IMG/VR virus record: IMGVR_UViG_3300044961_000667
Length of the DNA stretch: 64,000 nucleotides
Reading direction: 5' to 3' (one strand)
Origin: a virus
Taxonomy: Duplodnaviria; Caudoviricetes
Shown: piece after piece, positions 1 to 64,000 of the stretch
How positions within the stretch are numbered: position 1 is the stretch's first letter
Layout: every line of letters starts with the position of its first letter
The notes under the pieces: model-generated
The model's database searches: none
What the model saw: the letters and a program-made list of their open reading frames with translations, nothing else
Told to the model about the DNA's origin: nothing
Made by a program: the position numbers and the translations under genes

Positions 1-245
1 TCCAACCCGTCCGGCGTACGAACAACAACCAACTCGCCGACGTGAGGCTTCACCATCACCCTCGACACCACGGAACCAGTTCTACGCAGATGGCTGTGCG
101 CCATATCGTAGCTCACTACAACGTCTCCCTCGCGCACCTGCTCGATTGGCACCTGCTTCATCTCCGTTGGAACACCTTGCTTTCCCCGTCCCAGCGACTT
201 GTACCGCTGCGTCACCACCGTCACCATCGTCCCCGGCGGCTGGCA
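1..245 (-). other. Intein N-terminal part inserted at helicase motif III
   Basis: After IGDD the frame continues CQPPGTMVTV (block A) and later KPHVGELVVVRTPDG (approach to block B). Confidence 0.8.
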
Positions 246-989
246 GTCGTCGCCGATCATCATCAGGTTGCCGTCCTTCGTCGCCACCAGCTGAGCCAGC
301 TCGATCTGCGCCTTGTTGTTGTCCTGGCACTCGTCGACCATCACGTAGCGGTAGCGCTCACGGACCTCCGCCCGCAGCCGCTCGTTCGACGAGAGCAGCT
401 TCCACGCGTAGTAGAGCATGTCGTCGAAATCGAGCACCCGCTCTTCGTTCTTCCGCTTCTCGTACAGCGAGTAGAAGTCCGACATCGACGTCGCCTGGTG
501 GTCGGACAGCAGCTGCTGCCGCATCTCCTCCGGGCCCATCAGCGAGTTCTTCGCCTTCGCGATGGCGATGATCACGTCCTCCGGCAGCCACTCCTCCGTG
601 CGGTAGCCGAGGTCCTTGATGACGTTGATGATCATCGTCTTCTTGTTCTTCAGCACCGTGTAGCCGCCGTACCCGTTGTTCCGCAGCAGCGAGAAGCCGA
701 AGCTGTGGAACGTCGAGATCGTCGGCCGGCGCCCTCTCACGCCGAGGTTCTCCATCAGGTCGTCGAGGCGACCGTTCATCTCCTCCGCGGCGTTCTTGGT
801 GAACGTCACGGCGAGAATCTGGCTGTCGGGGATGCCGCGGGCGAGGAGAGCCACCACGCGGTGGATCAAGCACCTCGTCTTCCCCGCGCCTGGGCCGGCA
901 ATCACCAGGCACGGTCCATCGAAGTGCTCCGCCACCTTCTGTTGGGCCTCGTCGAGACCCGACAGAACCTTCTGCAGATCGTTGCTCAT
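1..989 (-). CDS. uvrD: UvrD/PcrA-family SF1 helicase, N-terminal part (runs off window), intein-containing; absent from ORF track
   Basis: Own translation from ATG 989 (RBS AGGGAG): MSNDLQKVLSGLDEAQQKVA..PCLVIAGPGAGKT..LAVTFTKNAAEEM..TFHSFG..LDFDDML..YVMVDECQD..MIGDD; motifs Q, I, Ia, II and III of UvrD. Confidence 0.93.
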   Translation of the reverse strand, partial: MSNDLQKVLSGLDEAQQKVAEHFDGPCLVIAGPGAGKTRCLIHRVVALLARGIPDSQILAVTFTKNAAEEMNGRLDDLMENLGVRGRRPTISTFHSFGFSLLRNNGYGGYTVLKNKKTMIINVIKDLGYRTEEWLPEDVIIAIAKAKNSLMGPEEMRQQLLSDHQATSMSDFYSLYEKRKNEERVLDFDDMLYYAWKLLSSNERLRAEVRERYRYVMVDECQDNNKAQIELAQLVATKDGNLMMIGDDCQPPGTMVTVVTQRYKSLGRGKQGVPTEMKQVPIEQVREGDVVVSYDMAHSHLRRTGSVVSRVMVKPHVGELVVVRTPDGL

Positions 990-1046
990 TTGCTCTCCCT
1001 TGGTGCCACCTGTTGCCCGTTGAGTGTCGGGGTCACCACCAAGCAG

Positions 1047-1080
1047 ATGAAACCACCGTTTCTCCTGCTTTGTCAAGAGG
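1047..1080 (-). promoter_or_regulatory. CCTCTTGAC-family sigma70-like promoter
   Basis: CCTCTTGACA overlapping the dam stop codon; weak -10. Confidence 0.65.
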
Positions 1081-1936
1081 AAGGCGGCTCCGGCGGCTTG
1101 TAGTTCAGCACCACGATCTCCTCGACATCTCCGCGCTTCTCGTAGTGCGTGTTGATCGACCGCGGCGCCGTCACCGTCCGCACCTCGAACTTCGAGTACA
1201 GCGCCTTCACCTTCGGGTGACTGCTGTTCGACAGCATCACCTTGACGCCGCGGTCCGTCAGGCGGGAGTACGTCTCCGCCAGCTTCTTGTGGTCGAGCAG
1301 CGAGAACTCACCCGCGGTGTACGCCGTGAAGCTCGACGTCTTCGACACCGGAAGGTACGGCGGGTCCATGTAGACGAAGTCGCCTTCCTCCGCGTGCGTC
1401 AGCACCGCCTGGTAGGTCACCACGTCCAGCATCGTCCCCCGCAGAGCCTCGGAGCACGCCCGCAGGTTGTCGCGATCGCACACGGTCGGACGGTTCTTGA
1501 ACTTGCCAGGCGGGACGTTGAAGCGGCCCTTGTCGTTGACCCGGTACAGGCCGTTGTAGCCCGTCTTGTTCAGGAAGATCATCCGCGCCGCACGCTGCTC
1601 TTCGGTCAACGACCGCGGCATCTGCTCGCGCACCGAGTAGTAGTACTCGTCCCCGCCGGCAGTCCACGCCTGGTCGTGCTCGTCGAGCCGCTTCACCACG
1701 TCCTCGACCCGGTCTCGCACCATCTTGTACGACCAGATCAGCTCCTCGTTGACGTCGGAGAGCACCACCCGCTTGGCCGCCTTGAGCTTCCCGGCCGCAG
1801 CCAGCGAGTAGAACATCGCCCCTCCGCCGAGGAACGGCTCCATGTACGTGCCGAACTCGGCAGGTAGCATCCCGGCCAGGGTCTCCAACAACGCACCCTT
1901 GCCACCAACCCACTTCAGAAACGGTCTCGCGCTCAA
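1073..1936 (-). CDS. dam: DNA adenine methyltransferase (Dam family)
   Basis: PFLKWVGGK, EPFLGGG, FLNKTGYNGLYRVN, YMDPPY, MLSNS motifs. Confidence 0.95.
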   Translation of the reverse strand: MSARPFLKWVGGKGALLETLAGMLPAEFGTYMEPFLGGGAMFYSLAAAGKLKAAKRVVLSDVNEELIWSYKMVRDRVEDVVKRLDEHDQAWTAGGDEYYYSVREQMPRSLTEEQRAARMIFLNKTGYNGLYRVNDKGRFNVPPGKFKNRPTVCDRDNLRACSEALRGTMLDVVTYQAVLTHAEEGDFVYMDPPYLPVSKTSSFTAYTAGEFSLLDHKKLAETYSRLTDRGVKVMLSNSSHPKVKALYSKFEVRTVTAPRSINTHYEKRGDVEEIVVLNYKPPEPPSS

Positions 1937-2475
1937 GCTGGAATTCCTCCTTCGGCAGCTCTGTACCCCTCTCGCACCTTCGTCAAGATGTCAGGCTCCA
2001 ATCGCCACAACTTTTGGTAGCCGCGACACTTCACCGGCTCGATGGGACGCAGATCGGTCAACAGCCACCCGAACGGACCCACGAACCACTCCAGATCCAT
2101 CTCCGTCGGCTTGAAGCCCTCCAGCAGCTTCACCTCCATGACGGTCTCGTCCTCGCTGACCCAGCGCTTCGTGTTGTCCAGCATGTCGGGCGAGTCCACC
2201 TCCGTCACGCAGCCCACGAGACGGCCAACGCCGATGATCGCCGAGTCGACGTGCGTCGCGTCCCTCCGCAGGATGTCTCGATGGGGCCCATTCGCGACAA
2301 ACTGCTCCGCGTCAGGGTCCCACGCCTTCCCCGCGTGAATCGCGATGTGCTTCCCGTACATCCAGGATGGCGGCGTCCACGGCCTGTTCTCGATGCGCTT
2401 GAAACCCTGGGCCACCCAATGCGCCCAGGGCCGCCACAGCGTGAGGCCCATGATCGACGGATACAGAACGCTCAT
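1933..2475 (-). CDS. ASCH-domain protein
   Basis: LTLWRPWA..G.KRIENR.W..IAIHAG; start moved to ATG 2475 (ATGA overlap with upstream stop). Confidence 0.85.
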   Translation of the reverse strand: MSVLYPSIMGLTLWRPWAHWVAQGFKRIENRPWTPPSWMYGKHIAIHAGKAWDPDAEQFVANGPHRDILRRDATHVDSAIIGVGRLVGCVTEVDSPDMLDNTKRWVSEDETVMEVKLLEGFKPTEMDLEWFVGPFGWLLTDLRPIEPVKCRGYQKLWRLEPDILTKVREGYRAAEGGIPA

Positions 2476-3509
2476 CGCGGGAACTCCTGGATCTGAAGCT
2501 CGGCCGGCCACTCAGCCGGAACGGCACCGTGGTGCTCCTTGAAGAGCACCGAGAAGTACGTCGGCTGGTCCTTCAACGCCTTGCCGTGCATCGGGCCCAT
2601 GCGCCCGCACAGATCGGAGTCGACGTTGCTGATCGGGTTGTCGCCCATCTGCTTCACGAAGGGCGTCACCTTCGCGGCCCTGCACTGCTCGACGATGGAG
2701 CGCGCCCACGAGAGATCGAACGCTCTCGCCTTCGAGCCGCTCTCGCCACCGACGATGACCCAGTGCAGGCCCTGGCCCATCTTCACGTTCGGCACGAACT
2801 GGGCGGTCTTGTCCGCGCACGACGCGCAGAAGCTCTCGCTCTGCTTCGCCGTGGTGTTCGCCGCCTTCCAGTCGTACGCGCACTTCGAGCACTTCCACAG
2901 CTGCCCGAGCCACTTCGACAGGTCCAGCGGTCCCAGCAAGGGCTCGCACGACAGGAACCGCACCGCCGCGGGGACCGACAGCAGCAGCGGGATCCGGACG
3001 TCGGCAGCCTCCTGGTTCTCCACCGTCGTCCCGAGCCACACGTTGGGCGGCGGCGTTCCATCGACCCACGCCTGCAGCCAGTCGACGGTCTCCATCGGCA
3101 CATCAGGAGTCCTGACGAACGCGTCGATCGCAGCCGACAGGTGGCGCTTGATGTTCTGCGGCCTCTTCGTCAACAAGAGCCAGTCCAGGTTGGGCGTGCT
3201 CCTGATCAGGTGGAACAGCTCCAGCCTCCACACGTCGGAGACTTCCTCGTCGAACACGTCGGAGAGGGACGAGCAGAAGACCCTGGGCCTCGTGCCGGCG
3301 AGCTTCGCCTTGCGATCCCACGACAACGGCTTCCGCCAGTTCGACGCGACCGTCCTTCTCCGCGGCGCTCCCTTGCCCCAGTTGCCGCCGTCGAACCGCT
3401 TGTTCCGCGTCTCGGCGTAGCAGTTCGTGCACCCGGCCGAGACCTTCGTGCACCCCTCCCATCCGTTGAACGTGGCATCGCACCAACTGATCGCAGTCGT
3501 GTCACCCAT
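2472..3509 (-). CDS. Phage Gp37/Gp68 (DUF5131) radical-SAM-like protein with inserted Cys4 segment
   Basis: ISWCDATFNGWEGCTKVSAGCTNCYAE, RVFCSSLSDVF, LLLTKRP, NVWLGTTVENQ, RFLSCEPLLG, WVIVGGESG, FVKQMG. Confidence 0.92.
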   Translation of the reverse strand: MGDTTAISWCDATFNGWEGCTKVSAGCTNCYAETRNKRFDGGNWGKGAPRRRTVASNWRKPLSWDRKAKLAGTRPRVFCSSLSDVFDEEVSDVWRLELFHLIRSTPNLDWLLLTKRPQNIKRHLSAAIDAFVRTPDVPMETVDWLQAWVDGTPPPNVWLGTTVENQEAADVRIPLLLSVPAAVRFLSCEPLLGPLDLSKWLGQLWKCSKCAYDWKAANTTAKQSESFCASCADKTAQFVPNVKMGQGLHWVIVGGESGSKARAFDLSWARSIVEQCRAAKVTPFVKQMGDNPISNVDSDLCGRMGPMHGKALKDQPTYFSVLFKEHHGAVPAEWPAELQIQEFPR

Positions 3510-4893
3510 GCAGTTTCTCCATCCTGGTTTTCAAGTCCTCGTACCGCGCCATCCATCGGGCTCGCGTTTGCCGCCAGTCGGGCCACTCCGAGACATCCAG
3601 GCCGGGCACCTGCTGACCGGTGCCCTGCCACTTCTCGGGACGCTCCTCGATCGGGAACATCACCGTCGCCTCGGTGCCGAACACGTCCATGTCGGCCGTC
3701 TTCACGACGCCATTCATCGGCCATCGGAAGCGGAACTGCTGCGCCAGCGCGTTCATCAGCTTGTCTTCGAGCGGCGCGTACAGCGGCTTGAGCAACATCT
3801 TCACCGGACTCGGGATGTCCTTCAGCCCGAGCCCCTCGGAGGCGTCGTGGAAGAGGCCGTCCCACGCGCACAGAAGACGCTCCACCTCATCCTTGCCGGC
3901 GAGCTGCTCCGCCCACAGGCTGACGTTGATCGAATGCTGCGCCACTGAGTTGTGGGCCCCGAACCCATCGGCGAAATACGTCCTCGTTGACGTCTCCATT
4001 GCGACTACCGGACCTGGCGAAAGCTCCTCCGCCGCCACAACCTCTAACGTCTCGATGCTCGGAAACTCAAAGGGCGCCGACCCGGCCTTCAGCGCCGTCT
4101 GCAACTTCTGCATGAGACGCACCGGCTTGATGGTCCCAAACAGCCGAAAGACCTCACGCCACCCGCCAAGGACTCGCAGATTCATCACACCAGTCTTCTT
4201 GGACTTCGGGTCGATGCGACAAGCAAATCCGGCCTGTCGAAGAAGACCGCTGGCCGCGTCGAGAACAACACCCGGCTTCTGAGCAAATCCAGTTGTCGTG
4301 CCACGCGACCTGGACCCGGTCGTAACATGACCCTCCCCGTCAAAGATTCCAGCAAGGTATCCGGTCTCGTAGGTACGAACCGTCTTCCATGGAGTAGCAA
4401 ATCTCAGCATGTGAACCCGAAGCCCACCAAGCACAGCGTCGGCTATCTGCCTGGCCGTTCTCCACCTTTGGTTTCTCGACTGCCGCATGGCGATAAGCCA
4501 TGGGTGCTCCACCGACGTCGTAAGACTCGCTCCATCAGACAGCCACAGCCTCACCCTCGGTCGGATGATGATCTCGTGACGGAGAACGTTCGCCAAACGA
4601 AGACGACGACGCGGCTTTGGTCCTCTTCGTTTCGTCGGGAACTCATCGAAAGCAATCAGCCCAGCCCCTGTAGACAGGTCTCCAGCTGGAACCCACCCGA
4701 AATCAGAAGTCAGAACCAACGACTCCGGAGACACACAGTACGGGTACGGCGCCTGCCCTCCGTACCGGGGCTCGATCGACAACCCGTGAGCGATCTGCTC
4801 CGCAGTGAACTCCCCCGGCCTCGGGTCCGCGGGGAAGAACATCCCCGAGTTGAGCAACTGGCACCACGGACCTCTCGAACCCTGAAGCGGCAT
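3502..4893 (-). CDS. HD-domain phosphohydrolase (YfbR-like deoxynucleotidase) interrupted by an intein
   Basis: IAHGLS..RYGG..Y|intein|SVAQHS..LFHDASE; RBS AGAGGGAG. Confidence 0.88.
   Translation of the reverse strand: MPLQGSRGPWCQLLNSGMFFPADPRPGEFTAEQIAHGLSIEPRYGGQAPYPYCVSPESLVLTSDFGWVPAGDLSTGAGLIAFDEFPTKRRGPKPRRRLRLANVLRHEIIIRPRVRLWLSDGASLTTSVEHPWLIAMRQSRNQRWRTARQIADAVLGGLRVHMLRFATPWKTVRTYETGYLAGIFDGEGHVTTGSRSRGTTTGFAQKPGVVLDAASGLLRQAGFACRIDPKSKKTGVMNLRVLGGWREVFRLFGTIKPVRLMQKLQTALKAGSAPFEFPSIETLEVVAAEELSPGPVVAMETSTRTYFADGFGAHNSVAQHSINVSLWAEQLAGKDEVERLLCAWDGLFHDASEGLGLKDIPSPVKMLLKPLYAPLEDKLMNALAQQFRFRWPMNGVVKTADMDVFGTEATVMFPIEERPEKWQGTGQQVPGLDVSEWPDWRQTRARWMARYEDLKTRMEKLHG
3949..4737 (-). 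other. 263-aa intein with LAGLIDADG endonuclease
   Basis: Starts CVSPESLVLT, contains YLAGIFDGEG, ends TYFADGFGAHN followed by Ser(+1). Confidence 0.92.
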
Positions 4894-4922
4894 CAGATCT
4901 CCCTCTCAGCTATGGTCGACCC

Positions 4923-5480
4923 ATGCGAGTCGCCGTCTACGACAAGAACCCCGGTGCAGGCTTCTCTCAGCGCTTCCTGGCCTTCACCTGGCTGGTTGGC
5001 TGCTTCCTTCACAAGCTGTTCGGCAAGCTCGACGACTACAAAGCCTGCTCGTCCTGGGACGAGGCCATCGGCTGGCTGCTCTCCCGCGAGGGAACCCTCA
5101 CCTCGATCCAGTTCTGGGGGCACGGAAGCCCCGGCGCCCTCTGGAACAACGGCAAGGCCGCCTACGAGAGCACCTTCCTCAAGCTGAAGCCCAAGGTCAC
5201 CCGTGAGTCGATCATCTGGTTCCGCGCCTGCAGCGTCTTCCAGGGCCAACGAGGCTGGGACTTCTCGCGTACTCTGGCCAACGGCCTCGGCTGCACCGTC
5301 GCCGGGCACACCCGCATCATCGGCCTTCTCCAAGGCGGGCTTCACACCCGCCAGCCCAACCAGTCTCCGATCTGGCCCATCACCGAGGGCGAGCTGTCGG
5401 GTCCGCTCGCCAAGAGCGGCATGGCGTTCGGCAACAAGACGATCTTCTGCCTCCGCGCCACCGTGCCTCCCGGCTGGTAA
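4923..5480 (+). CDS. Caspase-fold (DUF4347/CHAT-like) putative Cys peptidase on the opposite strand
   Basis: IQFWGHGSPG and IWFRACSVF give a His-Gly / Cys dyad pattern; GC3-rich codons; TATGGT 6 nt before ATG. Confidence 0.6.
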   Translation: MRVAVYDKNPGAGFSQRFLAFTWLVGCFLHKLFGKLDDYKACSSWDEAIGWLLSREGTLTSIQFWGHGSPGALWNNGKAAYESTFLKLKPKVTRESIIWFRACSVFQGQRGWDFSRTLANGLGCTVAGHTRIIGLLQGGLHTRQPNQSPIWPITEGELSGPLAKSGMAFGNKTIFCLRATVPPGW

Positions 5481-5488
5481 CTGCCTCG

Positions 5489-7283
5489 TCAGGCCCTACG
5501 CCCTTCTCCTGGGAACAGGATGTCGCTGGCCCTCATGGTGGCGTGGTGCTCTTCATCGATGAGGCCAGCGCGGCGGAGTGACGACAGGTAGTCGGCGAAC
5601 GTTCCACCCGACACCTCCATCTCAACCATCTCGGCGAGTTCCTCTCGCGTCATCCAGCTCGGGTACGACGCGACCAGCACGTTCAGCATCTTCCTCGCGC
5701 CAGCCTTCAGGTTCCGGCTCCACATGCTCACCAGCTCGTGAGTCGAGGCCGGCGCCGATCGGGCCGCGGGTCCCAGGAACTGCATCCCGGACGCGGAGAT
5801 CTTCAGCGACTGAGCGTTCTCCTCCACCAACCCAGCCCGACGGAGCGCCGAGAGGTAGTCGGCGAACGTCCCGCCCGACACCGCCATGCCAACCAGGGTG
5901 GCCAGCTGCGGCCTGGTGGTCCACGCGCCCGGTCGCGCCGAGAGAGCGATCAACATCTCCTTCGCCCCCTTCTTGATCGTCACGTCGCCGATCGCCTGCG
6001 GTCCCGGCCGCGCGTACTGCGCGAGAGCCTTCTTCACCGACTCCGGCAATAGACGAGGCTCCGGTGCGCGGGGGCATCGGGTTGTGCGGCGGGTAGAGCC
6101 CCGGTCCGATCACCTCATGGGGGTTGAAGGCCGGCATCGCCGGTTCGACGTGAGGGCGACCGATTGAACGTGCAATCGATTGCGCAGCATCCTTCGTGTC
6201 GGCAGCCGCACCGGCCAGCTTCTCCGCCGCCTTCTCCAGACGCTTCAGCTGCTTTTCGGTCAACACCGGAACCTCCTTCACGACTTCCTTGATCTGCACC
6301 TTCGTTTCGGTCGGCCGACTCTTCAGCTCGCCTTCCAGCTGAAGAATGCGACGCTTCAGGAAGTCGGGGTCTGCCTTCTCGGCGTCCTCCACCATCGACT
6401 TCAACGACTCACGCAGCTTGGCGACGTCCACCGCGGCCAGCCTCTTCGGCTCGACGAACTCCTCGCCGAACTCCGGCGTGGCCGACGAGTCGAACGTCAG
6501 CTTCCGGTTCACCTTCACCGTCCGCGACACCTTCAGAAACGACGGGCTCCACAGGTGCGCCATCCCCGTGTCGAGCCCTGGCAGGGTGTCAACCAGACTC
6601 AGTTCTTCCGCCTTCGTCACCTTGTCGCTGACCCACGCGATGATCGCCTTCTTCTCGTGGCTGCCGATCGTGCGGTGAGCGAGCACTGTCCCTGCCTGGT
6701 TCAACACCCGCTTGTGCACCGCCTGCGGCTGCTGAGTGATCAAGGACCAGCCGACGCCGTAGTTGCGCCCGAGCTTCAACAGCCGCTCAACTCGGTTGAG
6801 CATGACGCCTTCGTCCTTCTCGGGCGTCTGAGGGGCGAACGTCTGCGCTTCCTCCCAGAAGACGTGCACCGGCGACTTCGACTTCTTCTTGGCCTGGAAG
6901 AACGCCTCGGCGAAGTCTCGAACGAACCGCTTCGTCTCCGCCGTGGTGAACTCCGACACGTCGAGCACCGCGGAGATCTGCTTCTCCACGAGCACGCTGG
7001 CCATCAGCCCGCCCTACTCTGGCGTGAGCGGCAGATCGCCATGCTCCCCGCCAAAGACTGTGATCGCGAACCCATCCTTCTTGCCGTCCGCAGAGCTTCG
7101 CAGCCCCCACCAGACGCCCACGGGATCAAGAGCGCCAACCTGCGCCCCGACCTCCAGCATCAGCTCGGCCAACTTGGTCGCGGAGTACGTCTTGCCGCCG
7201 CCGCTTTGCCCCAGGAAGGCGAACTTCTGCGTCACAGCTGCCAGCGGCAGCCCCAACCCATCTGCAAACGCGAGCGTCTTCAT
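5489..7283 (-). pseudogene. HerA/DUF87-like P-loop ATPase with two C-terminal winged-HTH repeats, broken by an in-frame TAG (7014-7016) and a +1 frameshift near 6070-6074
   Basis: FAFLGQSGGGKTY, LDPVGVWWGLR, VFWEEAQTFAPQ, GRNYGVG..ITQQPQAVHK; tandem SGGTFADYLS.LRRAGL repeats in a second frame. Confidence 0.8.
6171..6184. repeat. TGCAATCGATTGCG palindromic site, copy 1 (coding)
   Basis: Exact match, read directly. Confidence 0.85.
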
Positions 7284-7289
7284 CGAACC

Positions 7290-7493
7290 TCAGGTGGCGC
7301 CGTTCTCGTAGTAGCAGCCTTGGCCCTTCGACCACGTCCTGTTGAGCCCGGCCTCGGCGAGGATCCTCTTGACACAACTCGGCGAGAGACGGAATCGCTC
7401 AGCGAGCCTCGACACTGACAGCTCCTCGTCCTTGCTTGCGACCATGACGATCCTGTCGACCAAAAGCTCCCTCTCTGCCTTGCGAAGACCCAT
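7290..7493 (-). CDS. Small HTH DNA-binding protein
   Basis: SVSRLAERFRLSPSCVKRIL resembles an HTH; first gene after the promoter at 7561. Confidence 0.65.
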   Translation of the reverse strand: MGLRKAERELLVDRIVMVASKDEELSVSRLAERFRLSPSCVKRILAEAGLNRTWSKGQGCYYENGAT

Positions 7494-7527
7494 GCGTTGA
7501 ACCCTCCGTGCGCGGCGCGCGTCACGG

Positions 7528-7561
7528 AGAGGACAACGGAACTAACTACTTTGTCAAGAGG
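7528..7561 (-). promoter_or_regulatory. CCTCTTGAC-family promoter
   Basis: CCTCTTGACAAAG, intergenic; weak -10. Confidence 0.65.
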
Positions 7562-7590
7562 AGCACACACAGTCTCCTGACAAAACAGCC

Positions 7591-8952
7591 TCAGTTGAGG
7601 ATGTCGGAGAGCCGGGCGGCGGGCGGCGTGGTGCCGCGCTCCACCAGCGACATCACGATCGTCGACCACATCTCCTCGATCACCTTCTGGTGCTCGATCG
7701 TGGCGTCGCCAGACTTGCTGCGCTCGTGAGCCATCTCGTGAACGAGCGTCTCCAGCGTGTCCTTCACGGTCTTCAGCATCTGACGACCGACCAGGATGTG
7801 CTCGTTCTCGCGCAGCCCGTGCAGCGACGGGTCCTTGAACTCCGCGATGCGGAACCGGCTGAGCGGCACGTCCGGCGCCCCGAGCGAGGCGAGAGCGAAC
7901 GCCTTGAGGAACACATCGCTTTCCTCGGTCGTCAGGTCGCTGACGCCGAAGGTCGCCGAGATCAGGTTCTTCGAGTCCGACTTCACCGTGTTGATGGTGC
8001 CGGTCTCCTCCTTGAGCACCTCCAACATGGCCTCAGGGACGACGATGCCGCGCTTCCCGTAGAATGCAGCCTCCTCCATCTCCTGCGGCTGACGGACCGG
8101 GATCGCGTTCTCACCGAACGTCTCCCGGAAGCGGGCGGCCATCTTCTCGCGGAGCTTGTTGCCGGTGTTCCACGTGTACCGGAGGTGCTCGACGTCGGGC
8201 TTGTTCTCGCGCATCAGGCGGTCGACCATCTCGATCAGATCCGGCCGCAAATCGACGGCCTCGTTCCAGATGGTCGCGGTCACGTTCGAGAGATCCCAGC
8301 CGTCGATGAGCCGGCGGTCGCGGTCGATCTTCGCCACGTTGGGCGGCAGGTCGTAGCCGCAGACGTAGTTGCCCACCTGCTGGACGAAGATGCCGCCCAC
8401 GTAGATGTGCCCACGCTTCGACTCGTCGAAGATCACCGCGCCCTTGCTCGTGGCCACCGTGTCAGTCGCCGCCAGCAGGAACAGCAGCTTCCGCTGCAGC
8501 GACTCCCAGTCGGCCGGCTCGACGTCAGCCACCTCGATCTCGATGGCGTTGCGCTCCTTCACGACGCCCTTCTGCACGTCGATGACGAGCACCATCTCGC
8601 CGCCGAACTTCTCCGAAGGGGCGACCTCGGGCACCCACTTGTCGGCGCCAGTGCGGATCACCGTGCGATGCCCACTGTTCACCAGCGCCAGCAACGCCAG
8701 CTTGTAGCCCTCGCCGAAGCGGCCGAGCTGGTCGGTGCGACCCCGCTTGGACGTGTACCCGACGAGCAACGTCCGCGGCTCCAGCGTGGCCCCCTTGGTC
8801 ACCAAGCGGACCATCTTGTCCTTCTCGACGTAGGTGACGGAGAACTCGTGCCCGTCCTTCTTGGCATCGAGGCCGTTCTGCATCAGCTCGCGGATCGCCT
8901 CCCAAAGGGACCAATCAACGTAGTTCTTGCCAATGGTCATTTCGATTTTCAT
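7591..8952 (-). CDS. GHKL (HATPase_c) ATPase with C-terminal HExxH motif
   Basis: Start at ATG 8952: WEAIRELMQNGLDA, LLVGYTSKRG..LGRFGEGYKLA; LVHEMAHE near the C-terminus. Confidence 0.85.
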   Translation of the reverse strand: MKIEMTIGKNYVDWSLWEAIRELMQNGLDAKKDGHEFSVTYVEKDKMVRLVTKGATLEPRTLLVGYTSKRGRTDQLGRFGEGYKLALLALVNSGHRTVIRTGADKWVPEVAPSEKFGGEMVLVIDVQKGVVKERNAIEIEVADVEPADWESLQRKLLFLLAATDTVATSKGAVIFDESKRGHIYVGGIFVQQVGNYVCGYDLPPNVAKIDRDRRLIDGWDLSNVTATIWNEAVDLRPDLIEMVDRLMRENKPDVEHLRYTWNTGNKLREKMAARFRETFGENAIPVRQPQEMEEAAFYGKRGIVVPEAMLEVLKEETGTINTVKSDSKNLISATFGVSDLTTEESDVFLKAFALASLGAPDVPLSRFRIAEFKDPSLHGLRENEHILVGRQMLKTVKDTLETLVHEMAHERSKSGDATIEHQKVIEEMWSTIVMSLVERGTTPPAARLSDILN

Positions 8953-9560
8953 CTTCGTCCTCTCTTGTTCAGCCCGCGCACGCGAGCCATCAGGTCCTTC
9001 ACTTGAAGCCGCAACAACGGAACACCATCTTCGAGACGAGTCCGACAGAACCCAAGAACGATGCTGGCAACATCTCGCTTCACCACCAACAGATTGCCTA
9101 CCGCCGACAAGAATCCACCAACCTCCTGCGCCGTGTGGAGCTGCCAAACGAAGCAGTCTCGTTGCTTCTTCTTCTTGTTGGGCCTGAACCCGATCGTCCC
9201 GACACCCACAAGGGCGACTAGCTCCTCCTGCATACATCTTGTGGCGCTCGCCACGCTGACCCTCGGATTGACCCAGCGCTCGCCGTGCTTACCCAGTCCG
9301 ACGTATCCCTCCCCGTCCACGATTCCGGCCACCCACCCGAGCTTCTCTTTCGGAAGCCCACGCAAGCGACTTTCAAGTTCGGCCCAAGCGCGCTGTCGAA
9401 CTCCGTTCCGAAGTCCTCTGACGATGAGCCAGAAAGCGCTCTCGCTGCACTTGAACCGTGAAACGATCTCGCCGTGATGGACGCCAGACTCGTAGAGCCG
9501 TCGGATTTCTGACTTCTGCTCCTCCGTCAGCCTGGTCTGGAAACCTTTGCTGTTTCCCAT
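8949..9560 (-). CDS. Free-standing LAGLIDADG homing endonuclease with N-terminal HTH
   Basis: KLGWVAGIVDGEGYV; more AT-rich codons; TAGTCT 5 nt before ATG. Confidence 0.88.
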   Translation of the reverse strand: MGNSKGFQTRLTEEQKSEIRRLYESGVHHGEIVSRFKCSESAFWLIVRGLRNGVRQRAWAELESRLRGLPKEKLGWVAGIVDGEGYVGLGKHGERWVNPRVSVASATRCMQEELVALVGVGTIGFRPNKKKKQRDCFVWQLHTAQEVGGFLSAVGNLLVVKRDVASIVLGFCRTRLEDGVPLLRLQVKDLMARVRGLNKRGRR

Positions 9561-9589
9561 GTCTCAGACTAGCACAAAAGTCAACAGAT

Positions 9590-9661
9590 TCAATTGCTTG
9601 CGCCCTCCCACAGGCCCCAGTCCACGTAGTTCTTCGCCACCGACAACTCGATCTTCGCCAT
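9590..9661 (-). pseudogene. Orphaned native 5' end of the GHKL ATPase gene (MAKIELSVAKNYVDWGLWEGASN*)
   Basis: Strong RBS GAGGAGG; peptide aligns with MKIEMTIGKNYVDWSLWEA at 8952. Confidence 0.85.
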
Positions 9662-9721
9662 CTTCGTCTCCTCCTCACATCGCGTTTCAATCGTTCACCG
9701 GCGGGAACCGCCAGCGGTACT

Positions 9722-10762
9722 TCAGAAGGGAATCTCCTCCTCCGACATCTGGCTCAACGTCGCCGCCGCTTCCTCCCGCGGCTTGCTCTCAACCGGCTTG
9801 ACCGGCGCCGCCTGGGCAACCAGCCCCAGCCGCTTGAAGATGTCCTCGATGATCTCGACCTGCCGCGCCGTCAGCGGCTTCGACTGGGTCTTGAACTCCT
9901 GGAGCATGTCCTTCTGCTTCACCGAGAGCCGCCCGCTGCCGAGCAGCGCCACCAACTTCTCCTTCGGGCCCGCCACCTGCGCCACCGCCGCCGTCGGCTT
10001 GGCTCCGAGGTAACGCTGCTCCAGCTCGGTCACGATCTCCAACTGCTTCGGAGAGAGGCTGCCACGGTCACCCAGCTGAACTGCGAAGCTCTCCACCATG
10101 TCGGCTGCCTTCGCCGTCATCTTCCCCGTGGCCTGGAGAAGCGCATTCATCCGATTGAGGAGATCCGGACCCGACTCGTCCATGTCCCGCTCTTCCTTCG
10201 AGAGAACTCGTTCGGCGATGGGCGCCTTCTTCGTCGCCTCCGCCTCCAAGGCATCCCAGTCGGTTTCGGCAATCATCCCCGTCGCCACCTCGATCTGCTT
10301 CACGGTGAGCCGGCGACCCTGCTTCAGCTGGGCCAGGATGGAACTGGCGAACCGATGCCACGGCCGAAGAGTGACGTACCGTTCGAGCATCGTCGGGAGC
10401 GTCTTCTTCGCCTCCTCCTGCTGCCTGGCGATGAAGTCCTTCGCCATGCGCTTCCACTCTGCCTTCGAGGTCTCCTTCTTCTTCGACTCGATCTCCGCCG
10501 CCGTCATCTGACGACCGAGCTGGCGCTCGAAGTCCGCCTGCATCTGCGTCCAGTACGCCTCCGACCAGCTGGCCTGCACCAGCGTTGGTCCGCAGGTGCT
10601 GCCGACCGGGCGCGTCGCCTCCCGATCGTCCAGCGGGTGCACGTGGTACTCGTACCTGAGAGGGGAGCCGCAGATGCTGCACCGACCGCTCATGCTGCCG
10701 AGGTCAGTGACTGATTCGATCGTCCAGCGCCCCTGCTTCGCCAGCTTGCTGATTGCGTCCAT
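9722..10762 (-). CDS. Hypothetical protein with Zn-binding motif and SSB-like acidic tail
   Basis: CSICG..H..STCG; ends EEEIPF; RBS AAGGAG. Confidence 0.8.
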   Translation of the reverse strand: MDAISKLAKQGRWTIESVTDLGSMSGRCSICGSPLRYEYHVHPLDDREATRPVGSTCGPTLVQASWSEAYWTQMQADFERQLGRQMTAAEIESKKKETSKAEWKRMAKDFIARQQEEAKKTLPTMLERYVTLRPWHRFASSILAQLKQGRRLTVKQIEVATGMIAETDWDALEAEATKKAPIAERVLSKEERDMDESGPDLLNRMNALLQATGKMTAKAADMVESFAVQLGDRGSLSPKQLEIVTELEQRYLGAKPTAAVAQVAGPKEKLVALLGSGRLSVKQKDMLQEFKTQSKPLTARQVEIIEDIFKRLGLVAQAAPVKPVESKPREEAAATLSQMSEEEIPF

Positions 10763-10813
10763 CGTTCCTCTCCTTGGTCCCCCTGGGTTGGGGGAGGCGG
10801 TTGGTGTGATTCT

Positions 10814-10846
10814 AGAGTGACACCGGTCTTAGGTTTCGTCAAGAGG
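10814..10846 (-). promoter_or_regulatory. CCTCTTGAC-family promoter
   Basis: TTGACG-17-CACTCT. Confidence 0.75.
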
Positions 10847-10879
10847 CGTGCGACGGGCCATGTCTTTTTCGTTGGAATC

Positions 10880-10908
10880 TTGACAAAGCACACAATGACG
10901 GGGACTCT
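10880..10908 (+). promoter_or_regulatory. Divergent plus-strand sigma70-like promoter
   Basis: TTGACA-17-GACTCT. Confidence 0.5.
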
Positions 10909-10914
10909 TGCTTC

Positions 10915-10985
10915 GTGGACCAAGGGGTCCCCCCCTCCCCTCCTTGGTTGACAGAAGGGCCCCGCGTTGGGGCCCTTCTCATTTC
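10915..10985 (+). ncRNA. Candidate ~70-nt two-hairpin sRNA with C-rich loop
   Basis: Stem ACCAAGG/CCTTGGT around a C-rich loop, then an 11-bp hairpin. Confidence 0.4.
10953..10979. terminator. Intrinsic terminator-like hairpin
   Basis: AGAAGGGCCCC-GCGTT-GGGGCCCTTCT just past the polX stop. Confidence 0.7.
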
Positions 10986-10987
10986 CA

Positions 10988-11491
10988 TCACCTGTCGGTC
11001 GGCTCCACCCACGCCATGCCGATCGCGTCCAACACCTCCCGCTCCGTCTTCGACGCGACGAGACGATCGCCCTCGAAGAGGCCGTGCTGACTCAGCTGGA
11101 GTCCGCGAGCGATCGCAGCCTGCCGGCACTTGATGTTGAACAGCTTGCTTCCGGTGCAGTGCAGCATCGCCGACCCGAGCTGATGCGGCTCGACCAGGGT
11201 GATGTCCACCTGAACGCCGTCGTGCAGCAGCTGCATCTTCGGCTTGCCGTTCTTGGCGCTCCCGCAGCGATCACGGAGCCACTGTTCCGTGTCCATCACC
11301 TGCTTCAGATCCGCCATGGACACCACGACAACGAGATCGACGTCGCCGCAGGTCGGCTGCAGGCGCCGAATACTCCCGGCGACGTGCACCGACACTCCCA
11401 GCTTCTGCTCCATCTCGCCGCGAATCGCCTCTGCGATCTGAGACGCGTCGTGATTGCTGACACGACGTCCACCCAGCGACTTGCCTCCCAT
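10988..11491 (-). CDS. polX: Minimal family X DNA polymerase (palm and thumb only)
   Basis: AGSIRR..CGDVDLV, VQVDI, LHCTGSK.FN, LSQHGLF, EREVLDAIG..WVEPTDR. Confidence 0.9.
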   Translation of the reverse strand: MGGKSLGGRRVSNHDASQIAEAIRGEMEQKLGVSVHVAGSIRRLQPTCGDVDLVVVVSMADLKQVMDTEQWLRDRCGSAKNGKPKMQLLHDGVQVDITLVEPHQLGSAMLHCTGSKLFNIKCRQAAIARGLQLSQHGLFEGDRLVASKTEREVLDAIGMAWVEPTDR

Positions 11492-11538
11492 ATCCGCTCC
11501 GTTCTCCCGGCCACTGGCCGGGCGTTGGTGAGGATGGA

Positions 11539-11571
11539 AAGCTACCAGCTTACGCTAGTTTCGTCAAGAGG
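11539..11571 (-). promoter_or_regulatory. CCTCTTGAC-family promoter
   Basis: TTGACG-17-TAGCTT. Confidence 0.8.
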
Positions 11572-12227
11572 AAGGCATCGAGAACGCGCGAGTGCACGTC
11601 GTCGAACTCTCCCATCGCGTTGACGACAGTCCACTTCGTATTCACCTCGATGCCGCCCAGCTGAGACTCCATCTTGAACAGCGCGAGGTAGTTCTCCCTC
11701 ACGCGCTCCAGCAGGCCAGGCTGCTTCTCGTACCTGTCTCGTCGCTCCGGACGGCGACGCACCGACTCTGCCGGCGGGATGTCCATCAGAACGACGAAGT
11801 CGGGCTCGGGCAGGAGATCGTGGATCTGCCTGAGCCACTTCGCGTCAATCCCGTCGGCCGCCCCGTAGGCAAACCCCGACGGCCAATACCGATCGAGCAC
11901 CACGTCGTGGTCCTCCATCAGCGCCTTGTAGATCTTGTGGACCGCCTCGAAGCGATTCACCGTCATCATGCACTGGAACATGAGCGGGTCGAGCTTCGAC
12001 GGGTACTGCGGCGCTCCCTCTTCGTTGGTCGAGAACGCCTTCCACTGCTGCGTCAGGTGCTGCTTGATCGCCTGGCCGAGGGGCGTCTCGTAGTCGGGGA
12101 AGCTGAAGAGCTGCACCTTGCGGCCCCGCATCTTCAGATCCTCGACGAACTTCTTCGAGTGACTGTTCTTGCCCGACGCGTCGATGCCCTCGAACACGTA
12201 CATCCGGCCTCTGCGATCTTCGCTCAT
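11550..12227 (-). CDS. tmk: Thymidylate kinase
   Basis: VFEGIDASGK, FPDY, VVLDRYWPSGFAYG, PEPDFVVLMD. Confidence 0.93.
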   Translation of the reverse strand: MSEDRRGRMYVFEGIDASGKNSHSKKFVEDLKMRGRKVQLFSFPDYETPLGQAIKQHLTQQWKAFSTNEEGAPQYPSKLDPLMFQCMMTVNRFEAVHKIYKALMEDHDVVLDRYWPSGFAYGAADGIDAKWLRQIHDLLPEPDFVVLMDIPPAESVRRRPERRDRYEKQPGLLERVRENYLALFKMESQLGGIEVNTKWTVVNAMGEFDDVHSRVLDAFLLTKLA

Positions 12228-12237
12228 CCGGACTTCG

Positions 12238-12251
12238 TGCAATCGATTGCG
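12238..12251. repeat. TGCAATCGATTGCG palindromic site, copy 2 (intergenic)
   Basis: Exact match. Confidence 0.85.
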
Positions 12252-12263
12252 CCCTCCGTCAAG

Positions 12264-12470
12264 CTACAGCTTCTCGGCTTCGGCGAGATCGTGGAGCGCC
12301 TTCGCGGCGTCCATGAACTCCTGCATCGACGACTGGATGAGCCCGGCTTCCGCCGTTTCGTCATCCAGGATGTCCTCGACGAACTCCACCAGCAGCCTGC
12401 ACTCCGACTGCCCAGACTGACGCAGCTCCTCCAGCTTCTTCTCGAACGCCGCGGTCGACTTGATTGCCAT
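12264..12470 (-). CDS. Hypothetical protein
   Basis: RBS GAGGA; TGATG overlap. Confidence 0.7.
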   Translation of the reverse strand: MAIKSTAAFEKKLEELRQSGQSECRLLVEFVEDILDDETAEAGLIQSSMQEFMDAAKALHDLAEAEKL

Positions 12471-12691
12471 CACTGTCCTCTCTGTTCCGGCATCGGCCAT
12501 TCGATGCCCATCTTCGCCAGCTCTTCGCGCGCCTCCGGACTGCCGTTCAGAAAGTCGGTCAGCGCCTGGATGGCCGTGGTGCTCTTGTCCGCGGGCCGCC
12601 CAGGAAGTCGGCGCGTCGGCGCGGGTGGGTCGTACCGGTGCTTCTGCACCAACGCGTTACCCAGCATCATCATCGTCTTCTTCAGATCCAT
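12470..12691 (-). CDS. Hypothetical protein
   Basis: MDLKKT.., RBS GAGGA. Confidence 0.6.
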   Translation of the reverse strand: MDLKKTMMMLGNALVQKHRYDPPAPTRRLPGRPADKSTTAIQALTDFLNGSPEAREELAKMGIEWPMPEQRGQ

Positions 12692-13046
12692 CTTCGTCCT
12701 CTCTCGGTACGGGCTGCTCGTCCTTGCCCAACAGGAAGCGCAGGAACCCGGTCGTCGACAGCACCTTGTTGATGTTCTCGACGGGGTACGCACGCGGGAA
12801 GTCGACCACGCACAGGTTCTTCGCCCAGTCGGCGAGACCGGCCTTCAGCATCTTCTGCCGCTCTTCCTTCGCCCAGGCGTGCACGCGCTCGGGGCTCCCG
12901 TGCTTCCGCATCGAGTACGACTCGGCGTCGTAGGCCACGGAGACCGTGTCGCACATGTACAGGGTCTCCAACCGCTCCCCAGTCTCGTAGTTCACCTCGA
13001 CGAGGTAGTACGAGCCGTGCTCGAAGACGTACTGGTTCTCTCGCAT
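12657..13046 (-). CDS. Hypothetical protein
   Basis: Co-oriented ORF, GC3-rich codons. Confidence 0.75.
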   Translation of the reverse strand: MRENQYVFEHGSYYLVEVNYETGERLETLYMCDTVSVAYDAESYSMRKHGSPERVHAWAKEERQKMLKAGLADWAKNLCVVDFPRAYPVENINKVLSTTGFLRFLLGKDEQPVPREDEDGSEEDDDDAG

Positions 13047-13048
13047 CG

Positions 13049-14887
13049 TCAGTCCGCTGCCTCTTTCAGCTTGCTGAGCTTCTTCAGCAGCAGCTGCAGT
13101 TCGTTCTGCTGCGGCTTTGCGGCAGCCGGCGGCTTGCGTGGAACCATCTTGATCGGCTGCGGAACAACCTTCGGTGCAGGCGCCGCCATGCCGCGCTGCT
13201 TCAGGTACGCCTCCGCGAGCTTCTTGATGTTGTTCTCACCGACGTCCAACTGCTCGATCAACGCCCCCGCGGGGTCGCGCATGCCTTCGATCTGCTGACG
13301 CTTCAACCCCAGGACGTCCGCGACCACCGGATCCGAGCCACTGTCGGACACCAGGAAGTACGCTACGCACGGTTCATCCTGCCCATCACGGTGGACGCGA
13401 CCGATGCACTGCTCGTGGACGCCTGGACTCCAGTCGAGTTCGCCGAACACCACCGTCCGCGCATGGCCCTGGAGGCCATCCAGGCCAGCGCCGGCTCGAA
13501 GCGACATCATCAACACCTGCGAGTCGCCCTTGGTGAACCTCTCGACAGCTTCGAGCTTCTGCTTCACCGACTCGGAGCCCGTGTACATCACCGGGTTGAA
13601 CTCCTTCAGCCGCTCGTGCCAGATGCTGTACACCTCTCGGTGCCACCCGTAGAGCACCACCTTCTCGCCGTTGCCGACCAGCAGCCGGACGAATTCAGCC
13701 ACGTACGGCGCCTTCGCGATGCCCGTGGCCTGGCGCAACATCCACGACAGCTCTTCCGCGGCCCGGAGCTTCTCACCCCGCTTCTGCCCACCCTGCTGCA
13801 GGATGATCTGCGCCAGCTCGATCGCCTTCCCGCCGACCCTTTCCAGGGCCTCCATGTCGGCATCGACGTGATGCGGAACCCTGGTGAGCGCAGGCAGCTC
13901 TCGACCAACGTCTTTCCGCGTCCGGCGCAACATCAGCCCGGCCTCGCGCATGTACAAGCCGAACGCCTTCGGGTCCTTGATGCTGTGCTGCTCGTTCCCG
14001 CCCATCGAGGCCGCGTTGCACCACTCTCGAACAAACTCATCGTAGGTGCCAAGCGCGAGCGGCTTCAGCACCGTCAGCACGTTGTAGATCTCGGACCCGT
14101 AGTTGAAGATCGGGGTCGCCGACAGCCCCATCTTGAAGTCGGCGCCGTTCGCGATGTGTTTCGCACCCGCGTACTTCGCCGTCCCTCCATGGCGTAGCTC
14201 CTGGATCTCGTCGAACACCACGGTTCTCACCTTGCCGGCGAGCACGTCAGCCCACCCCGCCAGCTTGTGGTAGTTCGTGACGATCACATCAGGGAACGGC
14301 ACGTCGACCTCTCTGCGCCCACGCTTCTCCACCGTGAGCGGGTACGGCGTTCCCTTCTTCACGATGTGAACCCGCGTCTCCGGGATGAACTTCTGGATCT
14401 CGCGCTTCCACTGCTCAGGCAGAGACGTCAGCGTCACGACCAGCGCGGGCAGCGCCATCTTCTCCGTGAAGAGGCAGATCGCCGAGGCGGTCTTGCCCAA
14501 GCCCAGGTCGTCAGCCAGGAGAAGCGCCCCACCCTGAAGCGTCGCCTCCGCGGCGAGCGCCTGGTACGAGCGCGGCGGCAGCGCCATCTTGAACTCTCGG
14601 GCCTGGAACTTGCCCTCGATGATGTCGCTCAGGCGCTCGGAGTGATCGATGTACTCCTGCGAGCGCCGGTCGAGGTACGCCCTGTCGTCGGGCGACATCT
14701 CCAGCGGATAGCGATCGATGAACCACTTCAGCTCCCGGCAGTTCTCCGTGGTGTCGCTCAGGATCACCAAGTCGTGCTGCCGCGTGTCGATCTTCTGAAA
14801 GAAGCGCTTCAACCGGATCATCACGTGGGGCTCGCACTCGATGCCCCAGATCCGGTTCGAGCGCCGCACGCGCCCGAATGTCCTCAC
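13049..14887 (-). CDS. SNF2/SF2 helicase-like ATPase
   Basis: LLADDLGLGKT, VFDEIQ, LSATPIFN, MLRRT, LRAGAGLDGLQ, ELDWSPGVHEQCIGRVHRDGQ. Confidence 0.93.
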   Translation of the reverse strand: MRTFGRVRRSNRIWGIECEPHVMIRLKRFFQKIDTRQHDLVILSDTTENCRELKWFIDRYPLEMSPDDRAYLDRRSQEYIDHSERLSDIIEGKFQAREFKMALPPRSYQALAAEATLQGGALLLADDLGLGKTASAICLFTEKMALPALVVTLTSLPEQWKREIQKFIPETRVHIVKKGTPYPLTVEKRGRREVDVPFPDVIVTNYHKLAGWADVLAGKVRTVVFDEIQELRHGGTAKYAGAKHIANGADFKMGLSATPIFNYGSEIYNVLTVLKPLALGTYDEFVREWCNAASMGGNEQHSIKDPKAFGLYMREAGLMLRRTRKDVGRELPALTRVPHHVDADMEALERVGGKAIELAQIILQQGGQKRGEKLRAAEELSWMLRQATGIAKAPYVAEFVRLLVGNGEKVVLYGWHREVYSIWHERLKEFNPVMYTGSESVKQKLEAVERFTKGDSQVLMMSLRAGAGLDGLQGHARTVVFGELDWSPGVHEQCIGRVHRDGQDEPCVAYFLVSDSGSDPVVADVLGLKRQQIEGMRDPAGALIEQLDVGENNIKKLAEAYLKQRGMAAPAPKVVPQPIKMVPRKPPAAAKPQQNELQLLLKKLSKLKEAAD

Positions 14888-15258
14888 AACATCGACTCCC
14901 ACAGAACGACAGCCCGCACGGGCTTTCCGCTCATCTCGTTCGGCAAGTTGGTCAACCTCATTCTCGTCGCGACCAGCAGCACGCCAGTGACGCTCGGATG
15001 CTGCAGGTACCGATGGATCTGCCTCGTCTCCTTCGACAGCGATCCACCAATCTTCACCTCGATCACCGTTCCCCCAACCATGAAGTCGGCGATGTCGGTG
15101 GCGCTCAGGTACACCTCGCGCTGGAAGTCGATGCCGCGGACCAGCTTCGCTGCCAGCAGCACCTGCTCGATGCCAGCCTGCAGCTCCTTCTCGTTCACGT
15201 AGGAGTACCGGTGCGAGCGAATCAGCTCGGCCAGCGCCCCGAGATCCAGGCCGCTCAT
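14884..15258 (-). CDS. PD-(D/E)XK nuclease-fold protein
   Basis: E.EL..FQREV..IADFMV..VIEVK..QI.RY. Confidence 0.75.
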   Translation of the reverse strand: MSGLDLGALAELIRSHRYSYVNEKELQAGIEQVLLAAKLVRGIDFQREVYLSATDIADFMVGGTVIEVKIGGSLSKETRQIHRYLQHPSVTGVLLVATRMRLTNLPNEMSGKPVRAVVLWESML

Positions 15259-15268
15259 CGCAGTTTCA

Positions 15269-15628
15269 CTACCAGCACTTGTACTCGGAGTACACGGCCA
15301 CCATACCGCCCGGCAGGAACTTGTGCGACACGATCGAGTCGCCTCCATGGAAGAACTCGCACCAGTAGAAGGCGTCCATCATCAACTCCTTCGACACGAG
15401 AAACTCCAGGCTCTTGTACTGGCGCGACGTCCTGCCGAACGTCTCGCTCACCGCCACGAAGTGACGAAACGGAGCCCCATCAACCGGCGCCTGCGCCTGC
15501 TGCTCGCGCATCATCCGGTGAAACTCCTCCTCCGTGAGCTTCTTGGCCGGCGGTCGCGTCGGCTCCGAAACCGAGATCGCCACCTTCTGGCCGCCATCCA
15601 TCTCAAGCACTCCGAGCTGCTTCATCAC
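15269..15628 (-). CDS. Hypothetical protein
   Basis: RBS AAGGAGGAG. Confidence 0.7.
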   Translation of the reverse strand: MMKQLGVLEMDGGQKVAISVSEPTRPPAKKLTEEEFHRMMREQQAQAPVDGAPFRHFVAVSETFGRTSRQYKSLEFLVSKELMMDAFYWCEFFHGGDSIVSHKFLPGGMVAVYSEYKCW

Positions 15629-15971
15629 GTGACTCCTCCTTCGGCCAGAAGTCGCTGCAGAGCGGCGTGCACACGTGCCCCTTGTCGAGAACGTACAGCC
15701 TGGCCCTGCGGTTCTTGAAGTTCGACTCGATGCCGTACAGGCCGTACGGCGCCATCTCGTTGCTGATCGCGATAGCGCTCACCTTCGGGAGCCTCAGCTC
15801 GCGAATGCACTCCTTGATGTTCTCTCCCGGCATCATCCCGACCACCAGCGCCTTTTCATCTGGGCCAGGGATTCTCTGCCACTCCATCGCCTCGATGGCC
15901 TTGAGCACCTCCGCGCGCTGCTTCTCAGTCGCCGTGTGCTCCGCCCCGACCTTCATCCACGTCCGCTGCAT
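15603..15971 (-). CDS. Hypothetical protein
   Basis: Co-oriented ORF with RBS. Confidence 0.7.
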   Translation of the reverse strand: MQRTWMKVGAEHTATEKQRAEVLKAIEAMEWQRIPGPDEKALVVGMMPGENIKECIRELRLPKVSAIAISNEMAPYGLYGIESNFKNRRARLYVLDKGHVCTPLCSDFWPKEESRDEAARSA

Positions 15972-15972
15972 C

Positions 15973-16344
15973 TCACTCTCCGTTCAGTCTGCGGTACTCG
16001 GCGTTGATCGCGTTCAACAGTCGCTTGAACCGGATCATCAGCCCCATCGCCTGGATCCTGCTGGCGTCGTCCTTCAGCAACGACGAGATCTCCAGGATCT
16101 TGCACATCGTGTCGATCTCTCCGAACGAGAGCCGATGATCGAAGTCCGGCACGTTCGCGACGCAGCCGCTGATCTGGAACAGGAAGCCGCCCTCCTGGCC
16201 GGCCGCCTTGCACTTCCAGTCGTAGTGCACCGACGACAGGTGCAGGAGCAGCGCGATCTCCGGCTGCTCGAACCGCTCCCGCACCCTCACTTCGTAGTCG
16301 AACTGGACCGGCTTGAAGCCGAGGCGCTTCTCCTCCGCGGGCAT
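15973..16344 (-). CDS. Hypothetical protein
   Basis: Co-oriented ORF, GC3-rich codons. Confidence 0.7.
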   Translation of the reverse strand: MPAEEKRLGFKPVQFDYEVRVRERFEQPEIALLLHLSSVHYDWKCKAAGQEGGFLFQISGCVANVPDFDHRLSFGEIDTMCKILEISSLLKDDASRIQAMGLMIRFKRLLNAINAEYRRLNGE

Positions 16345-16347
16345 CCA

Positions 16348-16998
16348 TCAGTAGCCCCACCCGCTCCGGCGCTCTCGATCCCGACGGTACCGCAGGGTCT
16401 CCTCTTCCCAGCAGCCCATCCACGGCTTCAAGCCCTCGCCCTTGTTCAGGCGGTGCGTGAAGACACGCTTCAGCTTCGACATCTGTTCGAGGTTGTCCTC
16501 GCAGACGGTCGGCCAGATGTCGAAGTACGCCGAGTCGTACTTCGTGGTGGTCGGCGGCTTCCAGGTGAGGATGTCCTCACACACCACCTTCAGCTTGGCT
16601 GCCTCCGGCAGCGTCGCCTGGAGCGATGGCAGCACCACGTCGATGACGTCCTGGTACTTCTCGACGACGGTGACCGACTTCACGTCGGGCTTCTGCAACA
16701 CCGGGATCAACACCATCCCGATGCCGAGACCGCCGATGAGCGCGTCGCCCTTGAGCTGGCGGACCGCGAAGCTGTTCGACCGCCACTCGAACTGAGTGTC
16801 CGTCATCATCAGGACACCGTTCACCGAAAGCCGGGCGTATGTCCCAGGCTCGACGAAGTCGTTGGGGTGGCCGAACGACGCACGCAGCCTCGTCCGGTCA
16901 GAGTCCTGCTTGGTGACCTCGAAGTGCTCGACCTTCGCGCTGCCCTTCTGTCCGGGCATCACGTACTTCGCCACGCTGGGCTTTTCGATTCGCATCAT
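16348..16998 (-). CDS. Class I SAM-dependent methyltransferase (spermidine-synthase-like fold)
   Basis: LIGGLGIGM, VTVVEKYQDV, YDSAYFDIW. Confidence 0.85.
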   Translation of the reverse strand: MMRIEKPSVAKYVMPGQKGSAKVEHFEVTKQDSDRTRLRASFGHPNDFVEPGTYARLSVNGVLMMTDTQFEWRSNSFAVRQLKGDALIGGLGIGMVLIPVLQKPDVKSVTVVEKYQDVIDVVLPSLQATLPEAAKLKVVCEDILTWKPPTTTKYDSAYFDIWPTVCEDNLEQMSKLKRVFTHRLNKGEGLKPWMGCWEEETLRYRRDRERRSGWGY

Positions 16999-17036
16999 CC
17001 GCTCCTTGTTGGCCCCATGGGGTTGGGGATTCTGTG

Positions 17037-17069
17037 AAGCTACCTCACTGAATCTGTTTCGTCAAGAGG
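17037..17069 (-). promoter_or_regulatory. CCTCTTGAC-family promoter
   Basis: TTGACG-17-TAGCTT. Confidence 0.8.
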
Positions 17070-17070
17070 C

Positions 17071-17481
17071 TTAGTCTTCTTCCGGCAGCATCAGCGTCAC
17101 CGCCGGCTCGCCGCGATCGTCTGGCCCCACATGCAGCTTGAACACGAACTTCTTCTGCCGCCCGACGCCGGCGATCAGCACCTCGAAGAACCGAGCGTCA
17201 GGACCGGCATCCATGCCTCGGAGCCGCACGGGCATCGCCCGCGCCATCCACAGCATGTCGTGAACGACGCCGTCGACGCTGTTCATCGCCCGCTTGTTGG
17301 CGACCGCCTTCTCGATGATCGACCACACGGCCGAAGTACACACCACGCTCCGGCCAGGGTGATGCTGGCGGCACACGTCAGGCGCCAGAGCCACGAGATC
17401 GACGAGGTGGCCGTCTTCGATGGCCTGCGCTCGCGTGTACACGCTGATCGGCTTTCCGAACACCTCTTCGAGACTTCCCAT
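17071..17481 (-). CDS. DUF6573-like protein
   Basis: FG..IS.YTRAQAIEDG.LVD..TLMLPEED. Confidence 0.75.
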   Translation of the reverse strand: MGSLEEVFGKPISVYTRAQAIEDGHLVDLVALAPDVCRQHHPGRSVVCTSAVWSIIEKAVANKRAMNSVDGVVHDMLWMARAMPVRLRGMDAGPDARFFEVLIAGVGRQKKFVFKLHVGPDDRGEPAVTLMLPEED

Positions 17482-17800
17482 CTTCGTCCGTCCTTTCATC
17501 GAAAACGCCTGGCAGGAGAGTCCATCTCGTCCCGCCCTTGAGTACCTGCGCCGGCTCGTACAGCGCGAACAGCGTCACCTCTCCATCGAAGCTCTCCGGC
17601 AGCTCAAACCCGGCCTTCAACGCCTCAGCCCTGGCGAACTGCCTCTTCGATGTCACCTTGGCCTGCTGCTGCTGCGACAACGCCTTCCACGCGCGACGGA
17701 CTGCGGCTCTGCCGCGACGAATCTCTCGCTCGGAGACGTTCAACCACGCGTTGGAGAGCCACTCCCCTCCAACGGATCTGAATCGCACCTGCAAGGCCAT
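17378..17800 (-). CDS. Hypothetical protein (3' end uncertain, possible indel at 17502-17505)
   Basis: TGATG-coupled start; C-terminus overruns the next gene. Confidence 0.5.
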   Translation of the reverse strand: MALQVRFRSVGGEWLSNAWLNVSEREIRRGRAAVRRAWKALSQQQQAKVTSKRQFARAEALKAGFELPESFDGEVTLFALYEPAQVLKGGTRWTLLPGVFDERTDEDGKSRRGVRKADQRVHASAGHRRRPPRRSRGSGA

Positions 17801-18267
17801 CAGCTGACGCGAGCCTCCCACTTCATCTCTTCCTCGGCTTCCTTGGCGAGCACCGCCGCGCACGCCGAGCAGACGTTGGTGCCCGTCCGCCCCTCCATCA
17901 GGCACTTCAGCTTGGCGCCGTGCCCGTCAGTGCGCCCCTCGGGAGCGACCTTCGCCTCGAACGCCTTCAACTCCTCTTCAGTGGCGACAGCGACCAGGCC
18001 AGGAGAGACGCGCCAGCCGCCGGGGAAGCCCTTCACGTCGACCGTCACCGTCTTCGTGTTGACCGACTTCACCTTGCCAACGAGGCTCTGCCCGCGGCCC
18101 TTGAACTTCACCGCCTGCCCAGGAAGAAGGCGCTTCTCCGCCATCAGCTCCTGCGCCGCTGTCGCGCTCACCTGATTCCACCGCTGACGAAGAGCGTCGC
18201 TCACGCGCTTCAGATCTTCGTGGGTGCTGATCTTCGCCAGTGCATCAATCGCCTCTCGAACCGACAT
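17800..18267 (-). CDS. Hypothetical protein with SH3/KOW-like segment
   Basis: GKVKSVNTKTVTVDV..WRVSPGL. Confidence 0.75.
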   Translation of the reverse strand: MSVREAIDALAKISTHEDLKRVSDALRQRWNQVSATAAQELMAEKRLLPGQAVKFKGRGQSLVGKVKSVNTKTVTVDVKGFPGGWRVSPGLVAVATEEELKAFEAKVAPEGRTDGHGAKLKCLMEGRTGTNVCSACAAVLAKEAEEEMKWEARVS

Positions 18268-18285
18268 CTCCGTCTCCTTCGGGGA

Positions 18286-18693
18286 TCAACCCCACGTGAT
18301 GACTCCGTCGCCAGCCTTCTCGGCCAGCTCCAACAACTGCTTCGTCTTCTGTCGCAGGTAGCCGGGAGGACGGCCGCCGAAGATGACTCGCGGGCCGGGC
18401 TCGCCAGCAACCAGGCGCTGGGAACCATCCGGCTCAATCACGAAGAGTCGATTCTCTCCGCTGTCAGTCGCTGCCAGCCCTTCGTCGTGATTCTGAGGGA
18501 TGTCCCACAAGCGCCGGCGACACCGAGCAGCAAGCTCTCGGGCGCTGATGCTGCCGAGCAGTCCATCAGGTCCATCCAGCGGGATGTCGAGCCAGCGAAG
18601 GATGTCGCAGGCATTCACGTTGCTGACGTTGATCTGCCCCTCCCCGGTTTCAACGTCCGATGGGATGCTGGGGCTCTCGAAGGTGACCGACAT
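18286..18693 (-). CDS. Hypothetical protein
   Basis: RBS GGAGG; first gene after a promoter. Confidence 0.75.
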   Translation of the reverse strand: MSVTFESPSIPSDVETGEGQINVSNVNACDILRWLDIPLDGPDGLLGSISARELAARCRRRLWDIPQNHDEGLAATDSGENRLFVIEPDGSQRLVAGEPGPRVIFGGRPPGYLRQKTKQLLELAEKAGDGVITWG

Positions 18694-18743
18694 TCACTTC
18701 CTCCTGGTTCCCGCCTGGGTTGGCGGAGGTGGATTGTCAGAAC

Positions 18744-18776
18744 ATCATGCCAGACGATGCGTGTTTCGTCAAGAGG
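18744..18776 (-). promoter_or_regulatory. CCTCTTGAC-family promoter
   Basis: TTGACG-17-CATGAT. Confidence 0.8.
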
Positions 18777-18782
18777 CCGCGC

Positions 18783-18995
18783 TCACTCCCACTGAATGTC
18801 GCCCGGCTCAACCTTCACCGACCCGCCCTGCTGGCAGTGCCTGCAGAGGAAGTCGACGATGAACGGCGCTTCGTCGGCCTGCGTGGCCGACGTTGGATCT
18901 GCCTCGTGCTTCCCGTCGACTGCGACCTGGCAGTGCTCGTAGCAGGGAGGGGACTTCTTGCAGACCTTGCACTTCGCCTCGCTCTTCTTGCCCAT
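18783..18995 (-). CDS. Small Cys-rich hypothetical protein
   Basis: CKVC, CYEHC, CRHC. Confidence 0.65.
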   Translation of the reverse strand: MGKKSEAKCKVCKKSPPCYEHCQVAVDGKHEADPTSATQADEAPFIVDFLCRHCQQGGSVKVEPGDIQWE

Positions 18996-19005
18996 GGTCG
19001 TTTCT

Positions 19006-19047
19006 CCGGGTGTAGCGGTATTCAGGCTCGGACGTTCGCTCGTGGGC
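19006..19047. repeat. Intergenic ~42-bp repeat, copy A (20-bp identical core CCGGGTGTAGCGGTATTCAG)
   Basis: Matches 22441-22482. Confidence 0.85.
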
Positions 19048-19075
19048 GGCTCTGTGCGGCAACGTCGCGCAACCG

Positions 19076-19089
19076 TGCAATCGATTGCG
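19076..19089. repeat. TGCAATCGATTGCG palindromic site, copy 3 (intergenic)
   Basis: Exact match. Confidence 0.85.
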
Positions 19090-19094
19090 CGACT

Positions 19095-19110
19095 CGTTCC
19101 ACGTGGAACA
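19095..19110. promoter_or_regulatory. parS: parS centromere-like site
   Basis: CGTTCCACGTGGAACA with perfect 14-bp palindromic core, intergenic. Confidence 0.75.
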
Positions 19111-19113
19111 GCC

Positions 19114-19500
19114 TCAGTTGAAGTAGTCGCCGCCGGTCGCGAGCTTCATCTTCTCGGCGGCCTTGGACAGGACCCCGCTCAGCTCCGAGAAGACAGTCTC
19201 GTACTCGTCGCCGTAGATGACAGCGACGGCCGAGCCGTCGTTCGGCCCGATAGACGGCGCCGTACAGTACTCGCTGCCGCTCAGCTGCCCTTCGGCGTCC
19301 GCGTACTGGTCCGGCGTGACGAGGAAGCTGCCACACGCCCCGCGGTGCCAGAGATCCGAGCCCACCGTGCCGCTCGACATGCCGTAGGCGTTGAGGAACG
19401 CCTGCACGTCGGGATCCTGGAGCACCTCTTTCGGGAACCAGTGGATCACGCTGCTGCTGTTGGTGATGAAGCCCACGTTCACAACAAGTCGCATCTGCAT
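19114..19500 (-). CDS. TNSSS-motif protein
   Basis: N-terminal GFITNSSS. Confidence 0.75.
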   Translation of the reverse strand: MQMRLVVNVGFITNSSSVIHWFPKEVLQDPDVQAFLNAYGMSSGTVGSDLWHRGACGSFLVTPDQYADAEGQLSGSEYCTAPSIGPNDGSAVAVIYGDEYETVFSELSGVLSKAAEKMKLATGGDYFN

Positions 19501-19502
19501 CG

Positions 19503-20867
19503 TCAGTCCTCTCTCTCCGTCCTCATCACGAGAGCGAATCTCTCGCTGAACGGCTTGTTCTCTTCCTCGGTCAGCTTGCGGCCGAGCTTCTTCTCCAGAT
19601 CCGTCATCTCCTTGATGACCTGGCGCATCTCCACGTCACGCTTGGCATCGGCCGTCAACGGCGGCTGGCCTCCGTTGTGCTCCGCGAAAGCGCAGGCGAA
19701 GTAGTGGTGCTTGCTCGGCGTCGCACACCGGTTGCGTTCGGCGCAGTCGTAGCACCGGCCTCCGTGTGCCTCTCCAGTGCGGAACCCGAAGCCCTTGTTC
19801 CAGACAGCCTGCAGCGACTCTCCTTCGAGCACCGACTTCGGGAGGAAGCGGCGCTCCTCCGGCGTGTCGTCAGGCTGCGGCTTGGCCGGCGGGTCGAACG
19901 AGCTGTGACTCATCCGCCCACGCGGGTCGACGTACGCCGAGAACAGGCCCTCCGAGCGCGAAGCGAAGGTGGTGCTCACACCAATCTCCGGGCGGCTGAT
20001 GAAGTACGGCAACAGCCCTTCGGAGAACGCGATCCGCATCTTCGCGTCGATCGCCCTCTTGAGCGCGTCCGGCAGCAACTTGCCGTACACCTCCTTCGAC
20101 ATGATGCGGCTCAGCGTGCCTCGCCCGACGTCGGGGTAGTACGCAAGCAACACCACGTTCAGCAGGCCGACCTTCTTCTGGAGGTCGACCAGGAGGTCGA
20201 TGTTCTTCGCGACATCGCAGTCGGCGATCACGTGGACGTTGACCTGCACCCGAAGCGCCTTCCGCAGACGCGCGTAGTGCTCCTCGAACCAGGCGATGCC
20301 GCGGTGCGCATGGAACGTCATCGCGATGCCGCCGCACACCTCGTTCGTGGCGTCGATCACGTCCTGGCGGAACAGGTGCCCCGCCGTCGTGTAGTTCGGG
20401 ACCGTCCCCAACTCGCGAGCGCGGAAGAGCATCTCCGGGAGATCCGGGTGAGCCGTCGGCTCTCCACCGCCGATGGCGATCTGGTAGGGCGCGTGGGCGA
20501 ACGACTTCAGCACGGTCTCGATGATCGACTTGGGCGCGTGCTTCTGGCGAGCCGTCGAGTCCTGGTAGCAGTACGTGCAGCCGAAGTCGCACCAGTCGGT
20601 GATGCTGATGTCCAGGGTCTCAGGCGAGGGCGAAAACGCTTCCTCTCTCCACCCGAACTTGGCCTCCCACGCCTTCCGCAGACCCTCGTCGTACTCGCGA
20701 CCGCCGAGCTTCCGGAACAGCTCGCTCCTCATCGTGTCGCCGTACGAGCGCCTGGTCTTCGGCTGGGCGAAACTCCGCACCAGCGTCCCCGTCGAGGGAT
20801 CGAACGTCGACTGGTAGAACACGACGCCCCGGAACTCGTTCTTCATCGACCGCAGCTTCGACATCAC
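19503..20867 (-). CDS. Radical SAM enzyme with C-terminal Cys cluster (SPASM/twitch-like)
   Basis: ITDWCDFGCTYCY, AIGGGEPTAHP, CYDC..RC..AC. Confidence 0.92.
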   Translation of the reverse strand: MMSKLRSMKNEFRGVVFYQSTFDPSTGTLVRSFAQPKTRRSYGDTMRSELFRKLGGREYDEGLRKAWEAKFGWREEAFSPSPETLDISITDWCDFGCTYCYQDSTARQKHAPKSIIETVLKSFAHAPYQIAIGGGEPTAHPDLPEMLFRARELGTVPNYTTAGHLFRQDVIDATNEVCGGIAMTFHAHRGIAWFEEHYARLRKALRVQVNVHVIADCDVAKNIDLLVDLQKKVGLLNVVLLAYYPDVGRGTLSRIMSKEVYGKLLPDALKRAIDAKMRIAFSEGLLPYFISRPEIGVSTTFASRSEGLFSAYVDPRGRMSHSSFDPPAKPQPDDTPEERRFLPKSVLEGESLQAVWNKGFGFRTGEAHGGRCYDCAERNRCATPSKHHYFACAFAEHNGGQPPLTADAKRDVEMRQVIKEMTDLEKKLGRKLTEEENKPFSERFALVMRTERED

Positions 20868-21067
20868 TTCCTCCGTTCCACTTCCTCGACAGCCGACGTG
20901 AGAAACGCGAAGCAGGCGTGCTCCGGCCGCACGTAGAACATCGCGTACAGCTTCCTCACGTTCACCAGCACGTCAGACGATCCGCCGTGCTTCTCCACCA
21001 ACGCCTTGACCCTCACGACCAACGCGTCGACTTCCTCCTGACGTACGATCTGAGGGACGAAGTCCAT
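20864..21067 (-). CDS. Hypothetical protein
   Basis: Translationally coupled ORF. Confidence 0.6.
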   Translation of the reverse strand: MDFVPQIVRQEEVDALVVRVKALVEKHGGSSDVLVNVRKLYAMFYVRPEHACFAFLTSAVEEVERRK

Positions 21068-21507
21068 CAGCCGACCTCGAACGAGACCGTCTCCTCGCCG
21101 TCAGGCGGCTCCATCATCGAGCCCCCGGTCTGCCAGGAGTCGATGGTGAAGGTGCCAGCTCTACCGTCCGTCGTAGAGCACCTCACTGAGAGCTTGAACG
21201 ACGAGCCGCGGAACGACGTGGAGTACTGGCAGTCCTTCACCTCCAGGACCTGCAGCGGCGTCGGCAACTGCTCGACGTCAGGATCTGCCTCGTTCCAGTC
21301 CTTCACCGCCCTCACCACCTCCTGCAACGCGACATCGGGCTGACGAAGCCTCTCCTGCTCCTGGACGCGGTCCTTCTCCATCTCGTCCATGAAGTCGCCC
21401 ATCAGCTCCCCACCGGATCGGCCTTGGCCCTCCTTCTCGGCCTCAGCAGCCCAGAACTCGGCGGTCGTCATCACCTTGCATCCCGTCACTGGATCGATCT
21501 TCGGCAT
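21067..21507 (-). CDS. Hypothetical protein
   Basis: RBS GAGGAG. Confidence 0.75.
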   Translation of the reverse strand: MPKIDPVTGCKVMTTAEFWAAEAEKEGQGRSGGELMGDFMDEMEKDRVQEQERLRQPDVALQEVVRAVKDWNEADPDVEQLPTPLQVLEVKDCQYSTSFRGSSFKLSVRCSTTDGRAGTFTIDSWQTGGSMMEPPDGEETVSFEVG

Positions 21508-21516
21508 CGTCTCTCC

Positions 21517-22122
21517 TCAGTCGTCGTCTTCTTCGCGCTCGCGGTCGCCGTACCAGTGGTTCTCGCGGATGTACTTCACCGCCGCCTCCGCCGAGGTGAA
21601 GGTCTTCACCTCGTTCTCGCGCTTCGTCAGCACCAGCTCGGACAAGTCGGGCTTCGCCCGCAGCTCGAACGAGCCGAACCGCGAGAGCGAGTTCTCGAAG
21701 ATGGCGAACCACACATACCCGTCTTCGTGCGGCGTCATCAGCGGCGCGAAGTGCTTCACGCCGGCGAGGTTCATCTGCTCGCTCTTGTCCGTGCGCTCGA
21801 CCTTGAGCTTGACCGACGCCTCCATCGTGTCGGACCAGTAGCCTGAGTGCCACATGTCGAACTCCTCGCGGAGCCGCTTCTCGAAGTGGCGGTACAGCAG
21901 CATCGACCCGCCGCCACCCTCCGCCAACTCCTTCAGCATCGTCTTCCAGTCGGGCCCGCTGCCATCGGCCAGGCGCAGCTGATCGCGCCGCTCCTCCAGC
22001 TTCCGGATCTCGTCGTAGAGCACCACAGCCTTGTCCTGTAGCGGCTTCATCTGCTCGAAGAGCGCGTTGCGTTCCTCGGACAGCTTCTTCATCTGCTGTT
22101 CGACCTGCTCGGCCTCGTTCAA
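21517..22122 (-). CDS. Hypothetical protein with N-terminal coiled coil
   Basis: TTG start, RBS AGGAG. Confidence 0.75.
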   Translation of the reverse strand: MNEAEQVEQQMKKLSEERNALFEQMKPLQDKAVVLYDEIRKLEERRDQLRLADGSGPDWKTMLKELAEGGGGSMLLYRHFEKRLREEFDMWHSGYWSDTMEASVKLKVERTDKSEQMNLAGVKHFAPLMTPHEDGYVWFAIFENSLSRFGSFELRAKPDLSELVLTKRENEVKTFTSAEAAVKYIRENHWYGDREREEDDD

Positions 22123-22176
22123 ATTCGTCTCCTGGCAAAGGCCAGGGGGAGAGATCCCCCCGGCCTCGCCGAGTCG

Positions 22177-22296
22177 TCAGCGGGTGGTGACAGCGAAGAG
22201 CTGCCCCAGCACCAGCTCTCTCACGAGGTGGGCTGCGGGGCGTCCCGCGTTCTGCTCACGGAAGCCCTCCGGGTCTGCTTCAAAGATGGCTGACAT
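22177..22296 (-). CDS. 39-aa small protein (MSAIFEADPEGF..)
   Basis: RBS AAGGAG; below the ORF-track cutoff. Confidence 0.45.
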   Translation of the reverse strand: MSAIFEADPEGFREQNAGRPAAHLVRELVLGQLFAVTTR

Positions 22297-22371
22297 CAAT
22301 CGCTCCTTGGTTGGGGAACATGCGCTTCCTCCTTCGTCTCCTCCATGGATTTGGGGGGAGGGGAGATTCTT

Positions 22372-22403
22372 AATCTACCAGACTGGCAGAGTTTGTCAAG
22401 AGG
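22372..22403 (-). promoter_or_regulatory. CCTCTTGAC-family promoter
   Basis: TTGACA-16-TAGATT. Confidence 0.8.
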
Positions 22404-22440
22404 AAAGAGCGTCGACACGCCTCTGGTGGCAGAGCGTTTG

Positions 22441-22482
22441 CCGGGTGTAGCGGTATTCAGCTCGTGTCTTTCGCTCGTAGGC
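22441..22482. repeat. Intergenic ~42-bp repeat, copy B
   Basis: Matches 19006-19047. Confidence 0.85.
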
Positions 22483-22514
22483 GCTCAAATGCGAACGCCG
22501 TCGCGCAGCTCGCG

Positions 22515-23039
22515 TCACCGATACGTCTTCCCCGACAGCACGTCGCTGACCACCGACTGACTGACCCCGAACCTGTCGGCTAGCTCCCGCTGCAGAACGT
22601 CTCCGGCTCCATACAGCCGCCGGATGTTTGCGACGTCGTCAAACGACAACTTCGACTCGTAGTGCTCATGCCCACGAGAGGCCGACATCAGTCTCACGGC
22701 GGTCAGCGCGTCGCCTCTTGCTTGTCGCCCCTTCGACACCATGTCACGAACATTGTCAGCTTGGGTTCCGTCGAAGAGGTGCCTGACGCAAAGCGGACGA
22801 TCACAGGAGTGAAGAATCTGAACGCCACGCCCGATCGGACCGTGCTCTAGCTCCCAGGCGAACCGGTGAGCGTAGACGTGATCCTTTCCGTCCCAGAACA
22901 TCCCGTACTTCAGAGAACTGCCACCAACCGATTTTGCGATCCAAAGCCAACACGACGACCCAAGCACCGGATGAACCGGTCCATTCTTGTCGACCTTCGA
23001 CCAGAACCTTTCTCGTGGGTCTTTCGGTTTCGGAGCCAC
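22515..23039 (-). CDS. HNH homing endonuclease (HNH_3 type) with C-terminal HTH
   Basis: RFWSKVD..CWLW..YG..AHR..ILHSCD..C..HL..GTQADN. Confidence 0.9.
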   Translation of the reverse strand: MAPKPKDPRERFWSKVDKNGPVHPVLGSSCWLWIAKSVGGSSLKYGMFWDGKDHVYAHRFAWELEHGPIGRGVQILHSCDRPLCVRHLFDGTQADNVRDMVSKGRQARGDALTAVRLMSASRGHEHYESKLSFDDVANIRRLYGAGDVLQRELADRFGVSQSVVSDVLSGKTYR

Positions 23040-24188
23040 TCACACCCTCATCGGCATCACTATATAACACATGTCGCCCGACTTCATCCTCGCCGGGGCG
23101 TGTTCGTCGTCGACGGCCAAGGAGATCTCGTCGCCTTCGGCTGACTTCGGCAGGTGCTTGCAGGCATCGAGCAGGTACATGACGTTGAAGCCAGCGGTCA
23201 CCTCCGTCGATCCATCGATCTTCTTCCGGATGGAGGCATCGACCTCCTGGCTCACCTCTCCGATGTCGGGGTCGTTGGTGTCGAGACGCAGCGCGCCGTT
23301 GATGCACACCTTCACCCCGTGCGTCTTCGTCATCGACGCCGCCAACTTCAGCGCCTTCTCGAAGCGCTTCCTGTCGACCTGGACGACGAACTCGTCCCGA
23401 TCGTCCTTCGGCACCACCTGCTGGTACTCCGGGAACTGCCCGTCGATGCACCGGAACGTCAGCCGCGCAGGCCCCACCCGGAACTTGCCGAGCATCGGAC
23501 CAGGTTCCGGCTTCCGCTTGCCGTCCCCGCGTCCATCGTCGAAGCCGGCGCTGATCGTGCGCTTGGGGAACTTCTTCTCCATCTCGCTCAGCACGATCGC
23601 CGCCTTCGTCGGCATGACGATGTGCGTCTCCTTCGGAACGCTGCCCACGTACAGCTCCGGCGTCGGAATCACCGCGAGCCGGTGCCCGTCGGTCGTCACC
23701 AGCCGCGTCGCATCGGCACCGCGGTCGTACAGCACGCCGTTCAGCACGAACCTGGTCTCGTCGGTCGACGCAGCGAACATGACGGCCCGCATCGCTCGAA
23801 CGAAGCCAGCCGTCGTGTCCTTCACCTCGATCATCCGCATCGGCACCGGCATGTCGGCGACGTTGCCTGGGGTCTGGAACTTGGCTGGACCGACCGAGAC
23901 CTTCCCCTTCTCCGGGCCCTCGATGACGATCTCCTCGTCCTCCAGCGCACGCACGACGTTGAGCAGCGTCTTCGCCGGCATCAGCACCGCCCCCTCCACC
24001 TCGATCTTGGGTGAGGGCACGAACACGATCAGCTCCAGATCGAGATCGGTCGCACGCAGGGTGACGCCACCCTCTTCGGTGCTCAGCATCACGCTGGACA
24101 GAATCGGAAGCGTCGTCTTCGCCTCCACCACCTTGCAGATCAACTCCACGGCCGGCAGCAGCTCAGCCTTGAACACAGTCGCCTTCAT
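23040..24188 (-). CDS. dnaN: DNA polymerase III beta subunit (sliding clamp)
   Basis: KTTLPILSSV, LRATDLDLE, FAASTDETRFVLNGV, LVTTDGHRL, IDGQFPEYQQVVP, GFN..YL, IVMPMR. Confidence 0.95.
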   Translation of the reverse strand: MKATVFKAELLPAVELICKVVEAKTTLPILSSVMLSTEEGGVTLRATDLDLELIVFVPSPKIEVEGAVLMPAKTLLNVVRALEDEEIVIEGPEKGKVSVGPAKFQTPGNVADMPVPMRMIEVKDTTAGFVRAMRAVMFAASTDETRFVLNGVLYDRGADATRLVTTDGHRLAVIPTPELYVGSVPKETHIVMPTKAAIVLSEMEKKFPKRTISAGFDDGRGDGKRKPEPGPMLGKFRVGPARLTFRCIDGQFPEYQQVVPKDDRDEFVVQVDRKRFEKALKLAASMTKTHGVKVCINGALRLDTNDPDIGEVSQEVDASIRKKIDGSTEVTAGFNVMYLLDACKHLPKSAEGDEISLAVDDEHAPARMKSGDMCYIVMPMRV

Positions 24189-24198
24189 CGAACCTCCA

Positions 24199-24489
24199 TC
24201 ACGCGGTTGCGGCCTTCGCTTTCGGTCGGCCAAGGAACTTCCCATTCCGGTACAGCACTCCATCCACTGAGTCGTGGACATCGATCCCGAGGATGCCCAA
24301 CACGTGCTTTAGCACGCAGGCTCGGTGCCCACGCACGATCAACGTGGGGCCGTCGATCACATAGGAGGCGCTGTTCGCCTCCTGCTGGTCGGCCGGCTCG
24401 GGGATTCTGGCGGCGTGCGCCCGCTCGCCACACACGCCACATGTTTCATCACGTTGGCAGCGGTAGACGAGGGCACGCAGCGGCTTCAT
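24199..24489 (-). CDS. Hypothetical protein
   Basis: ATGA-coupled start; CGVC motif. Confidence 0.55.
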   Translation of the reverse strand: MKPLRALVYRCQRDETCGVCGERAHAARIPEPADQQEANSASYVIDGPTLIVRGHRACVLKHVLGILGIDVHDSVDGVLYRNGKFLGRPKAKAATA

Positions 24490-24953
24490 CGCTTCTTCAG
24501 TCTGTCGAGGTCCTTCTTCGCCTTCCACTTCAGCTGGTCGGCGGTCAGCAGATCCTTCGGCTTCTCCTCGAAGGGACGCTGCTTCGACCTGCCGTCGAGC
24601 GACGCCTCGCTGACGAGGCGCTCATCGAACCCGAACGGGAACCGGAAGGACTCGAACACCCACAGGTGGTACTGGTTCGAGCCGTCGACCAGCCGCGACT
24701 CCGCAGGGTACAACTCGATCCCCTCCGCCTCAGGGGACACCAGCTCGTTCTTGATGCGCTGCAGGTCTCGCCAGTCGTGCACCGCCTCCTTGTCGAGGCG
24801 CTTCACCGACAGGTGCCACAGGGGCCCGAAGCCACCTGCACCGACGAACCGCTTGATGACCTGGTAGCGACTGTTGGTGAACACCTCGCCTTCGAGGCCG
24901 GCGGGCAGTTCAGCTGAGACCTTCTGGAAGCTCGTCCATTCGAGTGTCGACAT
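24486..24953 (-). CDS. DUF7694-like conserved phage protein
   Basis: HLSVKR..HDWRDLQRIKNEL..E.YP.ESRLVD..NQYHLW. Confidence 0.75.
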   Translation of the reverse strand: MSTLEWTSFQKVSAELPAGLEGEVFTNSRYQVIKRFVGAGGFGPLWHLSVKRLDKEAVHDWRDLQRIKNELVSPEAEGIELYPAESRLVDGSNQYHLWVFESFRFPFGFDERLVSEASLDGRSKQRPFEEKPKDLLTADQLKWKAKKDLDRLKKR

Positions 24954-24964
24954 CGACGTCTCCC

Positions 24965-25585
24965 TTACATGCACAGGCGGGCGAAGAGCGTCGTGATGGC
25001 GGTCGTTCCGACCATCACCTTGTTGGTGGCGGGGGCGCGGTAGCCCAGCCCCAACCCCTCGATGATGAGGTTCAGCTTCGCCGACACCTTCGTCCGAATG
25101 TCGTCCACCCAGACCTCCTGGCGGGAGACGATCTCCTTCATCTCGTCGGCGTCGCGTTCAACTTCGAGTGCGATCTGCTGGTACTCCTTCAGCTGGCTTT
25201 CGATGGCCTGCTTGAACTCGTTCACCAGCTCCCTCGCTTCCGCCGAGGTGAGGACGATCGGGTACTTGTGGGTGCGGAGCTTCACCTGCCGGCTGTCGGC
25301 GGGCGCCTTCTGCCCCGGCTTGAGGAAGAGGTCTCCCAGGGTGCCGAACACCGACTTCCCCTGGTTCATCTCCCGGAAGCGCTTCGCCTTCTCCTGCGCC
25401 TCCCCGGTCAGCTCCTTCTGCAGCTGCTTCTCCATGTAGAGGTAGCGCGGGAGGCAGCCAGCCCCTCGCTGGATAGCCGCCTCCACCTTGTTCTCCGCCG
25501 ACACCTTGCGGTCGTACGGGTTCGGCTTGGTGCCCTTGATGCGGACCGTCTGCTTGGGAGCTTCGTTCGTGTTGGTGTTGCCCAT
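24965..25585 (-). CDS. Hypothetical protein
   Basis: RBS GGAGG; first gene after a promoter. Confidence 0.75.
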   Translation of the reverse strand: MGNTNTNEAPKQTVRIKGTKPNPYDRKVSAENKVEAAIQRGAGCLPRYLYMEKQLQKELTGEAQEKAKRFREMNQGKSVFGTLGDLFLKPGQKAPADSRQVKLRTHKYPIVLTSAEARELVNEFKQAIESQLKEYQQIALEVERDADEMKEIVSRQEVWVDDIRTKVSAKLNLIIEGLGLGYRAPATNKVMVGTTAITTLFARLCM

Positions 25586-25628
25586 GGTTTCCTCCGGGGT
25601 GGTGAGGTGGGTGGTGATGCTGAGAACA

Positions 25629-25661
25629 ATCATGCCACCTGTCCGCTGGTTCGTCAAGAGG
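25629..25661 (-). promoter_or_regulatory. CCTCTTGAC-family promoter
   Basis: TTGACG-17-CATGAT. Confidence 0.8.
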
Positions 25662-25690
25662 AAACCAATGGTCCTGTCGTTTTCGCGCAC

Positions 25691-26560
25691 TCAGCCAGTC
25701 TGGTCGGCGCCAACTGACTGCGCCTCGCGATCCGAGCGAACGCGAACGAAGCGCGCTGACCTGGCGGACCCGCTCTTGAAGCGCTGGAACGCCATCACCT
25801 CGACCACGGTCTTGCCGTAGTTCTCCGGCTTCAACAGCGCCTCCGGAACACTGCAGATCAGGCACCGTCTGAAGTCGCGCTTCGTCTCATCCCAGAGCCC
25901 GAGAACGCCCGTCTTCTGTTTCAGCTTGGGAGTCAGCTCCTCGCCGATCAGCACGTAGTCGTACGTCGACTCGACCTTGCACTTGAACCACGCATCGATC
26001 TTCCCGCTCAGCCTGGTCGGCTCGGCCGAGGACGCCACCCGCTTGATGATCAGCCCTTCGCCACCGCTGGCCATCACCTCGTCGAAGTACGCCTTGAAGC
26101 CCGACCTGCGGAACGGCGTCAGCTCGACCCGCTGCTTGGCATCTGCCGACAGCTTCGAGTGCCACTCTTCGAGGATCTCACGGCGCTTGTCCCACGGCGA
26201 CCGAGCCACCGGCTCGCCCGCGGCCCGAAGGATGTCGTAGACATACAACTTGCGGTACCCACGCGCGACCACCGCTTCCGTGGCGGCCTGAGAGGCAGCC
26301 TCCAGCTCGCCGATCACCACCGTGCCCGGCGCCCAGAGCAGCAGCTTCTCGATGCCACCGGACCGCTCCCCGTCGATGATCCTCCCCTCCAAGGTGTCTC
26401 GACTCCGGAGAACGTTGCCCCACTCTCCGACCTCCAGCGAGGCGAACATGCCATCCCACTTCGGCTCGGCGATGTGCGCGCCGTCCTCAAACTGGGCCAG
26501 GTTGGCCGGCGAAACGCTCTCGCCGGCGCCCACGTAGAACTTGCTCCGCCGCACCGGCAT
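25691..26560 (-). CDS. Compact ATP-dependent DNA ligase
   Basis: EPKWDG (motif I), GELE, LYVYDIL, GEGLIIK, WFKCK, ARFVRVR.DR. Confidence 0.9.
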   Translation of the reverse strand: MPVRRSKFYVGAGESVSPANLAQFEDGAHIAEPKWDGMFASLEVGEWGNVLRSRDTLEGRIIDGERSGGIEKLLLWAPGTVVIGELEAASQAATEAVVARGYRKLYVYDILRAAGEPVARSPWDKRREILEEWHSKLSADAKQRVELTPFRRSGFKAYFDEVMASGGEGLIIKRVASSAEPTRLSGKIDAWFKCKVESTYDYVLIGEELTPKLKQKTGVLGLWDETKRDFRRCLICSVPEALLKPENYGKTVVEVMAFQRFKSGSARSARFVRVRSDREAQSVGADQTG

Positions 26561-27057
26561 CAGGAGCCCTCCTCTTCGTTGGTCGGCTTCTTCTTTCGGA
26601 GCACTGCCGCCAGTTTGCAGACGGCCTCCACCTCGTCGTCGGCAATGTCCTCCAGCTTGTCCTGGGCGAGGTTCTTCGCCAGTCGGCTGATCGACTCAAC
26701 CTCCGTCCTGTCGAACGACCGCAGGTGACAGGCCGGATCGTGGAAGCGAACCTCCTCGCCGGTCAGCGTCGACACACCACACAAGCCGCTGCAGCAGTCC
26801 AACCGCTCCACCTTCTGTACGTGCATCAGGTCGAACATCTTCGCCTTCAGGCGCTCACCGGCCTCCTGCATGCGCTCACGGTCCTTGGCGCGCTTCTCTG
26901 CGTTCTTCGCTCGCGACAACAGGCGGTAGACCTGCTCCCACACCTTGTCGGGGCTGCCACTGAGGAGGACATCCACCTCCTCAGAGCGGATCGGATCATT
27001 GGCGATGCGCTGCTCTCTGAACGACATGTCCGACTGCGAACGCTTCTGGGTCAACAT
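26560..27057 (-). CDS. Hypothetical protein
   Basis: RBS AAGGAG at MLTQKR. Confidence 0.7.
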   Translation of the reverse strand: MLTQKRSQSDMSFREQRIANDPIRSEEVDVLLSGSPDKVWEQVYRLLSRAKNAEKRAKDRERMQEAGERLKAKMFDLMHVQKVERLDCCSGLCGVSTLTGEEVRFHDPACHLRSFDRTEVESISRLAKNLAQDKLEDIADDEVEAVCKLAAVLRKKKPTNEEEGS

Positions 27058-27068
27058 GGTGTGCTCCT

Positions 27069-27347
27069 TCAGGCTTCGGGTGAGAGCAGGTCGAGGTACC
27101 TCGACAGCTCGGGCTTCACTTCCAGCAGGGCCGACAGGCCGAATCGCCTGATCTGCCCCTCCACGTCGGTCCGGCACTCCAGGAAGACGTCCGTCTTCCC
27201 GTCCCGGCCGACCAACCCCTCGATCTCCGCCACGGGACTGGCTCGCCACGTCATCGCCTCCGGCGGAGGAATGGCGGTCTGAACCTCTCTGGCGGCCACC
27301 AATGAGGCTGCCAAACCCTCTCTGACTGTCAGCTTGCGTGCGTCCAT
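27069..27347 (-). CDS. Hypothetical protein
   Basis: First gene after a promoter. Confidence 0.65.
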   Translation of the reverse strand: MDARKLTVREGLAASLVAAREVQTAIPPPEAMTWRASPVAEIEGLVGRDGKTDVFLECRTDVEGQIRRFGLSALLEVKPELSRYLDLLSPEA

Positions 27348-27403
27348 CCCTGCTCCTTCTGTCGCCCACTGGGCAACTGGTTGGGGTGTGAGTGATGGAA
27401 AGA

Positions 27404-27436
27404 AGCCTACCTCACGACGCTGCGTTCGTCAAGAGG
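27404..27436 (-). promoter_or_regulatory. CCTCTTGAC-family promoter
   Basis: TTGACG-17-TAGGCT. Confidence 0.8.
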
Positions 27437-27634
27437 ATGAACGCATTTCTCGACTTCAAGTCCCTGTATCTCCAGATCGTTTCCGAATTTTCTGGGGAAT
27501 TCCCACATGCAGCCCTCCGAGGGGAGGTGCTGGGGAGATGCGGGCGGGCTCGACACCACCCACCGCGGCAGGCCACCACCCATGGGACGGGCTGATCAAC
27601 GGCTTCTCACCACCCACGGCAGGGCCCTGGCGGG

Positions 27635-27907
27635 CTACGCCTGGGGCATCTCCTTGTCCACGCAGTAGAAGAGCACCATGGCGGTGTTGGCCTTCTCGAT
27701 GGGCGTGGAGGACGCTGGGAGGAGCCTCTCGCTGTGGTTGCAGGCCGGGCAGGAGGCGACGTCAGGCATGCCCTTCTTGGTGGCGATCTCCACCACAGCC
27801 GGGAAGTGGCACTTCCTGCACCAGTAGAGCCTGGCGAAGAATCTGATCAAGGTGGGGAAGCCTCGCCCGGCGGCTTTCTGGGCGACCGGGTGGGCGTCTT
27901 CATACAC
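27635..27907 (-). CDS. Zn-ribbon hypothetical protein
   Basis: CRKC..CPAC. Confidence 0.65.
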   Translation of the reverse strand: MYEDAHPVAQKAAGRGFPTLIRFFARLYWCRKCHFPAVVEIATKKGMPDVASCPACNHSERLLPASSTPIEKANTAMVLFYCVDKEMPQA

Positions 27908-27925
27908 CGCGCTGCGAGCCTGGAG

Positions 27926-28264
27926 TCAGGGGATCAGCGAAACGGGGACGGGCTCTCCGGCTCCGGCGAGCTTGGCCGTCACCACGTAGTCGTACCGATC
28001 GTTGACGGTGAGGCCCGACAGTCCGCCGAGCATCATCACGACCGAGATGATGGAGGCGTTGCGCAGCGGGTGCTTGAAGACGGGCAGCACGCCTGGGCCG
28101 GGCGTCTCCAGCCACACGTAGTCGCCGGGCCGGTTGAACCGAGACTCGGTCATCAGCTTGCCGTCCACGAAGACCAGGTGCCGCGGGTGGGTGCGCCCTT
28201 CCTTGGCCGGATCCATCGCCGACGCCACCAGCTCCGTCCACTTCTTCTCCCAGGCTTCGTTCAT
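27926..28264 (-). CDS. Hypothetical protein
   Basis: MNEAWEKK..; GC3-rich codons. Confidence 0.6.
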   Translation of the reverse strand: MNEAWEKKWTELVASAMDPAKEGRTHPRHLVFVDGKLMTESRFNRPGDYVWLETPGPGVLPVFKHPLRNASIISVVMMLGGLSGLTVNDRYDYVVTAKLAGAGEPVPVSLIP

Positions 28265-28302
28265 GGCCCAGGTGAAGCGCGGATGGCCATCTCTGGCAAG
28301 GG

Positions 28303-28596
28303 TTACGCGCCGAGGCGGACGGGAATCAGCTGCCGGGCGTCTTCGAGCAAGGTCCAGCTGACGCGAGGGCGCTCCGGATCCTCCCACCGCACCACGCAGC
28401 GCCCATCGAGGCCGACGCCGTCCGAAACGATCTCCCCGCGGAGCCCGGCTTCGTCCGGCTTGGGCCGCGAGTACTGAACTCGGACGCCCTTCGCGAGCGG
28501 GGTGGCGTCAGGGCCTGACACGTTCATCACGACGCGCTTCTCCTCTTCGGCAGGCTCACGGGTGAGCCGTTCTTGTCCCAGCTGTGACTCGATCAC
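28303..28596 (-). CDS. Hypothetical protein (start uncertain)
   Basis: Co-oriented ORF. Confidence 0.5.
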   Translation of the reverse strand: MIESQLGQERLTREPAEEEKRVVMNVSGPDATPLAKGVRVQYSRPKPDEAGLRGEIVSDGVGLDGRCVVRWEDPERPRVSWTLLEDARQLIPVRLGA

Positions 28597-28897
28597 CGAC
28601 GGTCTCCATCAGCTTGATCAGCTCTGCACGGTGGACTGCCCTGGCCTTCTCCAGAGCGGCCTGCGCAGCATCGCACCACTCCGGCTCCAACAGAGCAACG
28701 TCACGGTGCCGCACGAGGTTGCGGTACATCCGGAACAGGGTGCGCTCGGTGCGCTCCAGGTCGATGCGGTTCTCGCTGCCGACCTTCAGCTTGGTCGACA
28801 TGTCGCTGATGACCGACAGGATGAGCGTCAGCTCGAATGCGTCGGCCAACCTGGCAACGAGCGCTTCCTTCGCTGCCTCATCGACAGCCGGCATCAC
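28556..28897 (-). CDS. Hypothetical protein
   Basis: Coupled to the upstream stop. Confidence 0.65.
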   Translation of the reverse strand: MMPAVDEAAKEALVARLADAFELTLILSVISDMSTKLKVGSENRIDLERTERTLFRMYRNLVRHRDVALLEPEWCDAAQAALEKARAVHRAELIKLMETVGDRVTAGTRTAHP

Positions 28898-29121
28898 TTG
28901 TCCAGGGAGCCGTACTTGCGGTGGAGCAGCTGGTACAGCGCCCGGCCCTCGTCGTACGGGAGCGAGAGGCCAACGACTTCCTTCGACTTGATGCGACCGA
29001 AGCGGCCCACGGTGAGATTCACGCGGTCGGGGAGCACCTTCACGACGAGACGCTCCTCCTGCTTGGTGAGCGGGTGCTTCACCAGCACGTCCAGCTCCGT
29101 CTCGTTGTTCTTGACGATCAC
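28894..29121 (-). CDS. Hypothetical protein
   Basis: GTG start, RBS AAGGAG. Confidence 0.6.
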   Translation of the reverse strand: MIVKNNETELDVLVKHPLTKQEERLVVKVLPDRVNLTVGRFGRIKSKEVVGLSLPYDEGRALYQLLHRKYGSLDK

Positions 29122-29135
29122 CCGCGCTCCTTCAC

Positions 29136-29362
29136 TCAGTTGAACTCTGACTTCGACGGACGAGGATCTCGCCCGAGCTTCGTTGGCTTCAGCCGCACCG
29201 CCGAGCCGTCGATCTGCAGCAACGACATCCACTCCTTGCGGCAGTGCACGCACCGCATCGGCACCTCGCAAGTCCAACCAGGGGCCAGGAAAACGTACTC
29301 GAAGTCCATCTCACCGGCATCCCGTCGACAGAACGGGCAGATGATCCCGTGATGGACTTCAA
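29136..29362 (-). CDS. Zn-ribbon hypothetical protein (possible indel at 29346-29348)
   Basis: CPFC..CVHC; start codon out of frame by one base. Confidence 0.5.
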
Positions 29363-29616
29363 CGCGGGACTTCCCCTTCTTCCCCGTCGTCCTCTGTTGC
29401 TCGCTCGGCTTCGTCACCGCCGACTTCTTGGGGCCACGACTCTTCCCAGCGGCGCTGCGCTTCGCTGCGGTCAGCCGGCGGAACCCACCCTTCTGGAGCA
29501 ACACTCTTGAAGTCCTCCATCGCGTCCGACTGCTCGTCTTCGCCCACCAGCGCCGGATGCGTCAGCAGCAGATACGCGATCCGATCTGCGGCCTTCAACC
29601 GGTCGTCCTTCGTCAA
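29359..29616 (-). CDS. Hypothetical protein
   Basis: Co-oriented ORF. Confidence 0.6.
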   Translation of the reverse strand: MTKDDRLKAADRIAYLLLTHPALVGEDEQSDAMEDFKSVAPEGWVPPADRSEAQRRWEESWPQEVGGDEAERATEDDGEEGEVPR

Positions 29617-29658
29617 GCCTCATCCTCACAAATTCCGAATCGTTTCGCCTGTCAAGGT

Positions 29659-30318
29659 CTACCCAGCCAGCTCCTCTTGGGGAACCGCGCTCACATCCAC
29701 CACCGCTCCTTGGGCCTCACGCGCCGCTGCGCTGGCCAAAGCGTCCGCCCGCTCGTTGCCTGGCGTCCCAGCGTGCCCTCGAACCCACTCAAAGGCCACC
29801 TTCCTGACTCGCATCTCCTCGATGATCGCCTTGATCAGCTCGACGTTGGCCGCTGGCGCCCCGCCGGCGGTCTTCCAGTCGTTCTTCATCCAGCTCTTCC
29901 ACCACACGGTGAGCGCCTTGATGGCGTACTCGCTGTCGGTGAAGACGCGAACCTTCACCGAGGTCGGGCTCGCCTTCAACCCTTCCAGGATGGCCGTCAG
30001 CTCCATCTTGTTGTTCGTCGTCTGGGGGTTGTTCCCCGACATCTCGCGGATCTCCCCGCTCTGGGGCACCAGCACGACGCCCCATCCTCCAGGGCCGCCA
30101 GGGTTCACGAGGCACGATCCGTCGGTCCACACGTGAAGATCGTCGCCAGTCGGCCGCTGGATTTCACCAGCAGGCTTGGCCTCGACCTTCTCCGCGGTGG
30201 GAGCCGAGCCGTCGGCCGACACGAGTTTCATGCCCAGGCCGGCGGCGAGCGCCTCCGCCAGCTTGAGCCGATCCTTCTCGGGCAGGCCGAGGACCTTGAG
30301 CAGCAGATCCCCTTTCAC
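29659..30318 (-). CDS. rnhA: Ribonuclease HI with N-terminal extension
   Basis: WTDGSC..NPGGPGGWG, TTNNKMELTA, TDSEY, WVRGHAG..GNERADALA. Confidence 0.95.
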   Translation of the reverse strand: MKGDLLLKVLGLPEKDRLKLAEALAAGLGMKLVSADGSAPTAEKVEAKPAGEIQRPTGDDLHVWTDGSCLVNPGGPGGWGVVLVPQSGEIREMSGNNPQTTNNKMELTAILEGLKASPTSVKVRVFTDSEYAIKALTVWWKSWMKNDWKTAGGAPAANVELIKAIIEEMRVRKVAFEWVRGHAGTPGNERADALASAAAREAQGAVVDVSAVPQEELAG

Positions 30319-30320
30319 GG

Positions 30321-30587
30321 CTACAGCTGCACCTTGATGTGAGGCCCCGTCTGATCGAGCACCTCGTTGCCCTTGCGGTTCTGGATGTCGACCACGGTGT
30401 CGGCGAGGACGAACGACGTCTTCCTGCCGCACCCGGTGCACTCCAGGTAGAGCCGCTGAACCCCGCGACGAGGGCCAGGGCCGATGGCGACCCTGAAGGA
30501 GTAGTCGCGACCGCACCCTCCAGCCTTCTCAGGGCAGCGCAGGCTGGGGACCGACACGACGTTCGGCTGCTTCAACGCTTCAGGCAT
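30321..30587 (-). CDS. Zn-ribbon hypothetical protein
   Basis: C..GGCG and CTGCG. Confidence 0.65.
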   Translation of the reverse strand: MPEALKQPNVVSVPSLRCPEKAGGCGRDYSFRVAIGPGPRRGVQRLYLECTGCGRKTSFVLADTVVDIQNRKGNEVLDQTGPHIKVQL

Positions 30588-30637
30588 GCTGTTCTCCTTG
30601 CCTCGGGCTGAACATCTTTCCCGATCGCTGGCAACCG

Positions 30638-31234
30638 CTACCGCTTGGACTTCTTGCCGGTGGACGCTTCGAGCAGCGCCTTCACGGGCTCGGGCTTCTC
30701 GATGATGAGGCTCCAGCTCTCCTTCTTGAGCTTGCGGATCTCCTCGTTCGTCACCTTGCCCTTCTGCACGAGGAACTCCAGCTTCGCCGGGTTCTGCACG
30801 AGCGTCTTCACCTCGTCGAAGACCTCCTCGATCTTGATGTTCTTCGACCGGAGCAGATCCTTCAGCCCTTCGTCGTCGGGCTGGCTGGCCACGCTCTTCT
30901 GCAGCTTGAGCGGGATGCCGTACTCGGGCGTGTACGTCTTGTGCCCCTTCTCCTTGTCCTTCTCCTCGACCACGCCCTCCTTCTCGATGATCGCCTTCAG
31001 GCGCGGCTTGACGTCTTCGAGGCGCTTCTTCGCCACCTTCTCGATCGCGTCGAGCATGGCCGCGGCGTAGTGCGCCTCCTGCAGCGTCAGGTCGTCGACG
31101 GCCTTCGACATCAGGTCGTGCGTGGTGAGGTGCACGCCCTCGTCGATGATGGCTTTCGACAGACTCGATTCCGACTTGGATCCCGACATGTGCTTCTCCT
31201 TGTTGATGCTGCGGTGAACTGCGAACTCGATCAC
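30638..31234 (-). CDS. Hypothetical protein
   Basis: Long GC3-rich ORF. Confidence 0.8.
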   Translation of the reverse strand: MIEFAVHRSINKEKHMSGSKSESSLSKAIIDEGVHLTTHDLMSKAVDDLTLQEAHYAAAMLDAIEKVAKKRLEDVKPRLKAIIEKEGVVEEKDKEKGHKTYTPEYGIPLKLQKSVASQPDDEGLKDLLRSKNIKIEEVFDEVKTLVQNPAKLEFLVQKGKVTNEEIRKLKKESWSLIIEKPEPVKALLEASTGKKSKR

Positions 31235-31533
31235 CAGCCGTAACGCTGGTGCGTGAACGTCTCCTCGGCCAACGCCTGCTTCTGCTCGAAGGAGAGCTGA
31301 CGCCAGAGCTTCTCTTCGTCACGCGTCATCCCGCCGTTGGACTCGAACTGGTCGATCGACACCTCGACAACGTCGGCGCGGGGCATGATCGGCTCCTCCC
31401 CCATCTCCTGCATGTTCCGCAGGATGTCGCCGGCGATCGTCTGCCAGCAGCGGTTGAGCTTCTGCTTGAAGAGCGCCGACTGCGCCTGAGAGAGAACGAT
31501 CGGCTGGGACTTGGGCTTGATGCTTGCGACCAT
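31231..31533 (-). CDS. Hypothetical protein
   Basis: RBS AGGAGG; first gene after a promoter. Confidence 0.75.
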   Translation of the reverse strand: MVASIKPKSQPIVLSQAQSALFKQKLNRCWQTIAGDILRNMQEMGEEPIMPRADVVEVSIDQFESNGGMTRDEEKLWRQLSFEQKQALAEETFTHQRYGW

Positions 31534-31566
31534 GCGCTTCCTCCTGGGTGAGAGGTGATGGTCGAG

Positions 31567-31598
31567 AATCTACCTGAGACCCCTAGTTTGTCAAGAGG
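31567..31598 (-). promoter_or_regulatory. CCTCTTGAC-family promoter
   Basis: TTGACA-16-TAGATT. Confidence 0.8.
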
Positions 31599-31606
31599 AA
31601 AGAGCG

Positions 31607-32068
31607 TCAGACGCTTCCGTCATGAGGGACGTACGCGCACCGCACTTCGTTGATCGGCTGGTAGCCGAACGCGACTCTGCATCCACCGAGGCTACGAATC
31701 CCGAGGTGCCTGAAGTCCAGGGAGACGACCACCATGTTCGGCTTCATCATCTGGTTCTCGTAGAAGCGCTGGATCTCCTCCGAGGCAGCCCGGACGAGGT
31801 TCTTCAGCACCTCGTCGGCGCCCTCGGGTGGATCGTAGACAGTGTGCGAGAACTGGCTGTCCTTCATCGACTTCCAGTCCCAGTCGCTTCCGTCGATCGC
31901 CTCGACGAGTTCCGCCCCGCCGGTGAACAGGATCTTCCCGTTCCCCAACCCCATCGCGAAGATGGCGCTCTGCTCGCGTCTCGCACCCTCGGTCGTCAAC
32001 TGCACGACCTGACCAGGCGCCAGCACGATCTCCTGCGCTGGCGTCTTCGGCTTCTCCGCATCGCTCAC
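31607..32068 (-). CDS. Hypothetical protein
   Basis: GTGA-coupled start. Confidence 0.65.
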   Translation of the reverse strand: MSDAEKPKTPAQEIVLAPGQVVQLTTEGARREQSAIFAMGLGNGKILFTGGAELVEAIDGSDWDWKSMKDSQFSHTVYDPPEGADEVLKNLVRAASEEIQRFYENQMMKPNMVVVSLDFRHLGIRSLGGCRVAFGYQPINEVRCAYVPHDGSV

Positions 32069-32274
32069 GACTTCTTCTCTCCCTCCGGAGGACGCTCGTT
32101 GCGAATCTCTGCGTCCTTCATCCCGACGAAGTCGGAGACCTGGCTCATGGCCCGCTGGCGGCTGTGCGACTTCATCCACTCGTCGCGATGCGCCTTGCAC
32201 GATGGACCAAGCAACGGGTCGATCTCCGTCGCCACAACCTTGCACGCCGACACGATGCACTTCTGCTGAATCAT
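32065..32274 (-). CDS. Small Cys/His hypothetical protein
   Basis: MIQQKC..C..C.AH. Confidence 0.5.
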   Translation of the reverse strand: MIQQKCIVSACKVVATEIDPLLGPSCKAHRDEWMKSHSRQRAMSQVSDFVGMKDAEIRNERPPEGEKKS

Positions 32275-32321
32275 GCTCGCGATGAAGCCCGCGTTCGGGC
32301 CGCTGTCAACCAGCTCGCCTG

Positions 32322-32335
32322 TGCAATCGATTGCG
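32322..32335. repeat. TGCAATCGATTGCG palindromic site, copy 4 (probably intergenic)
   Basis: Exact match. Confidence 0.85.
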
Positions 32336-32342
32336 CGTGCGC

Positions 32343-32747
32343 TCAGCCCGCGACGCGAGCGATCCGCACGATGATCGACTCGGGCCACGCGCCGTACGAC
32401 TTCGGCGTCTTGGCCACCGGCTGCTCCAGGCCCTTCTGCACCATGAAGTCCGCCGCCTGCTGAACCGCGTCCGACGCCGCGGAGACGACTTCGAGGGCGT
32501 CATCCTGCCCGAGGTGCAGCGCCGACTTGGCGGCGAGATCCAGCTCCTTCAGCACCTTCATGGCCGACGCCTGGTCCCGCACCGGCAGCGCCGACTTCAC
32601 CTTCCGCGCGTCCACGGTGAGGCCGCCGTCCAGGAGAGCTTCGACGGCCTGGAGCGCCATCTTCTGCGCGTTCGCGTACGGGCCGGTCGCTTCCTTCAGC
32701 TCCGACTTCACGGACTCCAGCAGCGAGTTGATGCGCTTCAGGTTCAT
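32343..32747 (-). CDS. Hypothetical protein
   Basis: GC3-rich ORF. Confidence 0.7.
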   Translation of the reverse strand: MNLKRINSLLESVKSELKEATGPYANAQKMALQAVEALLDGGLTVDARKVKSALPVRDQASAMKVLKELDLAAKSALHLGQDDALEVVSAASDAVQQAADFMVQKGLEQPVAKTPKSYGAWPESIIVRIARVAG

Positions 32748-32756
32748 GGATCGACT

Positions 32757-32972
32757 CTACGCGGCGCGAGGCCGCAGAACAACCTTCGTTCCGTCAGCGA
32801 TCTTCTTGCAGAGCTTGCAGTTGATGTTGCTGACGCGCGCCGCAGCACCGACTGTCACCACGCGGTGCCCGCACAGAGTCTCATCCGAGCCGCGCTCCGC
32901 GGCATGGACACGGATCCCCGCGGCGTAGACCGCCACCAGATCCTTGGCTTTCTGCTCCGTTGTCTTCCCCAT
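32757..32972 (-). CDS. Hypothetical protein (start uncertain)
   Basis: H..TLCG..CKLC motif. Confidence 0.55.
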   Translation of the reverse strand: MGKTTEQKAKDLVAVYAAGIRVHAAERGSDETLCGHRVVTVGAAARVSNINCKLCKKIADGTKVVLRPRAA

Positions 32973-33029
32973 GGCCTTGCTGCCCCTAGCTTCGATTCCC
33001 GCCTCTGACAAGACGTCCATACCCATAGA

Positions 33030-33062
33030 GCTTGACGCCCTATGGGTCAATTTGTCAAGAGG
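33030..33062 (-). promoter_or_regulatory. CCTCTTGAC-family promoter inside an inverted-repeat region
   Basis: CCTCTTGACAAA; -10 unclear. Confidence 0.6.
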
Positions 33063-33079
33063 ACCACCGGAAAACCGGC

Positions 33080-33562
33080 TCAGAACAGCTTGGCCAAGGA
33101 CTCCAGCTCCTGGTGGAGCTTGGTGGCCGCCGCCTCCACCTTCGACTTGTGCAGGTGGTGCAGGTCCATCAGCGCCGCCTCGAACTTGTGGCGTGCCTCC
33201 GTCGCACGGCCCAGGCCCTCGGTCATCTTGGCCCGGTTCTCCTGCGTCGGCGGCAGCGCCCGCGCCGCGAGCATCGCCGTGTTGTGCAGCTCGCCCAGCT
33301 TGCCGAGCAGGTGCTTCGACTGGTGGAGGTTCACCTCCAGGGCCTGACTGATCACCTTCGCCTGGCGCTTCATGCCTTCGACGGCATCGCGGACATGGGC
33401 GGTGTCGCCGTTGGCGACGGCCGCCTCTTCCTCAGTGCGCATCTCCACGCGACGCATCGCTCGCTTCTGCTCGACCTTCCTCTTCCGCTCGGTCTCGCTG
33501 AAGCTCTCGGAGAGCGTCTTCCCGGCCTTGCCCAGCTTCTTCAGGTTCTCGTTCAGGTTCAT
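33080..33562 (-). CDS. Hypothetical coiled-coil protein
   Basis: RBS GAGGAG. Confidence 0.75.
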   Translation of the reverse strand: MNLNENLKKLGKAGKTLSESFSETERKRKVEQKRAMRRVEMRTEEEAAVANGDTAHVRDAVEGMKRQAKVISQALEVNLHQSKHLLGKLGELHNTAMLAARALPPTQENRAKMTEGLGRATEARHKFEAALMDLHHLHKSKVEAAATKLHQELESLAKLF

Positions 33563-33833
33563 CTCGCAGGCTCCTCTTGAGGCCGCCGGCTGTCCGGAAG
33601 CCGATGGTCTTCGTCATCTCCAGCTGCATCAACTCCCGCGTTTGCGGGTTCCGAATCTGCCTCGACTTCCGGCTCCTCACCGAGAACACCCCGAAGTCGG
33701 GCCAGGCTGCTCGACCATCCTTCCGAACTGCCGCCGCCAGTTCCTCGAAGAGGATGTCGGCGAACTCCTCGGCGTCCTTCTTCGTCAGCCGAGCGCGGGT
33801 CGCGAGGCGCTCGACGATCTCCTTCTTGGTCAT
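33432..33833 (-). CDS. hup: HU/IHF-family histone-like protein with extended C-terminus
   Basis: MTKKEIV..LTKKDAE..FGVF.VR.RK.R..RNPQT....F. Confidence 0.9.
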   Translation of the reverse strand: MTKKEIVERLATRARLTKKDAEEFADILFEELAAAVRKDGRAAWPDFGVFSVRSRKSRQIRNPQTRELMQLEMTKTIGFRTAGGLKRSLRDEPEREPEEAGQGREDALRELQRDRAEEEGRAEASDASRGDAH

Positions 33834-34411
33834 CCTTCCCGACCCGGAGCGAGATCGGCGCCCAGCTGGTGCGCGATGTTCAACACCAGCGCCTTGCCGC
33901 TCTGCGAGTGAGGCAGCCACCCCTCGTTGTACTGGCCATCGTCCCCCAGCCCCTCCTCGACCGGCACCGAGGGCTGCAACGACGTGTTGGCCGGCTGCCC
34001 CTGCCACGCGAACAGGCTGGCTGCTGGCGTGTACGCGTGGACGACGAAGCCTGACGACCCCTCGCCCGCGGTGGTCACCGCGACCATGTTGCCGTCGCCG
34101 GTCGTCACGGCCGGGACGCCACCCGACTCGCCCAACTTGAGAGCGGGGTACCGCGCCAGCACGTCAGCGATGATGTCGGCAGCCATCTTCGTGGCCACGG
34201 CTTCCGACTCGGTCGGCCCCAGCGGCTCACGCAGAGCGCCAAACTCCGGCTTGCGGTGGCCCAGGGCGGCAGAGCCGTTGTTGGTCTCGACCAGGGATCG
34301 CTTCACCGTCTCCAACAGCTCGTTCGTCCCGCGCAGGAAGCTCTTCGGCGGCCGACCCTTGAGCATCATCGCTGCGTCTTCGAGGGTCTCGTTCAGCTTG
34401 CGGATGTCCAT
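33830..34411 (-). CDS. Hypothetical protein
   Basis: MDIRKLNE.., RBS GGAAGG. Confidence 0.7.
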   Translation of the reverse strand: MDIRKLNETLEDAAMMLKGRPPKSFLRGTNELLETVKRSLVETNNGSAALGHRKPEFGALREPLGPTESEAVATKMAADIIADVLARYPALKLGESGGVPAVTTGDGNMVAVTTAGEGSSGFVVHAYTPAASLFAWQGQPANTSLQPSVPVEEGLGDDGQYNEGWLPHSQSGKALVLNIAHQLGADLAPGREG

Positions 34412-34569
34412 CGTGTTCCCTTCCTGGTCGGCGGTGCCTCGCGGAACTGTACCATACGCTCTGAGGCCAGAAGCCTTCCAGGATGTCAAGCCGTCGACGT
34501 TGCCAACACCGACACCTACCCGTACGCTGCCACACACTTTCAGCAGTACCACTCAAGGAGAACAGTCCG

Positions 34570-35241
34570 ATGGCCCGTCGCTTTCAGAAGAAGGTCCAGT
34601 CCGCGTACCTGATCGCCACCGACGGCGAGATCGCGGGCCCTGATGTTTCCATCGTCGTCGGCAGCAAGTGGGCCGGCTACGTCCCCGACCTCCTCACCGA
34701 GATCGAGCCCGACGACACGATCGCCGAGGAGTCCGAGAACGCCGCGGTCAATGGCCTGGGCGTCGAGGTCTTCACCCCCGCCGCGAAGCCGGCCATCACC
34801 GGCGAGTCGCTGGGCACCGGCAACGGCGTGCTGACGACCTTCACGGACACGGCCGCGTCCCTCCCCGTCAAGCGTGGCTCGGTGAAGGTGTACGTCAACG
34901 CCGTGCTCCGCGCGACCGACGACGGCAAGGGCGTCGTGTCGGGTTCCGGCGTCACGGGCACCATCAACTACGCCACCGGCGCCCTGTCGGTGACGTTCTC
35001 GGTCGCCCCGACCAACACGCACCCGCTCGTGTGGGACTACGAGGGCGTGTCGAAGCTCACCCTCTCGGGCACCCCGGTCACCACCGCGGCGGCGAAGCTC
35101 AAGGTGTACAAGAACGACGTCGCCATGGTCGAGGGCACCGGCGCCGGTCAGTACCGCGTGAGCGGTCCCAAGGAGATCACCCTCGGCACCGGCGCCAACG
35201 GCACCGACAAGTACCTGGTGGCGTACCTCACCGCGGCGTAA
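34570..35241 (+). CDS. Thr/Gly/Val-rich beta protein, putative virion decoration or structural protein
   Basis: RBS AAGGAG; very high GC3; GTINYATGALSVTF..AP segment; own terminator. Confidence 0.75.
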   Translation: MARRFQKKVQSAYLIATDGEIAGPDVSIVVGSKWAGYVPDLLTEIEPDDTIAEESENAAVNGLGVEVFTPAAKPAITGESLGTGNGVLTTFTDTAASLPVKRGSVKVYVNAVLRATDDGKGVVSGSGVTGTINYATGALSVTFSVAPTNTHPLVWDYEGVSKLTLSGTPVTTAAAKLKVYKNDVAMVEGTGAGQYRVSGPKEITLGTGANGTDKYLVAYLTAA

Positions 35242-35253
35242 CAGCCCGGCTGG

Positions 35254-35775
35254 TCACGCAGACGGCCCGGTCGGCGCAAGCTGGCCGGGCCTTTTCTTTG
35301 GTGCAGGGCGCTTCGACCCGGCGAACTCAACGGCGTCCGCTCGTTTGATCGACTTCACCTCGGAACGTTGAACCTGGGTGGCCAGTCGACAGCCGACTCT
35401 GAGGAACTCGTTGTACCAACGCCCGAGGAACGGCCTCAGCTTCCGGTGGTGCTTCTTCACCAGCTCGTACACCCGCTTCGGTCGCGACTTCTTCTTGGTG
35501 AGCCCCAAGCCGCACCGCTCCACGAACGCAGCGAAGGTCTTGGTCTCAAGGAGGACAGCCTCGTCGGCGAGCAGCGAGCCCAGCACCTGCTCAATCCGCG
35601 GCGGCTCCCCGGCAGGCGTGTAGTAGTCGAACGTCGCCTTCTTCGCGTCGCAGAACAAGCGGACCTTGTAGCCCGCCCACGCGCCAAACTCCGGAGAAGG
35701 CTTCGCGCGGCGGAGGACTTTCGCCCTCACATGCCTGCGCTTCACCAGCTGTTGCAGCTCAACCACGGCATTCAT
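35254..35775 (-). CDS. Hypothetical basic protein
   Basis: ORF after the promoter at 35814. Confidence 0.6.
   Translation of the reverse strand: MNAVVELQQLVKRRHVRAKVLRRAKPSPEFGAWAGYKVRLFCDAKKATFDYYTPAGEPPRIEQVLGSLLADEAVLLETKTFAAFVERCGLGLTKKKSRPKRVYELVKKHHRKLRPFLGRWYNEFLRVGCRLATQVQRSEVKSIKRADAVEFAGSKRPAPKKRPGQLAPTGPSA
35264..35299 (+). terminator. Rho-independent terminator
   Basis: GGCCCGGTCGGC-GCAA-GCTGGCCGGGCC followed by TTTTCTTT. Confidence 0.9.
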
Positions 35776-35781
35776 GGCCTC

Positions 35782-35814
35782 GTTGGAAGCCGGATGCCGT
35801 CTTGCGTCAAGAGG
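35782..35814 (-). promoter_or_regulatory. CCTCTTGAC-family promoter
   Basis: CCTCTTGACG; weak -10. Confidence 0.55.
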
Positions 35815-36090
35815 CTACTTGATGCCGCTCGTCTCCCAGTCGACCTCGTTCGGCGACTGCAGCTGGTAGGCGCCGCCGCCTGACGGAGCGAACCAGAACG
35901 TCCACTCGCTCGTGTCGCCGCCGTTCTTGAACTTCGTCAGCGCTTCGACACGCCGGCCGCCGTTCAGATTGGAGCCACCGTACACGATGTCGATCTTCAC
36001 CTTGCTGGTGTCGGGCTCCAAGTACGGGTTGTTCTTCGGCGGCATGCCTTCGCACACCGCGACATCGCCGATCTTCACCTTCTGGTTCAT
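35815..36090 (-). CDS. Hypothetical protein
   Basis: RBS GAGGAG. Confidence 0.7.
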   Translation of the reverse strand: MNQKVKIGDVAVCEGMPPKNNPYLEPDTSKVKIDIVYGGSNLNGGRRVEALTKFKNGGDTSEWTFWFAPSGGGAYQLQSPNEVDWETSGIK

Positions 36091-36332
36091 CACGCTCTCC
36101 TCAGCTGGTCTTTCCAGTGTGGCGGATCGTCCTCCGAAAGCATCTCCGCTTCCTCGATGGGCTCTCGGTCGGCGACGAAGATCATGTGCCCCTCGGCGCA
36201 CCGGTACCTGTCGGTTTCCGAGTCCCACCGGCCCTCGACGTCGCAGATGCCGATGGACCCGATGAACTCCAACGGGGTCCCGTCGCTCGGGCACACGCCG
36301 CCAGCCTTCTTCGTCTGCTTCTTCTGCCCCAT
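36090..36332 (-). CDS. Hypothetical protein
   Basis: CPSDG..C.EGH. Confidence 0.65.
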   Translation of the reverse strand: MGQKKQTKKAGGVCPSDGTPLEFIGSIGICDVEGRWDSETDRYRCAEGHMIFVADREPIEEAEMLSEDDPPHWKDQLRRA

Positions 36333-36539
36333 TCACCACCTCGTGCGAAGGCGCGGCGCCGTGAGGAGCCTGGCCTGGTTGCCCTGCGAATCGATCAGCC
36401 TGAGCCCGCCCTGACGCACATCCTCCCAGCGCATCGCGAACTCGGTCTTGGCTTCGGCCTCGGAGCCCTCGAAGACGACACGCCAGAGATCGTCAGCTCG
36501 TCCGCCGTGGCGTTCAACGCGCCACTTCTCTTCGCTCAC
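36333..36539 (-). CDS. Hypothetical protein
   Basis: Coupled ORF. Confidence 0.65.
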   Translation of the reverse strand: MSEEKWRVERHGGRADDLWRVVFEGSEAEAKTEFAMRWEDVRQGGLRLIDSQGNQARLLTAPRLRTRW

Positions 36540-36907
36540 AGCGTTCTCGTGGCGTCATCGGCGATGTACTCGTCACCGCCGTTGTGACGAGCGATCTCGA
36601 AGCCGTGATTCGAGATCGTGTTGTACATGTCGGCGCCGTCGGACATCAGATCCTTGGCGGTGTAGTGCGGGTGGTCCGGATCGTCGGCCGAGTAGTCGCC
36701 GTTGAAGTCGTCGGCGCACCCCTGGAAGAACTGCTCCAGCGTGCAGCCGAAGTGCTTCTCGGCTTCGACACGGAAGCGTTCCTGCGCTTCCTCCAGCGTC
36801 TTGGCGCCGGCGATCACGACCAGTGCGCGCCCGGTTGTCTTCATCAGCACGAACTTCGGCTTCACACCCACGAGGACGCCGGGGATCTTGAACTTGGTCC
36901 AGCCCAT
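36536..36907 (-). CDS. Hypothetical protein
   Basis: RBS AAGGAG. Confidence 0.75.
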   Translation of the reverse strand: MGWTKFKIPGVLVGVKPKFVLMKTTGRALVVIAGAKTLEEAQERFRVEAEKHFGCTLEQFFQGCADDFNGDYSADDPDHPHYTAKDLMSDGADMYNTISNHGFEIARHNGGDEYIADDATRTL

Positions 36908-36988
36908 CTCTCTCTCCTTTGGTAACTCTTCATTCGCTGGCGACGATGGCTGCTCGCCAGATGCTTCAACTGGCCAGGAATGGGAGAG

Positions 36989-37201
36989 CTACCTCCCGAG
37001 GAACTCCGGCGTGTAGAGCATGCGCGTCTTGGCCGGGAACACGGCGTAGTAGTCGCCGTCGGCGTACTTCGTCATCTTCGTGCCGTTGGACGTCTTCTCG
37101 TTCCAGATCTTGTCGGCCTCAGCCCTCGATAGCGGCCCCGACACGTCGATCCACCCGTCAAACATGTCCCACTGCCGCACGATGAACAGTGGCTGACTCA
37201 C
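36989..37201 (-). CDS. Hypothetical protein
   Basis: GTGA-coupled start. Confidence 0.65.
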   Translation of the reverse strand: MSQPLFIVRQWDMFDGWIDVSGPLSRAEADKIWNEKTSNGTKMTKYADGDYYAVFPAKTRMLYTPEFLGR

Positions 37202-37635
37202 CACAGACACTCCTCGATCTTGGAGTACGGGATCGTCTCGCTCGTGATGTAGATCTCGCAGTGCTTCGGGATGGTCGTCCAGCGGACGCCATCCTCCGTG
37301 ATGACCATCTGATCGCACTCAGTGCGCTCCCCGTCGTTGTCGCCGGGGTCCCAGTCGGTCTGGGCAGCCTCGCCCTGATCGACTTTCTCGGTCTCCTCGT
37401 CCGGCGGCACCCCGTACTGGAAGTACCTGGCGTGGTGATCGCCGAAGTACATCTCCCAGAGCGGGTTGCCCCAGTCTCGCCCCTCGGCCTTCTTCTCTTC
37501 CTCGTTCGCCTTCAGGAAGAGCTTCCGCCGGCGGAGGATCGTCTTGGCCAGCTCGGGGCCGACGTCGACCCAGACGTAGTCGATGTCCGCGTTGTAGTTC
37601 TCGTTGTTGCTGTACCCACGCATCAGGAACTTCAT
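37198..37635 (-). CDS. Hypothetical acidic protein
   Basis: RBS GGAGG. Confidence 0.75.
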   Translation of the reverse strand: MKFLMRGYSNNENYNADIDYVWVDVGPELAKTILRRRKLFLKANEEEKKAEGRDWGNPLWEMYFGDHHARYFQYGVPPDEETEKVDQGEAAQTDWDPGDNDGERTECDQMVITEDGVRWTTIPKHCEIYITSETIPYSKIEECLW

Positions 37636-37653
37636 GGCGCCTCCAGGTTGGGG

Positions 37654-37667
37654 TGCAATCGATTGCG
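37654..37667. repeat. TGCAATCGATTGCG palindromic site, copy 5 (intergenic)
   Basis: Exact match. Confidence 0.85.
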
Positions 37668-37675
37668 CATGCGGC

Positions 37676-38014
37676 CTACAGCCCCTTCTTCGAGCGGATG
37701 CGCACCGCGATCTGGGTAAACGGCTTCTTCGGAGTGATGTCGCAGACGCCGATCTTTGGGTCCTCGAAGTCGATCCTCGTGTCGACGATCTCGCCCTTGG
37801 CCGACGTCAGGCCATCGCCATCACCGGCGCCAAAGCCGCGGTTGACGATGATGTGCGCCCAGTACGTGCCGTCGTCGCAGCGAGCCACCTCGATCGCCCC
37901 GCCGGGAAACTCGATGATGTGCTGCGACGACTCGATCTTCTTCGTCTTGTCTCCCAGCAGCTTCACCTTCCTGGGCGCCTTGTCGATGGTCCAGTTCTTC
38001 GCCGTGTCAGCCAT
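37676..38014 (-). CDS. Hypothetical protein
   Basis: MADTAKNW.., RBS AGGAG. Confidence 0.75.
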   Translation of the reverse strand: MADTAKNWTIDKAPRKVKLLGDKTKKIESSQHIIEFPGGAIEVARCDDGTYWAHIIVNRGFGAGDGDGLTSAKGEIVDTRIDFEDPKIGVCDITPKKPFTQIAVRIRSKKGL

Positions 38015-38507
38015 GTTCGCTCTCCTGTTTGGTCGCCCAATTTTCTTTCGACAGCACTCTCTGGACCTGGGTGTGACTGACGCCAAACTCTCGTCCAAGA
38101 CTGGCCATCGAACGACCGCCCAGCCCGTAAAGCAGCCTGACCCGATCAACATCGGCCGCCGCCAATTTGGCCCGTCCATTGGCTTCACCCGGAGACGGTC
38201 TTCCGGCCTTGGTTCGCCCTTTCCTGTTTCGATCTGCGGCGTTGTCGGCCTTCGACCCAAGGAAGAGGTGTCTCGGATTCACACATGGCCTGTTGTCGCA
38301 ACGATGAAGCACGCAAAGGCCGGGCGGAATCTCCCCATTCGACAAACGCCACGCGACACGATGCGCATACTCCCACCCGCTTCCGGCTGGGCCCTTGCCG
38401 ATCTTCCCGTAGCCGGTGGACTTCTGAATCGAACCAGTCCACAGCCAGCATTCATCAATGCCGCGACGGACGAACTTGGCCTCGAACCTCTGAGACAGAT
38501 TCGTCAT
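38007..38507 (-). CDS. HNH homing endonuclease (HNH_3 type) with C-terminal HTH
   Basis: CWLWTGS..GYG..AHRVAW..VLHRCDNRPCVNPRHL.LGSKADN. Confidence 0.92.
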   Translation of the reverse strand: MTNLSQRFEAKFVRRGIDECWLWTGSIQKSTGYGKIGKGPAGSGWEYAHRVAWRLSNGEIPPGLCVLHRCDNRPCVNPRHLFLGSKADNAADRNRKGRTKAGRPSPGEANGRAKLAAADVDRVRLLYGLGGRSMASLGREFGVSHTQVQRVLSKENWATKQESEHG

Positions 38508-39058
38508 CCTGGCTCTCCATCCTCAGTTAAGATGTCGATGTACTCCCAGATGTCGGCCGACTCGGGCACCGGATCGATGCCGACGTCCTTGTACGGCCCC
38601 GAGGCTCGCAGGATGTTCACCAGCGGGCTGTCGGGATCGCACTCGACCTTCTTGCCACTCGCCATGGCAGGGAACAGGTAGGCCAACTGCATCGCCAGCG
38701 ACGAGGAGCCTGGGCCGCGAGGATGCACCTCTTCAGAGAACGTCTCGGTGTTGTCGTAGAACCACTGACTCCACCGAGCGATCAGCTCCATCCTCTCTGA
38801 GGCCGACCTGTCCTCGATCTGCTCGTAGCCTGGGAGCACCGGCTTCTTCTCAGCCGGCTCTTTCTCGGCAGTCGTCATCCTGCCCGGCCCCTTCTTGAAG
38901 AATCGCTCGCGGCACGCAGCCGAGCAGACGCCGACAACGACCACCTGCCTGGTCTCGTCATCGACCGCCTCCCCGTAGAACCACCCCTCGGGGACGAAAG
39001 TCATCCGCCTGCGGCGTCCTTCGGTGCCACAAACCTCGCACTTGAAGTCTTCGCTCAC
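38504..39058 (-). CDS. Hypothetical protein
   Basis: CEVC..CSAAC. Confidence 0.75.
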   Translation of the reverse strand: MSEDFKCEVCGTEGRRRRMTFVPEGWFYGEAVDDETRQVVVVGVCSAACRERFFKKGPGRMTTAEKEPAEKKPVLPGYEQIEDRSASERMELIARWSQWFYDNTETFSEEVHPRGPGSSSLAMQLAYLFPAMASGKKVECDPDSPLVNILRASGPYKDVGIDPVPESADIWEYIDILTEDGEPG

Positions 39059-39291
39059 GCTGCCTCCTGGGCCTCCGACGGCTTGATGGTGTGGACGACA
39101 GCGCCGCTGATGCGACCGCTGCTGCCGGAGAACGTCATCATCCAGATGCTGACGCCCTCGCCGTCATCGAACTCGTCCGCGAGATCCAGCGCCTCGCTGT
39201 ACCGGAGGGGCTTCTCCTGCGTCAGCATCGTCCCGGCGGGGGCACCTGACTGGTGAATGCGTCGAATCTCGAACCACGTGATGTTCGCCAT
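39055..39291 (-). CDS. Hypothetical protein
   Basis: RBS AAGGAG; first gene after a promoter. Confidence 0.7.
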   Translation of the reverse strand: MANITWFEIRRIHQSGAPAGTMLTQEKPLRYSEALDLADEFDDGEGVSIWMMTFSGSSGRISGAVVHTIKPSEAQEAA

Positions 39292-39334
39292 CGTCGTCTC
39301 CTTGGTGGCCAACCTGGGTTTGGTTGGTGAGTCT

Positions 39335-39367
39335 AGAGTGACAGGAGACTCGCCGTTCGTCAAGAGG
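39335..39367 (-). promoter_or_regulatory. CCTCTTGAC-family promoter
   Basis: TTGACG-17-CACTCT; its TGA is the upstream stop codon. Confidence 0.75.
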
Positions 39368-39950
39368 AATAGCGGCTGCCGTTCATTTTCAGGTGCTCCT
39401 CGACCAGGAGGATCGCCTCTCGCACGATCAGCGGAGCGACTCCGTCCGGGGGCATCTCGCCGTACGGCTTCATCATCACCGCGGACAGCATCTGATCCGC
39501 GCCTCGGCGTGCCTGGCCGGCTTCCGACTGGTGGAAGGAGTAGGACAGGTCGCCGTTCGCCTTGAGGCAGCCGTTGTTGGCCTCGGTCTCGGCCAAGAGC
39601 TGCTTCAGGGTGTCCAACACCTTCAGCAGCGAGACAGACACCTCGATGTAGAAGATCTGCGCCGCCACCACCGCGCGCTTGAGATCGACCTCCGTCTCAC
39701 ACAGCTCGCGGTTGATGTCGCCCTCACAGTACGTCAGGAGCGCGAAACGTCCGTCGCTCAGCTTGCCGTAGCTCACCTGGCAATAGGGCTCCTGGTTCGT
39801 CTCGATCGAGCCCAGTCGGGCCGCCTTCTCCCAGCCGAACCAGAAGTCGTGCGACCCGAGGCCGTCGCAGACGAAGCCCCTCTCCAGCTTGTTGCCGACG
39901 AGCGTCCGACGCCCGGTGTCCTCGAACTTCACGTTCACGTTCAGCTTCAT
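39360..39950 (-). CDS. Hypothetical protein
   Basis: MKLNVNVKF..; GC3-rich codons. Confidence 0.7.
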   Translation of the reverse strand: MKLNVNVKFEDTGRRTLVGNKLERGFVCDGLGSHDFWFGWEKAARLGSIETNQEPYCQVSYGKLSDGRFALLTYCEGDINRELCETEVDLKRAVVAAQIFYIEVSVSLLKVLDTLKQLLAETEANNGCLKANGDLSYSFHQSEAGQARRGADQMLSAVMMKPYGEMPPDGVAPLIVREAILLVEEHLKMNGSRYSS

Positions 39951-39960
39951 GCGCAGGCCC

Positions 39961-40152
39961 TCACAGCGGTGACTTTGCCTTCCTCTCGATCTTGGTCTCG
40001 ACGCCAATCGTCGACGCACAGCTGCAGTGCCTCAGCTCCAGCTTGTAGTGCTCGGCGTCTTCCTCGGTCAGGATCTCCCCGCAGAGCGGCAGCTTCAGCC
40101 ACTCCTCTTCGGAGAACGTCCTGCCGCAGCTGCACGTCTTGAACGTCTTCAT
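39961..40152 (-). CDS. Small Cys-rich hypothetical protein
   Basis: CSCG..LELRHCSCAST. Confidence 0.65.
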   Translation of the reverse strand: MKTFKTCSCGRTFSEEEWLKLPLCGEILTEEDAEHYKLELRHCSCASTIGVETKIERKAKSPL

Positions 40153-40174
40153 CGAAGAGCCCCCTTCCATCGAA

Positions 40175-40293
40175 GGATCACCTGCCGATTTGAACGGCAG
40201 TCCCCACCCAGTTGGGGCGATTTCGAGGGCGCCTGACCACTGGGAAAGGGCGCTCCCCTACTCTCACGGATGTCCACTCCGTCTTCGGTGATC
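40175..40293 (-). ncRNA. tRNA-like structured RNA (non-canonical, 119 nt)
   Basis: 7-bp acceptor GAUCACC/GGUGAUC, T arm UGCCG-UUCAAAU-CGGCA, D-like arm ACGGA-GUGGACA-UCCGU; central region enlarged; no CCA. Confidence 0.7.
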
Positions 40294-40307
40294 ATTTTCA
40301 GCCAGCC

Positions 40308-40781
40308 TCAGAAGTCGGCCTCGCGGGCCTCGTCGATCTTCGAGTCGATGTAGTCGTCGTACGCGGCCTCGGCTGCTTCCTGGGCCGCTTCGATCGCACG
40401 CTCCTGCATCTCCTCCAGCAGCTTCTTGGGCGTGTTCTTCTCCAAGTCCTCACGCCGGCGCACGCGCACGTACTTGCCGCGGCGGTTCGACGGGATCAAC
40501 CCCGCGTTCTCCGGCGGCACTGGGAAGCTGGCCTCCGGAGACTCGTACCTCGGGGTTGGCGAGGGCACGAACTCCAGCTGCCAGATCCCCGTGATGTCGA
40601 CATCATCGGGCTCAGGCGGGTAGCAGTCCTCAGGCGGACCAGACGTTCGACCCGGCGAGCCAAACGCCACGTCGGCTTCGACCTCCAGCTCGACCTCCAC
40701 CATCTCGCCGTTCACCGTCTCCTCGATGGTGGTCGAGAACTCGACGCTGTGGCTCCCCTTGCGCTGGAACTTCTTCACCAT
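40308..40781 (-). CDS. Hypothetical acidic protein
   Basis: CYPPEPDDV..I motif. Confidence 0.7.
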   Translation of the reverse strand: MVKKFQRKGSHSVEFSTTIEETVNGEMVEVELEVEADVAFGSPGRTSGPPEDCYPPEPDDVDITGIWQLEFVPSPTPRYESPEASFPVPPENAGLIPSNRRGKYVRVRRREDLEKNTPKKLLEEMQERAIEAAQEAAEAAYDDYIDSKIDEAREADF

Positions 40782-40809
40782 GGCTCTCTCGCTCTCTGAT
40801 TGAGGAACT

Positions 40810-41487
40810 TCATTCTGCGCGGGACGATGCCTCGCCCGCGGCAGTCTCGACTTTCGTTGGAGGTGGGAGAGCCTGGACGCCGAACAGCGTCGCCATGCCG
40901 GCGTACTCCTCGTACCCCACGAAGAAGAAGAAGCCGTTGTCCAACTCCAGCCAGCCGACGGCTTCCATGTCGTGCTTGGACGCTGGATCGAGGGCAGCCG
41001 AGAAGCCGCAGCCTCGCTTCAGTTCGATCTTGTCGAGCGCCAGCTCGCGAATCCGATCGGGCACTTCCGCCTGATGCTCACGCCGGCAGATGACGTAGAC
41101 GACAGCGTCCTCCTGTCGCCCAGGCTTGGTCTTCTTCGCGCGTGGCGGCTTCTTGCCCACCGCCTTGAACTTCTGGATCTCCAGCCGCCGAGCCTGACGT
41201 GCCATGTGCTCGTGCGCCCAGTTCGCCTTGATCTGCGAGCGCTTCAGCTTCAGCTCGAAGGTGACGAGCTTCTCGTGATCGTTGTGCAACGCCCCGAGGC
41301 ACTCTGGGATCGTCCCGAACTCGTACTCCGCGGCGCCCATGTAGTGGAGGTTGCACACCGACTGGATGGCCTCCCACCCGGCCTTCGACATGGCGATCAT
41401 CCCGCCGCCGAAGACCCGACTCATCTGCGCGTGCCACTCGCTCTCCGGCTTTCGATCCAGCCGCTGCGCAAGGTACGTCTCCTTCAC
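40810..41487 (-). CDS. Hypothetical protein
   Basis: YMGAAEYEFG, WLELDN motifs. Confidence 0.75.
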   Translation of the reverse strand: MKETYLAQRLDRKPESEWHAQMSRVFGGGMIAMSKAGWEAIQSVCNLHYMGAAEYEFGTIPECLGALHNDHEKLVTFELKLKRSQIKANWAHEHMARQARRLEIQKFKAVGKKPPRAKKTKPGRQEDAVVYVICRREHQAEVPDRIRELALDKIELKRGCGFSAALDPASKHDMEAVGWLELDNGFFFFVGYEEYAGMATLFGVQALPPPTKVETAAGEASSRAE

Positions 41488-42212
41488 GCTGCCTCCCTCT
41501 TCGCTCGCATCTCGTTGTCGATCGGCACGAGCCCCAGCGCCTTCGCCTTCTTCAGCGCCTGGTAGATGCGATGAGCCCGTCCGTCGTAGTCGTCGTACGG
41601 CAACGTGGCCAACCAGTGCGCCTGCGGCCACGTCAGCTTCTTGCCGAGCTTCACTGGGCTGAACTGCGCCTTCACGAACTGGGCGTCGTCGGCCGACAGG
41701 TGCTTCAGCACGTCGAACTTCGCCTCGTCATCACCAGCCTCGGGCGGAGGTCGCTTCTGCGAATGGCCGAACTTGTTGCCACCCTCGTCGTACGGCCACA
41801 TGCAGAACTTGCAGGCGTTGAAGAACCCACCGCTCTCGTGCTCGCAGTCCAGGTGGCCACAGGTGGTGCAGACCATCCCGTCATCGTCCGGCTGGAAGTC
41901 ATCGCAGATCTCAGCATCCGCTTCCGAGCCGACGAAGATGTACGGCTTCTTGTCCTCGAACACCCATCGCGTGGGGTCGACGACGGTCTCTCCGTCGTCC
42001 AGCAACACCCACCCGTGGTTGCAGAAACTCATTCCTGCGCGGTCGCCGAAGTACGACGACGGCTGGATGATGCCCGTCCAATGGCCGTACACAGCGCGGC
42101 CCTTCGCCACGCCGTGCTTCACCATCAGCGAGGCGATCTCGAAACACCGCCCCTTCCACTGCTGCGCCGGAATCCCGATTGCTGCTTCCACTTCAGTGAC
42201 GTCGATCCGCAT
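41484..42212 (-). CDS. Hypothetical protein
   Basis: G.C..A..HGW..DPT pattern; first gene after a promoter. Confidence 0.75.
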   Translation of the reverse strand: MRIDVTEVEAAIGIPAQQWKGRCFEIASLMVKHGVAKGRAVYGHWTGIIQPSSYFGDRAGMSFCNHGWVLLDDGETVVDPTRWVFEDKKPYIFVGSEADAEICDDFQPDDDGMVCTTCGHLDCEHESGGFFNACKFCMWPYDEGGNKFGHSQKRPPPEAGDDEAKFDVLKHLSADDAQFVKAQFSPVKLGKKLTWPQAHWLATLPYDDYDGRAHRIYQALKKAKALGLVPIDNEMRAKREAA

Positions 42213-42250
42213 CTCCCGTTCCTCCTGGTCTAGAGGTTGATGCTGAGAAC

Positions 42251-42283
42251 ATCTTGTCTCACGGACACTGTTTCGTCAAGAGG
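42251..42283 (-). promoter_or_regulatory. CCTCTTGAC-family promoter
   Basis: TTGACG-17-CAAGAT. Confidence 0.75.
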
Positions 42284-44458
42284 TTAGTCCTCTTCGGTGT
42301 CTTTTCGCTCGACCAGCCTCTTCTCAGGCAAGCCCAGCTCCTTCCTCTTCTGGTGGAAGCACGACTTGCAGGTCGACAGCAGTACTCCCGGCGAGAGCGT
42401 CGACCACGGGTTGTGCAGCACCCAGTCAGACGGCTCGATGCGGTCCAGGATGCTGTTGCCCGAGTACGGCTCATCGACGAACCAGTTCTGCCAGCCGAAG
42501 TGCAGGTCCTCCACCTTGCACCCGAGCACCGCGGCGATGCCCTGCGGGCACGTCACCTTGAATCCCGTGTGCACGGTGGCGATCACATCGGGGTGGTTCA
42601 CGCAGAAGACGGAGCCGGTCGAGTACCAGTGCTTCGACGGATCCTTCCACTCGTACCCGCGGCGTGGATTCTCGAACTTCTTCTCATTCCCGCCGTTCAG
42701 CTCCACCTCGCTGTAGAAGCCGCTGCCCCACTTGCTCTTCAGCGCCTTGTACACGCGCTTGTGGACACCCTGGGTGACGCAGTTGCCCGTCTTCGTCGTG
42801 TAGTACCCGACCTCGAACGACGTCCGTCGATCCTCCCACGTGCTGAACCTGGGGATCAGCAGCTCTCCTTTCGCGGCGGCAGCCTGCAGGGCCGGCATGT
42901 TCTCCTTCGCCGCCTTGCGCAGCCACTCCAGCGCCTCCTCCTTCTTCTCGGCGAACTCCTTCTGCGCCAGCCCCTGGACGTACTTCATCTTGTTGACGCG
43001 GCCAGCCCAGGCGCGGTCCCGCTCCAGCTTCTCTTTCGTTCCGAACGTCACCGGCGACAGCGTCTCGAAGTTGCCGAGCGTGAGCGAGCCCCGCCGGTGA
43101 TCCCCCGTCGCCGGCAAGTTCTGGTTCTCCCAGCTCGCCTGCAGCAGCTTCACCGCCGACTGGCCGACAGGGTTGAGGAACCGCTCCGGCACCTGCTCCC
43201 CGTACCGTTTCTCCATCCAGGAGTTGAAGCCCGTGCCGCCCTTGAACGACCACTGCTCCTTCGTCTCCTCCAGAGACACCGCCTTCAGGTCGAGCGGCGG
43301 CACGATCAGCGGCGTGTACTTGTTCGCCAGCTCGATCGACGCACCTGAATCGATCAGCGCCATCGGCCGAACCACCATCTCGCCGGTGTAGCTGAGCTGC
43401 TTCAGCTTCGGGTTCTTCCTCCAGTACTTGTCGCGAATCAGGTCGAACATCAGCACCAACCACACGAACTGCTCCGGATGCAGCTGGCCGATCTCCTTCA
43501 GCGGAACGGCGTTCGCGTTGTACGGCACCATCTGCTCTCGCTGCTCCGCGTAGAGCCTTCCATCCTGGGTCACCTTTAGTCCGAGCAGCTGGTACGGGAA
43601 CCAGTGCTTCCCCGCTCTGCTCTCCAGATTGCGATCGGGCCGCCGCGACATCCGGTTGTACGCAGGGTGCGGTCCCTCTTCGCGATCGGTCAGCACCATC
43701 AGCGTCTCGCCGTTGCGAATGGCGAACACGAAGAAGCTGGCCAGCTCCTGCTCCGGGTCTCGAATCAGGCACAGCGAGATGCCGGCGACGCCCTGGTTCA
43801 TCATCGTCTGCAGCAGGCTGTTGACGTTCCAGAACTCGAAGACCTGGCGGTTGTACTTCAGGCTCGACGGGTCTGGGTCGCCGTGGGTGAACTGGTGCGC
43901 CTCCAGCTTTTTGATGGAAAGCAGCGCGTCCCTTCGCACGTAGGCGAGCTGGTACTTGTCTTCGAGCAGCTCGTTCAGTGCCTTGTTCTTCTTGCCGCCG
44001 GGCACCCCGTAGTGCTCAGCCGCTTCGCGCAGCTGATCGACGAAGCCGTCCATCAGATCGACGTAGTCGGGCGATTCGACGAGGTCGCGCAGCGCCGCCA
44101 TCGCATCGATCTGCGACTTGCACCGATCCGCCGACAGCAGGAGATCGAAGGCCGTGAACGGCGTCGTCTTGAGGTGGTGCTCCGTCAACCCACGAAGCAT
44201 CATCAACGTCGTCAGCCCAGTCGGGTCGAGATCGCGTGACTCGTTCAAGGCGTCAAGATGCTTGGCCAGCGTGTACTGATCGAACGGCTCCAGCTGGCTT
44301 CCGCCCTCCTGCACCGTCAGACGGATCGTGAACCCACGCTTGTTCGGGTTCGCGCCCGTGACGTCAGCCCAGCGCTTCAGGGCTTCGTTCACGAGCTGAT
44401 TCACCGTGCCGAAGGCAGGCTTTGGCGCCTCAACTCGCTCGACTTTCTCAGCACCCAT
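42284..44458 (-). CDS. Large hypothetical protein (724 aa)
   Basis: Long GC3-rich ORF; no family recognised. Confidence 0.85.
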   Translation of the reverse strand: MGAEKVERVEAPKPAFGTVNQLVNEALKRWADVTGANPNKRGFTIRLTVQEGGSQLEPFDQYTLAKHLDALNESRDLDPTGLTTLMMLRGLTEHHLKTTPFTAFDLLLSADRCKSQIDAMAALRDLVESPDYVDLMDGFVDQLREAAEHYGVPGGKKNKALNELLEDKYQLAYVRRDALLSIKKLEAHQFTHGDPDPSSLKYNRQVFEFWNVNSLLQTMMNQGVAGISLCLIRDPEQELASFFVFAIRNGETLMVLTDREEGPHPAYNRMSRRPDRNLESRAGKHWFPYQLLGLKVTQDGRLYAEQREQMVPYNANAVPLKEIGQLHPEQFVWLVLMFDLIRDKYWRKNPKLKQLSYTGEMVVRPMALIDSGASIELANKYTPLIVPPLDLKAVSLEETKEQWSFKGGTGFNSWMEKRYGEQVPERFLNPVGQSAVKLLQASWENQNLPATGDHRRGSLTLGNFETLSPVTFGTKEKLERDRAWAGRVNKMKYVQGLAQKEFAEKKEEALEWLRKAAKENMPALQAAAAKGELLIPRFSTWEDRRTSFEVGYYTTKTGNCVTQGVHKRVYKALKSKWGSGFYSEVELNGGNEKKFENPRRGYEWKDPSKHWYSTGSVFCVNHPDVIATVHTGFKVTCPQGIAAVLGCKVEDLHFGWQNWFVDEPYSGNSILDRIEPSDWVLHNPWSTLSPGVLLSTCKSCFHQKRKELGLPEKRLVERKDTEED

Positions 44459-44840
44459 AGCGCTCGCAGTACCGTCTCTCGCGGTTATTGGCGGCCTCCG
44501 CCTCGACGAAGTCGTTGAACTTCTCCAGCAGCTCCGGGCTCTGAGCCTCCAGCGCCTGGACGTCGACGACGGCGACCACTTTCTCGCCGCCGCACACGGT
44601 GCACGTGACGTCGTACTTCCCCGTCATGTACGCCTCGCGCTCGTCATCGTCCCAGTCCGCCCACTCCGACGCCGTGATGCCGTTGCCGTCGATCGCACGG
44701 TTGGTGTGGCGACCATGGCCACCACACTCGTCGCAGACCTCGTGCTTGCCTGGCAGGAGGACGGACACCTCTTCGCCGTCGTCGTCCTCGTAGGCGAACT
44801 CGATCTCTCCCGACGGCGACAGCTTCTTCCCGATGCCCAT
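44448..44840 (-). CDS. DnaJ-type zinc-finger hypothetical protein
   Basis: CDECGGHG..CTVCGG. Confidence 0.75.
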   Translation of the reverse strand: MGIGKKLSPSGEIEFAYEDDDGEEVSVLLPGKHEVCDECGGHGRHTNRAIDGNGITASEWADWDDDEREAYMTGKYDVTCTVCGGEKVVAVVDVQALEAQSPELLEKFNDFVEAEAANNRERRYCERYGC

Positions 44841-44843
44841 CGC

Positions 44844-45176
44844 TCAGCCCTCGTAGACCGCGCTGTACCAGCTGGTGCACTGCTCGGCGTAGACGCCCAT
44901 CTTCTTCAGGTCGCCCAGCATCTGCCGGTGGAAGTCGTACTGCTCATACGCGTAGTTGAACGCGCCGGCGTGATCTCCGCCGTCGTGCACGACGATCAGC
45001 AGGGAGTCGCAGCCGTACTGCTCACCGCGCTCCTTCCACTGCTCCGGCGTGTAGAAGACCTTGCAGCCGCCCGAGTACAGCCGATCCTTCGACTTCAGAA
45101 AGGCGATGATCCTCTCGGCCGCAGCCCGCCCCTTCGGAGACAGGCCCTCCGGGATCTCGAACCCCTTGGCCTCCAT
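44844..45176 (-). CDS. Hypothetical protein
   Basis: TGATG-coupled start. Confidence 0.7.
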   Translation of the reverse strand: MEAKGFEIPEGLSPKGRAAAERIIAFLKSKDRLYSGGCKVFYTPEQWKERGEQYGCDSLLIVVHDGGDHAGAFNYAYEQYDFHRQMLGDLKKMGVYAEQCTSWYSAVYEG

Positions 45177-45817
45177 CACTGCACCTCGAAGTACTTCATG
45201 GCGACGGCCAGGAGGTTGCTGTAGTCGCCGCCCGTCATCTCCTTCTGCACCGCGTCGATCTTCGACTGCTCCCAACCGGCCTTCTTCGCCGCCTTCAGGC
45301 ACTTGCCGATGATGAGGAAGGCGTTGCCATCGAAGCCGAGCAGCTCCACCACCGGCTTGTCGTCGTGCTCGCCGTCATTGCCGCTGGATTCCAGCCGCTC
45401 TTCGATCTCGTCCTCCTCCGTCCGAACGGACTCGACCGACGCCTCCACTTCCTTCACGTAGATCCGCTGGTGCGCAGTGCCGTCCCACTCCACCTTGATG
45501 CAGGGGAAGGCGCCGAACTCGGCCACGATCGTCTTCCCCACCTCCACCACCTTCTGCTCATCGTCCGACGGGTGGCCGAACGCGAGGTGAAGCCCCTTCG
45601 GCTTCCCACGGAAGCGGCGCTCCGTGAACACCTCCGCGTCCTGCTTGTGGAAGAAGACGATGCCGGTCGGCTTCAGCCCCTTCTCTCTGATGTCGCTGGC
45701 GATGCCCGCCCAGCCGCACCCGCCACAGCACATGTAGCGCTGTCGGGCGATGAAGCCCTTCTTGCGCAGGTTGTCGAACGCCTTCGAGAGAGCCGCCTTC
45801 AAGTCGCCGTTCTGCAT
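45176..45817 (-). CDS. DUF6891-like domain fused to a small conserved domain
   Basis: AFDNLRKKGFIARQ..CCGGCG; C-terminal DGNAF.IIG. Confidence 0.7.
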   Translation of the reverse strand: MQNGDLKAALSKAFDNLRKKGFIARQRYMCCGGCGWAGIASDIREKGLKPTGIVFFHKQDAEVFTERRFRGKPKGLHLAFGHPSDDEQKVVEVGKTIVAEFGAFPCIKVEWDGTAHQRIYVKEVEASVESVRTEEDEIEERLESSGNDGEHDDKPVVELLGFDGNAFLIIGKCLKAAKKAGWEQSKIDAVQKEMTGGDYSNLLAVAMKYFEVQ

Positions 45818-45866
45818 CGTCCATCTCCTGTCCAGCTGGGTTGCTGGTGGTTGGGGTGATTCTCAG

Positions 45867-45900
45867 AAACTACCAGCAGTCCGCCTGTTTCGTCAAGAGG
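45867..45900 (-). promoter_or_regulatory. CCTCTTGAC-family promoter
   Basis: TTGACG-18-TAGTTT. Confidence 0.8.
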
Positions 45901-45930
45901 TATGGCGACACGCCTGTCGTTTACGCCTCA

Positions 45931-46116
45931 TCAACCGCGGGCGCGGCGATGCCGCACGAGACGCAACATCGGCTTCTCTTGGGTGGGAGTGTCTGCCGGC
46001 TTTTGCAACTCCCGCCCGACCTCTTCGTCAAGCAGCTGGTGCAGCCGTTCTGCTGGCTCCTTCGACGTCAGTACGTCGAGGATGAACTTCACGTCGAAAC
46101 GGGTCTTCTTGGGCAT
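45931..46116 (-). CDS. Hypothetical protein
   Basis: RBS AGGAG. Confidence 0.55.
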   Translation of the reverse strand: MPKKTRFDVKFILDVLTSKEPAERLHQLLDEEVGRELQKPADTPTQEKPMLRLVRHRRARG

Positions 46117-46385
46117 TGACTTTCTCCTGCCCCTTCATTCGCACCCCAGGGCGGAAGTTCGACAGGCCCCATCGCGTGTCCCGTCGTGCTGCTGATGCTG
46201 AGCCACCTGGCCTTGCACCTGGGGCATCGGATCTCCGATCTGGAGGGCACCGGGGCGCCATCCGGGTACTGCAGCAGGACGCTCAGAAACCTAGCCCTCG
46301 GCTCGATGTCCACCGCAGCGATGAACATCACCGCCTCACACCTGAGGCAGGTGATCGGATCGCCCTTGCTCAAACCCTCAGCCAC
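46089..46385 (-). CDS. Zn-ribbon hypothetical protein
   Basis: CLRC..CPRC. Confidence 0.6.
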   Translation of the reverse strand: MAEGLSKGDPITCLRCEAVMFIAAVDIEPRARFLSVLLQYPDGAPVPSRSEIRCPRCKARWLSISSTTGHAMGPVELPPWGANEGAGESQCPRRPVST

Positions 46386-46397
46386 ACGGCCTCCACG

Positions 46398-46411
46398 TGC
46401 AATCGATTGCG
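46398..46411. repeat. TGCAATCGATTGCG palindromic site, copy 6 (intergenic)
   Basis: Exact match. Confidence 0.85.
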
Positions 46412-46422
46412 CATTACAAGGG

Positions 46423-46800
46423 CTACGCGTCTGGGAGCAGCCCGAAGTTGTCGATCTCCACCCTCAGCTCGGGGGGCATGGGCTTGGCCAAGCGGTACCG
46501 GCGCTCGACGTTCACGACGTGGTGGCCGGCAATGCCTTCCATGACGAAGAGCGAGTAGTCGTCCGGGCTGTCGCACTCCATCATCTCCAGCTCGTCCTTC
46601 GTCGGGCGGTCGTCCTCGGGAAGCTCGTCGTAGGGCACGTCCGTTCCAACGACTGCGAACATCGTGTCCCACTGGCCTTCCCTGTACAGCTGCCACGACT
46701 CTTCGTTGCTGATCGGCGTCAGGGGCCCGTACTTCCCGATGAACTCCGCCAACTCCCTCTTGTCAGCCATGTCTGTCTCCTCTTCGGGTTTGAACTGCAT
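46423..46800 (-). CDS. Hypothetical protein
   Basis: GC3-rich ORF. Confidence 0.7.
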   Translation of the reverse strand: MQFKPEEETDMADKRELAEFIGKYGPLTPISNEESWQLYREGQWDTMFAVVGTDVPYDELPEDDRPTKDELEMMECDSPDDYSLFVMEGIAGHHVVNVERRYRLAKPMPPELRVEIDNFGLLPDA

Positions 46801-46860
46801 CCCTTCCCACCCAACGAAGCCTCTCGCTGCAAACGAGCGACTTCGTCCTGGGTGGGAGGG

Positions 46861-47322
46861 CTACTCCAACAGCTTCGCCGCGGTGGCCTCCATCTGCCGC
46901 CGGTAGGCCGCGAGGTCCTTCGCCGGCTCCACCTCGTACACGTCCCAGCCCTTCTTGGCCGCGCTCTCCACCTCAGCGATGAACTGGCTGATGGTGCGGC
47001 CGTGCTTGTCGTCGGCGGGCTTGTTCGTGAACCGGCAGTCCTCGACTTCGTGCCAGCAGTGATCGTCCTCGTTCGACGGGTACTCTCCGTCCCCGAAGAG
47101 GAACACCGACGGCACCCTCACCTGCTCCGCATTGAAGAACTCGCCACTGTCGCAGGCCGCCTCCAACCGGCTCCACTCGTCTTCGCTGATGCGCCCGGCG
47201 AAGACGACTGTTCCAAACTGCTTGTAGTTGCTGGCGTCGCGGTACAGGTAGCTGAACTCGGTGTTCGGCCGCTTCAGTTCGTCCTGCTTCTTCAACTCCG
47301 ACTTCCGGGCAAGAGCCTTCAA
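46861..47322 (-). CDS. Hypothetical protein
   Basis: YLYRDASNYK..DHCWHE motif. Confidence 0.75.
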   Translation of the reverse strand: MKALARKSELKKQDELKRPNTEFSYLYRDASNYKQFGTVVFAGRISEDEWSRLEAACDSGEFFNAEQVRVPSVFLFGDGEYPSNEDDHCWHEVEDCRFTNKPADDKHGRTISQFIAEVESAAKKGWDVYEVEPAKDLAAYRRQMEATAAKLLE

Positions 47323-47358
47323 TCACGCCTCCATGGGTTTGGGGTCGATGCTGAGAGG

Positions 47359-47391
47359 ATCATGTCTCACTGACGCAGTTTCGTCAAGAGG
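47359..47391 (-). promoter_or_regulatory. CCTCTTGAC-family promoter
   Basis: TTGACG-17-CATGAT. Confidence 0.8.
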
Positions 47392-47598
47392 TTAGTTCGG
47401 AAGTAGGGCCACTGCACGGAAGGCGTGAAGCTGCCACCACCGCAGCTGCTCGGCGAAGCGCTTCATCGTGCTGAAGACGGGATCGCTGGGTGCTGGAGCG
47501 CCGAGACCAAGGCACATCTCCATCGGCCGGCCACAGGCAGTGCACCTGGGCAAGTCGTACCGCAGCGGTTGCTTACAGACTGCGCACCATTCAGACAC
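47392..47598 (-). CDS. Small Zn-finger hypothetical protein
   Basis: CAVC..CTAC; flanked by two promoters. Confidence 0.6.
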   Translation of the reverse strand: MSEWCAVCKQPLRYDLPRCTACGRPMEMCLGLGAPAPSDPVFSTMKRFAEQLRWWQLHAFRAVALLPN

Positions 47599-47640
47599 CG
47601 GTTCCTCCGACCCCCTCCAGGAGTCGAGGCATCGACGCTG

Positions 47641-47675
47641 ATTGTACAGTGGATCTGACCCGTTACGTCAAGAGG
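47641..47675 (-). promoter_or_regulatory. CCTCTTGAC-family promoter
   Basis: TTGACG-19-TACAAT. Confidence 0.7.
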
Positions 47676-47877
47676 TGACAGGTTCCAGCGTCAGTCGCAC
47701 CACGATGACCGGACTGATCGACCAAATCGTCTTCGTGACTCTGTACAGGCCCGGCTCAATCCGGTTCGCATGCGGAACTTCGTTGAAGTCCCACCTCAGG
47801 TAACTGCCGACCTCCGGCACCGGCATGTCGAGCGACAACTCTCGCTCTGCCTCTGGCGTCTCGAACACAAAGTGCAT
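47668..47877 (-). CDS. Hypothetical protein
   Basis: RBS GAGGA. Confidence 0.65.
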   Translation of the reverse strand: MHFVFETPEAERELSLDMPVPEVGSYLRWDFNEVPHANRIEPGLYRVTKTIWSISPVIVVRLTLEPVTS

Positions 47878-47886
47878 CGACGTTCC

Positions 47887-48123
47887 TCAGCACTCGAACA
47901 GGATGTGGATGCGCTCGGCCGGGTGCTGATCGCACGGGCACGGGTTCGGCTGGCCAGTGCGGAAGCCCTCCTTCGACACCGTCCACCCCGACTTGATGCC
48001 GGTCGCCCGCACGACGTTCGCGTACTCGGCGGCCTCCTCAGGCTTCATGTCGGTGCACACGCTCATGTAGCAGATGCCGTCGCTGTACACCTCGAACACT
48101 GCTTCCTTGTCCTTCGCTGCCAT
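47887..48123 (-). CDS. Hypothetical protein
   Basis: MAAKDKE..; NPCPC..H. Confidence 0.65.
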   Translation of the reverse strand: MAAKDKEAVFEVYSDGICYMSVCTDMKPEEAAEYANVVRATGIKSGWTVSKEGFRTGQPNPCPCDQHPAERIHILFEC

Positions 48124-48125
48124 GT

Positions 48126-49265
48126 TCACCCCACGACTCGAATCGGGTTGGACTCCTCGACTTCCATGGGACCGCGCCAGAACGGGTTGATCCACATGAG
48201 CTTCCTCAGGCTGTGCTTCGGCCCGTGCGTCTGGTTGCGCCAGTGCCCCTGCACCAACGTCCGCACGTGGAGCGGACGGCTTTCGCCAGTCCCCTCAGAC
48301 ATGCGCTTCACGCCACGGCCCAAGTAGATCCGCCGGCGAGGGTCGACGCCCTTCAGCTCCTCGCGGAGCCGGTCTTTCTTCTGACCAGGAGGCAGCTTGT
48401 CGAGCCGCGCCTTCATCTGACGCCACTGCTTGTTGCTGGCCTCCTCGAAGACGTCGGCTTCCGGGTGGTGCGTCGCGTAGAGCACCACGTTCATCGCCAG
48501 CATGAACAGCTGCTGCCACTTCGGCGCCAACCCATCCTGAGCGCGGTAGATGTACCGCAGCTCCTCGGGCATCTGCTGATCGAGGAACTCCTGCCGGTCG
48601 TCGAGGCACTCCGTCACCTTCTTCCCCGGCGTCAGCAGCAGGTCGAAGGTGAACGTGAGCCAGTTCGGCAACCCGTCACTGAGGTACCCATCGGGCTCGC
48701 CAATGGCGCACAACCGCCACGAGCGCCCGTTCCGCTCCGAGCCGTCCATGTTGAGCGACCTGGGCGACTCCGTGATGTACATCCCGACGAGCCCGCACTT
48801 CTTGCTCCCGTCGTAGAAGAAGTCGGCGCCTGCCTGCGGCGGCACCGCGATGTAGATGTTCGAGTACGGCAGCCGCAGGTCGTCCGAGGACACCCCACGC
48901 AGCTCCGTGTACTTGAAGCAGTCGGCCAGCCCTTCCGACAACTCGTAGACGCGACGCCCCGTCTTCCGGTGGCACAACCGCTGCCAGTTCTCCCCCATCG
49001 TCGAGTTGGCACCCGACTGCCCCACCAGCCTGACGATCTGCTGGTAGAACGCGTTCAGCTTCTTCGAGTGCATGATCATCCCTTCCAGGAAGAGGTGATC
49101 GACGCCTTCGGCAGCCGCGTCGAACATCGCGTCGAGCGTGGCCTGGAACTGGCGCGGGTTGGCGACCTCCAACACCGGCATGTCAGACGCGGCGATGCGC
49201 CGACCAACAGCACGGAACGGTGCGATCGTCTCTTCCATGCACTCGGAGTGCGTCTTCAAGCTCAT
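48126..49265 (-). CDS. Conserved phage hypothetical protein
   Basis: C-terminal V.GHWR.Q..GP..RK..WI.PFWRG motif. Confidence 0.8.
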   Translation of the reverse strand: MSLKTHSECMEETIAPFRAVGRRIAASDMPVLEVANPRQFQATLDAMFDAAAEGVDHLFLEGMIMHSKKLNAFYQQIVRLVGQSGANSTMGENWQRLCHRKTGRRVYELSEGLADCFKYTELRGVSSDDLRLPYSNIYIAVPPQAGADFFYDGSKKCGLVGMYITESPRSLNMDGSERNGRSWRLCAIGEPDGYLSDGLPNWLTFTFDLLLTPGKKVTECLDDRQEFLDQQMPEELRYIYRAQDGLAPKWQQLFMLAMNVVLYATHHPEADVFEEASNKQWRQMKARLDKLPPGQKKDRLREELKGVDPRRRIYLGRGVKRMSEGTGESRPLHVRTLVQGHWRNQTHGPKHSLRKLMWINPFWRGPMEVEESNPIRVVG

Positions 49266-49821
49266 TCGGGTCTCCTCATCAGGTACAGCATCCGCGCCAG
49301 CAGCCTGGCCGCGCTGTTCGCGTCATCGACACCGCGGTGGTGCGTGCCCTCCATGAGCAGCCCCAGCCGCGGCAGAGCCTGCTCAAGGCCGCACTCCTTC
49401 TCGCCGGTGAAGAGCGCGAACAGGTTCTTCAGGTTGAGGTGCGTCGGCCCGAACGGGTACTTGATGCCCTCGTCCCGGCACTGACGCTCCATCTGCCGGC
49501 GGTCGTAGTCGCCCCAGCTCGCCCACGTCATCCCGAAGTTGATCAGCGGGGCAACGTCCCCGAGCGCCTCCTTCAGCATCGGCCGGTCAGCCACCATCTC
49601 CGGCGTGATGGTCGTCAACCTGGTGCAGAATTCGCTCACCTCAGTCGTGGTCGGCTTCACCAAGATGCCCGCGGCTCCGACAACCCGCAGGGTCTTCGTG
49701 TCCAGCACCGCGACGCCGATCTCGATGATCTCCCCTTCTTTCGCTCGGGGTACGTCTCGTCGTTCTCCCAGCAAGTCGCCTCAAGATCGACCACGCCGAT
49801 CCGGCTCGTGTCTCTAGCCAT
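49262..49821 (-). CDS. DEDDh 3'-5' exonuclease (KapD/ERI-1-like) split by a -1 frameshift at 49738-49743
   Basis: Frame A: MARDTSRIGVVDLEATCWE; frame B: EIIEIGV..WGDYD..HRGVDDA. Confidence 0.85.
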
Positions 49822-50482
49822 TGTCGTTCTCCTTGTTCTGCAGCTCTCGCTTCAGCAGAAACCCGATGGCCATGTTCAACGGCATCGTCTCGTCCTTCTG
49901 ACGCTGGAACCAGGCGAGCACGACCTCAAGCCTCTCCGGCGGCAGGTACTCCTTCATCTTCAGGATGATGCGCGTCAACAGAGCCCGGTCGACCGTCCAC
50001 GCCTGCCTCGACTTGTCGACGGCAGACGCCTCGCACGCCTTCACGTCGAAGCTGAACGCCCCCACGCAGGCCATCGGCCGCTTCTTGTAGATGCGGCACC
50101 GCCCGTTCTCCCCGAGGAAGATGCACTTCATCATCGGGTGCCCGGTCTGGTCGGAGACATCCGGCTTGCCGGCCTCAGCGATGGCCCAGTCTGCGTGCGC
50201 CAACGCCTTGTTGAGAACGTCGCCCAGCGACTTGTCTCTGGAGCACAGCTCGACCAGCGCCGTCGCCTCCATGGGCGTCAGCCAGGGTTGATCGTGGGTG
50301 CAACACCACGTGCAGCCAGCGCGACAAGCGGGCCTGACGCCCAGCCTCTTCTTCGCCAGCTCGTGGGCGTACTCGAAGTTGTTCCGCGTCTCCAAGTACA
50401 CCTGCAGGTTCGACGACGGCTCCTTCGTCGTGAAGTCGATGATGTCGCCGTTCTTCGGCAGCCTGTCGAGCGGGCTACTCAT
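49814..50482 (-). CDS. YkgJ-family Cys-cluster protein
   Basis: CRAGCTWCC..CIFL..GRCRIY..RP.AC. Confidence 0.88.
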   Translation of the reverse strand: MSSPLDRLPKNGDIIDFTTKEPSSNLQVYLETRNNFEYAHELAKKRLGVRPACRAGCTWCCTHDQPWLTPMEATALVELCSRDKSLGDVLNKALAHADWAIAEAGKPDVSDQTGHPMMKCIFLGENGRCRIYKKRPMACVGAFSFDVKACEASAVDKSRQAWTVDRALLTRIILKMKEYLPPERLEVVLAWFQRQKDETMPLNMAIGFLLKRELQNKENDNG

Positions 50483-50657
50483 GGCGGTCCTTCACCGTCT
50501 GCATCGCCGCCAGCACGGTCGCCTCATTCACCTTCGCGTCCCTGCCGCGCTGCCGCCTGTGGATCTCCAGCATCAACTCCTTGGCGTCGAAGCCGGCCAA
50601 GCGAGTTGCGATCTTGAACATGTCCTCGGCGTTTCGGCTGCCCCATCCTGCCGTCAT
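50475..50657 (-). CDS. Hypothetical protein
   Basis: RBS AGGAGGAG. Confidence 0.6.
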   Translation of the reverse strand: MTAGWGSRNAEDMFKIATRLAGFDAKELMLEIHRRQRGRDAKVNEATVLAAMQTVKDRHE

Positions 50658-50706
50658 CGACTCCTCCTGTTTCCCGGCTGGGTGGCCGGTCATTGAGTCT
50701 GGAGGA

Positions 50707-50740
50707 ATCATGGCACAAGGCCATCTGGTTCGTCAAGAGG
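50707..50740 (-). promoter_or_regulatory. CCTCTTGAC-family promoter
   Basis: TTGACG-18-CATGAT. Confidence 0.8.
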
Positions 50741-51034
50741 ATTTCGCCGGCGCGCCGGGTTGTACTCGTCTCCCTCGGTGACCATGTGGAACGGATCGAA
50801 CGTCTCGACGGTGACCCAGAAGCACTTGCCCTTCGACGGCTTCACCTGCTTGCCGTCCGGCCCCACCACCTTCACGCGCTCCGGCAGCTTCACCCACTGA
50901 GAGTCTGCCTTGCCGACGCTGATGCCTTCCTGGATCTCCAAGACGTCGCGGCCAGACAGCTTCACCTTGACGCACGCCCATGGACGACCCAAGGCGGTGA
51001 CTCCGTAGACTTCACTCTTTCGCAGGAAGTGCAT
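50708..51034 (-). CDS. Hypothetical protein
   Basis: Co-oriented ORF. Confidence 0.6.
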   Translation of the reverse strand: MHFLRKSEVYGVTALGRPWACVKVKLSGRDVLEIQEGISVGKADSQWVKLPERVKVVGPDGKQVKPSKGKCFWVTVETFDPFHMVTEGDEYNPARRRNPLDEPDGLVP

Positions 51035-51114
51035 TCAGGAAAAACCAACTCACTCGGACGCGCGGCGATGCCGCACTCCGACAGTCAGCTCTCTCTCGTT
51101 GTGGTGGGAGACTT

Positions 51115-51333
51115 CTACTTCGCCTGGCCGAGCTGCATCTCCAGCTCGGCGACCCTGGCCTTCAACCGCTCGTTCTCGACGACCAGGTCGACTACCTCGG
51201 AGCCGTCGCCCGGCAACACGAAGTTCGCCTGCAGCCCGTCGGAGAACAGCTCCTGCTCGATGGTGCCCTGGTACGCCTTCAACTCCTCGGCGGTCGCGTA
51301 CCGCGCCTTCAGCATCTTCTCGCCTGGCATCAA
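51115..51333 (-). CDS. Hypothetical protein
   Basis: Coupled ORF. Confidence 0.65.
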   Translation of the reverse strand: MMPGEKMLKARYATAEELKAYQGTIEQELFSDGLQANFVLPGDGSEVVDLVVENERLKARVAELEMQLGQAK

Positions 51334-51605
51334 GGCTCCTTCGGACGAATGGCCTTCAGGTACACCCGCACAGCCTCCGGCGGATTCCCGCCCTCCGTCA
51401 ATCCGCGTCGTCGAATCTCCACCACCAGCTCAGCCTTCGAGTGCACGACGGTGCACGTCTGCAGGTTCCGAAGGCGATGTCCCACGGCCGTCATCAGCTC
51501 TTCTTCGAGTGCTTCCCCGTCGACCAGCACGCGCTCCAAGACGTGGTTGAGCCACCACATCTCGACGAGCTGCTCATCGGTGACCGGTACGCGGAGCGGG
51601 GCCAT
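51330..51605 (-). CDS. Hypothetical protein
   Basis: Co-oriented ORF. Confidence 0.6.
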   Translation of the reverse strand: MAPLRVPVTDEQLVEMWWLNHVLERVLVDGEALEEELMTAVGHRLRNLQTCTVVHSKAELVVEIRRRGLTEGGNPPEAVRVYLKAIRPKEP

Positions 51606-52266
51606 TCGGAGATCTCCGCGGCCATCCTACCTCCGGCTTCTGGAACAGAAACCTCATGGACCGCTCGCTGACGACCTGATCAACCAGATTGAAACTGACC
51701 GACCCAGCCTGAACGATCTCCTCGCGCGTGTGCCAGCGGAACATCGACACGTCGTAGTCCCCACGCATCGCCTGCAGGTGGAGCACTCGCCTCCCGAGGA
51801 AGCCCGACGCTTCGACGTACCGCACGCCGCCGTGCCGGTACGTCTTGAGGCTCCACTTCGGCCGACGGAACGCGTTCAGGACGAACCTTCCTCCTGGCTT
51901 GAGGAGGCGCTCGACAGCAGCGAACGTCTGAGCGAGGTCGAGGTAACCGATCGCCTGCCGGCAGGCGACCAGGTTGAACTTGGGCGTGTACCGCAGAGCG
52001 CCGAACGCGCTGATCGCCTCCTCGGCCCGCCCTCGAACGCAGATGACATGCTCGTCATCGCACCGAGGGTTGAGATCGAGCAGCCACGCCACCTCTTGGC
52101 CACGCCTGATCGCTTCTTTGGCCACTGCTCCGGTGCCACCGCAGAGGTCCAGGAGGTAGTCGCCGCCGACGTCGAAGTGCGCGAAGTCGAGCAACTCGCC
52201 CGGCTTCTCCAGCCACTTCGCGTACAGCACCTCGTACGTCTCGGTCGTGCACGCCAGCCGCATCAT
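51574..52266 (-). CDS. Class I SAM-dependent methyltransferase
   Basis: LLDLCGGTG, LLDLN, GRAEE, FNLVAC..LKPGGRFV. Confidence 0.85.
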   Translation of the reverse strand: MMRLACTTETYEVLYAKWLEKPGELLDFAHFDVGGDYLLDLCGGTGAVAKEAIRRGQEVAWLLDLNPRCDDEHVICVRGRAEEAISAFGALRYTPKFNLVACRQAIGYLDLAQTFAAVERLLKPGGRFVLNAFRRPKWSLKTYRHGGVRYVEASGFLGRRVLHLQAMRGDYDVSMFRWHTREEIVQAGSVSFNLVDQVVSERSMRFLFQKPEVGWPRRSPNGPAPRTGHR

Positions 52267-52871
52267 TCACGCACCGCCTTCTTCAAGAACTCGGTCGGAT
52301 CGAGCAACCCCTGCGGGCGAGGCATCGTGAGACGCCACCACACCGGCTCGACCACGTCCGGCGCGTACAGCTCCAAGTGCAGCATGTCCATCGGCAGCCC
52401 CTTGTCGTGCACCAGCACCCTGGCCACCTGCCCGACTCGGTCTCCACGTCGAACGCGATCGCCGACACGAGCCGTCTTGCCGATCTCGACCTCTCCGTAG
52501 CAGACGACGCCGGAAGCGCCCTTCACCAGCACAGCGGCAGTGTCGTGCCACCACGGCGACTCGGCATCGATCCCGGTGAAGTCGACAACGGCTACCACCA
52601 CGCCGTCCTCCACGGCCAACACCGGCTCGCCGAGGCGGCAGTACAGATCGACACCAGTGTGCACGTCGTACTTCCGCTGCGCACCGAAGGCCCCCTGGTG
52701 CGTCCCCTCGGGGACTTCGGGCTTCGACTCAGCCAGTGGCCACCGCCACTCGACGGCAGCGCTCGGCGTCCGCGTGGGGAGGTGTCGGGATTGGATACCC
52801 GAGGCGTTCACCGACTGGCTCCCGGTCTCTGCCGCCGGGGCACCTTCCGCGCCTGACTTGACGCTTCCCAT
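52263..52871 (-). CDS. M23-family metallopeptidase
   Basis: HTGVDL..PVLAVEDG..YG..V..GD.V..G..MLHLE. Confidence 0.85.
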   Translation of the reverse strand: MGSVKSGAEGAPAAETGSQSVNASGIQSRHLPTRTPSAAVEWRWPLAESKPEVPEGTHQGAFGAQRKYDVHTGVDLYCRLGEPVLAVEDGVVVAVVDFTGIDAESPWWHDTAAVLVKGASGVVCYGEVEIGKTARVGDRVRRGDRVGQVARVLVHDKGLPMDMLHLELYAPDVVEPVWWRLTMPRPQGLLDPTEFLKKAVRE

Positions 52872-52909
52872 CACGGACTCTCCTTGTGAAACACGCCTCT
52901 CAACGAGCG

Positions 52910-54163
52910 TCAAAAGGCATCGACGTCGTTGGAGTTCAGCACCGCCACGAAGCCGTGGCCCTCGATGTTGAAGGCGTGCCGCGGCAACGGGCGCTGGTTG
53001 TCCCGGAACGTCGACGGCGGAGCGTACGGCTCCGTCGGGCACTGGTTCTCACCCAGCGGCTCTCCCGGAGCAGGGGCCTTCGTCTGGTACAGCATCTCGT
53101 GCAGGTGCAGGACGGCGTCGCCCTTGTGCTTGAACATCTCCAGCATGCGCACCATCAGCGGAGCGTTGAGCGACGGCTTGTTGCCACGGAACGTGTACGT
53201 CACCCCGGCTTCGTGATCGACGCGAGAGACGAACACGCACTCGTTCGCCGTCCACAGCCGCCCCTTCTCCCTCGGCGACACCAGAAAGCCACTCTCTCCC
53301 ACGCGCACGGCGATGCCGCCGAAGACACGACTCGTCGTCCCCATTGGGTGGGAGAAGCGATCCCGGTACTTCTCGATGATGCGCTCCATGCGCTTCACCG
53401 CCGCCTCCATTTCAAACCAGGGTGGGTCCTTCGGGTTCGGCTCCGCCTCAGTGCGGTAGAACCTGTCATTGATGGTAGCTTCGAGGTCCGAGTACATCCG
53501 GTCGAACCCCGCCACGTCTCCGATGCAGATCTCCGCGTCAGCCCGGTAGATGTCGCTGTGACCGTCCGGATAGATCAGCCGTTTCTGCCGGAGGTCGGAG
53601 AAGTCGTTCGCCACCACCACGTTGCAGTGCGCCTTGAAAAGCGTCTGGTACGCAGCGGCCAGTGTCTCCTGCGTCGTTGAGCCGGAGGTCATCTTGCAGC
53701 CGATGAGCGTGAGCTTTGGGTTCAGCTTTTTCATCCGGTCGATGACGCGCGGTACGAGGATGAACGGGATGAGCTGCTCCGCTCCTTCGGTGAAGCCCTC
53801 GGTGGGCATCTTCCCCTTGAAGGGTGCCTTCGGAATCCAGTTCACGACGGCAGCGGCCATCACGGCGGCGTCCACCTTCGGTGCCAGCTCGTAGCACTGC
53901 TCCGCGTAGGACTCGTAGCCGGTGTGAATCTTCCGATGGAACAGAGCCGAGACCGGTGCGCGGTGCGCGCGGTACTCCGCCCCCATCCGTTCGTTCACGG
54001 TCGCCTTGTCGAGGGTGTCCGGAAGCAAGAGTGTCACTTCGTGGTTCCGAGCGTGCAACCACGCGGCGAACTTCACCGCCCAGATGCCTCTGATGCGGTT
54101 GCCGACGAGCTTGTTGTCGTCGAGCTTCCCGTACACCGTTCCTGCCGTCACCAGCACTTTCAT
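52910..54163 (-). CDS. CoaB-like (DFP C-terminal) domain fused to class II aldolase/adducin-like domain
   Basis: VLVTAG.....D....N...G, MAAAV..W, LIGCK, VVAND; then FLVSP..KPSLNAP..AVLHLH..GHG. Confidence 0.75.
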   Translation of the reverse strand: MKVLVTAGTVYGKLDDNKLVGNRIRGIWAVKFAAWLHARNHEVTLLLPDTLDKATVNERMGAEYRAHRAPVSALFHRKIHTGYESYAEQCYELAPKVDAAVMAAAVVNWIPKAPFKGKMPTEGFTEGAEQLIPFILVPRVIDRMKKLNPKLTLIGCKMTSGSTTQETLAAAYQTLFKAHCNVVVANDFSDLRQKRLIYPDGHSDIYRADAEICIGDVAGFDRMYSDLEATINDRFYRTEAEPNPKDPPWFEMEAAVKRMERIIEKYRDRFSHPMGTTSRVFGGIAVRVGESGFLVSPREKGRLWTANECVFVSRVDHEAGVTYTFRGNKPSLNAPLMVRMLEMFKHKGDAVLHLHEMLYQTKAPAPGEPLGENQCPTEPYAPPSTFRDNQRPLPRHAFNIEGHGFVAVLNSNDVDAF

Positions 54164-54166
54164 GAC

Positions 54167-54430
54167 CTACTCCTCGAACTCGTCGTGAAGCTGCTTCAGC
54201 GTGGCCCCCAGCGTGTCGCCGGGGATGTACGGCAGGTCGTGCTCGCCCTCGATGAACTCGGTCGTGCCGTCCTCGAAGACGATCGAGTGAAGCTGCAACA
54301 CGAGCGTGTCGTCGCCGAAGTCCGACGAGATCGAGCACTCGATGCGCTTCACCTTCTTCCCGTACAGCTTCTCCAGATCGATGTTGCTGTACCGATCTCC
54401 GGGCTGAACCTGGATGTCGACGAGCTTCAC
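54167..54430 (-). CDS. Hypothetical protein
   Basis: GTGA-coupled start; EGEHD.P motif. Confidence 0.65.
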   Translation of the reverse strand: MKLVDIQVQPGDRYSNIDLEKLYGKKVKRIECSISSDFGDDTLVLQLHSIVFEDGTTEFIEGEHDLPYIPGDTLGATLKQLHDEFEE

Positions 54431-54723
54431 GACGCGGCCTCCTGCCGGCAGACCTCTTCGACGTGCTCGCGGAACTCCGCCTCGGGCGGGCAGAACTTCT
54501 GCTTGGCGACGGGGCCGTACCAGTACCCGATTTCCAGGATGTCGACCTCCACCGGGCTCGACTTCAGCTCCTTCGGGAAGTGCTTCTCGCCCCACTGCTT
54601 GTACTCGTCGACGTCGAAGCGACGGATGTCGAGGAAGCACGTCGGCACGACGCCGAAGGGAACCCCCTTGGCGTCGACGTCCATGTCACCGTGGCTGTGG
54701 ATGATGAAGGCTGGCTTGCTCAT
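54427..54723 (-). CDS. Hypothetical protein
   Basis: RBS GGAG. Confidence 0.7.
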   Translation of the reverse strand: MSKPAFIIHSHGDMDVDAKGVPFGVVPTCFLDIRRFDVDEYKQWGEKHFPKELKSSPVEVDILEIGYWYGPVAKQKFCPPEAEFREHVEEVCRQEAAS

Positions 54724-54732
54724 GTTCGTCTC

Positions 54733-55032
54733 CTAGATCTTGTCTCTCTTGCGTTGCGATGCGACCGCCAACCCCTGGCGGTAGTACTGACCGTCGAGAG
54801 GATCGAGCCACCGCACGTTGTCTCCGGCGGGCTGATCCTCGAACACGTGAGGGATCCACTTGGCCGCGTGCAGGTACTCCGCCTCTGCGGCGAGCAGGCG
54901 TCCGGCTGCGTTGATGACGCTCCGGCCGACGGTTTCGCACCACGGCTGGTGCTCACCGATGACGTAGCTGTTGCACGACGAGCACAGCGACTTGTGATCG
55001 AGCTTGAAGTTCTTCGGGCGGTCCATCAGCAC
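54733..55032 (-). CDS. Hypothetical protein
   Basis: CSSC..H..WC. Confidence 0.65.
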   Translation of the reverse strand: MLMDRPKNFKLDHKSLCSSCNSYVIGEHQPWCETVGRSVINAAGRLLAAEAEYLHAAKWIPHVFEDQPAGDNVRWLDPLDGQYYRQGLAVASQRKRDKI

Positions 55033-55217
55033 TCTCTCAGCCAGTCCCTCGTCTGCTCGAAGGCTTGGCGCTTCTCCGGGTTGATGTTCGGGTACTTCTT
55101 CAGGTTCGCGTCGATGCGATCCGCGAACTCCTGCGCCGTCGACTTCGACAGCGCTGCGAGCGCAGCCGCCGCGCAGAACTCGTCCGACAGGACGTCCAGC
55201 CCCTTCTTGTCGCTCAT
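55026..55217 (-). CDS. Hypothetical protein
   Basis: TGATG-coupled start. Confidence 0.6.
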   Translation of the reverse strand: MSDKKGLDVLSDEFCAAAALAALSKSTAQEFADRIDANLKKYPNINPEKRQAFEQTRDWLREC

Positions 55218-55582
55218 CAGTTTCTCCGAGAGAGGATCTCCGCCGCCTTCATCACCCCGCGAGCAGTCGGCGTGACGATCGTCTTCAACCCCTGGTTCAT
55301 CAGCATCGCCGACACCACGTTGCACACCCAGTCGACCTCGGCGGCAAACGTGATCGACCGCCAGATGTCGGCGTCGGTTGCACCCTGGACCATGAAGCGC
55401 ATGCGGTGCTCTGCCTGGCGAGCCTCGTCAAGCAGGACGCCGAGGTTCTCAGGCGACTTCCGCCGGCACGCCTCGAAGCCCGCCAGCGCCCCCGCCCGAC
55501 GAGCCTCGTCGTTGGCGTAGTCGACGTTCACCGCGCGAATTCCGTCCTCGATCAGGTGCTGCAGGAACTCTTCGTAGGTCAC
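55217..55582 (-). CDS. Hypothetical protein
   Basis: Coupled ORF. Confidence 0.7.
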   Translation of the reverse strand: MTYEEFLQHLIEDGIRAVNVDYANDEARRAGALAGFEACRRKSPENLGVLLDEARQAEHRMRFMVQGATDADIWRSITFAAEVDWVCNVVSAMLMNQGLKTIVTPTARGVMKAAEILSRRN

Positions 55583-56046
55583 GCGTTCTCCAGCGTCTTG
55601 TGGGGCCAGTACCTCGGGATGGACTGCGTCTGAGCGCGAAGCGTCATCGACTGCCGCTCCACCGTCCCCGCGGGCACCCCGTGGATGCCGCGCGCCGCAG
55701 CCACAGCCGGGGCGACGTCGAGAGTGACGATCTGCAGCGTGTGCCCGAAGGCGACGGCCAGGGCTGCGTATGGCGCCAGCTCGGCCACCGACGTGTTCGT
55801 GTTGTCGACCACCAGCACGTCGACATCACCCGGCGATGCAATCGATTGCGTGTACCGCCGCAGGCAGTCCGCGTGCGCGTCGCTGAGTCGCGTGGCGTCG
55901 AACTTGTACTCGCCGTCGCGCTTGAAGAAGTCGTCCGACGACATCACCAGCGCCTTCATGCCGGCGGCCATCGACCATTCGACGATCCGCCTGGCGTGGG
56001 TGGACTTCCCAGCGCCAGACGGACCCCTGAGGATGTAGACGATCAT
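55579..56046 (-). CDS. AAA_33 / N4BP2-like P-loop kinase
   Basis: YILRGPSGAGKST, SSDDFF..Y.FD..L..AH..C, VDNTN. Confidence 0.88.
   Translation of the reverse strand: MIVYILRGPSGAGKSTHARRIVEWSMAAGMKALVMSSDDFFKRDGEYKFDATRLSDAHADCLRRYTQSIASPGDVDVLVVDNTNTSVAELAPYAALAVAFGHTLQIVTLDVAPAVAAARGIHGVPAGTVERQSMTLRAQTQSIPRYWPHKTLENA
55837..55850. repeat. TGCAATCGATTGCG palindromic site, copy 7 (coding)
   Basis: Exact match. Confidence 0.8.
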
Positions 56047-56360
56047 CGGCTGCTCAACTCGAAGGTGAGGTACGTCTCGCTGGGCAGCCTCACTCGGCAG
56101 CCGTACTGGCCTTCGACGAGATCGAGGAGGGCGCACCGAGTGCACCGCGGACCTTCGTCGAAGCCGTTGATCGGCTTCTCGTCGGAGCAGCTGGTGCGAT
56201 CGTGCGTCGGGCGGAAGACGTCGATCATCTCCCGCGTGAGGATCTTCTCGACAGCGTCGGCGTGGGCCTCCTGCTTCTTCTTTGCCAGCTCCGCTTCCTT
56301 GCGGCGACGCTGAACTTCAGCATCAAGCTCTGCATCCGTGAACTGCTTCAGGTCCGACAT
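56043..56360 (-). CDS. Hypothetical protein
   Basis: H.RTSCSD..CTRC; first gene after a promoter. Confidence 0.7.
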   Translation of the reverse strand: MSDLKQFTDAELDAEVQRRRKEAELAKKKQEAHADAVEKILTREMIDVFRPTHDRTSCSDEKPINGFDEGPRCTRCALLDLVEGQYGCRVRLPSETYLTFELSSR

Positions 56361-56414
56361 CTTCGCCTCCTTGGTTCCCCGGCCGCTGGCCGGGTAGTTG
56401 GGGTGAGGATCAGG

Positions 56415-56447
56415 AGAGTGTCAGGCGTACTCTGGTTTGTCAAGAGG
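56415..56447 (-). promoter_or_regulatory. CCTCTTGAC-family promoter
   Basis: TTGACA-17-CACTCT. Confidence 0.75.
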
Positions 56448-56907
56448 AAGACGGCGTCAGCCTGCCGTTTTCGAGACGGAACACGTTCCATGGAGCCCTG
56501 TACCCGCTCTTCAGCTCCACGGCCCCGTTGATGTGCAGCTTCATCGTCGTCTTGCTGGGCAGCCTGTACTTCGGATCGAAGCCCGCCTTCTTCGCCGCTT
56601 CCGCCAGCGGACGGTTCGGGTCGTAGTCCACGTCCAGCATGACCCTCAGCGCCTCGGTGTGCGGCGAGTTCGCGATGCGCTCGAACTCCGCGGCAATCTG
56701 CTCCGCCAATGCAGTCTCGAACGCGACGATCTTCTCCTCGGGGATCGGCGCCCACATCGAGGTGAACGCATTCAGCATCGCCTCCCCGATCACCGAGTCG
56801 GCCGACTCAGTCGTCCTGGTGGGCCCCAGCACATCGTGCCGCGGCTTCTGCCGCAAGGTGTCGCCCCACCACTTCGCCACGACATCAAACAGCTCCTTCG
56901 TCACCAT
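56440..56907 (-). CDS. Hypothetical protein
   Basis: AKWW..L.VDYDP...L..AA motif. Confidence 0.75.
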   Translation of the reverse strand: MVTKELFDVVAKWWGDTLRQKPRHDVLGPTRTTESADSVIGEAMLNAFTSMWAPIPEEKIVAFETALAEQIAAEFERIANSPHTEALRVMLDVDYDPNRPLAEAAKKAGFDPKYRLPSKTTMKLHINGAVELKSGYRAPWNVFRLENGRLTPSSS

Positions 56908-57295
56908 GCTGCATCCCTTTCTCAAGCCTCTCTCCGAGGCGTTTCTCTTCGTCGGTGAGGTACAGCCTGGGCCTCGCCTCGTGCTCGTGTGTCAGCTTCC
57001 CGAGGTACACCCAGCGCTTCCATGGGGCGGCCACCAACCCGTGCACGCTGCAGCAATCCTTCTCGTCGAGGCTTCGGGAGCACCGGCGATTGGGCCCAAC
57101 GCCGTCGTCGCTGATCAACGGGCAGGAGCGATTCTTCCGACGTTCCCTGGCTTCTTTCACTGATGGGTGGATGCCGGCGGCAACGAGGCAGGCCGTCGTG
57201 TCCGAGCAGACCTGCATCTGAACTTCGCCGTCCGAGACAGTCTTCCCGCCGCCCCAGAGAACAGAGCCACAAAGCGGACACTTCTGAGCCATCAC
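56885..57295 (-). CDS. Cys-rich hypothetical protein with recoded 5' end
   Basis: MAQKCPLCGS..; coupled to the HNH-AP2 stop. Confidence 0.7.
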   Translation of the reverse strand: MMAQKCPLCGSVLWGGGKTVSDGEVQMQVCSDTTACLVAAGIHPSVKEARERRKNRSCPLISDDGVGPNRRCSRSLDEKDCCSVHGLVAAPWKRWVYLGKLTHEHEARPRLYLTDEEKRLGERLEKGMQHGDEGAV

Positions 57296-57774
57296 TCTCT
57301 CGGAAAATTGAGCTTCGCGAAGTCGCCGAACGCCACGACGGCAGCTTCGTCGTACGCCCTGGCCGCGTCTTCGGGCGTTTCGTAGTACCCCAAGAACTTC
57401 GTCCGGCCGTCAATCTTGATTCTGGCCTGCCACGGCTTGTTCTTGCGACGATCGTTCTGCTTGAAGTCAACGCCCTTGAAAGAGCGTTTCGTCCCCACGT
57501 TTCTGCTGTTCTGCTGGTGCGTCGCCGGCCTCAGGTTCTCGCGCCTGCAGTCAAGCGTATCGCCATTCTTGTGATCGACCTCCAGCCCGACACCAACACC
57601 GAGAACCTCGCGATGCAGATAGATGGCCTTCTTCTTTGGACCATGGTGCTCATCTCGACGCGCGTAGAACAATCCATCCGAGCGCGGATTCGCGTACCAC
57701 CAAAACCCAGCCAGACGACCGTCGACGTCGTCAACCAGGGCCTTCAGTCCACGCGTCAGAGGAATTTCCACCAT
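57292..57774 (-). CDS. HNH-AP2 homing endonuclease
   Basis: IPLTRG..LHREVL..VDHKNGDTLDCRRENLR..N; AP2: FKGV..WQARI..LGYY.TPE.AARAYD.AA. Confidence 0.93.
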   Translation of the reverse strand: MVEIPLTRGLKALVDDVDGRLAGFWWYANPRSDGLFYARRDEHHGPKKKAIYLHREVLGVGVGLEVDHKNGDTLDCRRENLRPATHQQNSRNVGTKRSFKGVDFKQNDRRKNKPWQARIKIDGRTKFLGYYETPEDAARAYDEAAVVAFGDFAKLNFPRE

Positions 57775-57798
57775 GCGAACATCATACCTCTTGGCGAA

Positions 57799-57843
57799 CT
57801 AAACGAACAGTGGGCTGCCGCAGAGGGGACACAGCTTGCTCAT
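57799..57843 (-). pseudogene. Orphaned native 5' end (MSKLCPLCGSPLFV*) of the gene at 56885-57295
   Basis: Aligns with MAQKCPLCGSVL. Confidence 0.75.
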
Positions 57844-57847
57844 GGCT

Positions 57848-58108
57848 CTACCAGTCGTCGGGGATGTCGGTGGCGCGGATGTCGAACTTCCCACCCGATT
57901 CCTGCTTCAGCTTCCCCTCAGGCACCGTCTGGAGGAAGCACTCCGTGCACTTCACGTACTTCGGAGGCTGAGCGGAGCCGCTGACCCGATCCATCCGGTG
58001 GCCGCACTCCATCTGAAGCCGCCACACCGAAGCACCGGCGCCCTGCACCCGTTCCGCTTCCGTCACCTTGCGCTGGAAGAGGCCGTCGTTCGCCATGAGG
58101 TACACCAA
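57848..58108 (-). CDS. Hypothetical protein
   Basis: ECGH..CTEC. Confidence 0.65.
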   Translation of the reverse strand: MVYLMANDGLFQRKVTEAERVQGAGASVWRLQMECGHRMDRVSGSAQPPKYVKCTECFLQTVPEGKLKQESGGKFDIRATDIPDDW

Positions 58109-58297
58109 CTACCCATGGCAGCCGCTGTCAATCCTGCCCGCGCTCGCGAATCCTCTTCGCCTTCCTGGCCAGGGTGTCAGCGATCCTTCGGATCTGCGTG
58201 GCGACGCCGGGGGCCGCACGTGCCCACTGCCTCGCCAACCAGTGCAACGTGATGACGGAGACGTCCAGCGCTGTCAGGTACTCGTCCTTGAGCCGAT

Positions 58298-58510
58298 TCA
58301 CTCGGGCAAAGTACCTGCGGTCGGCGCCTCCCGTCCAAAGCCGAGAGCGCTCATGGCAGCGCGGGCGGCAGCGCGCCACTTCGCCTGCACCTGCTCACCG
58401 AGAGCCGGCCACCGGGGCACATCACGGCCGTCGAACGTCTTCCAGGGATTGGGCGACTCCTCGTTGTACGCGTTGAACATCTTCTCGGCCAACTCGATCT
58501 CTCGGCTCAT
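58298..58510 (-). CDS. Hypothetical protein
   Basis: RBS AGGAG. Confidence 0.7.
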   Translation of the reverse strand: MSREIELAEKMFNAYNEESPNPWKTFDGRDVPRWPALGEQVQAKWRAAARAAMSALGFGREAPTAGTLPE

Positions 58511-58533
58511 CGCTCTCTCCTGTTTTCATCGCC

Positions 58534-58746
58534 TCACTGCCGCGGGCGACGATGCCCCTCTGGCACCTTCGTCTTCTTCTTGTGGGTGGGAGCCTTGCGT
58601 CGCGCCGCGTTGCGGGCGTTCGCCTTCTTCACCACCAGCTTGGCCTTCGCCATCACGTCGAGGTACCCGCTGACGTACAGGGCGCCCGGAGGCATGGTTC
58701 CGCTGCCGATCACCTGCAGCACGTGCCTCGCGTACGAGATCTTCAC
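58534..58746 (-). CDS. Small basic hypothetical protein
   Basis: Coupled ORF, Lys/Arg-rich tail. Confidence 0.6.
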   Translation of the reverse strand: MKISYARHVLQVIGSGTMPPGALYVSGYLDVMAKAKLVVKKANARNAARRKAPTHKKKTKVPEGHRRPRQ

Positions 58747-59084
58747 CGCGTCAGCCTGCAGTTCGTCATGTACCCATCGCCGGGGGTGAGCCTCAGCTCG
58801 TACCCCGTCTTGGCGTTGAGATCTCGCGTCAGGCCGAGATCTCCCATCGACGAGGCCATCACTACCCGCATCGTCGTCCCCGCCTTGAACTTCTTCTCAC
58901 CGATGAGCTTGCTCGACACCTTCGGGTCCCAGATGGGCAGCGTCACATCCTTCGCCAGCTCGACGTACGCCTCCGGCTGGTAGAACGGCTTCGAGTAGTC
59001 GCCCTTCTCGGCCGCCTCGTAGTGCGCGTCCTTCGAGTCGCACACCTTGTTGAAGAGGTAGTCGTACAGCTCCTGCTCAGTCAT
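58743..59084 (-). CDS. Hypothetical protein
   Basis: VVMASSMGDLGL..L....GY motif. Confidence 0.75.
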   Translation of the reverse strand: MTEQELYDYLFNKVCDSKDAHYEAAEKGDYSKPFYQPEAYVELAKDVTLPIWDPKVSSKLIGEKKFKAGTTMRVVMASSMGDLGLTRDLNAKTGYELRLTPGDGYMTNCRLTR

Positions 59085-59327
59085 CGCCCGGCATCCTTTC
59101 GCTCGATCTTCACCTCGAACGTCGAACACGCCTTCTGGGTGGCCAGCGTGGCGCAGGCGCCCATCACGAGTCCGACGACCAGGAAACCCCAGGCCAGCGC
59201 CTTGAACGCGTCCCCGATGCCCGCCGGCGAGCCGCACGCTTCTGCTCGAACTCGCCGACGTCGATGTGGCGCTCTCCGCATTCGGGGCACCACAACAGCA
59301 TCGGGATCGGCTTCTCTGGCAACGCCA

Positions 59328-59630
59328 TCAATCCTCCTCTGGCCTCCACGCCGAGGGGGCTCTTCGGACGGCCGGCGGAGGCGGTGGCTTCACCACGTCG
59401 ACCACGACGATCTGCTTCCAGTCGATGCCGACGTGGCCCTTCATGTTCACCGGCACGTACTCGCCGAGGAACCAGTGCCCGCACTTGCCGTCGCTCTGGC
59501 AGGTGTCTGGCCTCCGGTACGGCTCGTGACGCTTCCACTGCTTCCCGATCGTCGTGCCGGTCGGCAGGGTGCTGCTGTACTCCGGCAACTCCCTCACCTG
59601 CCGCACCGTCATCTCGACGATCTTCATCAT
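59328..59630 (-). CDS. Hypothetical protein
   Basis: EYS.TLPTGT.IGK.WK motif. Confidence 0.7.
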   Translation of the reverse strand: MMKIVEMTVRQVRELPEYSSTLPTGTTIGKQWKRHEPYRRPDTCQSDGKCGHWFLGEYVPVNMKGHVGIDWKQIVVVDVVKPPPPPAVRRAPSAWRPEED

Positions 59631-59752
59631 CACTCCTTGTTCCGACTGAGCGCCCTGGCGACGTTGGCCACCACGCTGTCGAGCACGGCCAGTGCCGACA
59701 ACGCGAGAAACAGCGTCATCCAGGGGTGCTCCAGTGCCCACTCCATCGCCAT
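59630..59752 (-). CDS. Small membrane protein
   Basis: RBS GAGGAG; hydrophobic helix. Confidence 0.55.
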   Translation of the reverse strand: MAMEWALEHPWMTLFLALSALAVLDSVVANVARALSRNKE

Positions 59753-59835
59753 CTCCTCGTGCGTTTTCCGTCTCTCACTGCCAGCCGCGACGATGCCGCG
59801 GCTGTCGATCGATCTCTCTCCCTTGGGGATGGGAG

Positions 59836-60252
59836 TCAGGCGGCGCGTCGGGGCTCGTTGGACTTCACCTTGTGCTTGGTGAGCGGCTTCCCGAAGTCCT
59901 TGGTCCGCAGGGCCAGGCCGCCCTTCAGCTGCTGCTCGGCGTAGGTCGCGGCGAAGCGCAGCTGCAGCGGCACCTCCGAGAAGTCGCAGTCGTGGAAGAC
60001 GTCGATCTTCCCTTCGATGACGTGCACGCGGACGGAGCGGGGCAGGATCTTCCGCAGCGCCTTCAGCTCCTCGTCGTACTTGCCCTTCTGCACGGCCTTC
60101 ACGAGCGAAGAGACGGCCACGTTCATCCTGGCCGACTTCTCGAACTCGTTCTCCTTGGCCGTCATGTCGGCGGCCCGGCGGATCATGTCCCGCTTGAGCT
60201 TCTCGGCTTCCTTCTTCAACGCGTTCACCTTCTTGGCGTGCGACTTCTTCAC
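59836..60252 (-). CDS. Hypothetical protein
   Basis: GTG start after a promoter. Confidence 0.7.
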   Translation of the reverse strand: MKKSHAKKVNALKKEAEKLKRDMIRRAADMTAKENEFEKSARMNVAVSSLVKAVQKGKYDEELKALRKILPRSVRVHVIEGKIDVFHDCDFSEVPLQLRFAATYAEQQLKGGLALRTKDFGKPLTKHKVKSNEPRRAA

Positions 60253-60293
60253 GGTTTTTCTCCGGTCTGGTTGAGTGCTGCGAGGTCTTCCTC

Positions 60294-60326
60294 TTGATGC
60301 CGCCTATGCCGGCGTTCGTCAAGTGG
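60294..60326 (-). promoter_or_regulatory. Variant promoter (CCACTTGACG)
   Basis: One mismatch to the family; inverted CCTCTTGATG on the plus strand. Confidence 0.55.
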
Positions 60327-60345
60327 ACGATGCCTGGGATCGGAA

Positions 60346-60741
60346 CTACTTCAGACCCAGCTCGTCGAGAATCCGAAGTCGGGCCGCATCCACCAGCAGC
60401 CGGTACCCCTCGCCGTCCGGCGTGTCACCCCAGGTCGAGTCACCAGCCACGACGATCTTCAGCGTCTGATCGCCCACCTTCGCGACGCGCCAGCACGTGT
60501 CCTTCTCCGAGGGGCTGTTCCAGAACGCGATGGTCCGCTCGACGACCGTCCGGGCATTGAGATCGGCGGTCAGCTCCACCTCCTGCTCGTCATCGAGCCC
60601 ATGGGGCAGCTTGCCGCCGCTCCACTTCTTACAGGCCGCGATGCGCCGCTCGGCCTTGGCGACGAGAATGTCCCGGAACTCGTCGCTGACGTTGAGCTTC
60701 TTGGGGCCAACAACGGTGATGACGATCAGTTCTGCTCCCAT
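60346..60741 (-). CDS. Hypothetical protein
   Basis: G..TWGD.P motif. Confidence 0.75.
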   Translation of the reverse strand: MGAELIVITVVGPKKLNVSDEFRDILVAKAERRIAACKKWSGGKLPHGLDDEQEVELTADLNARTVVERTIAFWNSPSEKDTCWRVAKVGDQTLKIVVAGDSTWGDTPDGEGYRLLVDAARLRILDELGLK

Positions 60742-60750
60742 GTGCCTCTC

Positions 60751-61131
60751 CTACGTGTACGCCTCGGGGTGGAAGACGGGGTCGGCCGTGCCACGCGCCA
60801 CGACGCCACACGTCGCGCAGACCGGCTCCCCATCCTTGACGACTTCTTCGTGTCCAGAGCCGACGCGGTTGGCCGCAGCCTCGGCGTAGATGAAGATCAG
60901 CGACCCTTCGCCGTACGCCTCGCGGATCTTCTTCACGGCCTCGTCGTCGGAGTAGTGCATCTCCGTGTCACGCGTCTCCAGCACCAGCCCGTTGCACTGG
61001 ACGCAGTAGCCGCGGATCGTCTTCCCCTGGCGGGTGAGCGCGAAGTGCACGCTGCCGCAACGGTGAGCGGTGAACTCCTCGCCCTTCCGCAGGTTCACCT
61101 TGGGCTTCTCCTGTCGCATCACGGCCTCCAC
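60751..61131 (-). CDS. Cys-rich hypothetical protein
   Basis: HRCG, CVQC, CATC. Confidence 0.7.
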   Translation of the reverse strand: MEAVMRQEKPKVNLRKGEEFTAHRCGSVHFALTRQGKTIRGYCVQCNGLVLETRDTEMHYSDDEAVKKIREAYGEGSLIFIYAEAAANRVGSGHEEVVKDGEPVCATCGVVARGTADPVFHPEAYT

Positions 61132-61340
61132 CCGTAACCGGACTCGACGGGACCCAGCTTCCCTTCGCTGAGCACCTCCCGCCAGTCCCAGAAGTTGCTG
61201 AGGCCGTGCTCACCCCAGTACTGGCCCCCGACGATCTTCACCGTCCGGCCGCTGGGATGCTTGACGACGTCGCCGATCTTGAACGGCGGACCGCCCATCA
61301 CGTCCTCGGTCATCTCCTTCACCCAGTTGGCGACGCTCAC
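61119..61340 (-). CDS. Hypothetical protein
   Basis: Coupled ORF. Confidence 0.7.
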   Translation of the reverse strand: MSVANWVKEMTEDVMGGPPFKIGDVVKHPSGRTVKIVGGQYWGEHGLSNFWDWREVLSEGKLGPVESGYGWRP

Positions 61341-61594
61341 GAGCCGCTCCGTTCAGCGAGAGCGATCGCCTTCTTCAGGTCCAGACTGTTCAGCCGCGTG
61401 GTGACCTCGACGCCGGCAGCGAAGCCGAGCATCACGGCCTTGGCCATGTCCAGACGGAACCCCTCGGCGTTGAGCAGGCCGATCTCAACGCCATTCGCAG
61501 TCTCCTCCATCGAGATCTGCAGCGAGGGATCGGCCTCGACGAGGGCCTGCATGAGACGCTTCGCCAACGGAACTGACGTGAACGGGATCTTCAT
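61337..61594 (-). CDS. Hypothetical protein
   Basis: MKIPFT..; ATGA overlap. Confidence 0.65.
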   Translation of the reverse strand: MKIPFTSVPLAKRLMQALVEADPSLQISMEETANGVEIGLLNAEGFRLDMAKAVMLGFAAGVEVTTRLNSLDLKKAIALAERSGS

Positions 61595-62457
61595 CGACGA
61601 ACCTTCCTCTCCTCTTCGACAAGCTGGGCCTTCAGCTTCTCGATCTCCAACGTGTGGTACCCGACCTCGCCGGCGAAGTAGGCCCGCTCTTCGTCGTCGT
61701 ACCCAGTCTGGCCGCGGTACTTCTCCAGCTCCTTCTCGTGGTGACGAATCTCCGTCTTCAGCGAGCGGACTCCGGCCAGGTCCTGGTTCACCTCGTCGTC
61801 GTCGTAGACGCCGTGCTGCTCCGGGTTCTCCGCGAAGAGCTTCCGCAGCTCCGCCTGCTTCTCCGCCGGGATCGGGTACAGGTGATTGCACTGCCGGTTC
61901 GGGCACCGCACCATCAGCACCTTCGGAGGCTCCTGGCCGACGAAGAGGCCGAACTCGCCTGGCTTCTCCACGATGAAGGCCGACTCGAAGTGACACTTCG
62001 GGCAGTCGGGCGAGAGGATCTTCCGCTCCGCATCGTAGAAGTCACGCGACGCCTTCGCCTCCGCACGACGCTTCAGCGTGATGTCGGCCACCTTCACCTC
62101 GCCGACCGGCGCCAGCGACAACCGCACCGACTCATCGTCGAGCGGACTGGCCATCGCGTGGTCTCCATCGTCGAAGAACCAGCCCTGGTCTTCAGCGCTC
62201 TGACTCGGCCCCACGTACCGCATGGGCTTTCCGAGCGCCTGGTGGCAGTGCACGTGGTACACGCTGCCGTTGTCCATCTCGCCGTGCGAGTCGTAGCCGC
62301 CCAGCCGGCCGTACCCGTCGTACTCGCCGCTGTGGACGTTGCCGTTCGGCATGATCACGATGCCGTGCTGCATCCAGGTGTTGACGCCCTTCGTCGTCGC
62401 CTGGGCGCACAGGAGCGGGTGGCCACACGCCCTGCAGTTGTAGCTGAACATCCCCAT
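61591..62457 (-). CDS. Multi-Zn-finger hypothetical protein
   Basis: MG.FS..C..CG; GEYDGYG; H..C; CPKC..CPN..C. Confidence 0.8.
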   Translation of the reverse strand: MGMFSYNCRACGHPLLCAQATTKGVNTWMQHGIVIMPNGNVHSGEYDGYGRLGGYDSHGEMDNGSVYHVHCHQALGKPMRYVGPSQSAEDQGWFFDDGDHAMASPLDDESVRLSLAPVGEVKVADITLKRRAEAKASRDFYDAERKILSPDCPKCHFESAFIVEKPGEFGLFVGQEPPKVLMVRCPNRQCNHLYPIPAEKQAELRKLFAENPEQHGVYDDDEVNQDLAGVRSLKTEIRHHEKELEKYRGQTGYDDEERAYFAGEVGYHTLEIEKLKAQLVEEERKVRR

Positions 62458-62461
62458 GTGA

Positions 62462-62662
62462 CTACGCCTCCCTTCCTTGCAACTTCGCCTGATGCGCGTG
62501 GGACGCCGCCACCGCCTTCACCAGCTCCGAGGACTGGCAGTGGGGGCACGTCACCGACGCCGGGCGAGAGGTGGTTCGCGAGGTAGGCCGCAGCTTCTGC
62601 TTGCAGGCCAACTCCTCCATCGCCAAGTCCTTGTAGTGCACCGTCTGGTTGCTGGCAGCCAT
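62462..62662 (-). CDS. Small Zn-binding hypothetical protein
   Basis: VHY..LAC..VTCPHC. Confidence 0.65.
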   Translation of the reverse strand: MAASNQTVHYKDLAMEELACKQKLRPTSRTTSRPASVTCPHCQSSELVKAVAASHAHQAKLQGREA

Positions 62663-62665
62663 CGG

Positions 62666-63001
62666 TTACTCCTTCACCCGGAACATCTTCACCAGCTCGT
62701 ACGCCTCCGAGTGCTTCCGGCTGAGGTTCATCTCCACCTGCCGAAGCTCCTTCACCAGCTCCTGCTTCTCCGCCGGCGTCTCCGCCGCCTGCAGCTCCTC
62801 CTTGATGGCTTCCTTCATCTCCCGGAGATCCACGATGGAGGCGCGGAGGCCGCTGAGCCGCTTCACCGCGTCCTGGCGCTCCTTCTCCTTCTTCGCCTGG
62901 CGAATGGGGGCCAGGTCCGCCTCCAGCGAGGTGCTGAGGAGGTCGACCAGCTTCATCAGGTTCTGGAGTTCGTCGGGGGTGATGCTGGGCTTGCTGTCCA
63001 T
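62666..63001 (-). CDS. Hypothetical helical protein
   Basis: RBS AGGAG; first gene after a promoter. Confidence 0.75.
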   Translation of the reverse strand: MDSKPSITPDELQNLMKLVDLLSTSLEADLAPIRQAKKEKERQDAVKRLSGLRASIVDLREMKEAIKEELQAAETPAEKQELVKELRQVEMNLSRKHSEAYELVKMFRVKE

Positions 63002-63052
63002 CGTTTTTCTCCTGGGTTGTCTGGCTGGTTTGCCAGAGAGGATGATGGAGAG

Positions 63053-63086
63053 AATCTACCGTCAGTTCGCCGCGTTCGTCAAGAGG
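63053..63086 (-). promoter_or_regulatory. CCTCTTGAC-family promoter
   Basis: TTGACG-18-TAGATT. Confidence 0.8.
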
Positions 63087-63409
63087 AAGCACGACTGCTC
63101 TGTCGTTTTCTTCTCTCGTACCGGGCGACTGGCGATGCCGCCCCTGCGAGTCACTTCTTCTTCTTGGTGGTGGGAGCCTTCATCTTCCCGATGGGCACCG
63201 TGGTTCCCTTGTCCTCGGGATCGAACGGGTTCCCCTCCCAGACGCCCGCACCGCGTGCCACAGCCCAGCGCCTTGAGATCGTTCTCTCGGAGGCGGGACC
63301 TGGTTGGTGCTCTAGAACAACCAACGTTGACGCAGATCTGCCGACGTCAAATTCGGGTGCTCCGTGTCCGGCGGCAACGGCTCCTTCTCCTTCATGCGTT
63401 TCCTCTCTC

Positions 63410-63676
63410 TCAACCGCGCTGGCGACGACGCCGCGTCCGCTTGGACGTCTTCTTCTTCTTCTTCTTCTTCTTGGGTGGAGATCCGGAGCGTCGCGTCGTC
63501 ACCTTGCGAAGCTCGTCAATGGCCTGTGCCGTCTCCATCGACTTCTGCAACCCCATGGCCGGGTTGAAGAAGCTGATGGCCACCGCGTTCCACATGGTGG
63601 ACCCGAACAGGTTTGGGGCGAGGGACCTCGACAAGCGCCGGGCGGTTTCATCCATCGAGATGCGTTTGCGGCTCAT
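63410..63676 (-). CDS. Small protein with poly-Lys/Arg tail
   Basis: RBS AAGGAG; (AAG)8 at 63449-63472. Confidence 0.65.
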   Translation of the reverse strand: MSRKRISMDETARRLSRSLAPNLFGSTMWNAVAISFFNPAMGLQKSMETAQAIDELRKVTTRRSGSPPKKKKKKKKTSKRTRRRRQRG

Positions 63677-63699
63677 TGCTTTGGCAGCTCCTTGCGAAG

Positions 63700-63871
63700 T
63701 TAAGCGGCGTACTTCTCGGCTTCCTCCCTCGTCTCGAAGTCAGCCAGGCAGGTGACAGCGCCTTTCAGACTTCTGTCTTCCTCGGTGGCGTAGTGGCCGT
63801 ACACACTGAAGAAACTGGCGTCGACAGTAGAGGCCGCGGAGCATCCTTTCTCGATCAGATCCCAGCCCCAT
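63700..63871 (-). CDS. Small hypothetical protein with apparent extra G at 63866-63869
   Basis: RBS AGGAGG then ATG; body WDLIEKG..FSVYGH..LADFETREEAEKYAA* is one base out of frame. Confidence 0.5.
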
Positions 63872-64000
63872 CAACGCCCTCCTTGGGCAGCCACCTGGGC
63901 CACCTCCTGACACTCCGGGTGACACGTATGGTGCGTCGGTCCTTTGCCTGGGGCGGGCGGCCATGGAGCGATGGGCTCGCCCTGACAGAGCCGACAAGTC
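63871..64000 (-). CDS. C-terminal part of a Cys/His hypothetical protein entering from the right edge
   Basis: TCRLCQGEP..CHPEC..GGR*. Confidence 0.5.
   Translation of the reverse strand, partial: TCRLCQGEPIAPWPPAPGKGPTHHTCHPECQEVAQVAAQGGR

Follow-up and report, generated by a model that had tools for sequence, protein, structure and literature searches.

Evenly spaced, operator-like palindromes along the genome of a large uncultured phage

The window analysed here is a 64,000-nucleotide stretch of an uncultured T4-like phage genome of about 200 kb, found in hot-spring mats, bioreactors, wastewater and soil. Of its 117 predicted genes, 115 lie on the minus strand, and there are some 23 sigma70-like early promoters of the CCTCTTGAC type. 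The 12-mer GCAATCGATTGC, a perfect palindrome, occurs exactly seven times, at 6172, 12239, 19077, 32323, 37655, 46399 and 55838; the surrounding 16-mers start 2 nt earlier, one letter before the positions given in the initial annotation that first drew attention to them. Six copies share GTGCAATCGATTGCGC on the plus strand, and the seventh is ATGCAATCGATTGCGT; because the genes are almost all on the minus strand, the common sense form is GCGCAATCGATTGCAC. The copies are as follows.

6170..6185, minus strand: copy 1, sense form GCGCAATCGATTGCAC, coding, reads AQSIA; it lies in the linker of a gene for a HerA-like ATPase plus tandem winged helix, which is an intact 597-aa ORF in the relative L256 but is here broken by an in-frame TAG and one extra C.
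12237..12252, minus strand: copy 2, intergenic, 11 nt behind the stop of a 68-aa gene and ahead of the thymidylate kinase gene; identical in the near-identical contig L182.
19075..19090, minus strand: copy 3, intergenic, 23 nt behind a stop; its flanks extend it to a 12-bp stem.
32321..32336, minus strand: copy 4, intergenic, 6 nt behind a stop and 46 nt before the next ATG; conserved in the relatives L057 and L060.
37653..37668, minus strand: copy 5, in a 40-nt gap, 7 nt behind a stop, 8 nt before GGAGG and 17 nt before the ATG of a 145-aa gene; in the mosaic relative L060 the gap is replaced by a 76-aa gene that carries the palindrome in another frame.
46397..46412, minus strand: copy 6, intergenic, 10 nt behind a stop and 2 nt before GGAGG; the surrounding block 45878-46474 is replaced by 1275 other letters in two public runs.
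55836..55851, minus strand: copy 7, sense form ACGCAATCGATTGCAT, coding, reads TQSIA inside a P-loop (AAA_33) kinase gene at 56046..55579.

The initial annotation had described seven co-oriented copies, five of them apparently intergenic and two coding for QSIA, and this observation is confirmed. The 12-mer was absent from 100 dinucleotide shuffles and, in the comparison with codon-preserving shuffles that had been proposed as a test, 300 shuffles gave a mean of 0.02 copies and a maximum of 1. No copies with one or two mismatches exist. Five copies are intergenic although only 13% of the window is non-coding (P = 6e-4), and all five lie 6–23 nt behind a stop codon. The other two are truly coding, and use CAA (4% of Gln codons), ATT (9% of Ile codons) and GCA (6% of Ala codons) in frame. 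A reading in which copy 1 marks a gene junction is ruled out, because the gene is continuous in L256.

We then asked whether selection acts on the DNA or on the encoded protein. In L060, copy 5 is kept in a diverged, rearranged segment but in a different reading frame (RNRLR), so selection acts on the DNA, in agreement with the rare codons used by the coding copies. Two further copies in relatives are fully symmetric. Megablast against cultured phages found nothing, a radical-SAM query found nothing, and helicase relatives in IMG/VR and metagenomes (52–58% identity) carry no copy and no analogous repeated palindrome. Contigs of three RNA runs and one DNA run compared with positions 30000–49999 gave no usable transcript-end information and only an incomplete list of differences, and hence no evidence either way on expression or on variation at the sites.

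Two more copies were found upstream of the window, giving nine copies over 73 kb with a spacing of 9.1 ± 2.7 kb (CV 0.30), which is more regular than uniform placement (P = 0.0013). All nine share the left half-site; seven share the same asymmetric right half, one is fully symmetric, and copy 7 differs at both outer letters. All seven copies in the window are co-oriented, but this cannot be tied to transcription because nearly all genes here share one strand, and walking 22 kb beyond the window found only genes on that same strand.

The copies lie inside early operons and never beside the sigma70-like promoters, the nearest of which is 300–5100 bp away; they are therefore not classical promoter-overlapping operators. 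Their co-orientation with the genes, their position upstream of genes and their separation from the early promoters could suggest a promoter or terminator signal for a phage-specific transcription factor, sigma or RNA polymerase, marking middle or late units inside the early region, much as T4 middle promoters lie inside early units. We consider this unlikely. The core is palindromic, no conserved −10-like element or other flank accompanies it, as few as 11–17 nt separate it from a start codon, and some copies lie inside coding sequence. The same sequence is also abundant in bacterial genomes and in unrelated phages that share no polymerase. Nor do the copies resemble intrinsic terminators, GC-rich hairpins followed by a T run: no T run follows them, and terminator scans found no more candidates than expected by chance and none at the sites.

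An alternative is that the element acts in the mRNA, as a small hairpin or protein-recognized RNA motif between a stop codon and the next ribosome-binding site that would set translation coupling, processing or stability. The positions behind stop codons, and of copies 5 and 6 just before GGAGG, are as expected for such an element. In addition, several unrelated phage contigs carry 2–7 copies of the palindrome, and in other phages 10 of 27 copies lie 0–5 nt before an SD plus start codon, against a background of 14%. The symmetric form folds to a 6-bp stem of −5.2 kcal/mol. Nevertheless, the sense form in this phage carries a C·A mismatch and folds at only −2.4 kcal/mol, whereas the antisense form folds better at −4.8 kcal/mol, and four of five contexts fold no better than shuffles. 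The sequence is strictly conserved with no compensatory variation, coding copies and copies far from any start exist, and in bacteria the same sequence sits in operator positions of LacI genes. An RNA-level role thus appears improbable.

It is also possible, though we think it unlikely, that the palindrome is a short mobile or recombination-boundary unit, spreading by copy-and-paste or marking points of cassette exchange. The copies are exact, with no degenerate relatives, and copies 5 and 6 lie in segments that are replaced or rearranged in natural relatives. However, there is no similarity beyond 16–18 bp and no target duplication, the replaced blocks do not end at the palindrome, and the coding copy in the ATPase linker aligns without a gap to homologues, so it arose by substitution and not by insertion. 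PeSL cassettes of T4-type phages are likewise repeated intergenic elements near points of gene replacement, but join an early promoter to a stem–loop in one unit of about 50–70 bp (PMC2839356), whereas the palindromes here are never joined to a promoter. REP elements, imperfect palindromes of 20–40 nt with a conserved head that accompany a RAYT transposase gene, resemble the present sites only in their position behind stop codons.

The initial annotation had noted the LacI-family operator architecture and inferred a dispersed protein-binding system. The site does have the form of such operators (PurR, GalR, CcpA-cre type), being an even-length palindrome of 16–18 bp with a central CG and an AA-N-CG-N-TT core, GCAATCGATTGC within GCGCAATCGATTGCAC. 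In bacteria the same 16-mer, in its symmetric forms, lies beside LacI-family regulator genes or sugar-acid (hexuronate) genes in 32 of 120 sampled hits. These comprise 12 loci with LacI-family genes, of which 2 were confirmed by Pfam and 8 more show typical HTH sequences, 17 loci with altronate dehydratase (UxaA), and others with KDG kinase, KDPG aldolase or TonB receptors; the positions include autoregulatory ones at LacI-family genes and sites before hexuronate genes. These contexts say nothing about the phage copies themselves, which are dispersed, lie within operons and even within genes, and have no LacI gene nearby. No PF00356 hit was obtained among 114 window proteins, and tblastn found no LacI-like gene in the window plus contigs L255 and L060; the 78 kb of this phage covered, including 14 kb beyond the window, hold none, but the remaining 120 kb or so could encode a reader.

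The 12-mer is strongly enriched in one bacterial lineage. It occurs 27, 33 and 27 times, respectively, in G004 (Reyranella massiliensis 521) and in G039 and G051, two related species, but 0–3 times in about 60 genomes of the same genus or family, with a reversed-pattern control of 0. In G004, 9 of 27 copies lie 6–35 nt behind a stop codon, as in the phage; this position, and the confinement of the expansion to one Reyranella subclade, would also be compatible with a REP-like element. In an orthologous spacer, however, the 12-mer is invariant between G004 and G051 while its flanks differ. A LacI paralogue (G004:4220873-4221883 in R. massiliensis 521, which has two other LacI proteins) with orthologues of 90% identity or more occurs only in the three enriched genomes, although it has no site beside it and its correlation with the motif is confounded by shared ancestry. 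Genes next to the Reyranella copies are functionally mixed and not LacI-linked. We also considered a terminus-linked, matS-like arrangement: 11 of 27 copies cluster at 2.44–2.77 Mb, beside but not centred on the GC-skew switch at about 2.05–2.4 Mb. Searches for a host link by DNA identity or spacers gave only short chance-level matches; the candidate host assignment rests on the motif alone.

Regular spacing, and copies embedded in coding sequence, are unusual for a regulon. They could instead reflect a phage-encoded protein that reads the sites as periodic loading or anchoring points for genome organization, replication, DNA modification or packaging, in the manner of parS/ParB or KorB/OB, rather than as gene-specific switches. 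Three copies are forced into coding sequence with rare codons where no gap was available, and the phage encodes candidate DNA binders, an HU/IHF-family protein at 33833..33432 and the HerA-like ATPase with tandem winged helices. We regard this as possible but doubtful, because no link between either protein and the motif was found, and the unrelated phages that carry the palindrome share no obvious common DNA-binding family in the stretches read. The HerA–winged-helix protein was rejected as reader, since its gene is broken in this genome and a homologue was found in only one of the two enriched Reyranella genomes in the family sample. Palindromes of 13–16 bp scattered over a replicon and read by one protein that both organizes DNA and affects transcription are exemplified by parS/ParB, the OB sites of RK2 KorB and N15 sopC, but the present sequence shows no likeness to OB or to canonical parS, a 16-bp palindrome of the TGTTNCACGTGAAACA type read by an HTH ParB. 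A reading as sites for ParB-dependent DNA modification was set aside: the ParBs implicated in it lack an obvious DNA-binding domain (PMC13229309), and the putative ParB-like gene of this phage lies outside the window.

Repeated sites of several kinds have been described along phage genomes, although no paper was found that reports the 12-mer in this sense. Stoperators of Cluster A mycobacteriophages are many near-identical sites, mostly in short gaps between genes and in one orientation, that stop elongating RNA polymerase (PMC9283540, PMC6550527); they are asymmetric 13–14-mers read by a monomeric immunity repressor of temperate phages, whereas here the core is a perfect palindrome in a lytic-type genome and no phage repressor was found. 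The 17-bp dyad repeats of Cluster O mycobacteriophages (TGTTCGGNNNCCGAACA; PMC4351075) are invariant inverted repeats of unknown function, both between and inside ORFs, but differ in sequence, have a 3-bp spacer and number more than 30 in about 70 kb; no spacing regularity, host enrichment or match to a known operator class has been reported for them. Start-associated sequences (SAS/ESAS) of Cluster K mycobacteriophages (PMC3203893) are placed directly ahead of start codons of genes of different families, and it is not known whether host or phage reads them. SAS is a 13-bp non-palindromic motif that overlaps the SD and is absent from the host genome, whereas the present motif is palindromic, precedes the SD only at some copies and is abundant in a candidate host.

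Our preferred, though tentative, interpretation is that the copies are evenly spaced, high-affinity binding sites on double-stranded DNA for one dimeric helix–turn–helix protein, the site being of the LacI-operator type, GCAA-N-CG-N-TTGC. The reader would probably be supplied by the host, because the 78 kb of phage sequence encode no LacI-like protein, because the same sequence would be a working operator next to LacI-family genes in many bacteria, and because it is about 75-fold over-represented in the R. massiliensis group, which thereby becomes the candidate host lineage. In this view the protein would sit at gene junctions inside sigma70-driven early operons, just behind a stop codon and sometimes directly before the next ribosome-binding site, where it could block or pause RNA polymerase, or tether the DNA at about 9-kb intervals; either way, phage expression or genome organization would depend on that factor and its ligand. 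The anatomy of the sites, selection at the DNA level, the regular spacing, the operator contexts in bacteria and the enrichment in Reyranella and in other phages are established by our analysis, but that a protein binds, which protein it is and what binding does are inferred. The interpretation in the initial annotation is therefore partly supported: its protein-binding reading and LacI-operator resemblance gained real support, but its three options are not yet separated, as the position inside operons fits a stoperator-like roadblock, the Reyranella enrichment and the lack of a phage LacI gene fit a host factor, and the regular spacing and copies forced into coding sequence fit genome organization. 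Nothing shows a link to metabolism, which it had proposed for a host LacI regulon.

A more speculative possibility, which we consider unlikely on present evidence, is that one and the same 16-bp operator is used by many unrelated phages of hosts from different phyla to capture a conserved host LacI-family repressor of the sugar-acid type. Placed at regular intervals, it would either gate infection by the nutrient state of the host, or soak up the repressor as the phage DNA replicates and so unlock host catabolism. This would be a general phage strategy that has not been described.

Phage-wide repeated sites such as stoperators, Cluster O dyads and SAS are known, but most have no identified reader. 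The palindrome described here comes with concrete leads, in that its sequence class, the LacI operator, has real bacterial examples of the identical site, a cultured candidate host lineage, R. massiliensis, holds about 30 copies in its genome, and other phages carry the same site, which makes binding and function directly testable. The spacing rule suggests a genome-wide role, and the motif provides a sequence-based clue to the host of an uncultured T4-like phage.

The 12-mer GCAATCGATTGC occurs exactly seven times in the window. It did not occur in 100 dinucleotide-preserving shuffles, and variants with one or two mismatches are absent. We also used a control, named beforehand, in which synonymous codons were shuffled within genes and bases were shuffled within gaps; this gave a mean of 0.02 copies and a maximum of 1 in 300 trials. 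The repeat described in the initial annotation is therefore confirmed. Six copies share GTGCAATCGATTGCGC on the plus strand and the seventh is ATGCAATCGATTGCGT; on the coding strand the element reads GCGCAATCGATTGCAC. The 12-mers, with the sense form on the minus strand, lie as follows.

6172 (-), copy 1, coding, in the linker of a HerA-like ATPase/winged-helix gene, reading AQSIA
12239 (-), copy 2, in a gap between genes
19077 (-), copy 3, in a gap between genes
32323 (-), copy 4, in a gap between genes
37655 (-), copy 5, in a gap between genes, 8 nt before a GGAGG
46399 (-), copy 6, in a gap between genes, 2 nt before a GGAGG
55838 (-), copy 7, coding, inside a P-loop kinase gene, reading TQSIA

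The window has 63% G+C and a strongly negative GC skew throughout, and a simple codon-usage gene caller places 115 of 117 genes on the minus strand. Pfam and PHROG hits include an SNF2 helicase, a DnaN-type clamp, a radical-SAM enzyme, RNase H, thymidylate kinase, a minimal PolX, a D12 methyltransferase, a UvrD helicase and HNH endonucleases, which mark the early/replication region of a large phage. A 133-aa HU/IHF-family DNA-binding protein (PF00216, E 2e-21) is encoded at 33432-33833 on the minus strand and overlaps the next gene call by ~130 bp. The longest contig in the cluster that holds one window protein is 200,091 bp, and searches found no close cultured phage. Public runs that contain the sequence come from hot-spring/mat, bioreactor, wastewater, soil and biofilm samples, plus one isolate RNA-seq run.

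The five copies in short gaps lie 6-23 nt behind the stop codon of the preceding gene. Because only 13% of the window is non-coding, finding five of seven copies in gaps has P = 6e-4. Copy 1 might be taken for a gene junction, because the coding signal changes frame there, but in L256, a mosaic relative, the gene is one intact 597-aa ORF, from which the window differs by an in-frame TAG (7014-7016) and one extra C in a C-run near 6075. This gene (5489-7283, minus strand) encodes a HerA-like ATPase with two C-terminal winged-helix domains and belongs to a family of ~585 aa with 3796 relatives and no curated name; TAG read-through is conceivable. The coding copies use CAA, ATT and GCA, which make up 4%, 9% and 6% of their codon families, and the chance of this spelling given the peptide is about 1e-4. 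Nothing is conserved outside the 16-18 bp. The copy in the ATPase linker aligns without a gap to homologues, and so arose by substitution and not by insertion; a mobile or boundary element fits fewer facts and is, in our view, unlikely.

We next examined the relation of the copies to transcription signals. A second repeat family was found, comprising about 23 sigma70-like early promoters with an extended -35 of the form CCTCTTGAC(G/A)AA, followed by a spacer of about 13 nt and then a -10 such as TAGATT, CATGAT or similar. All are on the minus strand, for example at 10833-10846, 11558-11571, 17056-17069, 18763-18776, 42270-42283, 45887-45900 and 47378-47391, and three (22421, 31615 and 56468) are preceded by a short hairpin plus CTTTCC. 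The palindromes are never beside these promoters, but lie 600-4800 bp downstream of one promoter and 300-5100 bp upstream of the next, which puts them inside early transcription units. No -10-like element follows them, and scans for terminators did not list them. A phage-specific promoter or terminator signal also fits fewer facts, and we consider it improbable.

As RNA, the sense form folds at only -2.4 kcal/mol because of a C·A mismatch, and four of the five intergenic contexts fold no better than shuffles. At copy 3 (19063-19103, minus strand) the flanks extend the palindrome to a 12-bp stem (-21.6 kcal/mol, z -3.8), and this occurs at no other copy. The weak folding argues for a DNA-level, protein-read site, and a signal acting in the RNA is likewise an unlikely alternative.

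Near-identical contigs from other samples keep the copies. The informative case is L060, a 123.7-kb contig that is 98-99% identical to the window overall but only 85-89% identical around copy 5. There the 40-nt gap is replaced by 223 bp encoding a credible 76-aa gene (GC3 0.88), which carries GCGCAATCGATTGCGC in a different frame (RNRLR), 105 nt before the same downstream gene. The site is therefore kept at that position while its surroundings and reading frame change. Other gene-sized blocks, at 45878-46474, 36088-36329 and 38018-38503, differ among natural relatives: a 597-bp block is replaced by 1275 other letters in two runs, an 80-aa gene is missing in three runs, and an HNH gene is missing in one. 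Just upstream of the window start, the UvrD-like helicase is 966 aa with a weak intein-splicing (Pfam) hit in one lineage (contigs L182/L255, 5280-8180), and 669 aa without one in the mosaic relative (L256, 6171-8180).

Extending the search beyond the window start revealed two more copies. One lies at about -4,961, inside the HTH_36 initiator gene, and again reads AQSIA in frame; the other lies at about -17,231, in a gap, and is fully symmetric. The nine verified copies span 73 kb, with gaps of 12.3, 11.1, 6.1, 6.8, 13.2, 5.3, 8.7 and 9.4 kb, a coefficient of variation of 0.30; only 0.13% of uniform placements are as even. Copies embedded in coding sequence fit a requirement for a site roughly every 9 kb, although the rule may not be strict. 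The spacing and the coding copies favour the main rival to the reading we prefer, a phage-encoded reader with a genome-organisation or loading role, which remains possible but is the less likely of the two.

In order to explore what reads such a sequence, we scanned one genome per bacterial species for GYGCAATCGATTGCRC, which gave at least 120 loci. The ORFs within 600 bp of each of these 120 hits were clustered and representatives searched against Pfam. LacI-family regulators were found at 12 loci, from Rhodobacter, Gordonia, Corynebacterium, Telluria, Chloroflexota, Flavobacteriia, Cytophagia and Bacteroidales, altronate dehydratase at 17, PfkB (KDG-type) kinase at 5, KDPG aldolase at 4 and TonB-dependent receptors at 4; together these cover 32 of the 120 loci. 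In several cases the site lies a few to about 50 nt before the start of the LacI gene. Symmetric forms predominate, 53 plus 35 against 32 asymmetric. Judged by these contexts, the identical 16-mer is a working LacI-family operator in several phyla, and this validates with data the remark in the initial annotation that the palindrome has the architecture of such an operator. The wider proposal made there, of a dispersed protein-binding system, is partly supported. No LacI-like protein is encoded in the window or in the two other stretches of this phage lineage that were searched.

We then counted the 12-mer in five of those bacterial genomes. Four had 1-3 copies, whereas Reyranella massiliensis 521 (5.8 Mb, 65% G+C) had 27, with about 0.35 expected and a reversed-pattern control of 0. 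In samples of its family (41 genomes) and genus (26 genomes), only two further species are enriched, represented by genomes G039, with 33 exact copies, and G051, with 27 exact and about 50 one-mismatch copies; all other genomes in these samples have 0-3. The consensus in this candidate host lineage is the symmetric cGTGCAATCGATTGCACg. Nine of the 27 copies in R. massiliensis 521 lie 6-35 nt behind a stop codon, as in the phage. In one orthologous spacer the 12-mer is identical in R. massiliensis 521 and G051 while its flanks have diverged; other species lack it there, and one has a terminator-like hairpin in its place. Neighbouring genes are functionally mixed. Eleven of the 27 copies cluster within 330 kb at 2.44-2.77 Mb, beside the GC-skew switch at about 2.05-2.4 Mb, the origin being near 5.0 Mb, and contig C42 of G039 shows a similar cluster of 11 copies in 235 kb.

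Of the three LacI genes in R. massiliensis 521, one has orthologues of at least 90% identity only in the three enriched genomes, plus a 77% orthologue in one non-enriched genome. It has no site next to it, and the correlation is confounded by shared ancestry. Phage and Reyranella share no DNA matches, and Reyranella is a lead for the host rather than a demonstration.

The same site is present in other phages. IMG/VR holds several contigs with 2-7 copies of GTGCAATCGATTGCAC in the stretches fetched, at 39-64% G+C. Of these, 3300032155_000026, 3300035542_000143, 3300014204_000123, 3300035208_001792 and 3300050011_000542 (47-64% G+C) carry 4-7 copies, and two further two-copy contigs have 39-45% G+C. 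They share almost no proteins with the window and include T4-type and GTA-like-tailed phages. Of 27 sites in all multi-copy contigs, ten lie 0-5 nt before a Shine-Dalgarno sequence and start codon, against 14% at random positions. A separate lineage of at least 28 contigs has a single copy inside a conserved ~300-aa gene and is not informative. The stretches read share no obvious common DNA-binding family, which favours a host-supplied reader, or one not captured in those stretches.

On present evidence the element would work most like the stoperators of Cluster A (PMC9283540, PMC6550527) or the Cluster O dyad repeats (PMC4351075), and it shares placement with the Cluster K start-associated sequences (PMC3203893). 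It is not a member of any of these, because sequence, symmetry and inferred reader differ. We also compared it with PeSL (PMC2839356). A PeSL is a promoter joined to a stem-loop, and the palindromes fail this definition. The element matches the sequence definition of a LacI operator but not the contextual one, since there is no promoter and no nearby regulator. In the literature searched, no paper contained the 12-mer in this sense.

The LacI-operator contexts in bacteria, the Reyranella enrichment, the spacing statistic, the frame-independent conservation in L060 and the multi-copy unrelated phage contigs are observations added by this analysis. By contrast, that a protein binds, which protein it is, and the consequence of binding, be it roadblock, insulation, tethering or titration, are inferred. 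The best-supported reading, which we hold only tentatively, is that the copies are a set of dispersed binding sites for one dimeric HTH protein of the LacI-operator type, probably supplied by the host, sitting at gene junctions inside early operons and at about 9-kb intervals.

Follow-up and report, generated by a model that had tools for sequence, protein, structure and literature searches.

That an endonuclease can carry its own replacement gene end is not a new principle. In fungal mitochondria, elements termed mORFs make hybrids of the genes that they enter, as described for atp6 of Allomyces macrogynus and for atp6, atp9, cox2 and nad3 of Glomus (PMC3630166). In bacteriophage T4, homing by the Seg and Mob enzymes takes place without an intron, the endonuclease gene lying beside its target gene (PMC2988022), and one-sided homing with illegitimate repair of the double-strand break has been reported for this phage (PMC2988022, citing Parker, Belisle and Belfort 1999). 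Here, we describe a locus at which an intron-less homing-endonuclease cassette has very probably invaded, at the DNA level, the 5' end of a phage gene, supplying its own gene start.

The window, by which we mean the whole stretch of DNA that was analyzed, comprises 64,000 nucleotides of a virus assigned to the Caudoviricetes (IMG/VR record IMGVR_UViG_3300044961_000667). The interrupted gene is on the minus strand, and its parts are listed in Table 1. The stub ORF is translated as MAKIELSVAKNYVDWGLWEGASN followed by a stop codon, and the working gene begins MKIEMTIGKNYVDWSLWEAIRE, its native part (7591-8892, minus strand) being in frame with the foreign start. The ATG codons of the stub and of the working gene are alike preceded by GACGAAG, and the new ATG overlaps the endonuclease stop codon (ATGA). 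The non-coding part of the insert amounts to only 40 nt, and this leader (9561..9600) has no Shine-Dalgarno sequence. An earlier reading of the locus, made from its letters alone and referred to below as the sequence-only reading, had reported the 23-codon stub, the endonuclease ORF, the working start, the shared heptamer and the ATGA overlap, all of which hold on the minus strand. The paired hexamers in the leader are likewise present as it described. It further proposed that the endonuclease mRNA may be leaderless and that expression of the host gene may be rewired. The promoter that it proposed there was not borne out, as 7 of 12 positions agree with the consensus and a promoter scan calls no site in 8700-9900.

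Table 1. Features of the interrupted gene and its surroundings in the window
Feature	Position	Strand	Remarks
Upstream neighbor gene	9722..10762	-	346 aa, function unassigned; marks native context
Native ribosome-binding site GAGGAGACGAAG	9662-9673	-	Just 5' of stranded native start
Stranded native start of the ATPase-like gene	9601..9661	-	ATG + 19 codons + 1 nt
Stub ORF, 23 codons	9590..9661	-	Native 20 codons, then cassette-derived ASN + stop
Inserted cassette, 708 nt	8893..9600	-	Missing in near-identical genomes
Cassette leader, 40 nt	9561..9600	-	TTGAAT-16-TAGTCT 5 nt before endonuclease ATG
HTH-LAGLIDADG endonuclease gene, free-standing, 203 codons	8949..9560	-	
Foreign ribosome-binding site GAGAGGACGAAG	Within last codons of endonuclease gene	-	
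Foreign replacement start	8893..8964	-	Ribosome-binding site + ATG (8950-8952) + first 20 codons
Working hybrid ATPase-like gene, 453 aa	7591..8952	-	Foreign codons 1-20 + native codons from 21

The decisive evidence for an insertion is the empty allele. Contigs that are more than 99% identical to the window on both flanks (99.2-99.9%) lack exactly 8893-9600, with TT in place, and blastn alignments against L005-L010 stop at 9601. At the junction the empty allele reads MAKIELSVAKNYVDWGLWEGVRELMQNG, and it is contiguous across the insertion point as MAKIELSVAKNYVDWGLWEGVRE. The endonuclease gene is present in one and absent from the other of genomes that are otherwise near-identical, and the phages with the empty allele come from other habitats. 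Contigs that skip 8893..9600 were obtained from three of the four runs examined (X5, X8 and X13, belonging to different studies); the remaining run, X10, gave no contig across the site and hence is uninformative on the allele. Read depth across the cassette was zero in all four. In several samples, 7 contigs in all encode the protein of the empty allele, P0017 (454 aa). Its sequence starts with MAKIELSVAKNYVDWGLWEGVRELMQ, the remainder is identical to the protein of the window, and the identity of the hybrid gene to P0017 runs from residue 21 onward. Near-identical cassette DNA was detected only in the runs of the source sample (X1-X4), whereas the empty allele is widespread. An assembly artefact was considered and rejected, as the endonuclease protein has been recovered in assemblies of both JGI and Logan and the cassette is contained in contigs of X1-X4.

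Alignment of the junctions places the left boundary at the end of the stub match and the right boundary at the onset of the working-copy match, both of them at codon 20/21 and not near codon 19, where the insertion had at first been put. The closest SNPs on either side lie 28 nt upstream of the ATG of the stub and, past the right junction, 269 nt downstream. Because the 708-nt block is the one difference between the filled and the empty allele at this site, the insertion point is fixed to the nucleotide. L005 and L007, whose allele lacks the endonuclease, match the stranded native start at 61/61 nt, from which it follows that the insertion is very recent. Gene order agrees with the native context: in L005-L010, 60 nt separate the 346-aa neighbor gene from the uninterrupted ATPase gene downstream of it, and in the distant syntenic relative L001, which has no endonuclease, a homologue of the neighbor gene is located 40 nt upstream. 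The sequence-only reading had anticipated endonuclease-free relatives contiguous at the junction, and these were found with the flank identities given above, carrying V where it had predicted I.

The cassette differs from its surroundings in composition, with a GC content of 56.5% compared to 63.4% for the window. Codons ending in G or C account for 69% of the endonuclease gene, 70% of the replacement start and 94% of the rest of the ATPase gene. As had been counted before, all 20 of the stub's native codons and 14/20 in the working copy end in G or C, the others being AAA, GAA, ATT, GTT, GAT and CTT. However, 8 of the 46 long ORFs in the window likewise have 14 or fewer such codons among their first 20, and therefore the codon argument alone is only moderate. 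The replacement and native starts share 41/60 nt and 13/20 residues, and local alignment of the stub to the working copy scores 79, compared to a maximum of 35 among 200 shuffles. Twelve codons differ between the two starts, 5 synonymously and 7 with a change of residue, and one codon is missing; the replacement start resembles that of a diverged homologue, and the synonymous divergence originally claimed for it does not hold. It is the stub that better fits the family consensus MAKIEL..YVDWGL (at MAKIEL and WGL), and the consensus at the junction is ..VRE, as in the empty allele. The ribosome-binding site and first 20 codons are foreign and no foreign tract extends beyond the cassette, so that adjacent target-gene sequence was co-converted along with the endonuclease gene. 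In the 24 nt left of the right junction, 9 differ from the target. No near-identical endonuclease turned up that could mark a donor lineage, and neither viral_contigs nor metagenome_contigs matched an exact 47-nt stretch of the replacement start.

The 203-aa ORF contains the endonuclease motif GWVAGIVDGEGYVG, and combines an N-terminal helix-turn-helix with a single LAGLIDADG domain (motif at residues 75-88). Within the sequence GWVAGIVDGEG of this motif, G79 is the same in all 37 family members compared, and at least 90% of these keep D82, G83, E84 and G85; E84 is likely the catalytic acid. An exhaustive HMMER search gave a family of 946 members; a word-based protein search with the endonuclease returned only the protein itself. 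The endonuclease has no Pfam match of its own and its PHROG match carries an HNH label. Among the 37 relatives, 12 match Pfam LAGLIDADG_1 and 6 match LAGLIDADG_3, and helix-turn-helix families are matched as well. The family profile matches I-MsoI and I-CreI (1e-9 to 1e-20); a search of PDB sequences with the single endonuclease sequence gave no match. An AF2 model built from a 37-row alignment reached a pLDDT of 94, compared to 44 from the single sequence, and has the alpha-beta-beta-alpha-beta-beta-alpha core fold; the top 50 Foldseek matches are all LAGLIDADG enzymes, with I-CreI the best (E 9e-8). Judged by modeled fold and profile, the protein appears to be a genuine LAGLIDADG enzyme. A homodimer model with its interface at residues 70-84 scored 0.74 against 0.02 for the best control, passing a mark attained by 20 of 30 proteins whose solved structures are pairs and by 1 of 23 whose solved structures are single chains, although this pass may reflect resemblance to solved I-CreI dimers. 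The model supports pairing through the LAGLIDADG helices. The gene is free-standing, with its own start and stop, an ORF bounded by stop codons and no match to an intron family.

The product of the working gene is a putative GHKL-like ATP-binding protein, role unassigned. It matches phrog_6077 (E 3e-63), has the N-box-like motif ELMQNGLDA, and gave HATPase_c_3 and MPN635_N as atlas leads. Pfam returned no match for the protein and the family profile none in PDB, and the label "ATPase" therefore rests on the motif and the atlas leads. No relatives of the protein were detected in a scan of viral_contigs, and when the region was compared by blastn with 50,697 phage records, the only matches were short, distant ones to Pseudomonas phages. 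Members of the enzyme clade habitually have a homologue of this same gene immediately downstream. This arrangement is found in all four of the closest enzyme relatives that have a downstream gene (L012, L013, L015 and L016; 42-48% identical to the endonuclease), which represent four other lineages and none of which has a stub upstream. In these four ATPase homologues, G/C-ending codons are scarcer among the first 20 than in the remainder of the gene (pooled p 5e-6), whereas endonuclease-free alleles show no such 5' drop. One could tentatively suppose that the endonuclease gene, ribosome-binding site and 20 codons form a co-evolved portable gene-start module for the ATPase family, one that moves between distantly related large phages and leaves a stub only where the recipient lacks homology to the donor upstream; we regard this as possible, though somewhat less than an even chance.

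Judging from the boundaries of the insert, the enzyme would cut the uninterrupted allele, as a homodimer, at or near GGC G/TT CGC GAG, a stretch that encodes the conserved segment WEGVRELMQNG. The first entry would have been from a diverged phage of lower GC content in which the endonuclease gene was intergenic, just before the ATPase gene. Repair may have proceeded through the conserved CGCGAG..ATGCAGAACGG block on the right of the break, and the left side, without homology, would have been joined illegitimately, leaving the native 20 codons as a stub that ends at the break. The most likely history, overall, is that the gene was cut near codon 21 and then repaired in a one-sided manner. Given that native sequence is now found on both sides of the cassette, spread to empty alleles by double-strand-break repair in co-infection is possible. 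The two junctions of the cassette differ from the target, which should protect it from cleavage, an immunity that is again read from the boundaries. Translation of the hybrid gene would start from the imported ribosome-binding site and be coupled to the stop codon of the endonuclease gene; its transcription probably still begins at the native promoter upstream.

In the empty allele, the insertion point is followed after 1 nt on its right by a perfect palindrome, TCGCGA, which is disrupted in the replacement copy. The alleles linked to an endonuclease in L012 and L013 retain this TCGCGA at the center of the presumed site. Therefore, that core alone cannot explain protection, and the palindrome was set aside as evidence of immunity.

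LAGLIDADG genes are mostly encoded within introns or inteins. An intein is ruled out here because the stub closes with a stop codon. That the insert is a group I or II intron, or another spliced element, with the stub as exon 1, is scarcely credible, even though the frame would be restored (GGC GTC CGC) if 706 nt instead of 708 were removed: the joined form in reads has GTT and not GTC, and occurs in DNA runs. With E values up to 1 allowed, the one match in an Rfam scan of 8500-10000 was to a snoRNA, by chance, and no ribozyme core or intron family was detected; so little of the insert is non-coding; and the full ribosome-binding site, ATG and in-frame exon duplicate that it carries are all needless for an intron. 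The claim of a splicing-free mobile element is supported by this lack of a detectable ribozyme and by the exact absence of the 708 nt from relatives. It is also very improbable that the cassette-bearing form is ancestral and gave rise to the widespread form by losing the cassette precisely. The two 60-nt copies are similar enough in part that recombination between them might, in theory, remove the intervening DNA, but the product is predicted to read ...WEAIRE with GCG ATC. The GGC GTT of the empty allele appears in neither copy of the filled allele, so that a deletion could not have generated the empty allele; the family consensus agrees with the empty form, and the foreign composition of the cassette argues the same way.

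An unlikely alternative of another kind accepts the insertion and denies its mobility. One lateral recombination would have brought the endonuclease gene together with the foreign start, and the enzyme, being inactive or specific for some other site, would no longer home, leaving the cassette as a neutral passenger. The confinement of cassette DNA to the source sample is consistent with this, and the same genome copy has a nonsense mutation and a frameshift in a neighboring HerA-like gene, such that the lineage may be decaying. However, the endonuclease ORF is intact and retains the family-invariant residues G79, D82, G83, E84, G85 and K161, the fold and dimer models are confident, and identity between the stub and the empty allele is still 100%.

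Under the preferred reading, entry of an intron-less endonuclease cassette, the filled and empty alleles form a natural before-and-after pair that gives a precise, testable target site for the cutting enzyme. A new family of helix-turn-helix plus LAGLIDADG enzymes of about 200 residues gains a candidate target, and the strategy of bringing along a gene end, documented for 3' ends in fungal mitochondria, would extend to a phage 5' end together with its start signals. For genome annotation, short orphan ORFs before endonuclease genes may be stranded starts, and the gene downstream may be a hybrid.

Compared to known systems, the endonuclease shares its fold with I-CreI, I-MsoI and I-CvuI (TM-score 0.70 on the target) and, as in these enzymes, has one LAGLIDADG helix per chain. 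However, they are at about 20% identity, lack its N-terminal helix-turn-helix domain of about 65 residues, and sit in group I introns of rRNA genes, unlike the endonuclease described here. For the T4 enzymes, break repair co-converts adjacent target-gene sequence, as in the cassette, and where homology exists on one side only the other side is joined illegitimately, as we propose (PMC2988022). The T4 enzymes are GIY-YIG or HNH proteins and no LAGLIDADG enzyme is mentioned in PMC2988022, nor do the natural T4 genomes treated there have a stranded duplicate of a gene start, a feature that a limited search of the literature on phage precedents did not find described. The closest parallel is with the mORFs (PMC3630166), in which a free-standing endonuclease ORF, often LAGLIDADG, likewise carries a foreign, diverged gene end in frame with the native gene, and the native end is left stranded and unexpressed with no splicing. 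All three of these elements, the ORF, the foreign in-frame end and the stranded duplicate, are found at the phage locus. In contrast, mORFs replace the 3' end of eukaryotic mitochondrial genes, whereas the cassette replaces a 5' end in a large bacteriophage, exchanging the ribosome-binding site and start codon as well and overlapping the endonuclease stop with the new start. Functionally, the cassette resembles an mORF without belonging to the mORF group.

Upstream of the ATPase-like gene in the window lie a 203-codon endonuclease ORF and a 23-codon stub that resembles the start of the working gene, with an alignment score of 79 compared to 35 or less for shuffled queries. GAGGAGACGAAG precedes the stub ATG as its ribosome-binding site, and the endonuclease TGA overlaps the ATG of the 453-codon gene. 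The hexamers TTGAAT-16-TAGTCT, the GACGAAG common to both start codons, the ATGA overlap and the codon counts cited in the sequence-only reading were all correct when the sequence was re-read.

Coordinates of features at the cassette locus, in related contigs and elsewhere in the window
Feature	Position	Strand	Remarks
Upstream neighbour gene, 346 aa	ends at 9722	minus	
Stub ORF, 23 codons	ATG at 9661	minus	MAKIELSVAKNYVDWGLWEGASN and stop; 60 nt past the 346-aa gene
Endonuclease ORF, 203 codons	ATG at 9560	minus	40 nt past the point where the stub loses all resemblance
Working ATPase-like gene, 453 codons	ATG at 8952	minus	starts MKIEMTIGKNYVDWSLWEAIRELMQNGLDA
Endonuclease relative	L012:3016-3600		directly upstream of ATPase homologue
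Endonuclease relative	L013:1022-1627		directly upstream of ATPase homologue
Endonuclease relative	L015:922-1524		directly upstream of ATPase homologue
Endonuclease relative	L016:264-923		directly upstream of ATPase homologue
TCGCGA, empty allele	L005:10058-10066		
CCGCGA, replacement copy	8890-8898		
HerA-like gene, nonsense codon	7014-7016		TCG to TAG
HerA-like gene, 1-nt insertion	about 6074		extra C in C-run
Intein, 262 codons	3951-4736	minus	LAGLIDADG motif YLAGIFDGEGHV; gene 3502..4893
UvrD-like helicase gene	3..1076	minus	runs off the window
Insertion, 483 nt	L006:7266-7748		LAGLIDADG-type ORF (WWVTGIIDGEGCL)

A 1.5-kb stretch of the locus was found whole only in the probable source runs (a hot-spring or microbial-mat sample), whereas some 16 runs, taken from work on bioreactors, wastewater, soil, sludge and biofilms, contain between a third and half of it. 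Four of these partial runs were mapped onto window 7500-10800. Depth was zero across 8943-9497 in all four, and in three, from different studies, a single contig spanning both flanks skips 8893..9600 and has two other letters between. The 90% cluster of the window protein includes a 454-aa protein (P0017) that starts MAKIELSVAKNYVDWGLWEGVRELMQ and is identical in the remainder. It is encoded on seven contigs, and the six that were fetched (L005-L010) share the gene order and are 99.2-99.9% identical to the window in the flanks, the closest differences lying 28 nt before the stub ATG on one side and 269 nt beyond the right junction on the other. At the junction this empty allele reads TGG GAG GGC GTT CGC GAG CTG; the left side of the window matches it through GGC G and diverges thereafter, and the right side is identical from CGC GAG on, so that the heterology is a discrete 708-nt block in place of TT at codon 20/21. 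The insertion point is codon 20/21 and not codon 19 as placed earlier. The endonuclease-free relatives predicted in the sequence-only reading do exist, with flanks more than 99% identical and a contiguous gene reading VRE across the junction, where IRE had been predicted. DNA of this phage, at more than 99% identity, is present in samples from hot-spring mat, bioreactors, wastewater, soil and sludge (sequencing runs X5-X20), and also in an RNA library made from a named organism; so broad a range of sources is unusual for a single phage. One of the contigs reaches 123.7 kb and another 200 kb. The genome to which the window belongs has roughly 200 kb.

The empty form is older than the filled form. 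Neither copy in the filled allele contains GGC GTT, which means that the empty allele cannot have arisen by a deletion between them, and the family consensus MAKIELT..YVDWGL.E.VRE is fitted better by the stub and the empty allele than by the working copy. In a distant but syntenic relative (L001, 45% identical), thymidylate kinase, PolX-like, 358-aa and ATPase genes follow in the same order, and the ATPase gene begins 40 nt after its neighbour with no endonuclease between. Furthermore, the block is compositionally foreign, with 56.5% GC versus 63.4% for the window, and the share of G/C-ending codons is 69% for the endonuclease gene and 70% for the replacement start, whereas it is 94% over the remainder of the gene and 100% for the native start. 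Together, these features exclude an origin of the empty allele by deletion. Taken alone, the codon argument would carry little weight: equally low G/C-ending use in the first 20 codons is seen in 8 of the window's 46 long ORFs.

The 203-aa endonuclease has no Pfam match, and its PHROG match carries the label HNH. An exhaustive HMMER search found 946 relatives. In a 37-member alignment conservation is complete at G79 and K161 and nearly so at D82, G83, E84 and G85, and Pfam matches among these relatives are to LAGLIDADG_1 (12/37) and LAGLIDADG_3 (6/37), with helix-turn-helix families at the N-terminus. An AF2 model made with this alignment (pLDDT 94) is closest among solved structures to I-CreI chains (E 9e-8, TM 0.70 on target), and the family profile matches I-MsoI, I-CvuI and I-CreI at 1e-9 to 1e-20. 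A two-copy model scored 0.74, compared to 0.02 for the best of three controls; among proteins of solved structure, 20 of 30 pairs and 1 of 23 single chains attain this score, counts that are only approximate here because the model was built on a custom alignment. The score supports pairing as a homodimer but does not demonstrate it, and may itself stem from likeness to solved I-CreI dimers. The modelled interface is the LAGLIDADG helix, residues 70-84. Based on the conserved residues, the Pfam matches of relatives, the fold, the profile and the two-copy model, the protein is predicted to be an intact LAGLIDADG endonuclease of the single-motif kind that carries an additional DNA-binding domain at its N-terminus, in agreement with the class originally proposed.

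The replacement start has no counterpart of native codon 2; it agrees with the native start at 41 of 60 nt and at 13 of 20 residues. Seven of the 12 differing codons change the residue and five are synonymous, contrary to the suggestion that the new N-terminus is merely synonymously diverged. The similarity reaches into the ribosome-binding site (GAGAGGACGAAG in the replacement, GAGGAGACGAAG in the native start), and this extension, together with the mixed substitutions, is as expected if the piece was copied from the beginning of a homologous gene that had diverged.

Gene contexts were examined for the six closest endonuclease relatives (41-48% identical, contigs L012-L017). In four the endonuclease lies directly upstream of an ATPase-like homologue, overlapping its start or stopping 29 nt short of it; the context differs in L014 and L017. 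These four loci represent four unrelated contexts. The genes around the L012 and L015 loci are unrelated to those of the window. No upstream stub was detected in any of the four, with scores inside the shuffle range versus 79 in the window. In the window, L012, L013 and L015 (L016 being too short), the first 20 codons are poorer in G/C-ending codons than the remainder of the gene, with pooled counts of 50 of 80 versus 1147 of 1363 (p 5e-6). The dip is missing from three endonuclease-free alleles (p 0.48). Given the four contexts and the codon dip, the usual home of this enzyme clade is just ahead of the ATPase gene, whose first codons seem to travel with the endonuclease.

From the observed insertion polymorphism with its boundaries, the class of the enzyme and the association of its clade with this gene, a course of events can be proposed. 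The enzyme would cut the uninterrupted gene near codon 21, a region encoding the conserved WEGVRELMQNG segment; homing enzymes favour constrained sequence of this kind. In a cell infected by a diverged donor as well, the right break end would pair with the conserved CGCGAG..ATGCAGAACGG block, at which L012 and the native allele are identical in 18 of 21 nt, and the left end, having no partner, would be attached by illegitimate joining to donor sequence 40 nt upstream of the endonuclease gene. Such one-sided repair would place the end of the stub and that of the foreign start at the same codon; according to a review, experiments on the homing of T4 introns have documented it (PMC2988022, citing Parker et al. 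1999). With native homology now on both sides, the cassette could home into empty alleles without splicing, and the filled allele should be protected from its own enzyme since it departs from the target at 9 of the 24 nt that adjoin the right junction on its left. The empty allele has a perfect palindrome, TCGCGA, 1 nt to the right of the point of insertion. The replacement copy has CCGCGA instead, whereas L012 and L013 retain the palindrome, the latter reading TTCGCGAA.

It is extremely improbable that the insert is an intron, as no ribozyme was found at the locus, the non-coding part amounts to only 40 nt, and the joined form is present in DNA runs and is one letter off any possible splice product; the same observations uphold the proposal of a splicing-free element. 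An intein is excluded at this site by stop codons. An assembly artefact is unlikely because the endonuclease protein is recorded from two assembly sources and the cassette is found in contigs of four runs. The cassette was seen solely in the source sample, and the neighbouring HerA-like gene in the same genome copy carries a nonsense codon and a 1-nt insertion, both of which would suit a dead scar, an explanation that we consider improbable. The HerA-like gene is 597 aa and intact in L005-L010, and its lesions could reflect a decaying copy or sequencing error.

Judged from its sequence, the hybrid gene probably needs nothing new for its expression: translation could proceed via the imported ribosome-binding site and the ATGA overlap, and no convincing terminator was found between the native upstream operon and the gene. 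The promoter proposed earlier matches the consensus at 7 of 12 positions, was not called by a promoter scan, and is not sustained. None of the five endonuclease genes (window, L012, L013, L015 and L016) has a Shine-Dalgarno sequence before its ATG, which is compatible with weak or leaderless expression and proves nothing.

Other elements were also seen in this phage and in a relative. A 262-codon intein interrupts a 200-aa gene between GGQAPYPY and SVAQH, beginning with C and ending in HN; L005-L009 lack it, their gene having 200 aa. Identity to L005 ends at window 240, within helicase motif III (GDDCQ) of the UvrD-like gene, and the extra sequence at window 1-240 looks like the start of an intein. 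The endonuclease-free L006 carries a different, 483-nt insertion exactly at the stop of a PolX-like gene, with no stub and with the last six PolX codons recoded (EPSDRD and stop against EPTDR and stop). This looks like a 3'-end counterpart made by two-sided conversion.

The original observation is real and its interpretation essentially right. The principle is not new; the value lies in a natural pair of filled and empty sites that is exceptionally clean, and in a target that can be tested for a new family of enzymes. A survey from 2023 deals with endonuclease genes of phages at the boundaries of recombination (PMC10448857); among its passages found on duplications, remnants and truncations, none is about a stranded gene start. 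Like the Seg and Mob genes of T4, the cassette represents intron-less homing with co-conversion, but its enzyme is LAGLIDADG, a family unmentioned in the review of those genes (PMC2988022). In fungal mitochondria, mobile endonuclease ORFs bring along a foreign 3' gene end and leave the native end stranded, as in Allomyces atp6 and in Glomus atp6, atp9, cox2 and nad3 (PMC3630166); the intron-less Allomyces element with its replacement 3' end is the precedent named in the sequence-only reading. The cassette works alike, but is the mirror image of these elements, replacing the 5' end of a gene in a phage.

What the first reader, a model, noticed from the sequence alone, without database searches (positions are those of the whole stretch)
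40175..40293. 119-nt tRNA-like RNA with canonical acceptor, T and D elements but an oversized self-pairing middle
Seen on the minus strand, intergenic: acceptor GAUCACC/GGUGAUC (7 bp) stacked on T arm UGCCG-UUCAAAU-CGGCA with the exact GUUCRANUC signature, and a D-like arm ACGGA-GUGGACA-UCCGU with GG in the loop. About 66 nt lie between the D and T arms. They can form two hairpins, GGGG(A)GCGCC(C)U/AGGCGCCCUC and CCCCA/UGGGG, whose loops contain CCCAGU and ACUGGG. These are perfectly complementary, giving either a kissing loop or an alternative long stem. The first loop contains UUCCCAG, similar to a Gly-CCC anticodon loop. There is no U8, no encoded CCA and no Gly identity elements. Established: phages carry tRNAs and tRNA mimics, and host anticodon nucleases and T-loop-reading enzymes recognise these features. 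Inference: an undescribed tRNA-mimic ncRNA, possibly a decoy for anticodon nucleases or uncharged-tRNA sensors, or an RNase P/Z processing signal in the polycistronic mRNA.
Basis: partly seen in the sequence, partly recalled or inferred. Interest (0 to 1): 0.8.

Follow-up and report, generated by a model that had tools for sequence, protein, structure and literature searches.

The report
tRNA-shaped phage RNA without anticodon
A giant phage carries, between two small genes, a 119-base stretch that folds like the top half of a transfer RNA but has two self-pairing hairpins where the decoding arm should be. It is probably a non-decoding tRNA look-alike, but I found no diverged relatives to prove that its shape is under selection.

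Summary
Window 40293-40175 (minus strand) folds into a 7-bp acceptor stacked on a 5-bp T arm with GUUCAAAUC. It also has a D-like arm with GG, a 9-bp arm with a 15-nt loop, and a 5-bp hairpin whose 6-nt loop is exactly complementary to CCCAGU in the large loop. ARAGORN and Rfam find nothing.

A strict acceptor+T descriptor is expected 0.003 times per shuffled window. In 1.35 Mb of real DNA it hit almost only true tRNAs, so the element is very likely tRNA-derived rather than chance.

It lies in a huge-phage contig, inside an operon. Nine near-identical copies from several metagenomes carry only two substitutions, so covariation cannot be tested, and no diverged homologue was found anywhere.

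The element is an accessory module. In sibling strains an Endonuclease VII homing gene occupies exactly its place, and more distant relatives lack it. One RNA-seq library holds the element but not its flanking genes.

An overlapping 48-codon ORF has non-coding codon usage and no homologues.

Best reading (about 0.5): a non-decoding tRNA mimic that tRNA-processing enzymes can recognise. A decoy function is untested.

This scan noted the same architecture earlier in a Streptomyces-type prophage (e1-3667377).

The parts
40155..40308 (-). The inherited module: the block that is present or absent as a unit among sibling strains. It holds the tRNA-like element plus 15 nt upstream and 20 nt downstream.
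   Evidence: Homology with allele C contigs (L004, L006, L007, L083) starts at 40155. Homology with L002 ends at 40304-40308. The RNA-seq contig of run X16 covers 40155-40308.
40287..40293 (-). Acceptor 5' strand, GAUCACC (nt 1-7).
   Evidence: Pair probability 0.79-1.0.
40266..40282 (-). D-like arm: 5-bp stem ACGGA/UCCGU and 7-nt loop GUGGACA containing GG (nt 12-28). It follows a 4-nt connector, GAAG, where a tRNA has U8-N9.
40225..40258 (-). Long arm in the anticodon-arm position (nt 36-69): 9 bp with a bulged A40 and a G37.U68 pair, and a 15-nt loop, CUUUCCCAGUGGUCA. The two natural substitutions, G39>A (40255) and C69>U (40225), lie in this stem.
40239..40244 (-). CCCAGU (nt 50-55) in the large loop, complementary to loop 2.
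   Evidence: Duplex energy -9.2 kcal/mol.
40202..40217 (-). Second hairpin, in the variable-arm position (nt 77-92): CCCCA/UGGGG with 6-nt loop ACUGGG (40207-40212).
40183..40199 (-). T arm (nt 95-111): UGCCG/CGGCA with loop UUCAAAU. GUUCAAAUC fits GTTCRANYC.
40175..40182 (-). Acceptor 3' strand, GGUGAUC (nt 112-118), and discriminator-position C119. No CCA follows.
40163..40176 (-). Small hairpin CCUUC-GAUG-GAAGG immediately 3' of the element. Its 3' strand is part of the Shine-Dalgarno region (GGAAGGGGG) of the zinc-finger gene.
   Evidence: Fold with flanks and the sequence.
39961..40152 (-). Downstream gene: a 63-aa CxC...CxC zinc-ribbon-like protein. Its start is ATG 40152, as in relatives.
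40308..40781 (-). Upstream gene in this window, 157 aa, no known family. In sibling strains two further genes (255 aa and 187 aa) lie between it and the element.
40149..40295 (-). Overlapping 48-codon ORF (rival reading). Its stop TGA overlaps the ATG of the zinc-finger gene (ATGA).
   Evidence: Sequence. GC3 is 0.60 against 0.889 in genes. No protein relatives.

Best explanation
The element is a tRNA-derived, non-decoding structured RNA, that is, a tRNA mimic, embedded in a polycistronic operon of a huge phage.

Shown: the sequence can form a tRNA-type upper half, namely an acceptor/T coaxial minihelix and a D-like loop with GG facing a canonical T loop. It has no 5-bp stem with a 7-nt anticodon loop. 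In that place are a long arm and a short hairpin whose loops are exactly complementary.

Inferred:
- The two loops kiss and lock the lower half into a compact body that cannot read codons.
- The upper half is the part that RNase P, RNase Z or 3' exonucleases, and the CCA-adding enzyme recognise. The element would therefore be cut out of the operon transcript. That would yield a stable RNA of about 119 nt, and a downstream mRNA that starts about 20 nt before the zinc-finger gene's start codon.
- It is an accessory function, dispensable for the phage. Sibling strains carry an Endonuclease VII homing gene in exactly its place, and more distant relatives lack it.
- What the released RNA binds is unknown. 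A host tRNA-binding or tRNA-cleaving factor is the most natural guess.
For: - Fold and helix probabilities.
- The descriptor is expected 0.0033 times per window, and 0 of 600 with the D arm.
- In 1.35 Mb of real DNA the same descriptor hits only tRNAs and two elements in a phage tRNA array.
- All 31 pairs are intact, with one G.U and one bulge. That is unlike a decaying pseudogene.
- The 6-nt loop-loop complementarity has roughly a 0.002-0.004 chance for loops of these sizes (my estimate from the sequence; duplex energy).
- There is no terminator or promoter pattern.
- The overlying ORF has non-coding codon usage and no homologues.
- The element is inherited as a discrete module in two upstream contexts, across metagenomes from 12 studies.
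- RNA-seq run X16 holds all sampled words of the element and none of the flanking genes.
- RNase P is known to process non-tRNA substrates, including phage RNAs and mRNAs (PMC11143913).
Against: - There is no covariation evidence. Nine copies differ at two positions: C69>U keeps a G.U pair and G39>A breaks G39-C66.
- The element is no better conserved than the neighbouring 196-aa gene.
- No diverged homologue turned up in IMG/VR, JGI metagenome contigs, GTDB genomes, the nearest huge phage, four Caulobacter/Brevundimonas giant phages or 151 Actinomycetes genomes.
- The folding energy is not exceptional.
- The D region is non-canonical: a 4-nt connector, no U8, and a 7-nt linker after the D arm.
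- The X16 contig has depth 2.9 and runs 28 nt beyond the 5' end and 20 nt beyond the 3' end. It therefore shows presence in an RNA library, not a processed RNA.
- Loss of the element in sibling strains shows it is dispensable.
Confidence: 0.5

Rival explanations
1. A tRNA-derived relic with no present function. On this reading a former phage tRNA gene, or a copy of one, was remodelled by insertions. It now sits as neutral spacer DNA in a hypervariable cassette site, and it is young enough for its stems still to be intact.
For: - It is restricted to strains at least 97% identical and is absent from more distant relatives (L003, L008).
- It is replaced by a homing endonuclease gene in siblings without apparent harm.
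- It is not conserved above its neighbours.
- One natural variant breaks a base pair.
Against: - Five perfect helices plus an exact 6-nt loop-loop match are not what remodelling by random insertion gives.
- It has no recognisable similarity to any tRNA. The Rfam tRNA model gives no hit even at E = 10.
- It is preferentially present in an RNA library.
Confidence: 0.2
2. A DNA-level feature only. On this reading the stretch matters as the homing or recognition site of the Endonuclease VII-type homing endonuclease found in its place in sibling strains, or as a recombination joint between cassettes, and any RNA fold is incidental.
For: - The EndoVII gene of allele C occupies exactly the element's position.
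- Allele C comes with a diverged 3' end of the upstream 186-aa gene and a cluster of changes in the first codons of the zinc-finger gene. This looks like a co-conversion tract.
- Homing genes sitting among phage tRNA genes are known, for example T4 SegB (PMC2330249).
Against: - A homing site needs 15-40 bp, not 119 nt of tRNA-shaped sequence.
- Homing endonucleases typically target sequences conserved for another reason, so this reading is compatible with the RNA being functional rather than an alternative to it.
- No cleavage data exist.
Confidence: 0.1
3. A small protein gene: the 48-codon ORF 40295-40149, translationally coupled to the zinc-finger gene through an ATGA overlap.
For: - The frame is open across the whole gap.
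- It begins 2 nt after the upstream stop codon in allele B and ends in ATGA on the next start.
Against: - GC3 is 0.60 against 0.889 +/- 0.08 in the window's genes. Only 2.3% of 48-codon gene windows are that low.
- The codon log-odds score is -0.14 against +1.08 for genes.
- There is no Shine-Dalgarno sequence.
- Both natural substitutions are non-synonymous and radical, Gly>Glu and Ser>Leu.
- A search of 1.84 billion representative proteins gave only two low-complexity matches, to proteins of over 1000 aa.
Confidence: 0.07
4. A cis-acting leader only. On this reading the structure regulates translation or stability of the zinc-finger mRNA and produces no separate RNA. The hairpin over the Shine-Dalgarno region, or pairing of loop CCCUUUCC with GGAAGGGG, would do this.
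For: - The element ends 22 nt before the start codon.
- A small hairpin covers part of the Shine-Dalgarno sequence.
- Nt 44-51 are complementary to the Shine-Dalgarno sequence (read).
Against: - Allele C expresses the same gene without the element, behind a 4-nt spacer.
- A leader does not need an acceptor/T/D architecture.
Confidence: 0.08
5. Pure chance: a GC-rich spacer that happens to fold like a cloverleaf.
For: - The energy z-scores are weak.
- A scan of a very large number of windows (the notes index spans some 250,000) will meet rare coincidences. My estimate is of the order of 1e-4 per window with the D arm.
Against: - The descriptor statistics.
- The location between genes in a phage that has its own tRNA array, according to unchecked notes of this scan.
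- The additional exact loop-loop match.
Confidence: 0.05

Closest known systems
Class II tRNAs (Ser, Leu, bacterial Tyr; Rfam RF00005)
   Same: - A 7-bp acceptor stacked on a 5-bp T arm with a canonical T loop.
- A D loop with GG.
- An extra hairpin between the anticodon-side arm and the T arm, giving a five-helix junction.
   Different: - No U8, and a 4-nt rather than 2-nt connector.
- A 7-nt linker after the D arm.
- A 9-bp arm with a 15-nt loop instead of 5 bp with 7 nt, so there is no anticodon.
- A 7-nt linker before the extra hairpin.
- It is 119 nt long.
- Neither ARAGORN nor the Rfam tRNA model detects it.
Earlier notes of this scan: 'anticodon-less tRNA-shaped phage RNA with kissing loops' in a Streptomyces-type prophage (e1-3667377), and tRNA-like RNAs with kissing hairpins in the D loop of Caulobacter/Brevundimonas giant phages (e1-4037082, e1-4039732)
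   Same: - From the notes' wording: about 118-119 nt, with intact acceptor, D and T arms and two arms whose loops pair with each other.
- The host phages of the second group are distant relatives of this phage.
   Different: - No sequence relationship was detectable. The word look-up finds only this stretch.
- The covariance model R1 finds nothing in four of those giant phages or in 151 Actinomycetes genomes.
- In the Caulobacter group the extra hairpins sit in the D loop and an anticodon arm is kept.
- These are unpublished AI notes, not an established family.
tmRNA tRNA-like domain, and YrlA (bacterial Y RNA with a tRNA-like module)
   Same: They are non-decoding RNAs that keep an acceptor/T/D 'elbow' recognised by tRNA enzymes.
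   Different: - tmRNA: no tag reading frame, no G3:U70 and no ARAGORN tmRNA call.
- YrlA (from my own knowledge): its RNA ends lie in the Ro-binding stem and the acceptor-like stem is closed. Here the ends form the acceptor.
- There is no Rfam hit for either.
Non-tRNA substrates of RNase P in bacteria and phages (pre-4.5S RNA, P1/P7 C4 antisense RNA, phage M3 RNA, intercistronic sites in operon mRNAs)
   Same: A structured element inside a longer transcript that mimics the acceptor/T minihelix and so could direct endonucleolytic processing (PMC11143913).
   Different: Those substrates mostly mimic only the minihelix. This one also has a D-like arm and a full T loop. Cleavage has not been tested here.

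Membership tests
Canonical tRNA (RF00005) | 7-bp acceptor stem directly stacked on a 5-bp T stem, with T loop GTTCRANYC | tested here: met
Canonical tRNA (RF00005) | 5-bp anticodon stem with a 7-nt loop (U33, anticodon at 34-36) | tested here: not met
   It has a 9-bp stem with a 15-nt loop. No pairing can trim the loop to 7 nt around UUCCCAG.
Canonical tRNA (RF00005) | U8, a 2-nt connector, a 3-4-bp D stem, and a single nucleotide at position 26 | tested here: not met
   Position 8 is G. The connector is 4 nt (GAAG), the D stem 5 bp, and the linker after it 7 nt.
Canonical tRNA (RF00005) | Recognised by ARAGORN or the Rfam tRNA covariance model | tested here: not met
   ARAGORN finds no genes. 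Rfam gives no hit at gathering threshold or at E = 10. With introns allowed, ARAGORN gives only an implausible tRNA-Ala that reuses the T arm and has a mismatched acceptor.
tmRNA | tRNA-like domain plus a tag reading frame and pseudoknots; G3:U70 | tested here: not met
   ARAGORN in tmRNA mode finds none. Positions 3:70 are U-A.
YrlA / Y RNA-like | RNA ends in a Ro-binding stem, a closed acceptor-like stem, and linkage to an rsr (Ro) gene | tested here: not met
   The topology is the opposite: the ends form the acceptor. There is no Rfam hit. An rsr gene was not looked for across the whole window.
Intrinsic terminator | GC-rich hairpin followed by a U run | tested here: not met
   none in 39800-40900.
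Small protein-coding gene | Open frame with the genome's codon usage and conserved protein relatives | tested here: not met
   The frame is open, but GC3 is 0.60 against 0.889 and there are no true homologues.
Scan-internal class: anticodon-less tRNA-shaped phage RNA with kissing loops (e1-3667377) | Intact acceptor, D and T arms, with the anticodon arm replaced by two arms that have mutually complementary loops | tested here: met
establish this for the present element.
Scan-internal class: anticodon-less tRNA-shaped phage RNA with kissing loops (e1-3667377) | Sequence or profile homology to the earlier example | not testable with these tools
The word look-up found no look-alike.
Structured RNA under selection (general criterion) | Compensatory base changes in homologues | tested here: inconclusive
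   There are only 2 substitutions in 9 copies: one wobble-preserving and one disruptive.

The most novel reading that the evidence does not exclude
The element is matured by RNase P, RNase Z and the CCA-adding enzyme into a stable tRNA mimic. Its Gly-CCC-like loop is masked by an intramolecular GGG 'codon' in the second hairpin. It acts as a decoy or sponge for a host tRNA-directed defence factor. Its gene is also the homing target of the Endonuclease VII gene that replaces it in sibling phages. It would then belong to a wider, undescribed class of kissing-loop tRNA mimics in large phages.
Probability: 0.1. Interest if true: 0.8.

Novelty: new variant of a known kind. Interest (0 to 1): 0.45.

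Why it matters
Phage tRNAs and tRNA look-alikes are emerging as weapons against bacterial defences that cut or sense tRNAs. HEG-mediated amplification of anti-defence loci against a tRNA-Tyr-cleaving defence is one published case (PMC13096335, abstract seen).

A non-decoding, tRNA-shaped RNA with a self-locked lower half would be a new structural solution. If the same architecture recurs in unrelated phages, as other notes of this scan suggest, it would point to a general and so far unannotated class of phage RNA.

The site also shows a homing endonuclease gene and an RNA module as alternative occupants of one position. That makes it a natural system for testing whether homing genes target tRNA-like genes.

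As it stands the case rests on anatomy and statistics. There is no evolutionary or biochemical evidence.

Tried and rejected
- **Known RNA families.** ARAGORN in default, tmRNA, intron, mitochondrial and relaxed modes gave nothing credible. Rfam gave nothing at gathering threshold or at E <= 10.
- **DNA similarity to 50,697 phage records.** No match for 701 nt or 10 kb.
- **Neighbours as anchors.** The 157-aa, 196/219-aa and 187-aa proteins have no relatives in IMG/VR. In the 5.8-billion-protein set they have only near-identical relatives, plus three distant ones (L003, L005, L008). L003 and L008 lack the element, and L005 breaks off before the site.
- **Pattern scans that fix the loops and let the stems vary.**
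  - IMG/VR: 21 hits.
  - JGI metagenome contigs: 44 hits.
  - GTDB genomes: 0 hits for the T arm plus acceptor, and 111 for the D-loop/T-loop pattern.
  - All were coding DNA or ordinary tRNA or tmRNA genes.
- **Covariance model R1.**
  - It gave one 19-bit hit in the nearest huge phage, LR745208. That hit lacks the T arm and lies inside a 111-aa ORF, so I rejected it.
  - It found nothing significant in four Caulobacter/Brevundimonas giant phages.
  - Two weak hits in 151 Actinomycetes genomes lack a T loop. One of them, G036, is an unpublished genome.
- **Remnants in allele C.** I looked for remnants of the element around the EndoVII gene and found none.
- **Other copies in the window.** None.
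- **Promoter or terminator.** None.
- **ORF48 as a protein.** Rejected on codon usage and the absence of homologues.
- **tRNA with an intron.** No residual 5-bp/7-nt anticodon arm can be drawn.

Full report
**What is there.** On the minus strand, window 40293-40175 reads as follows.

- A 7-bp Watson-Crick acceptor stem, GAUCACC/GGUGAUC.
- A 4-nt connector, GAAG.
- A 5-bp hairpin, ACGGA/UCCGU, with loop GUGGACA.
- A 7-nt linker.
- A 9-bp arm with one bulged A, one G.U pair and a 15-nt loop.
- A second 7-nt linker.
- A 5-bp hairpin, CCCCA/UGGGG, with loop ACUGGG.
- Two nucleotides, then a 5-bp T stem, UGCCG/CGGCA, with loop UUCAAAU. This stem abuts the acceptor 3' strand.
- One further C. No CCA follows, and position 8 is G.

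The minimum-energy fold is exactly this five-helix junction. All helices have pair probabilities of 0.7-1.0, alone or with 30-nt flanks. CCCAGU in the large loop (nt 50-55) is the exact complement of the whole second loop (nt 82-87), with a duplex energy of -9.2 kcal/mol. A nested alternative that uses this pairing is 4.5 kcal/mol worse than the two-hairpin fold, so a loop-loop kiss is the better reading.

**Is it more than chance?**

- Folding energy alone says little: z = -2.2 for the element and -0.09 with flanks. That is also true of real tRNAs (from my own knowledge).
- The architecture is far more telling. I used a descriptor of a 7-bp acceptor (at most one G.U), an abutting 5-bp T stem, GTTCRANYC, and a total length of 70-135 nt. 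It matched once in the window, at this element. It matched 0.0033 times per simulated 64-kb window, and 0 times in 600 when a D arm with GG was also required.
Of these, 54 are ARAGORN tRNAs and the other two lie at the end of a 15-tRNA array of another phage.
- I conclude that the element is tRNA-derived or tRNA-mimicking, not accidental.
- It is not a tRNA. ARAGORN, including its tmRNA and intron modes, finds nothing credible, and Rfam has no hit even at E = 10. No 5-bp/7-nt anticodon arm can be drawn.

**Context.**

- The window has about 63% G+C, and nearly all genes are on the minus strand.
- It carries phage genes: an SNF2 helicase of phrog_62, a radical-SAM protein, a dNMP phosphatase interrupted by a LAGLIDADG domain, and an HNH homing gene.
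- A 724-aa protein links it distantly (38% identity) to the 485-kb uncultured phage LR745208. It links at about 30% to the giant Caulobacter and Brevundimonas phages. There is no local synteny.
- No whole genome is held for this window.
- The element lies between a 157-aa gene (stop at 40308-40310) and a 63-aa zinc-ribbon-like gene. That gene's start is ATG 40152, preceded by GGAAGGGGG. The same start is used in relatives.

**Population structure of the site.** Contigs from ENA, Logan and JGI that are 97-99% identical show three alleles.

- **Allele A** (the window): 157-aa gene, element, zinc-finger gene.
- **Allele B**: 157-aa gene, 255-aa gene, 187-aa gene (weak DUF6011 match), element, zinc-finger gene.
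  - It is seen in L075-L082 and in runs X6, X9 and X12.
  - A differs from B by a clean 1416-bp deletion between two short repeats (GA-N-GGCT). The two alignment segments overlap at 40304-40308.
  - In B, the last codons and the stop of the 187-aa gene lie in the 14 nt before the element. The stop ends 3 nt before base 1.
- **Allele C**: the same genes, but the element is absent. A 136-aa Endonuclease VII-family gene (Pfam 2.7e-22) with a 53-nt leader occupies its place exactly. It is seen in L002, L004, L006, L007 and L083.
  - Homology to the window resumes at 40155, 3 nt before the zinc-finger start.
  - Next to the endonuclease gene, the last 50 or so codons of the upstream gene are strongly diverged. 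So are the first few codons of the zinc-finger gene, while the rest stays near-identical.
  - This is what a homing event with co-conversion from a more distant donor would leave.
- More distant relatives lack any such gap: L003, with a 52%-identical homologue of the 157-aa protein, and L008, with a 52%-identical homologue of the zinc-finger protein.

The element is therefore a discrete, accessory module of a narrow clade. Within that clade it is widespread: the stretch is held by 20 runs from 12 studies, from bioreactors, wastewater, sludge and hot-spring or microbial mats.

**Conservation.**

- Across the nine element-bearing sequences there are two substitutions in 119 nt. C69>U turns G36-C69 into G.U. 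G39>A breaks G39-C66, next to the bulge. There is also a one-base insertion in the A run upstream.
- For comparison, the same set has 9 variable sites in the 192-nt zinc-finger gene and 9 in the 591-nt gene after it.
- This is too little variation to test covariation or purifying selection.
- I found no diverged homologue by any route: anchoring on neighbouring proteins, three loop-anchored pattern scans, and a covariance model run on the nearest phage genomes and on 151 Actinomycetes genomes (see 'Tried and rejected').

**RNA evidence.**

- One transcriptomic library (X16) holds all 11 sampled words of the element. It holds only 46% of the words of a 301-nt stretch that includes both flanks.
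- When laid, its only true contig is 168 nt at depth 2.9. It covers 40155-40308 plus 14 nt of the allele B upstream gene. Nothing from that run lies on the remaining 1 kb.
- A wastewater metatranscriptome (X18) holds 3 of the 11 element words.
- This hints that the module is more abundant as RNA than its neighbours. However, the contig runs past both predicted mature ends, the depth is very low, and DNA carry-over cannot be excluded.

**The coding rival.**

- A 48-codon frame (40295-40149) spans the gap and ends in ATGA on the zinc-finger start.
- Its GC3 is 0.60 against 0.889 +/- 0.08 for 48-codon windows of the window's genes. Its codon log-odds score lies between the coding and off-frame distributions.
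- It has no Shine-Dalgarno sequence, and both natural substitutions are radical amino-acid changes.
- An exhaustive HMMER search gave only two low-complexity matches, to very long proteins.
- I give this reading 0.07.

**Most likely mechanism.**

- Shown: the sequence has a tRNA-type acceptor/T minihelix and a D/T elbow, no anticodon loop, and two hairpins with complementary loops. It sits in an operon with no promoter or terminator pattern of its own.
- Inferred: tRNA end-processing enzymes recognise the upper half. Cleavage by them would both release a compact, kissing-loop-locked RNA and separate the upstream cistron from the zinc-finger mRNA.
  - RNase P is documented to cut non-tRNA substrates, including phage RNAs and operon mRNAs (PMC11143913).
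  - The released RNA cannot decode. It would be a mimic that engages some tRNA-binding factor.
The Gly-CCC-like string is in a 15-nt loop, and its CCC is predicted to be paired with GGG of the second loop.
- Loss of the element to a homing endonuclease gene fits a dispensable, conditionally useful function. It also fits the known habit of homing genes to sit among phage tRNA genes (PMC2330249; PMC13096335).

**Relation to earlier notes of this scan.**

- The same stretch was noted twice (e1-5322650).
- The same architecture, about 118 nt with intact acceptor, D and T arms and two arms with pairing loops, was reported for a Streptomyces-type prophage (e1-3667377).
- tRNA-like RNAs with kissing hairpins in the D loop were reported for giant Caulobacter/Brevundimonas phages (e1-4037082, e1-4039732).
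- I could not show homology to either group. These remain parallels, not support.
- Notes on this genome also describe homing endonuclease cassettes that target tRNA and tRNA-like genes (e1-5322588). The EndoVII allele found here agrees with that pattern and was checked directly.

**Verdict.** The element is very probably a tRNA-derived structured module and plausibly a functional non-decoding tRNA mimic (0.5). Neither covariation nor processed ends could be shown, and its function is unknown.

It is a new variant of a known kind, phage tRNA-like RNAs, and matches no curated family. I score interest at 0.45. It would rise sharply if processed ends, diverged homologues with compensatory changes, or a link to the other kissing-loop tRNA mimics were shown.

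Noticed in passing
L006 1000-1620 (also L004, L007, L083), compared with L075 5700-6000: A free-standing Endonuclease VII-family homing gene (136 aa, TTG start behind AGGAGG) replaces the element in sibling strains. It is flanked by a strongly diverged 3' end of the upstream 186-aa gene and by a cluster of changes in the first codons of the zinc-finger gene. This looks like a co-conversion tract from a more distant donor.
   Followed up: partly
window 40304-40308, compared with L075 4429-5844: The window lacks 1416 bp that sibling strains have: a 255-aa gene and a 187-aa gene with a weak DUF6011 match. The junction lies between two short repeats (GA-N-GGCT), as after a microhomology-mediated deletion.
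   Followed up: partly
window 40168-40175 and 40150-40157: The 8-nt direct repeat CTTCGATG occurs twice, 18 nt apart, each time ending in an ATG in the zinc-finger frame. The first copy forms the small hairpin that covers part of the Shine-Dalgarno sequence. It may be a duplicated gene start, like the 'stubs' noted elsewhere in this genome.
   Followed up: no
window 3502-4893 (minus strand): This 463-aa protein matches dNMP phosphatase and HD-domain families in its C-terminal part. It also has a LAGLIDADG_3 match at residues 175-240, which suggests an intein or a fused homing endonuclease.
   Followed up: no
window 38007-38507 (minus strand) and 37077-37677: An HNH_3 homing endonuclease gene with an HTH tail lies 1.5 kb downstream of the element. 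The 145-aa gene at 37198-37635 is absent from L006 and L007, and the surrounding 2.5 kb is only 90% identical there. This is another cassette hot spot.
   Followed up: no
L019 7920-8041 and 8220-8328 (IMG/VR UViG 3300019378_000961; also L015): An AT-rich phage contig with a 15-tRNA array carries two further oversized elements of 122 and 109 nt. Both have a perfect 7-bp acceptor and a canonical T arm, and ARAGORN does not call them. Upstream at 7187-7235 there is a T-arm-bearing stretch with a long CCCAGU/ACUGGG stem.
   Followed up: partly
L006 498-595: The gap between the 255-aa and 186-aa genes of the sibling strains holds a good sigma-70-like promoter: TTGACG, a 17-nt spacer, then TAGATT.
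   Followed up: no
L084 1501-1614 (LR745208.1 49849-49962): The covariance model gave a 19-bit hit with a similar closing stem, a GAGAG-AGG linker and a CCCCC/GGGGG hairpin, but with no T arm. It lies inside a 111-aa ORF and is taken as chance.
   Followed up: yes
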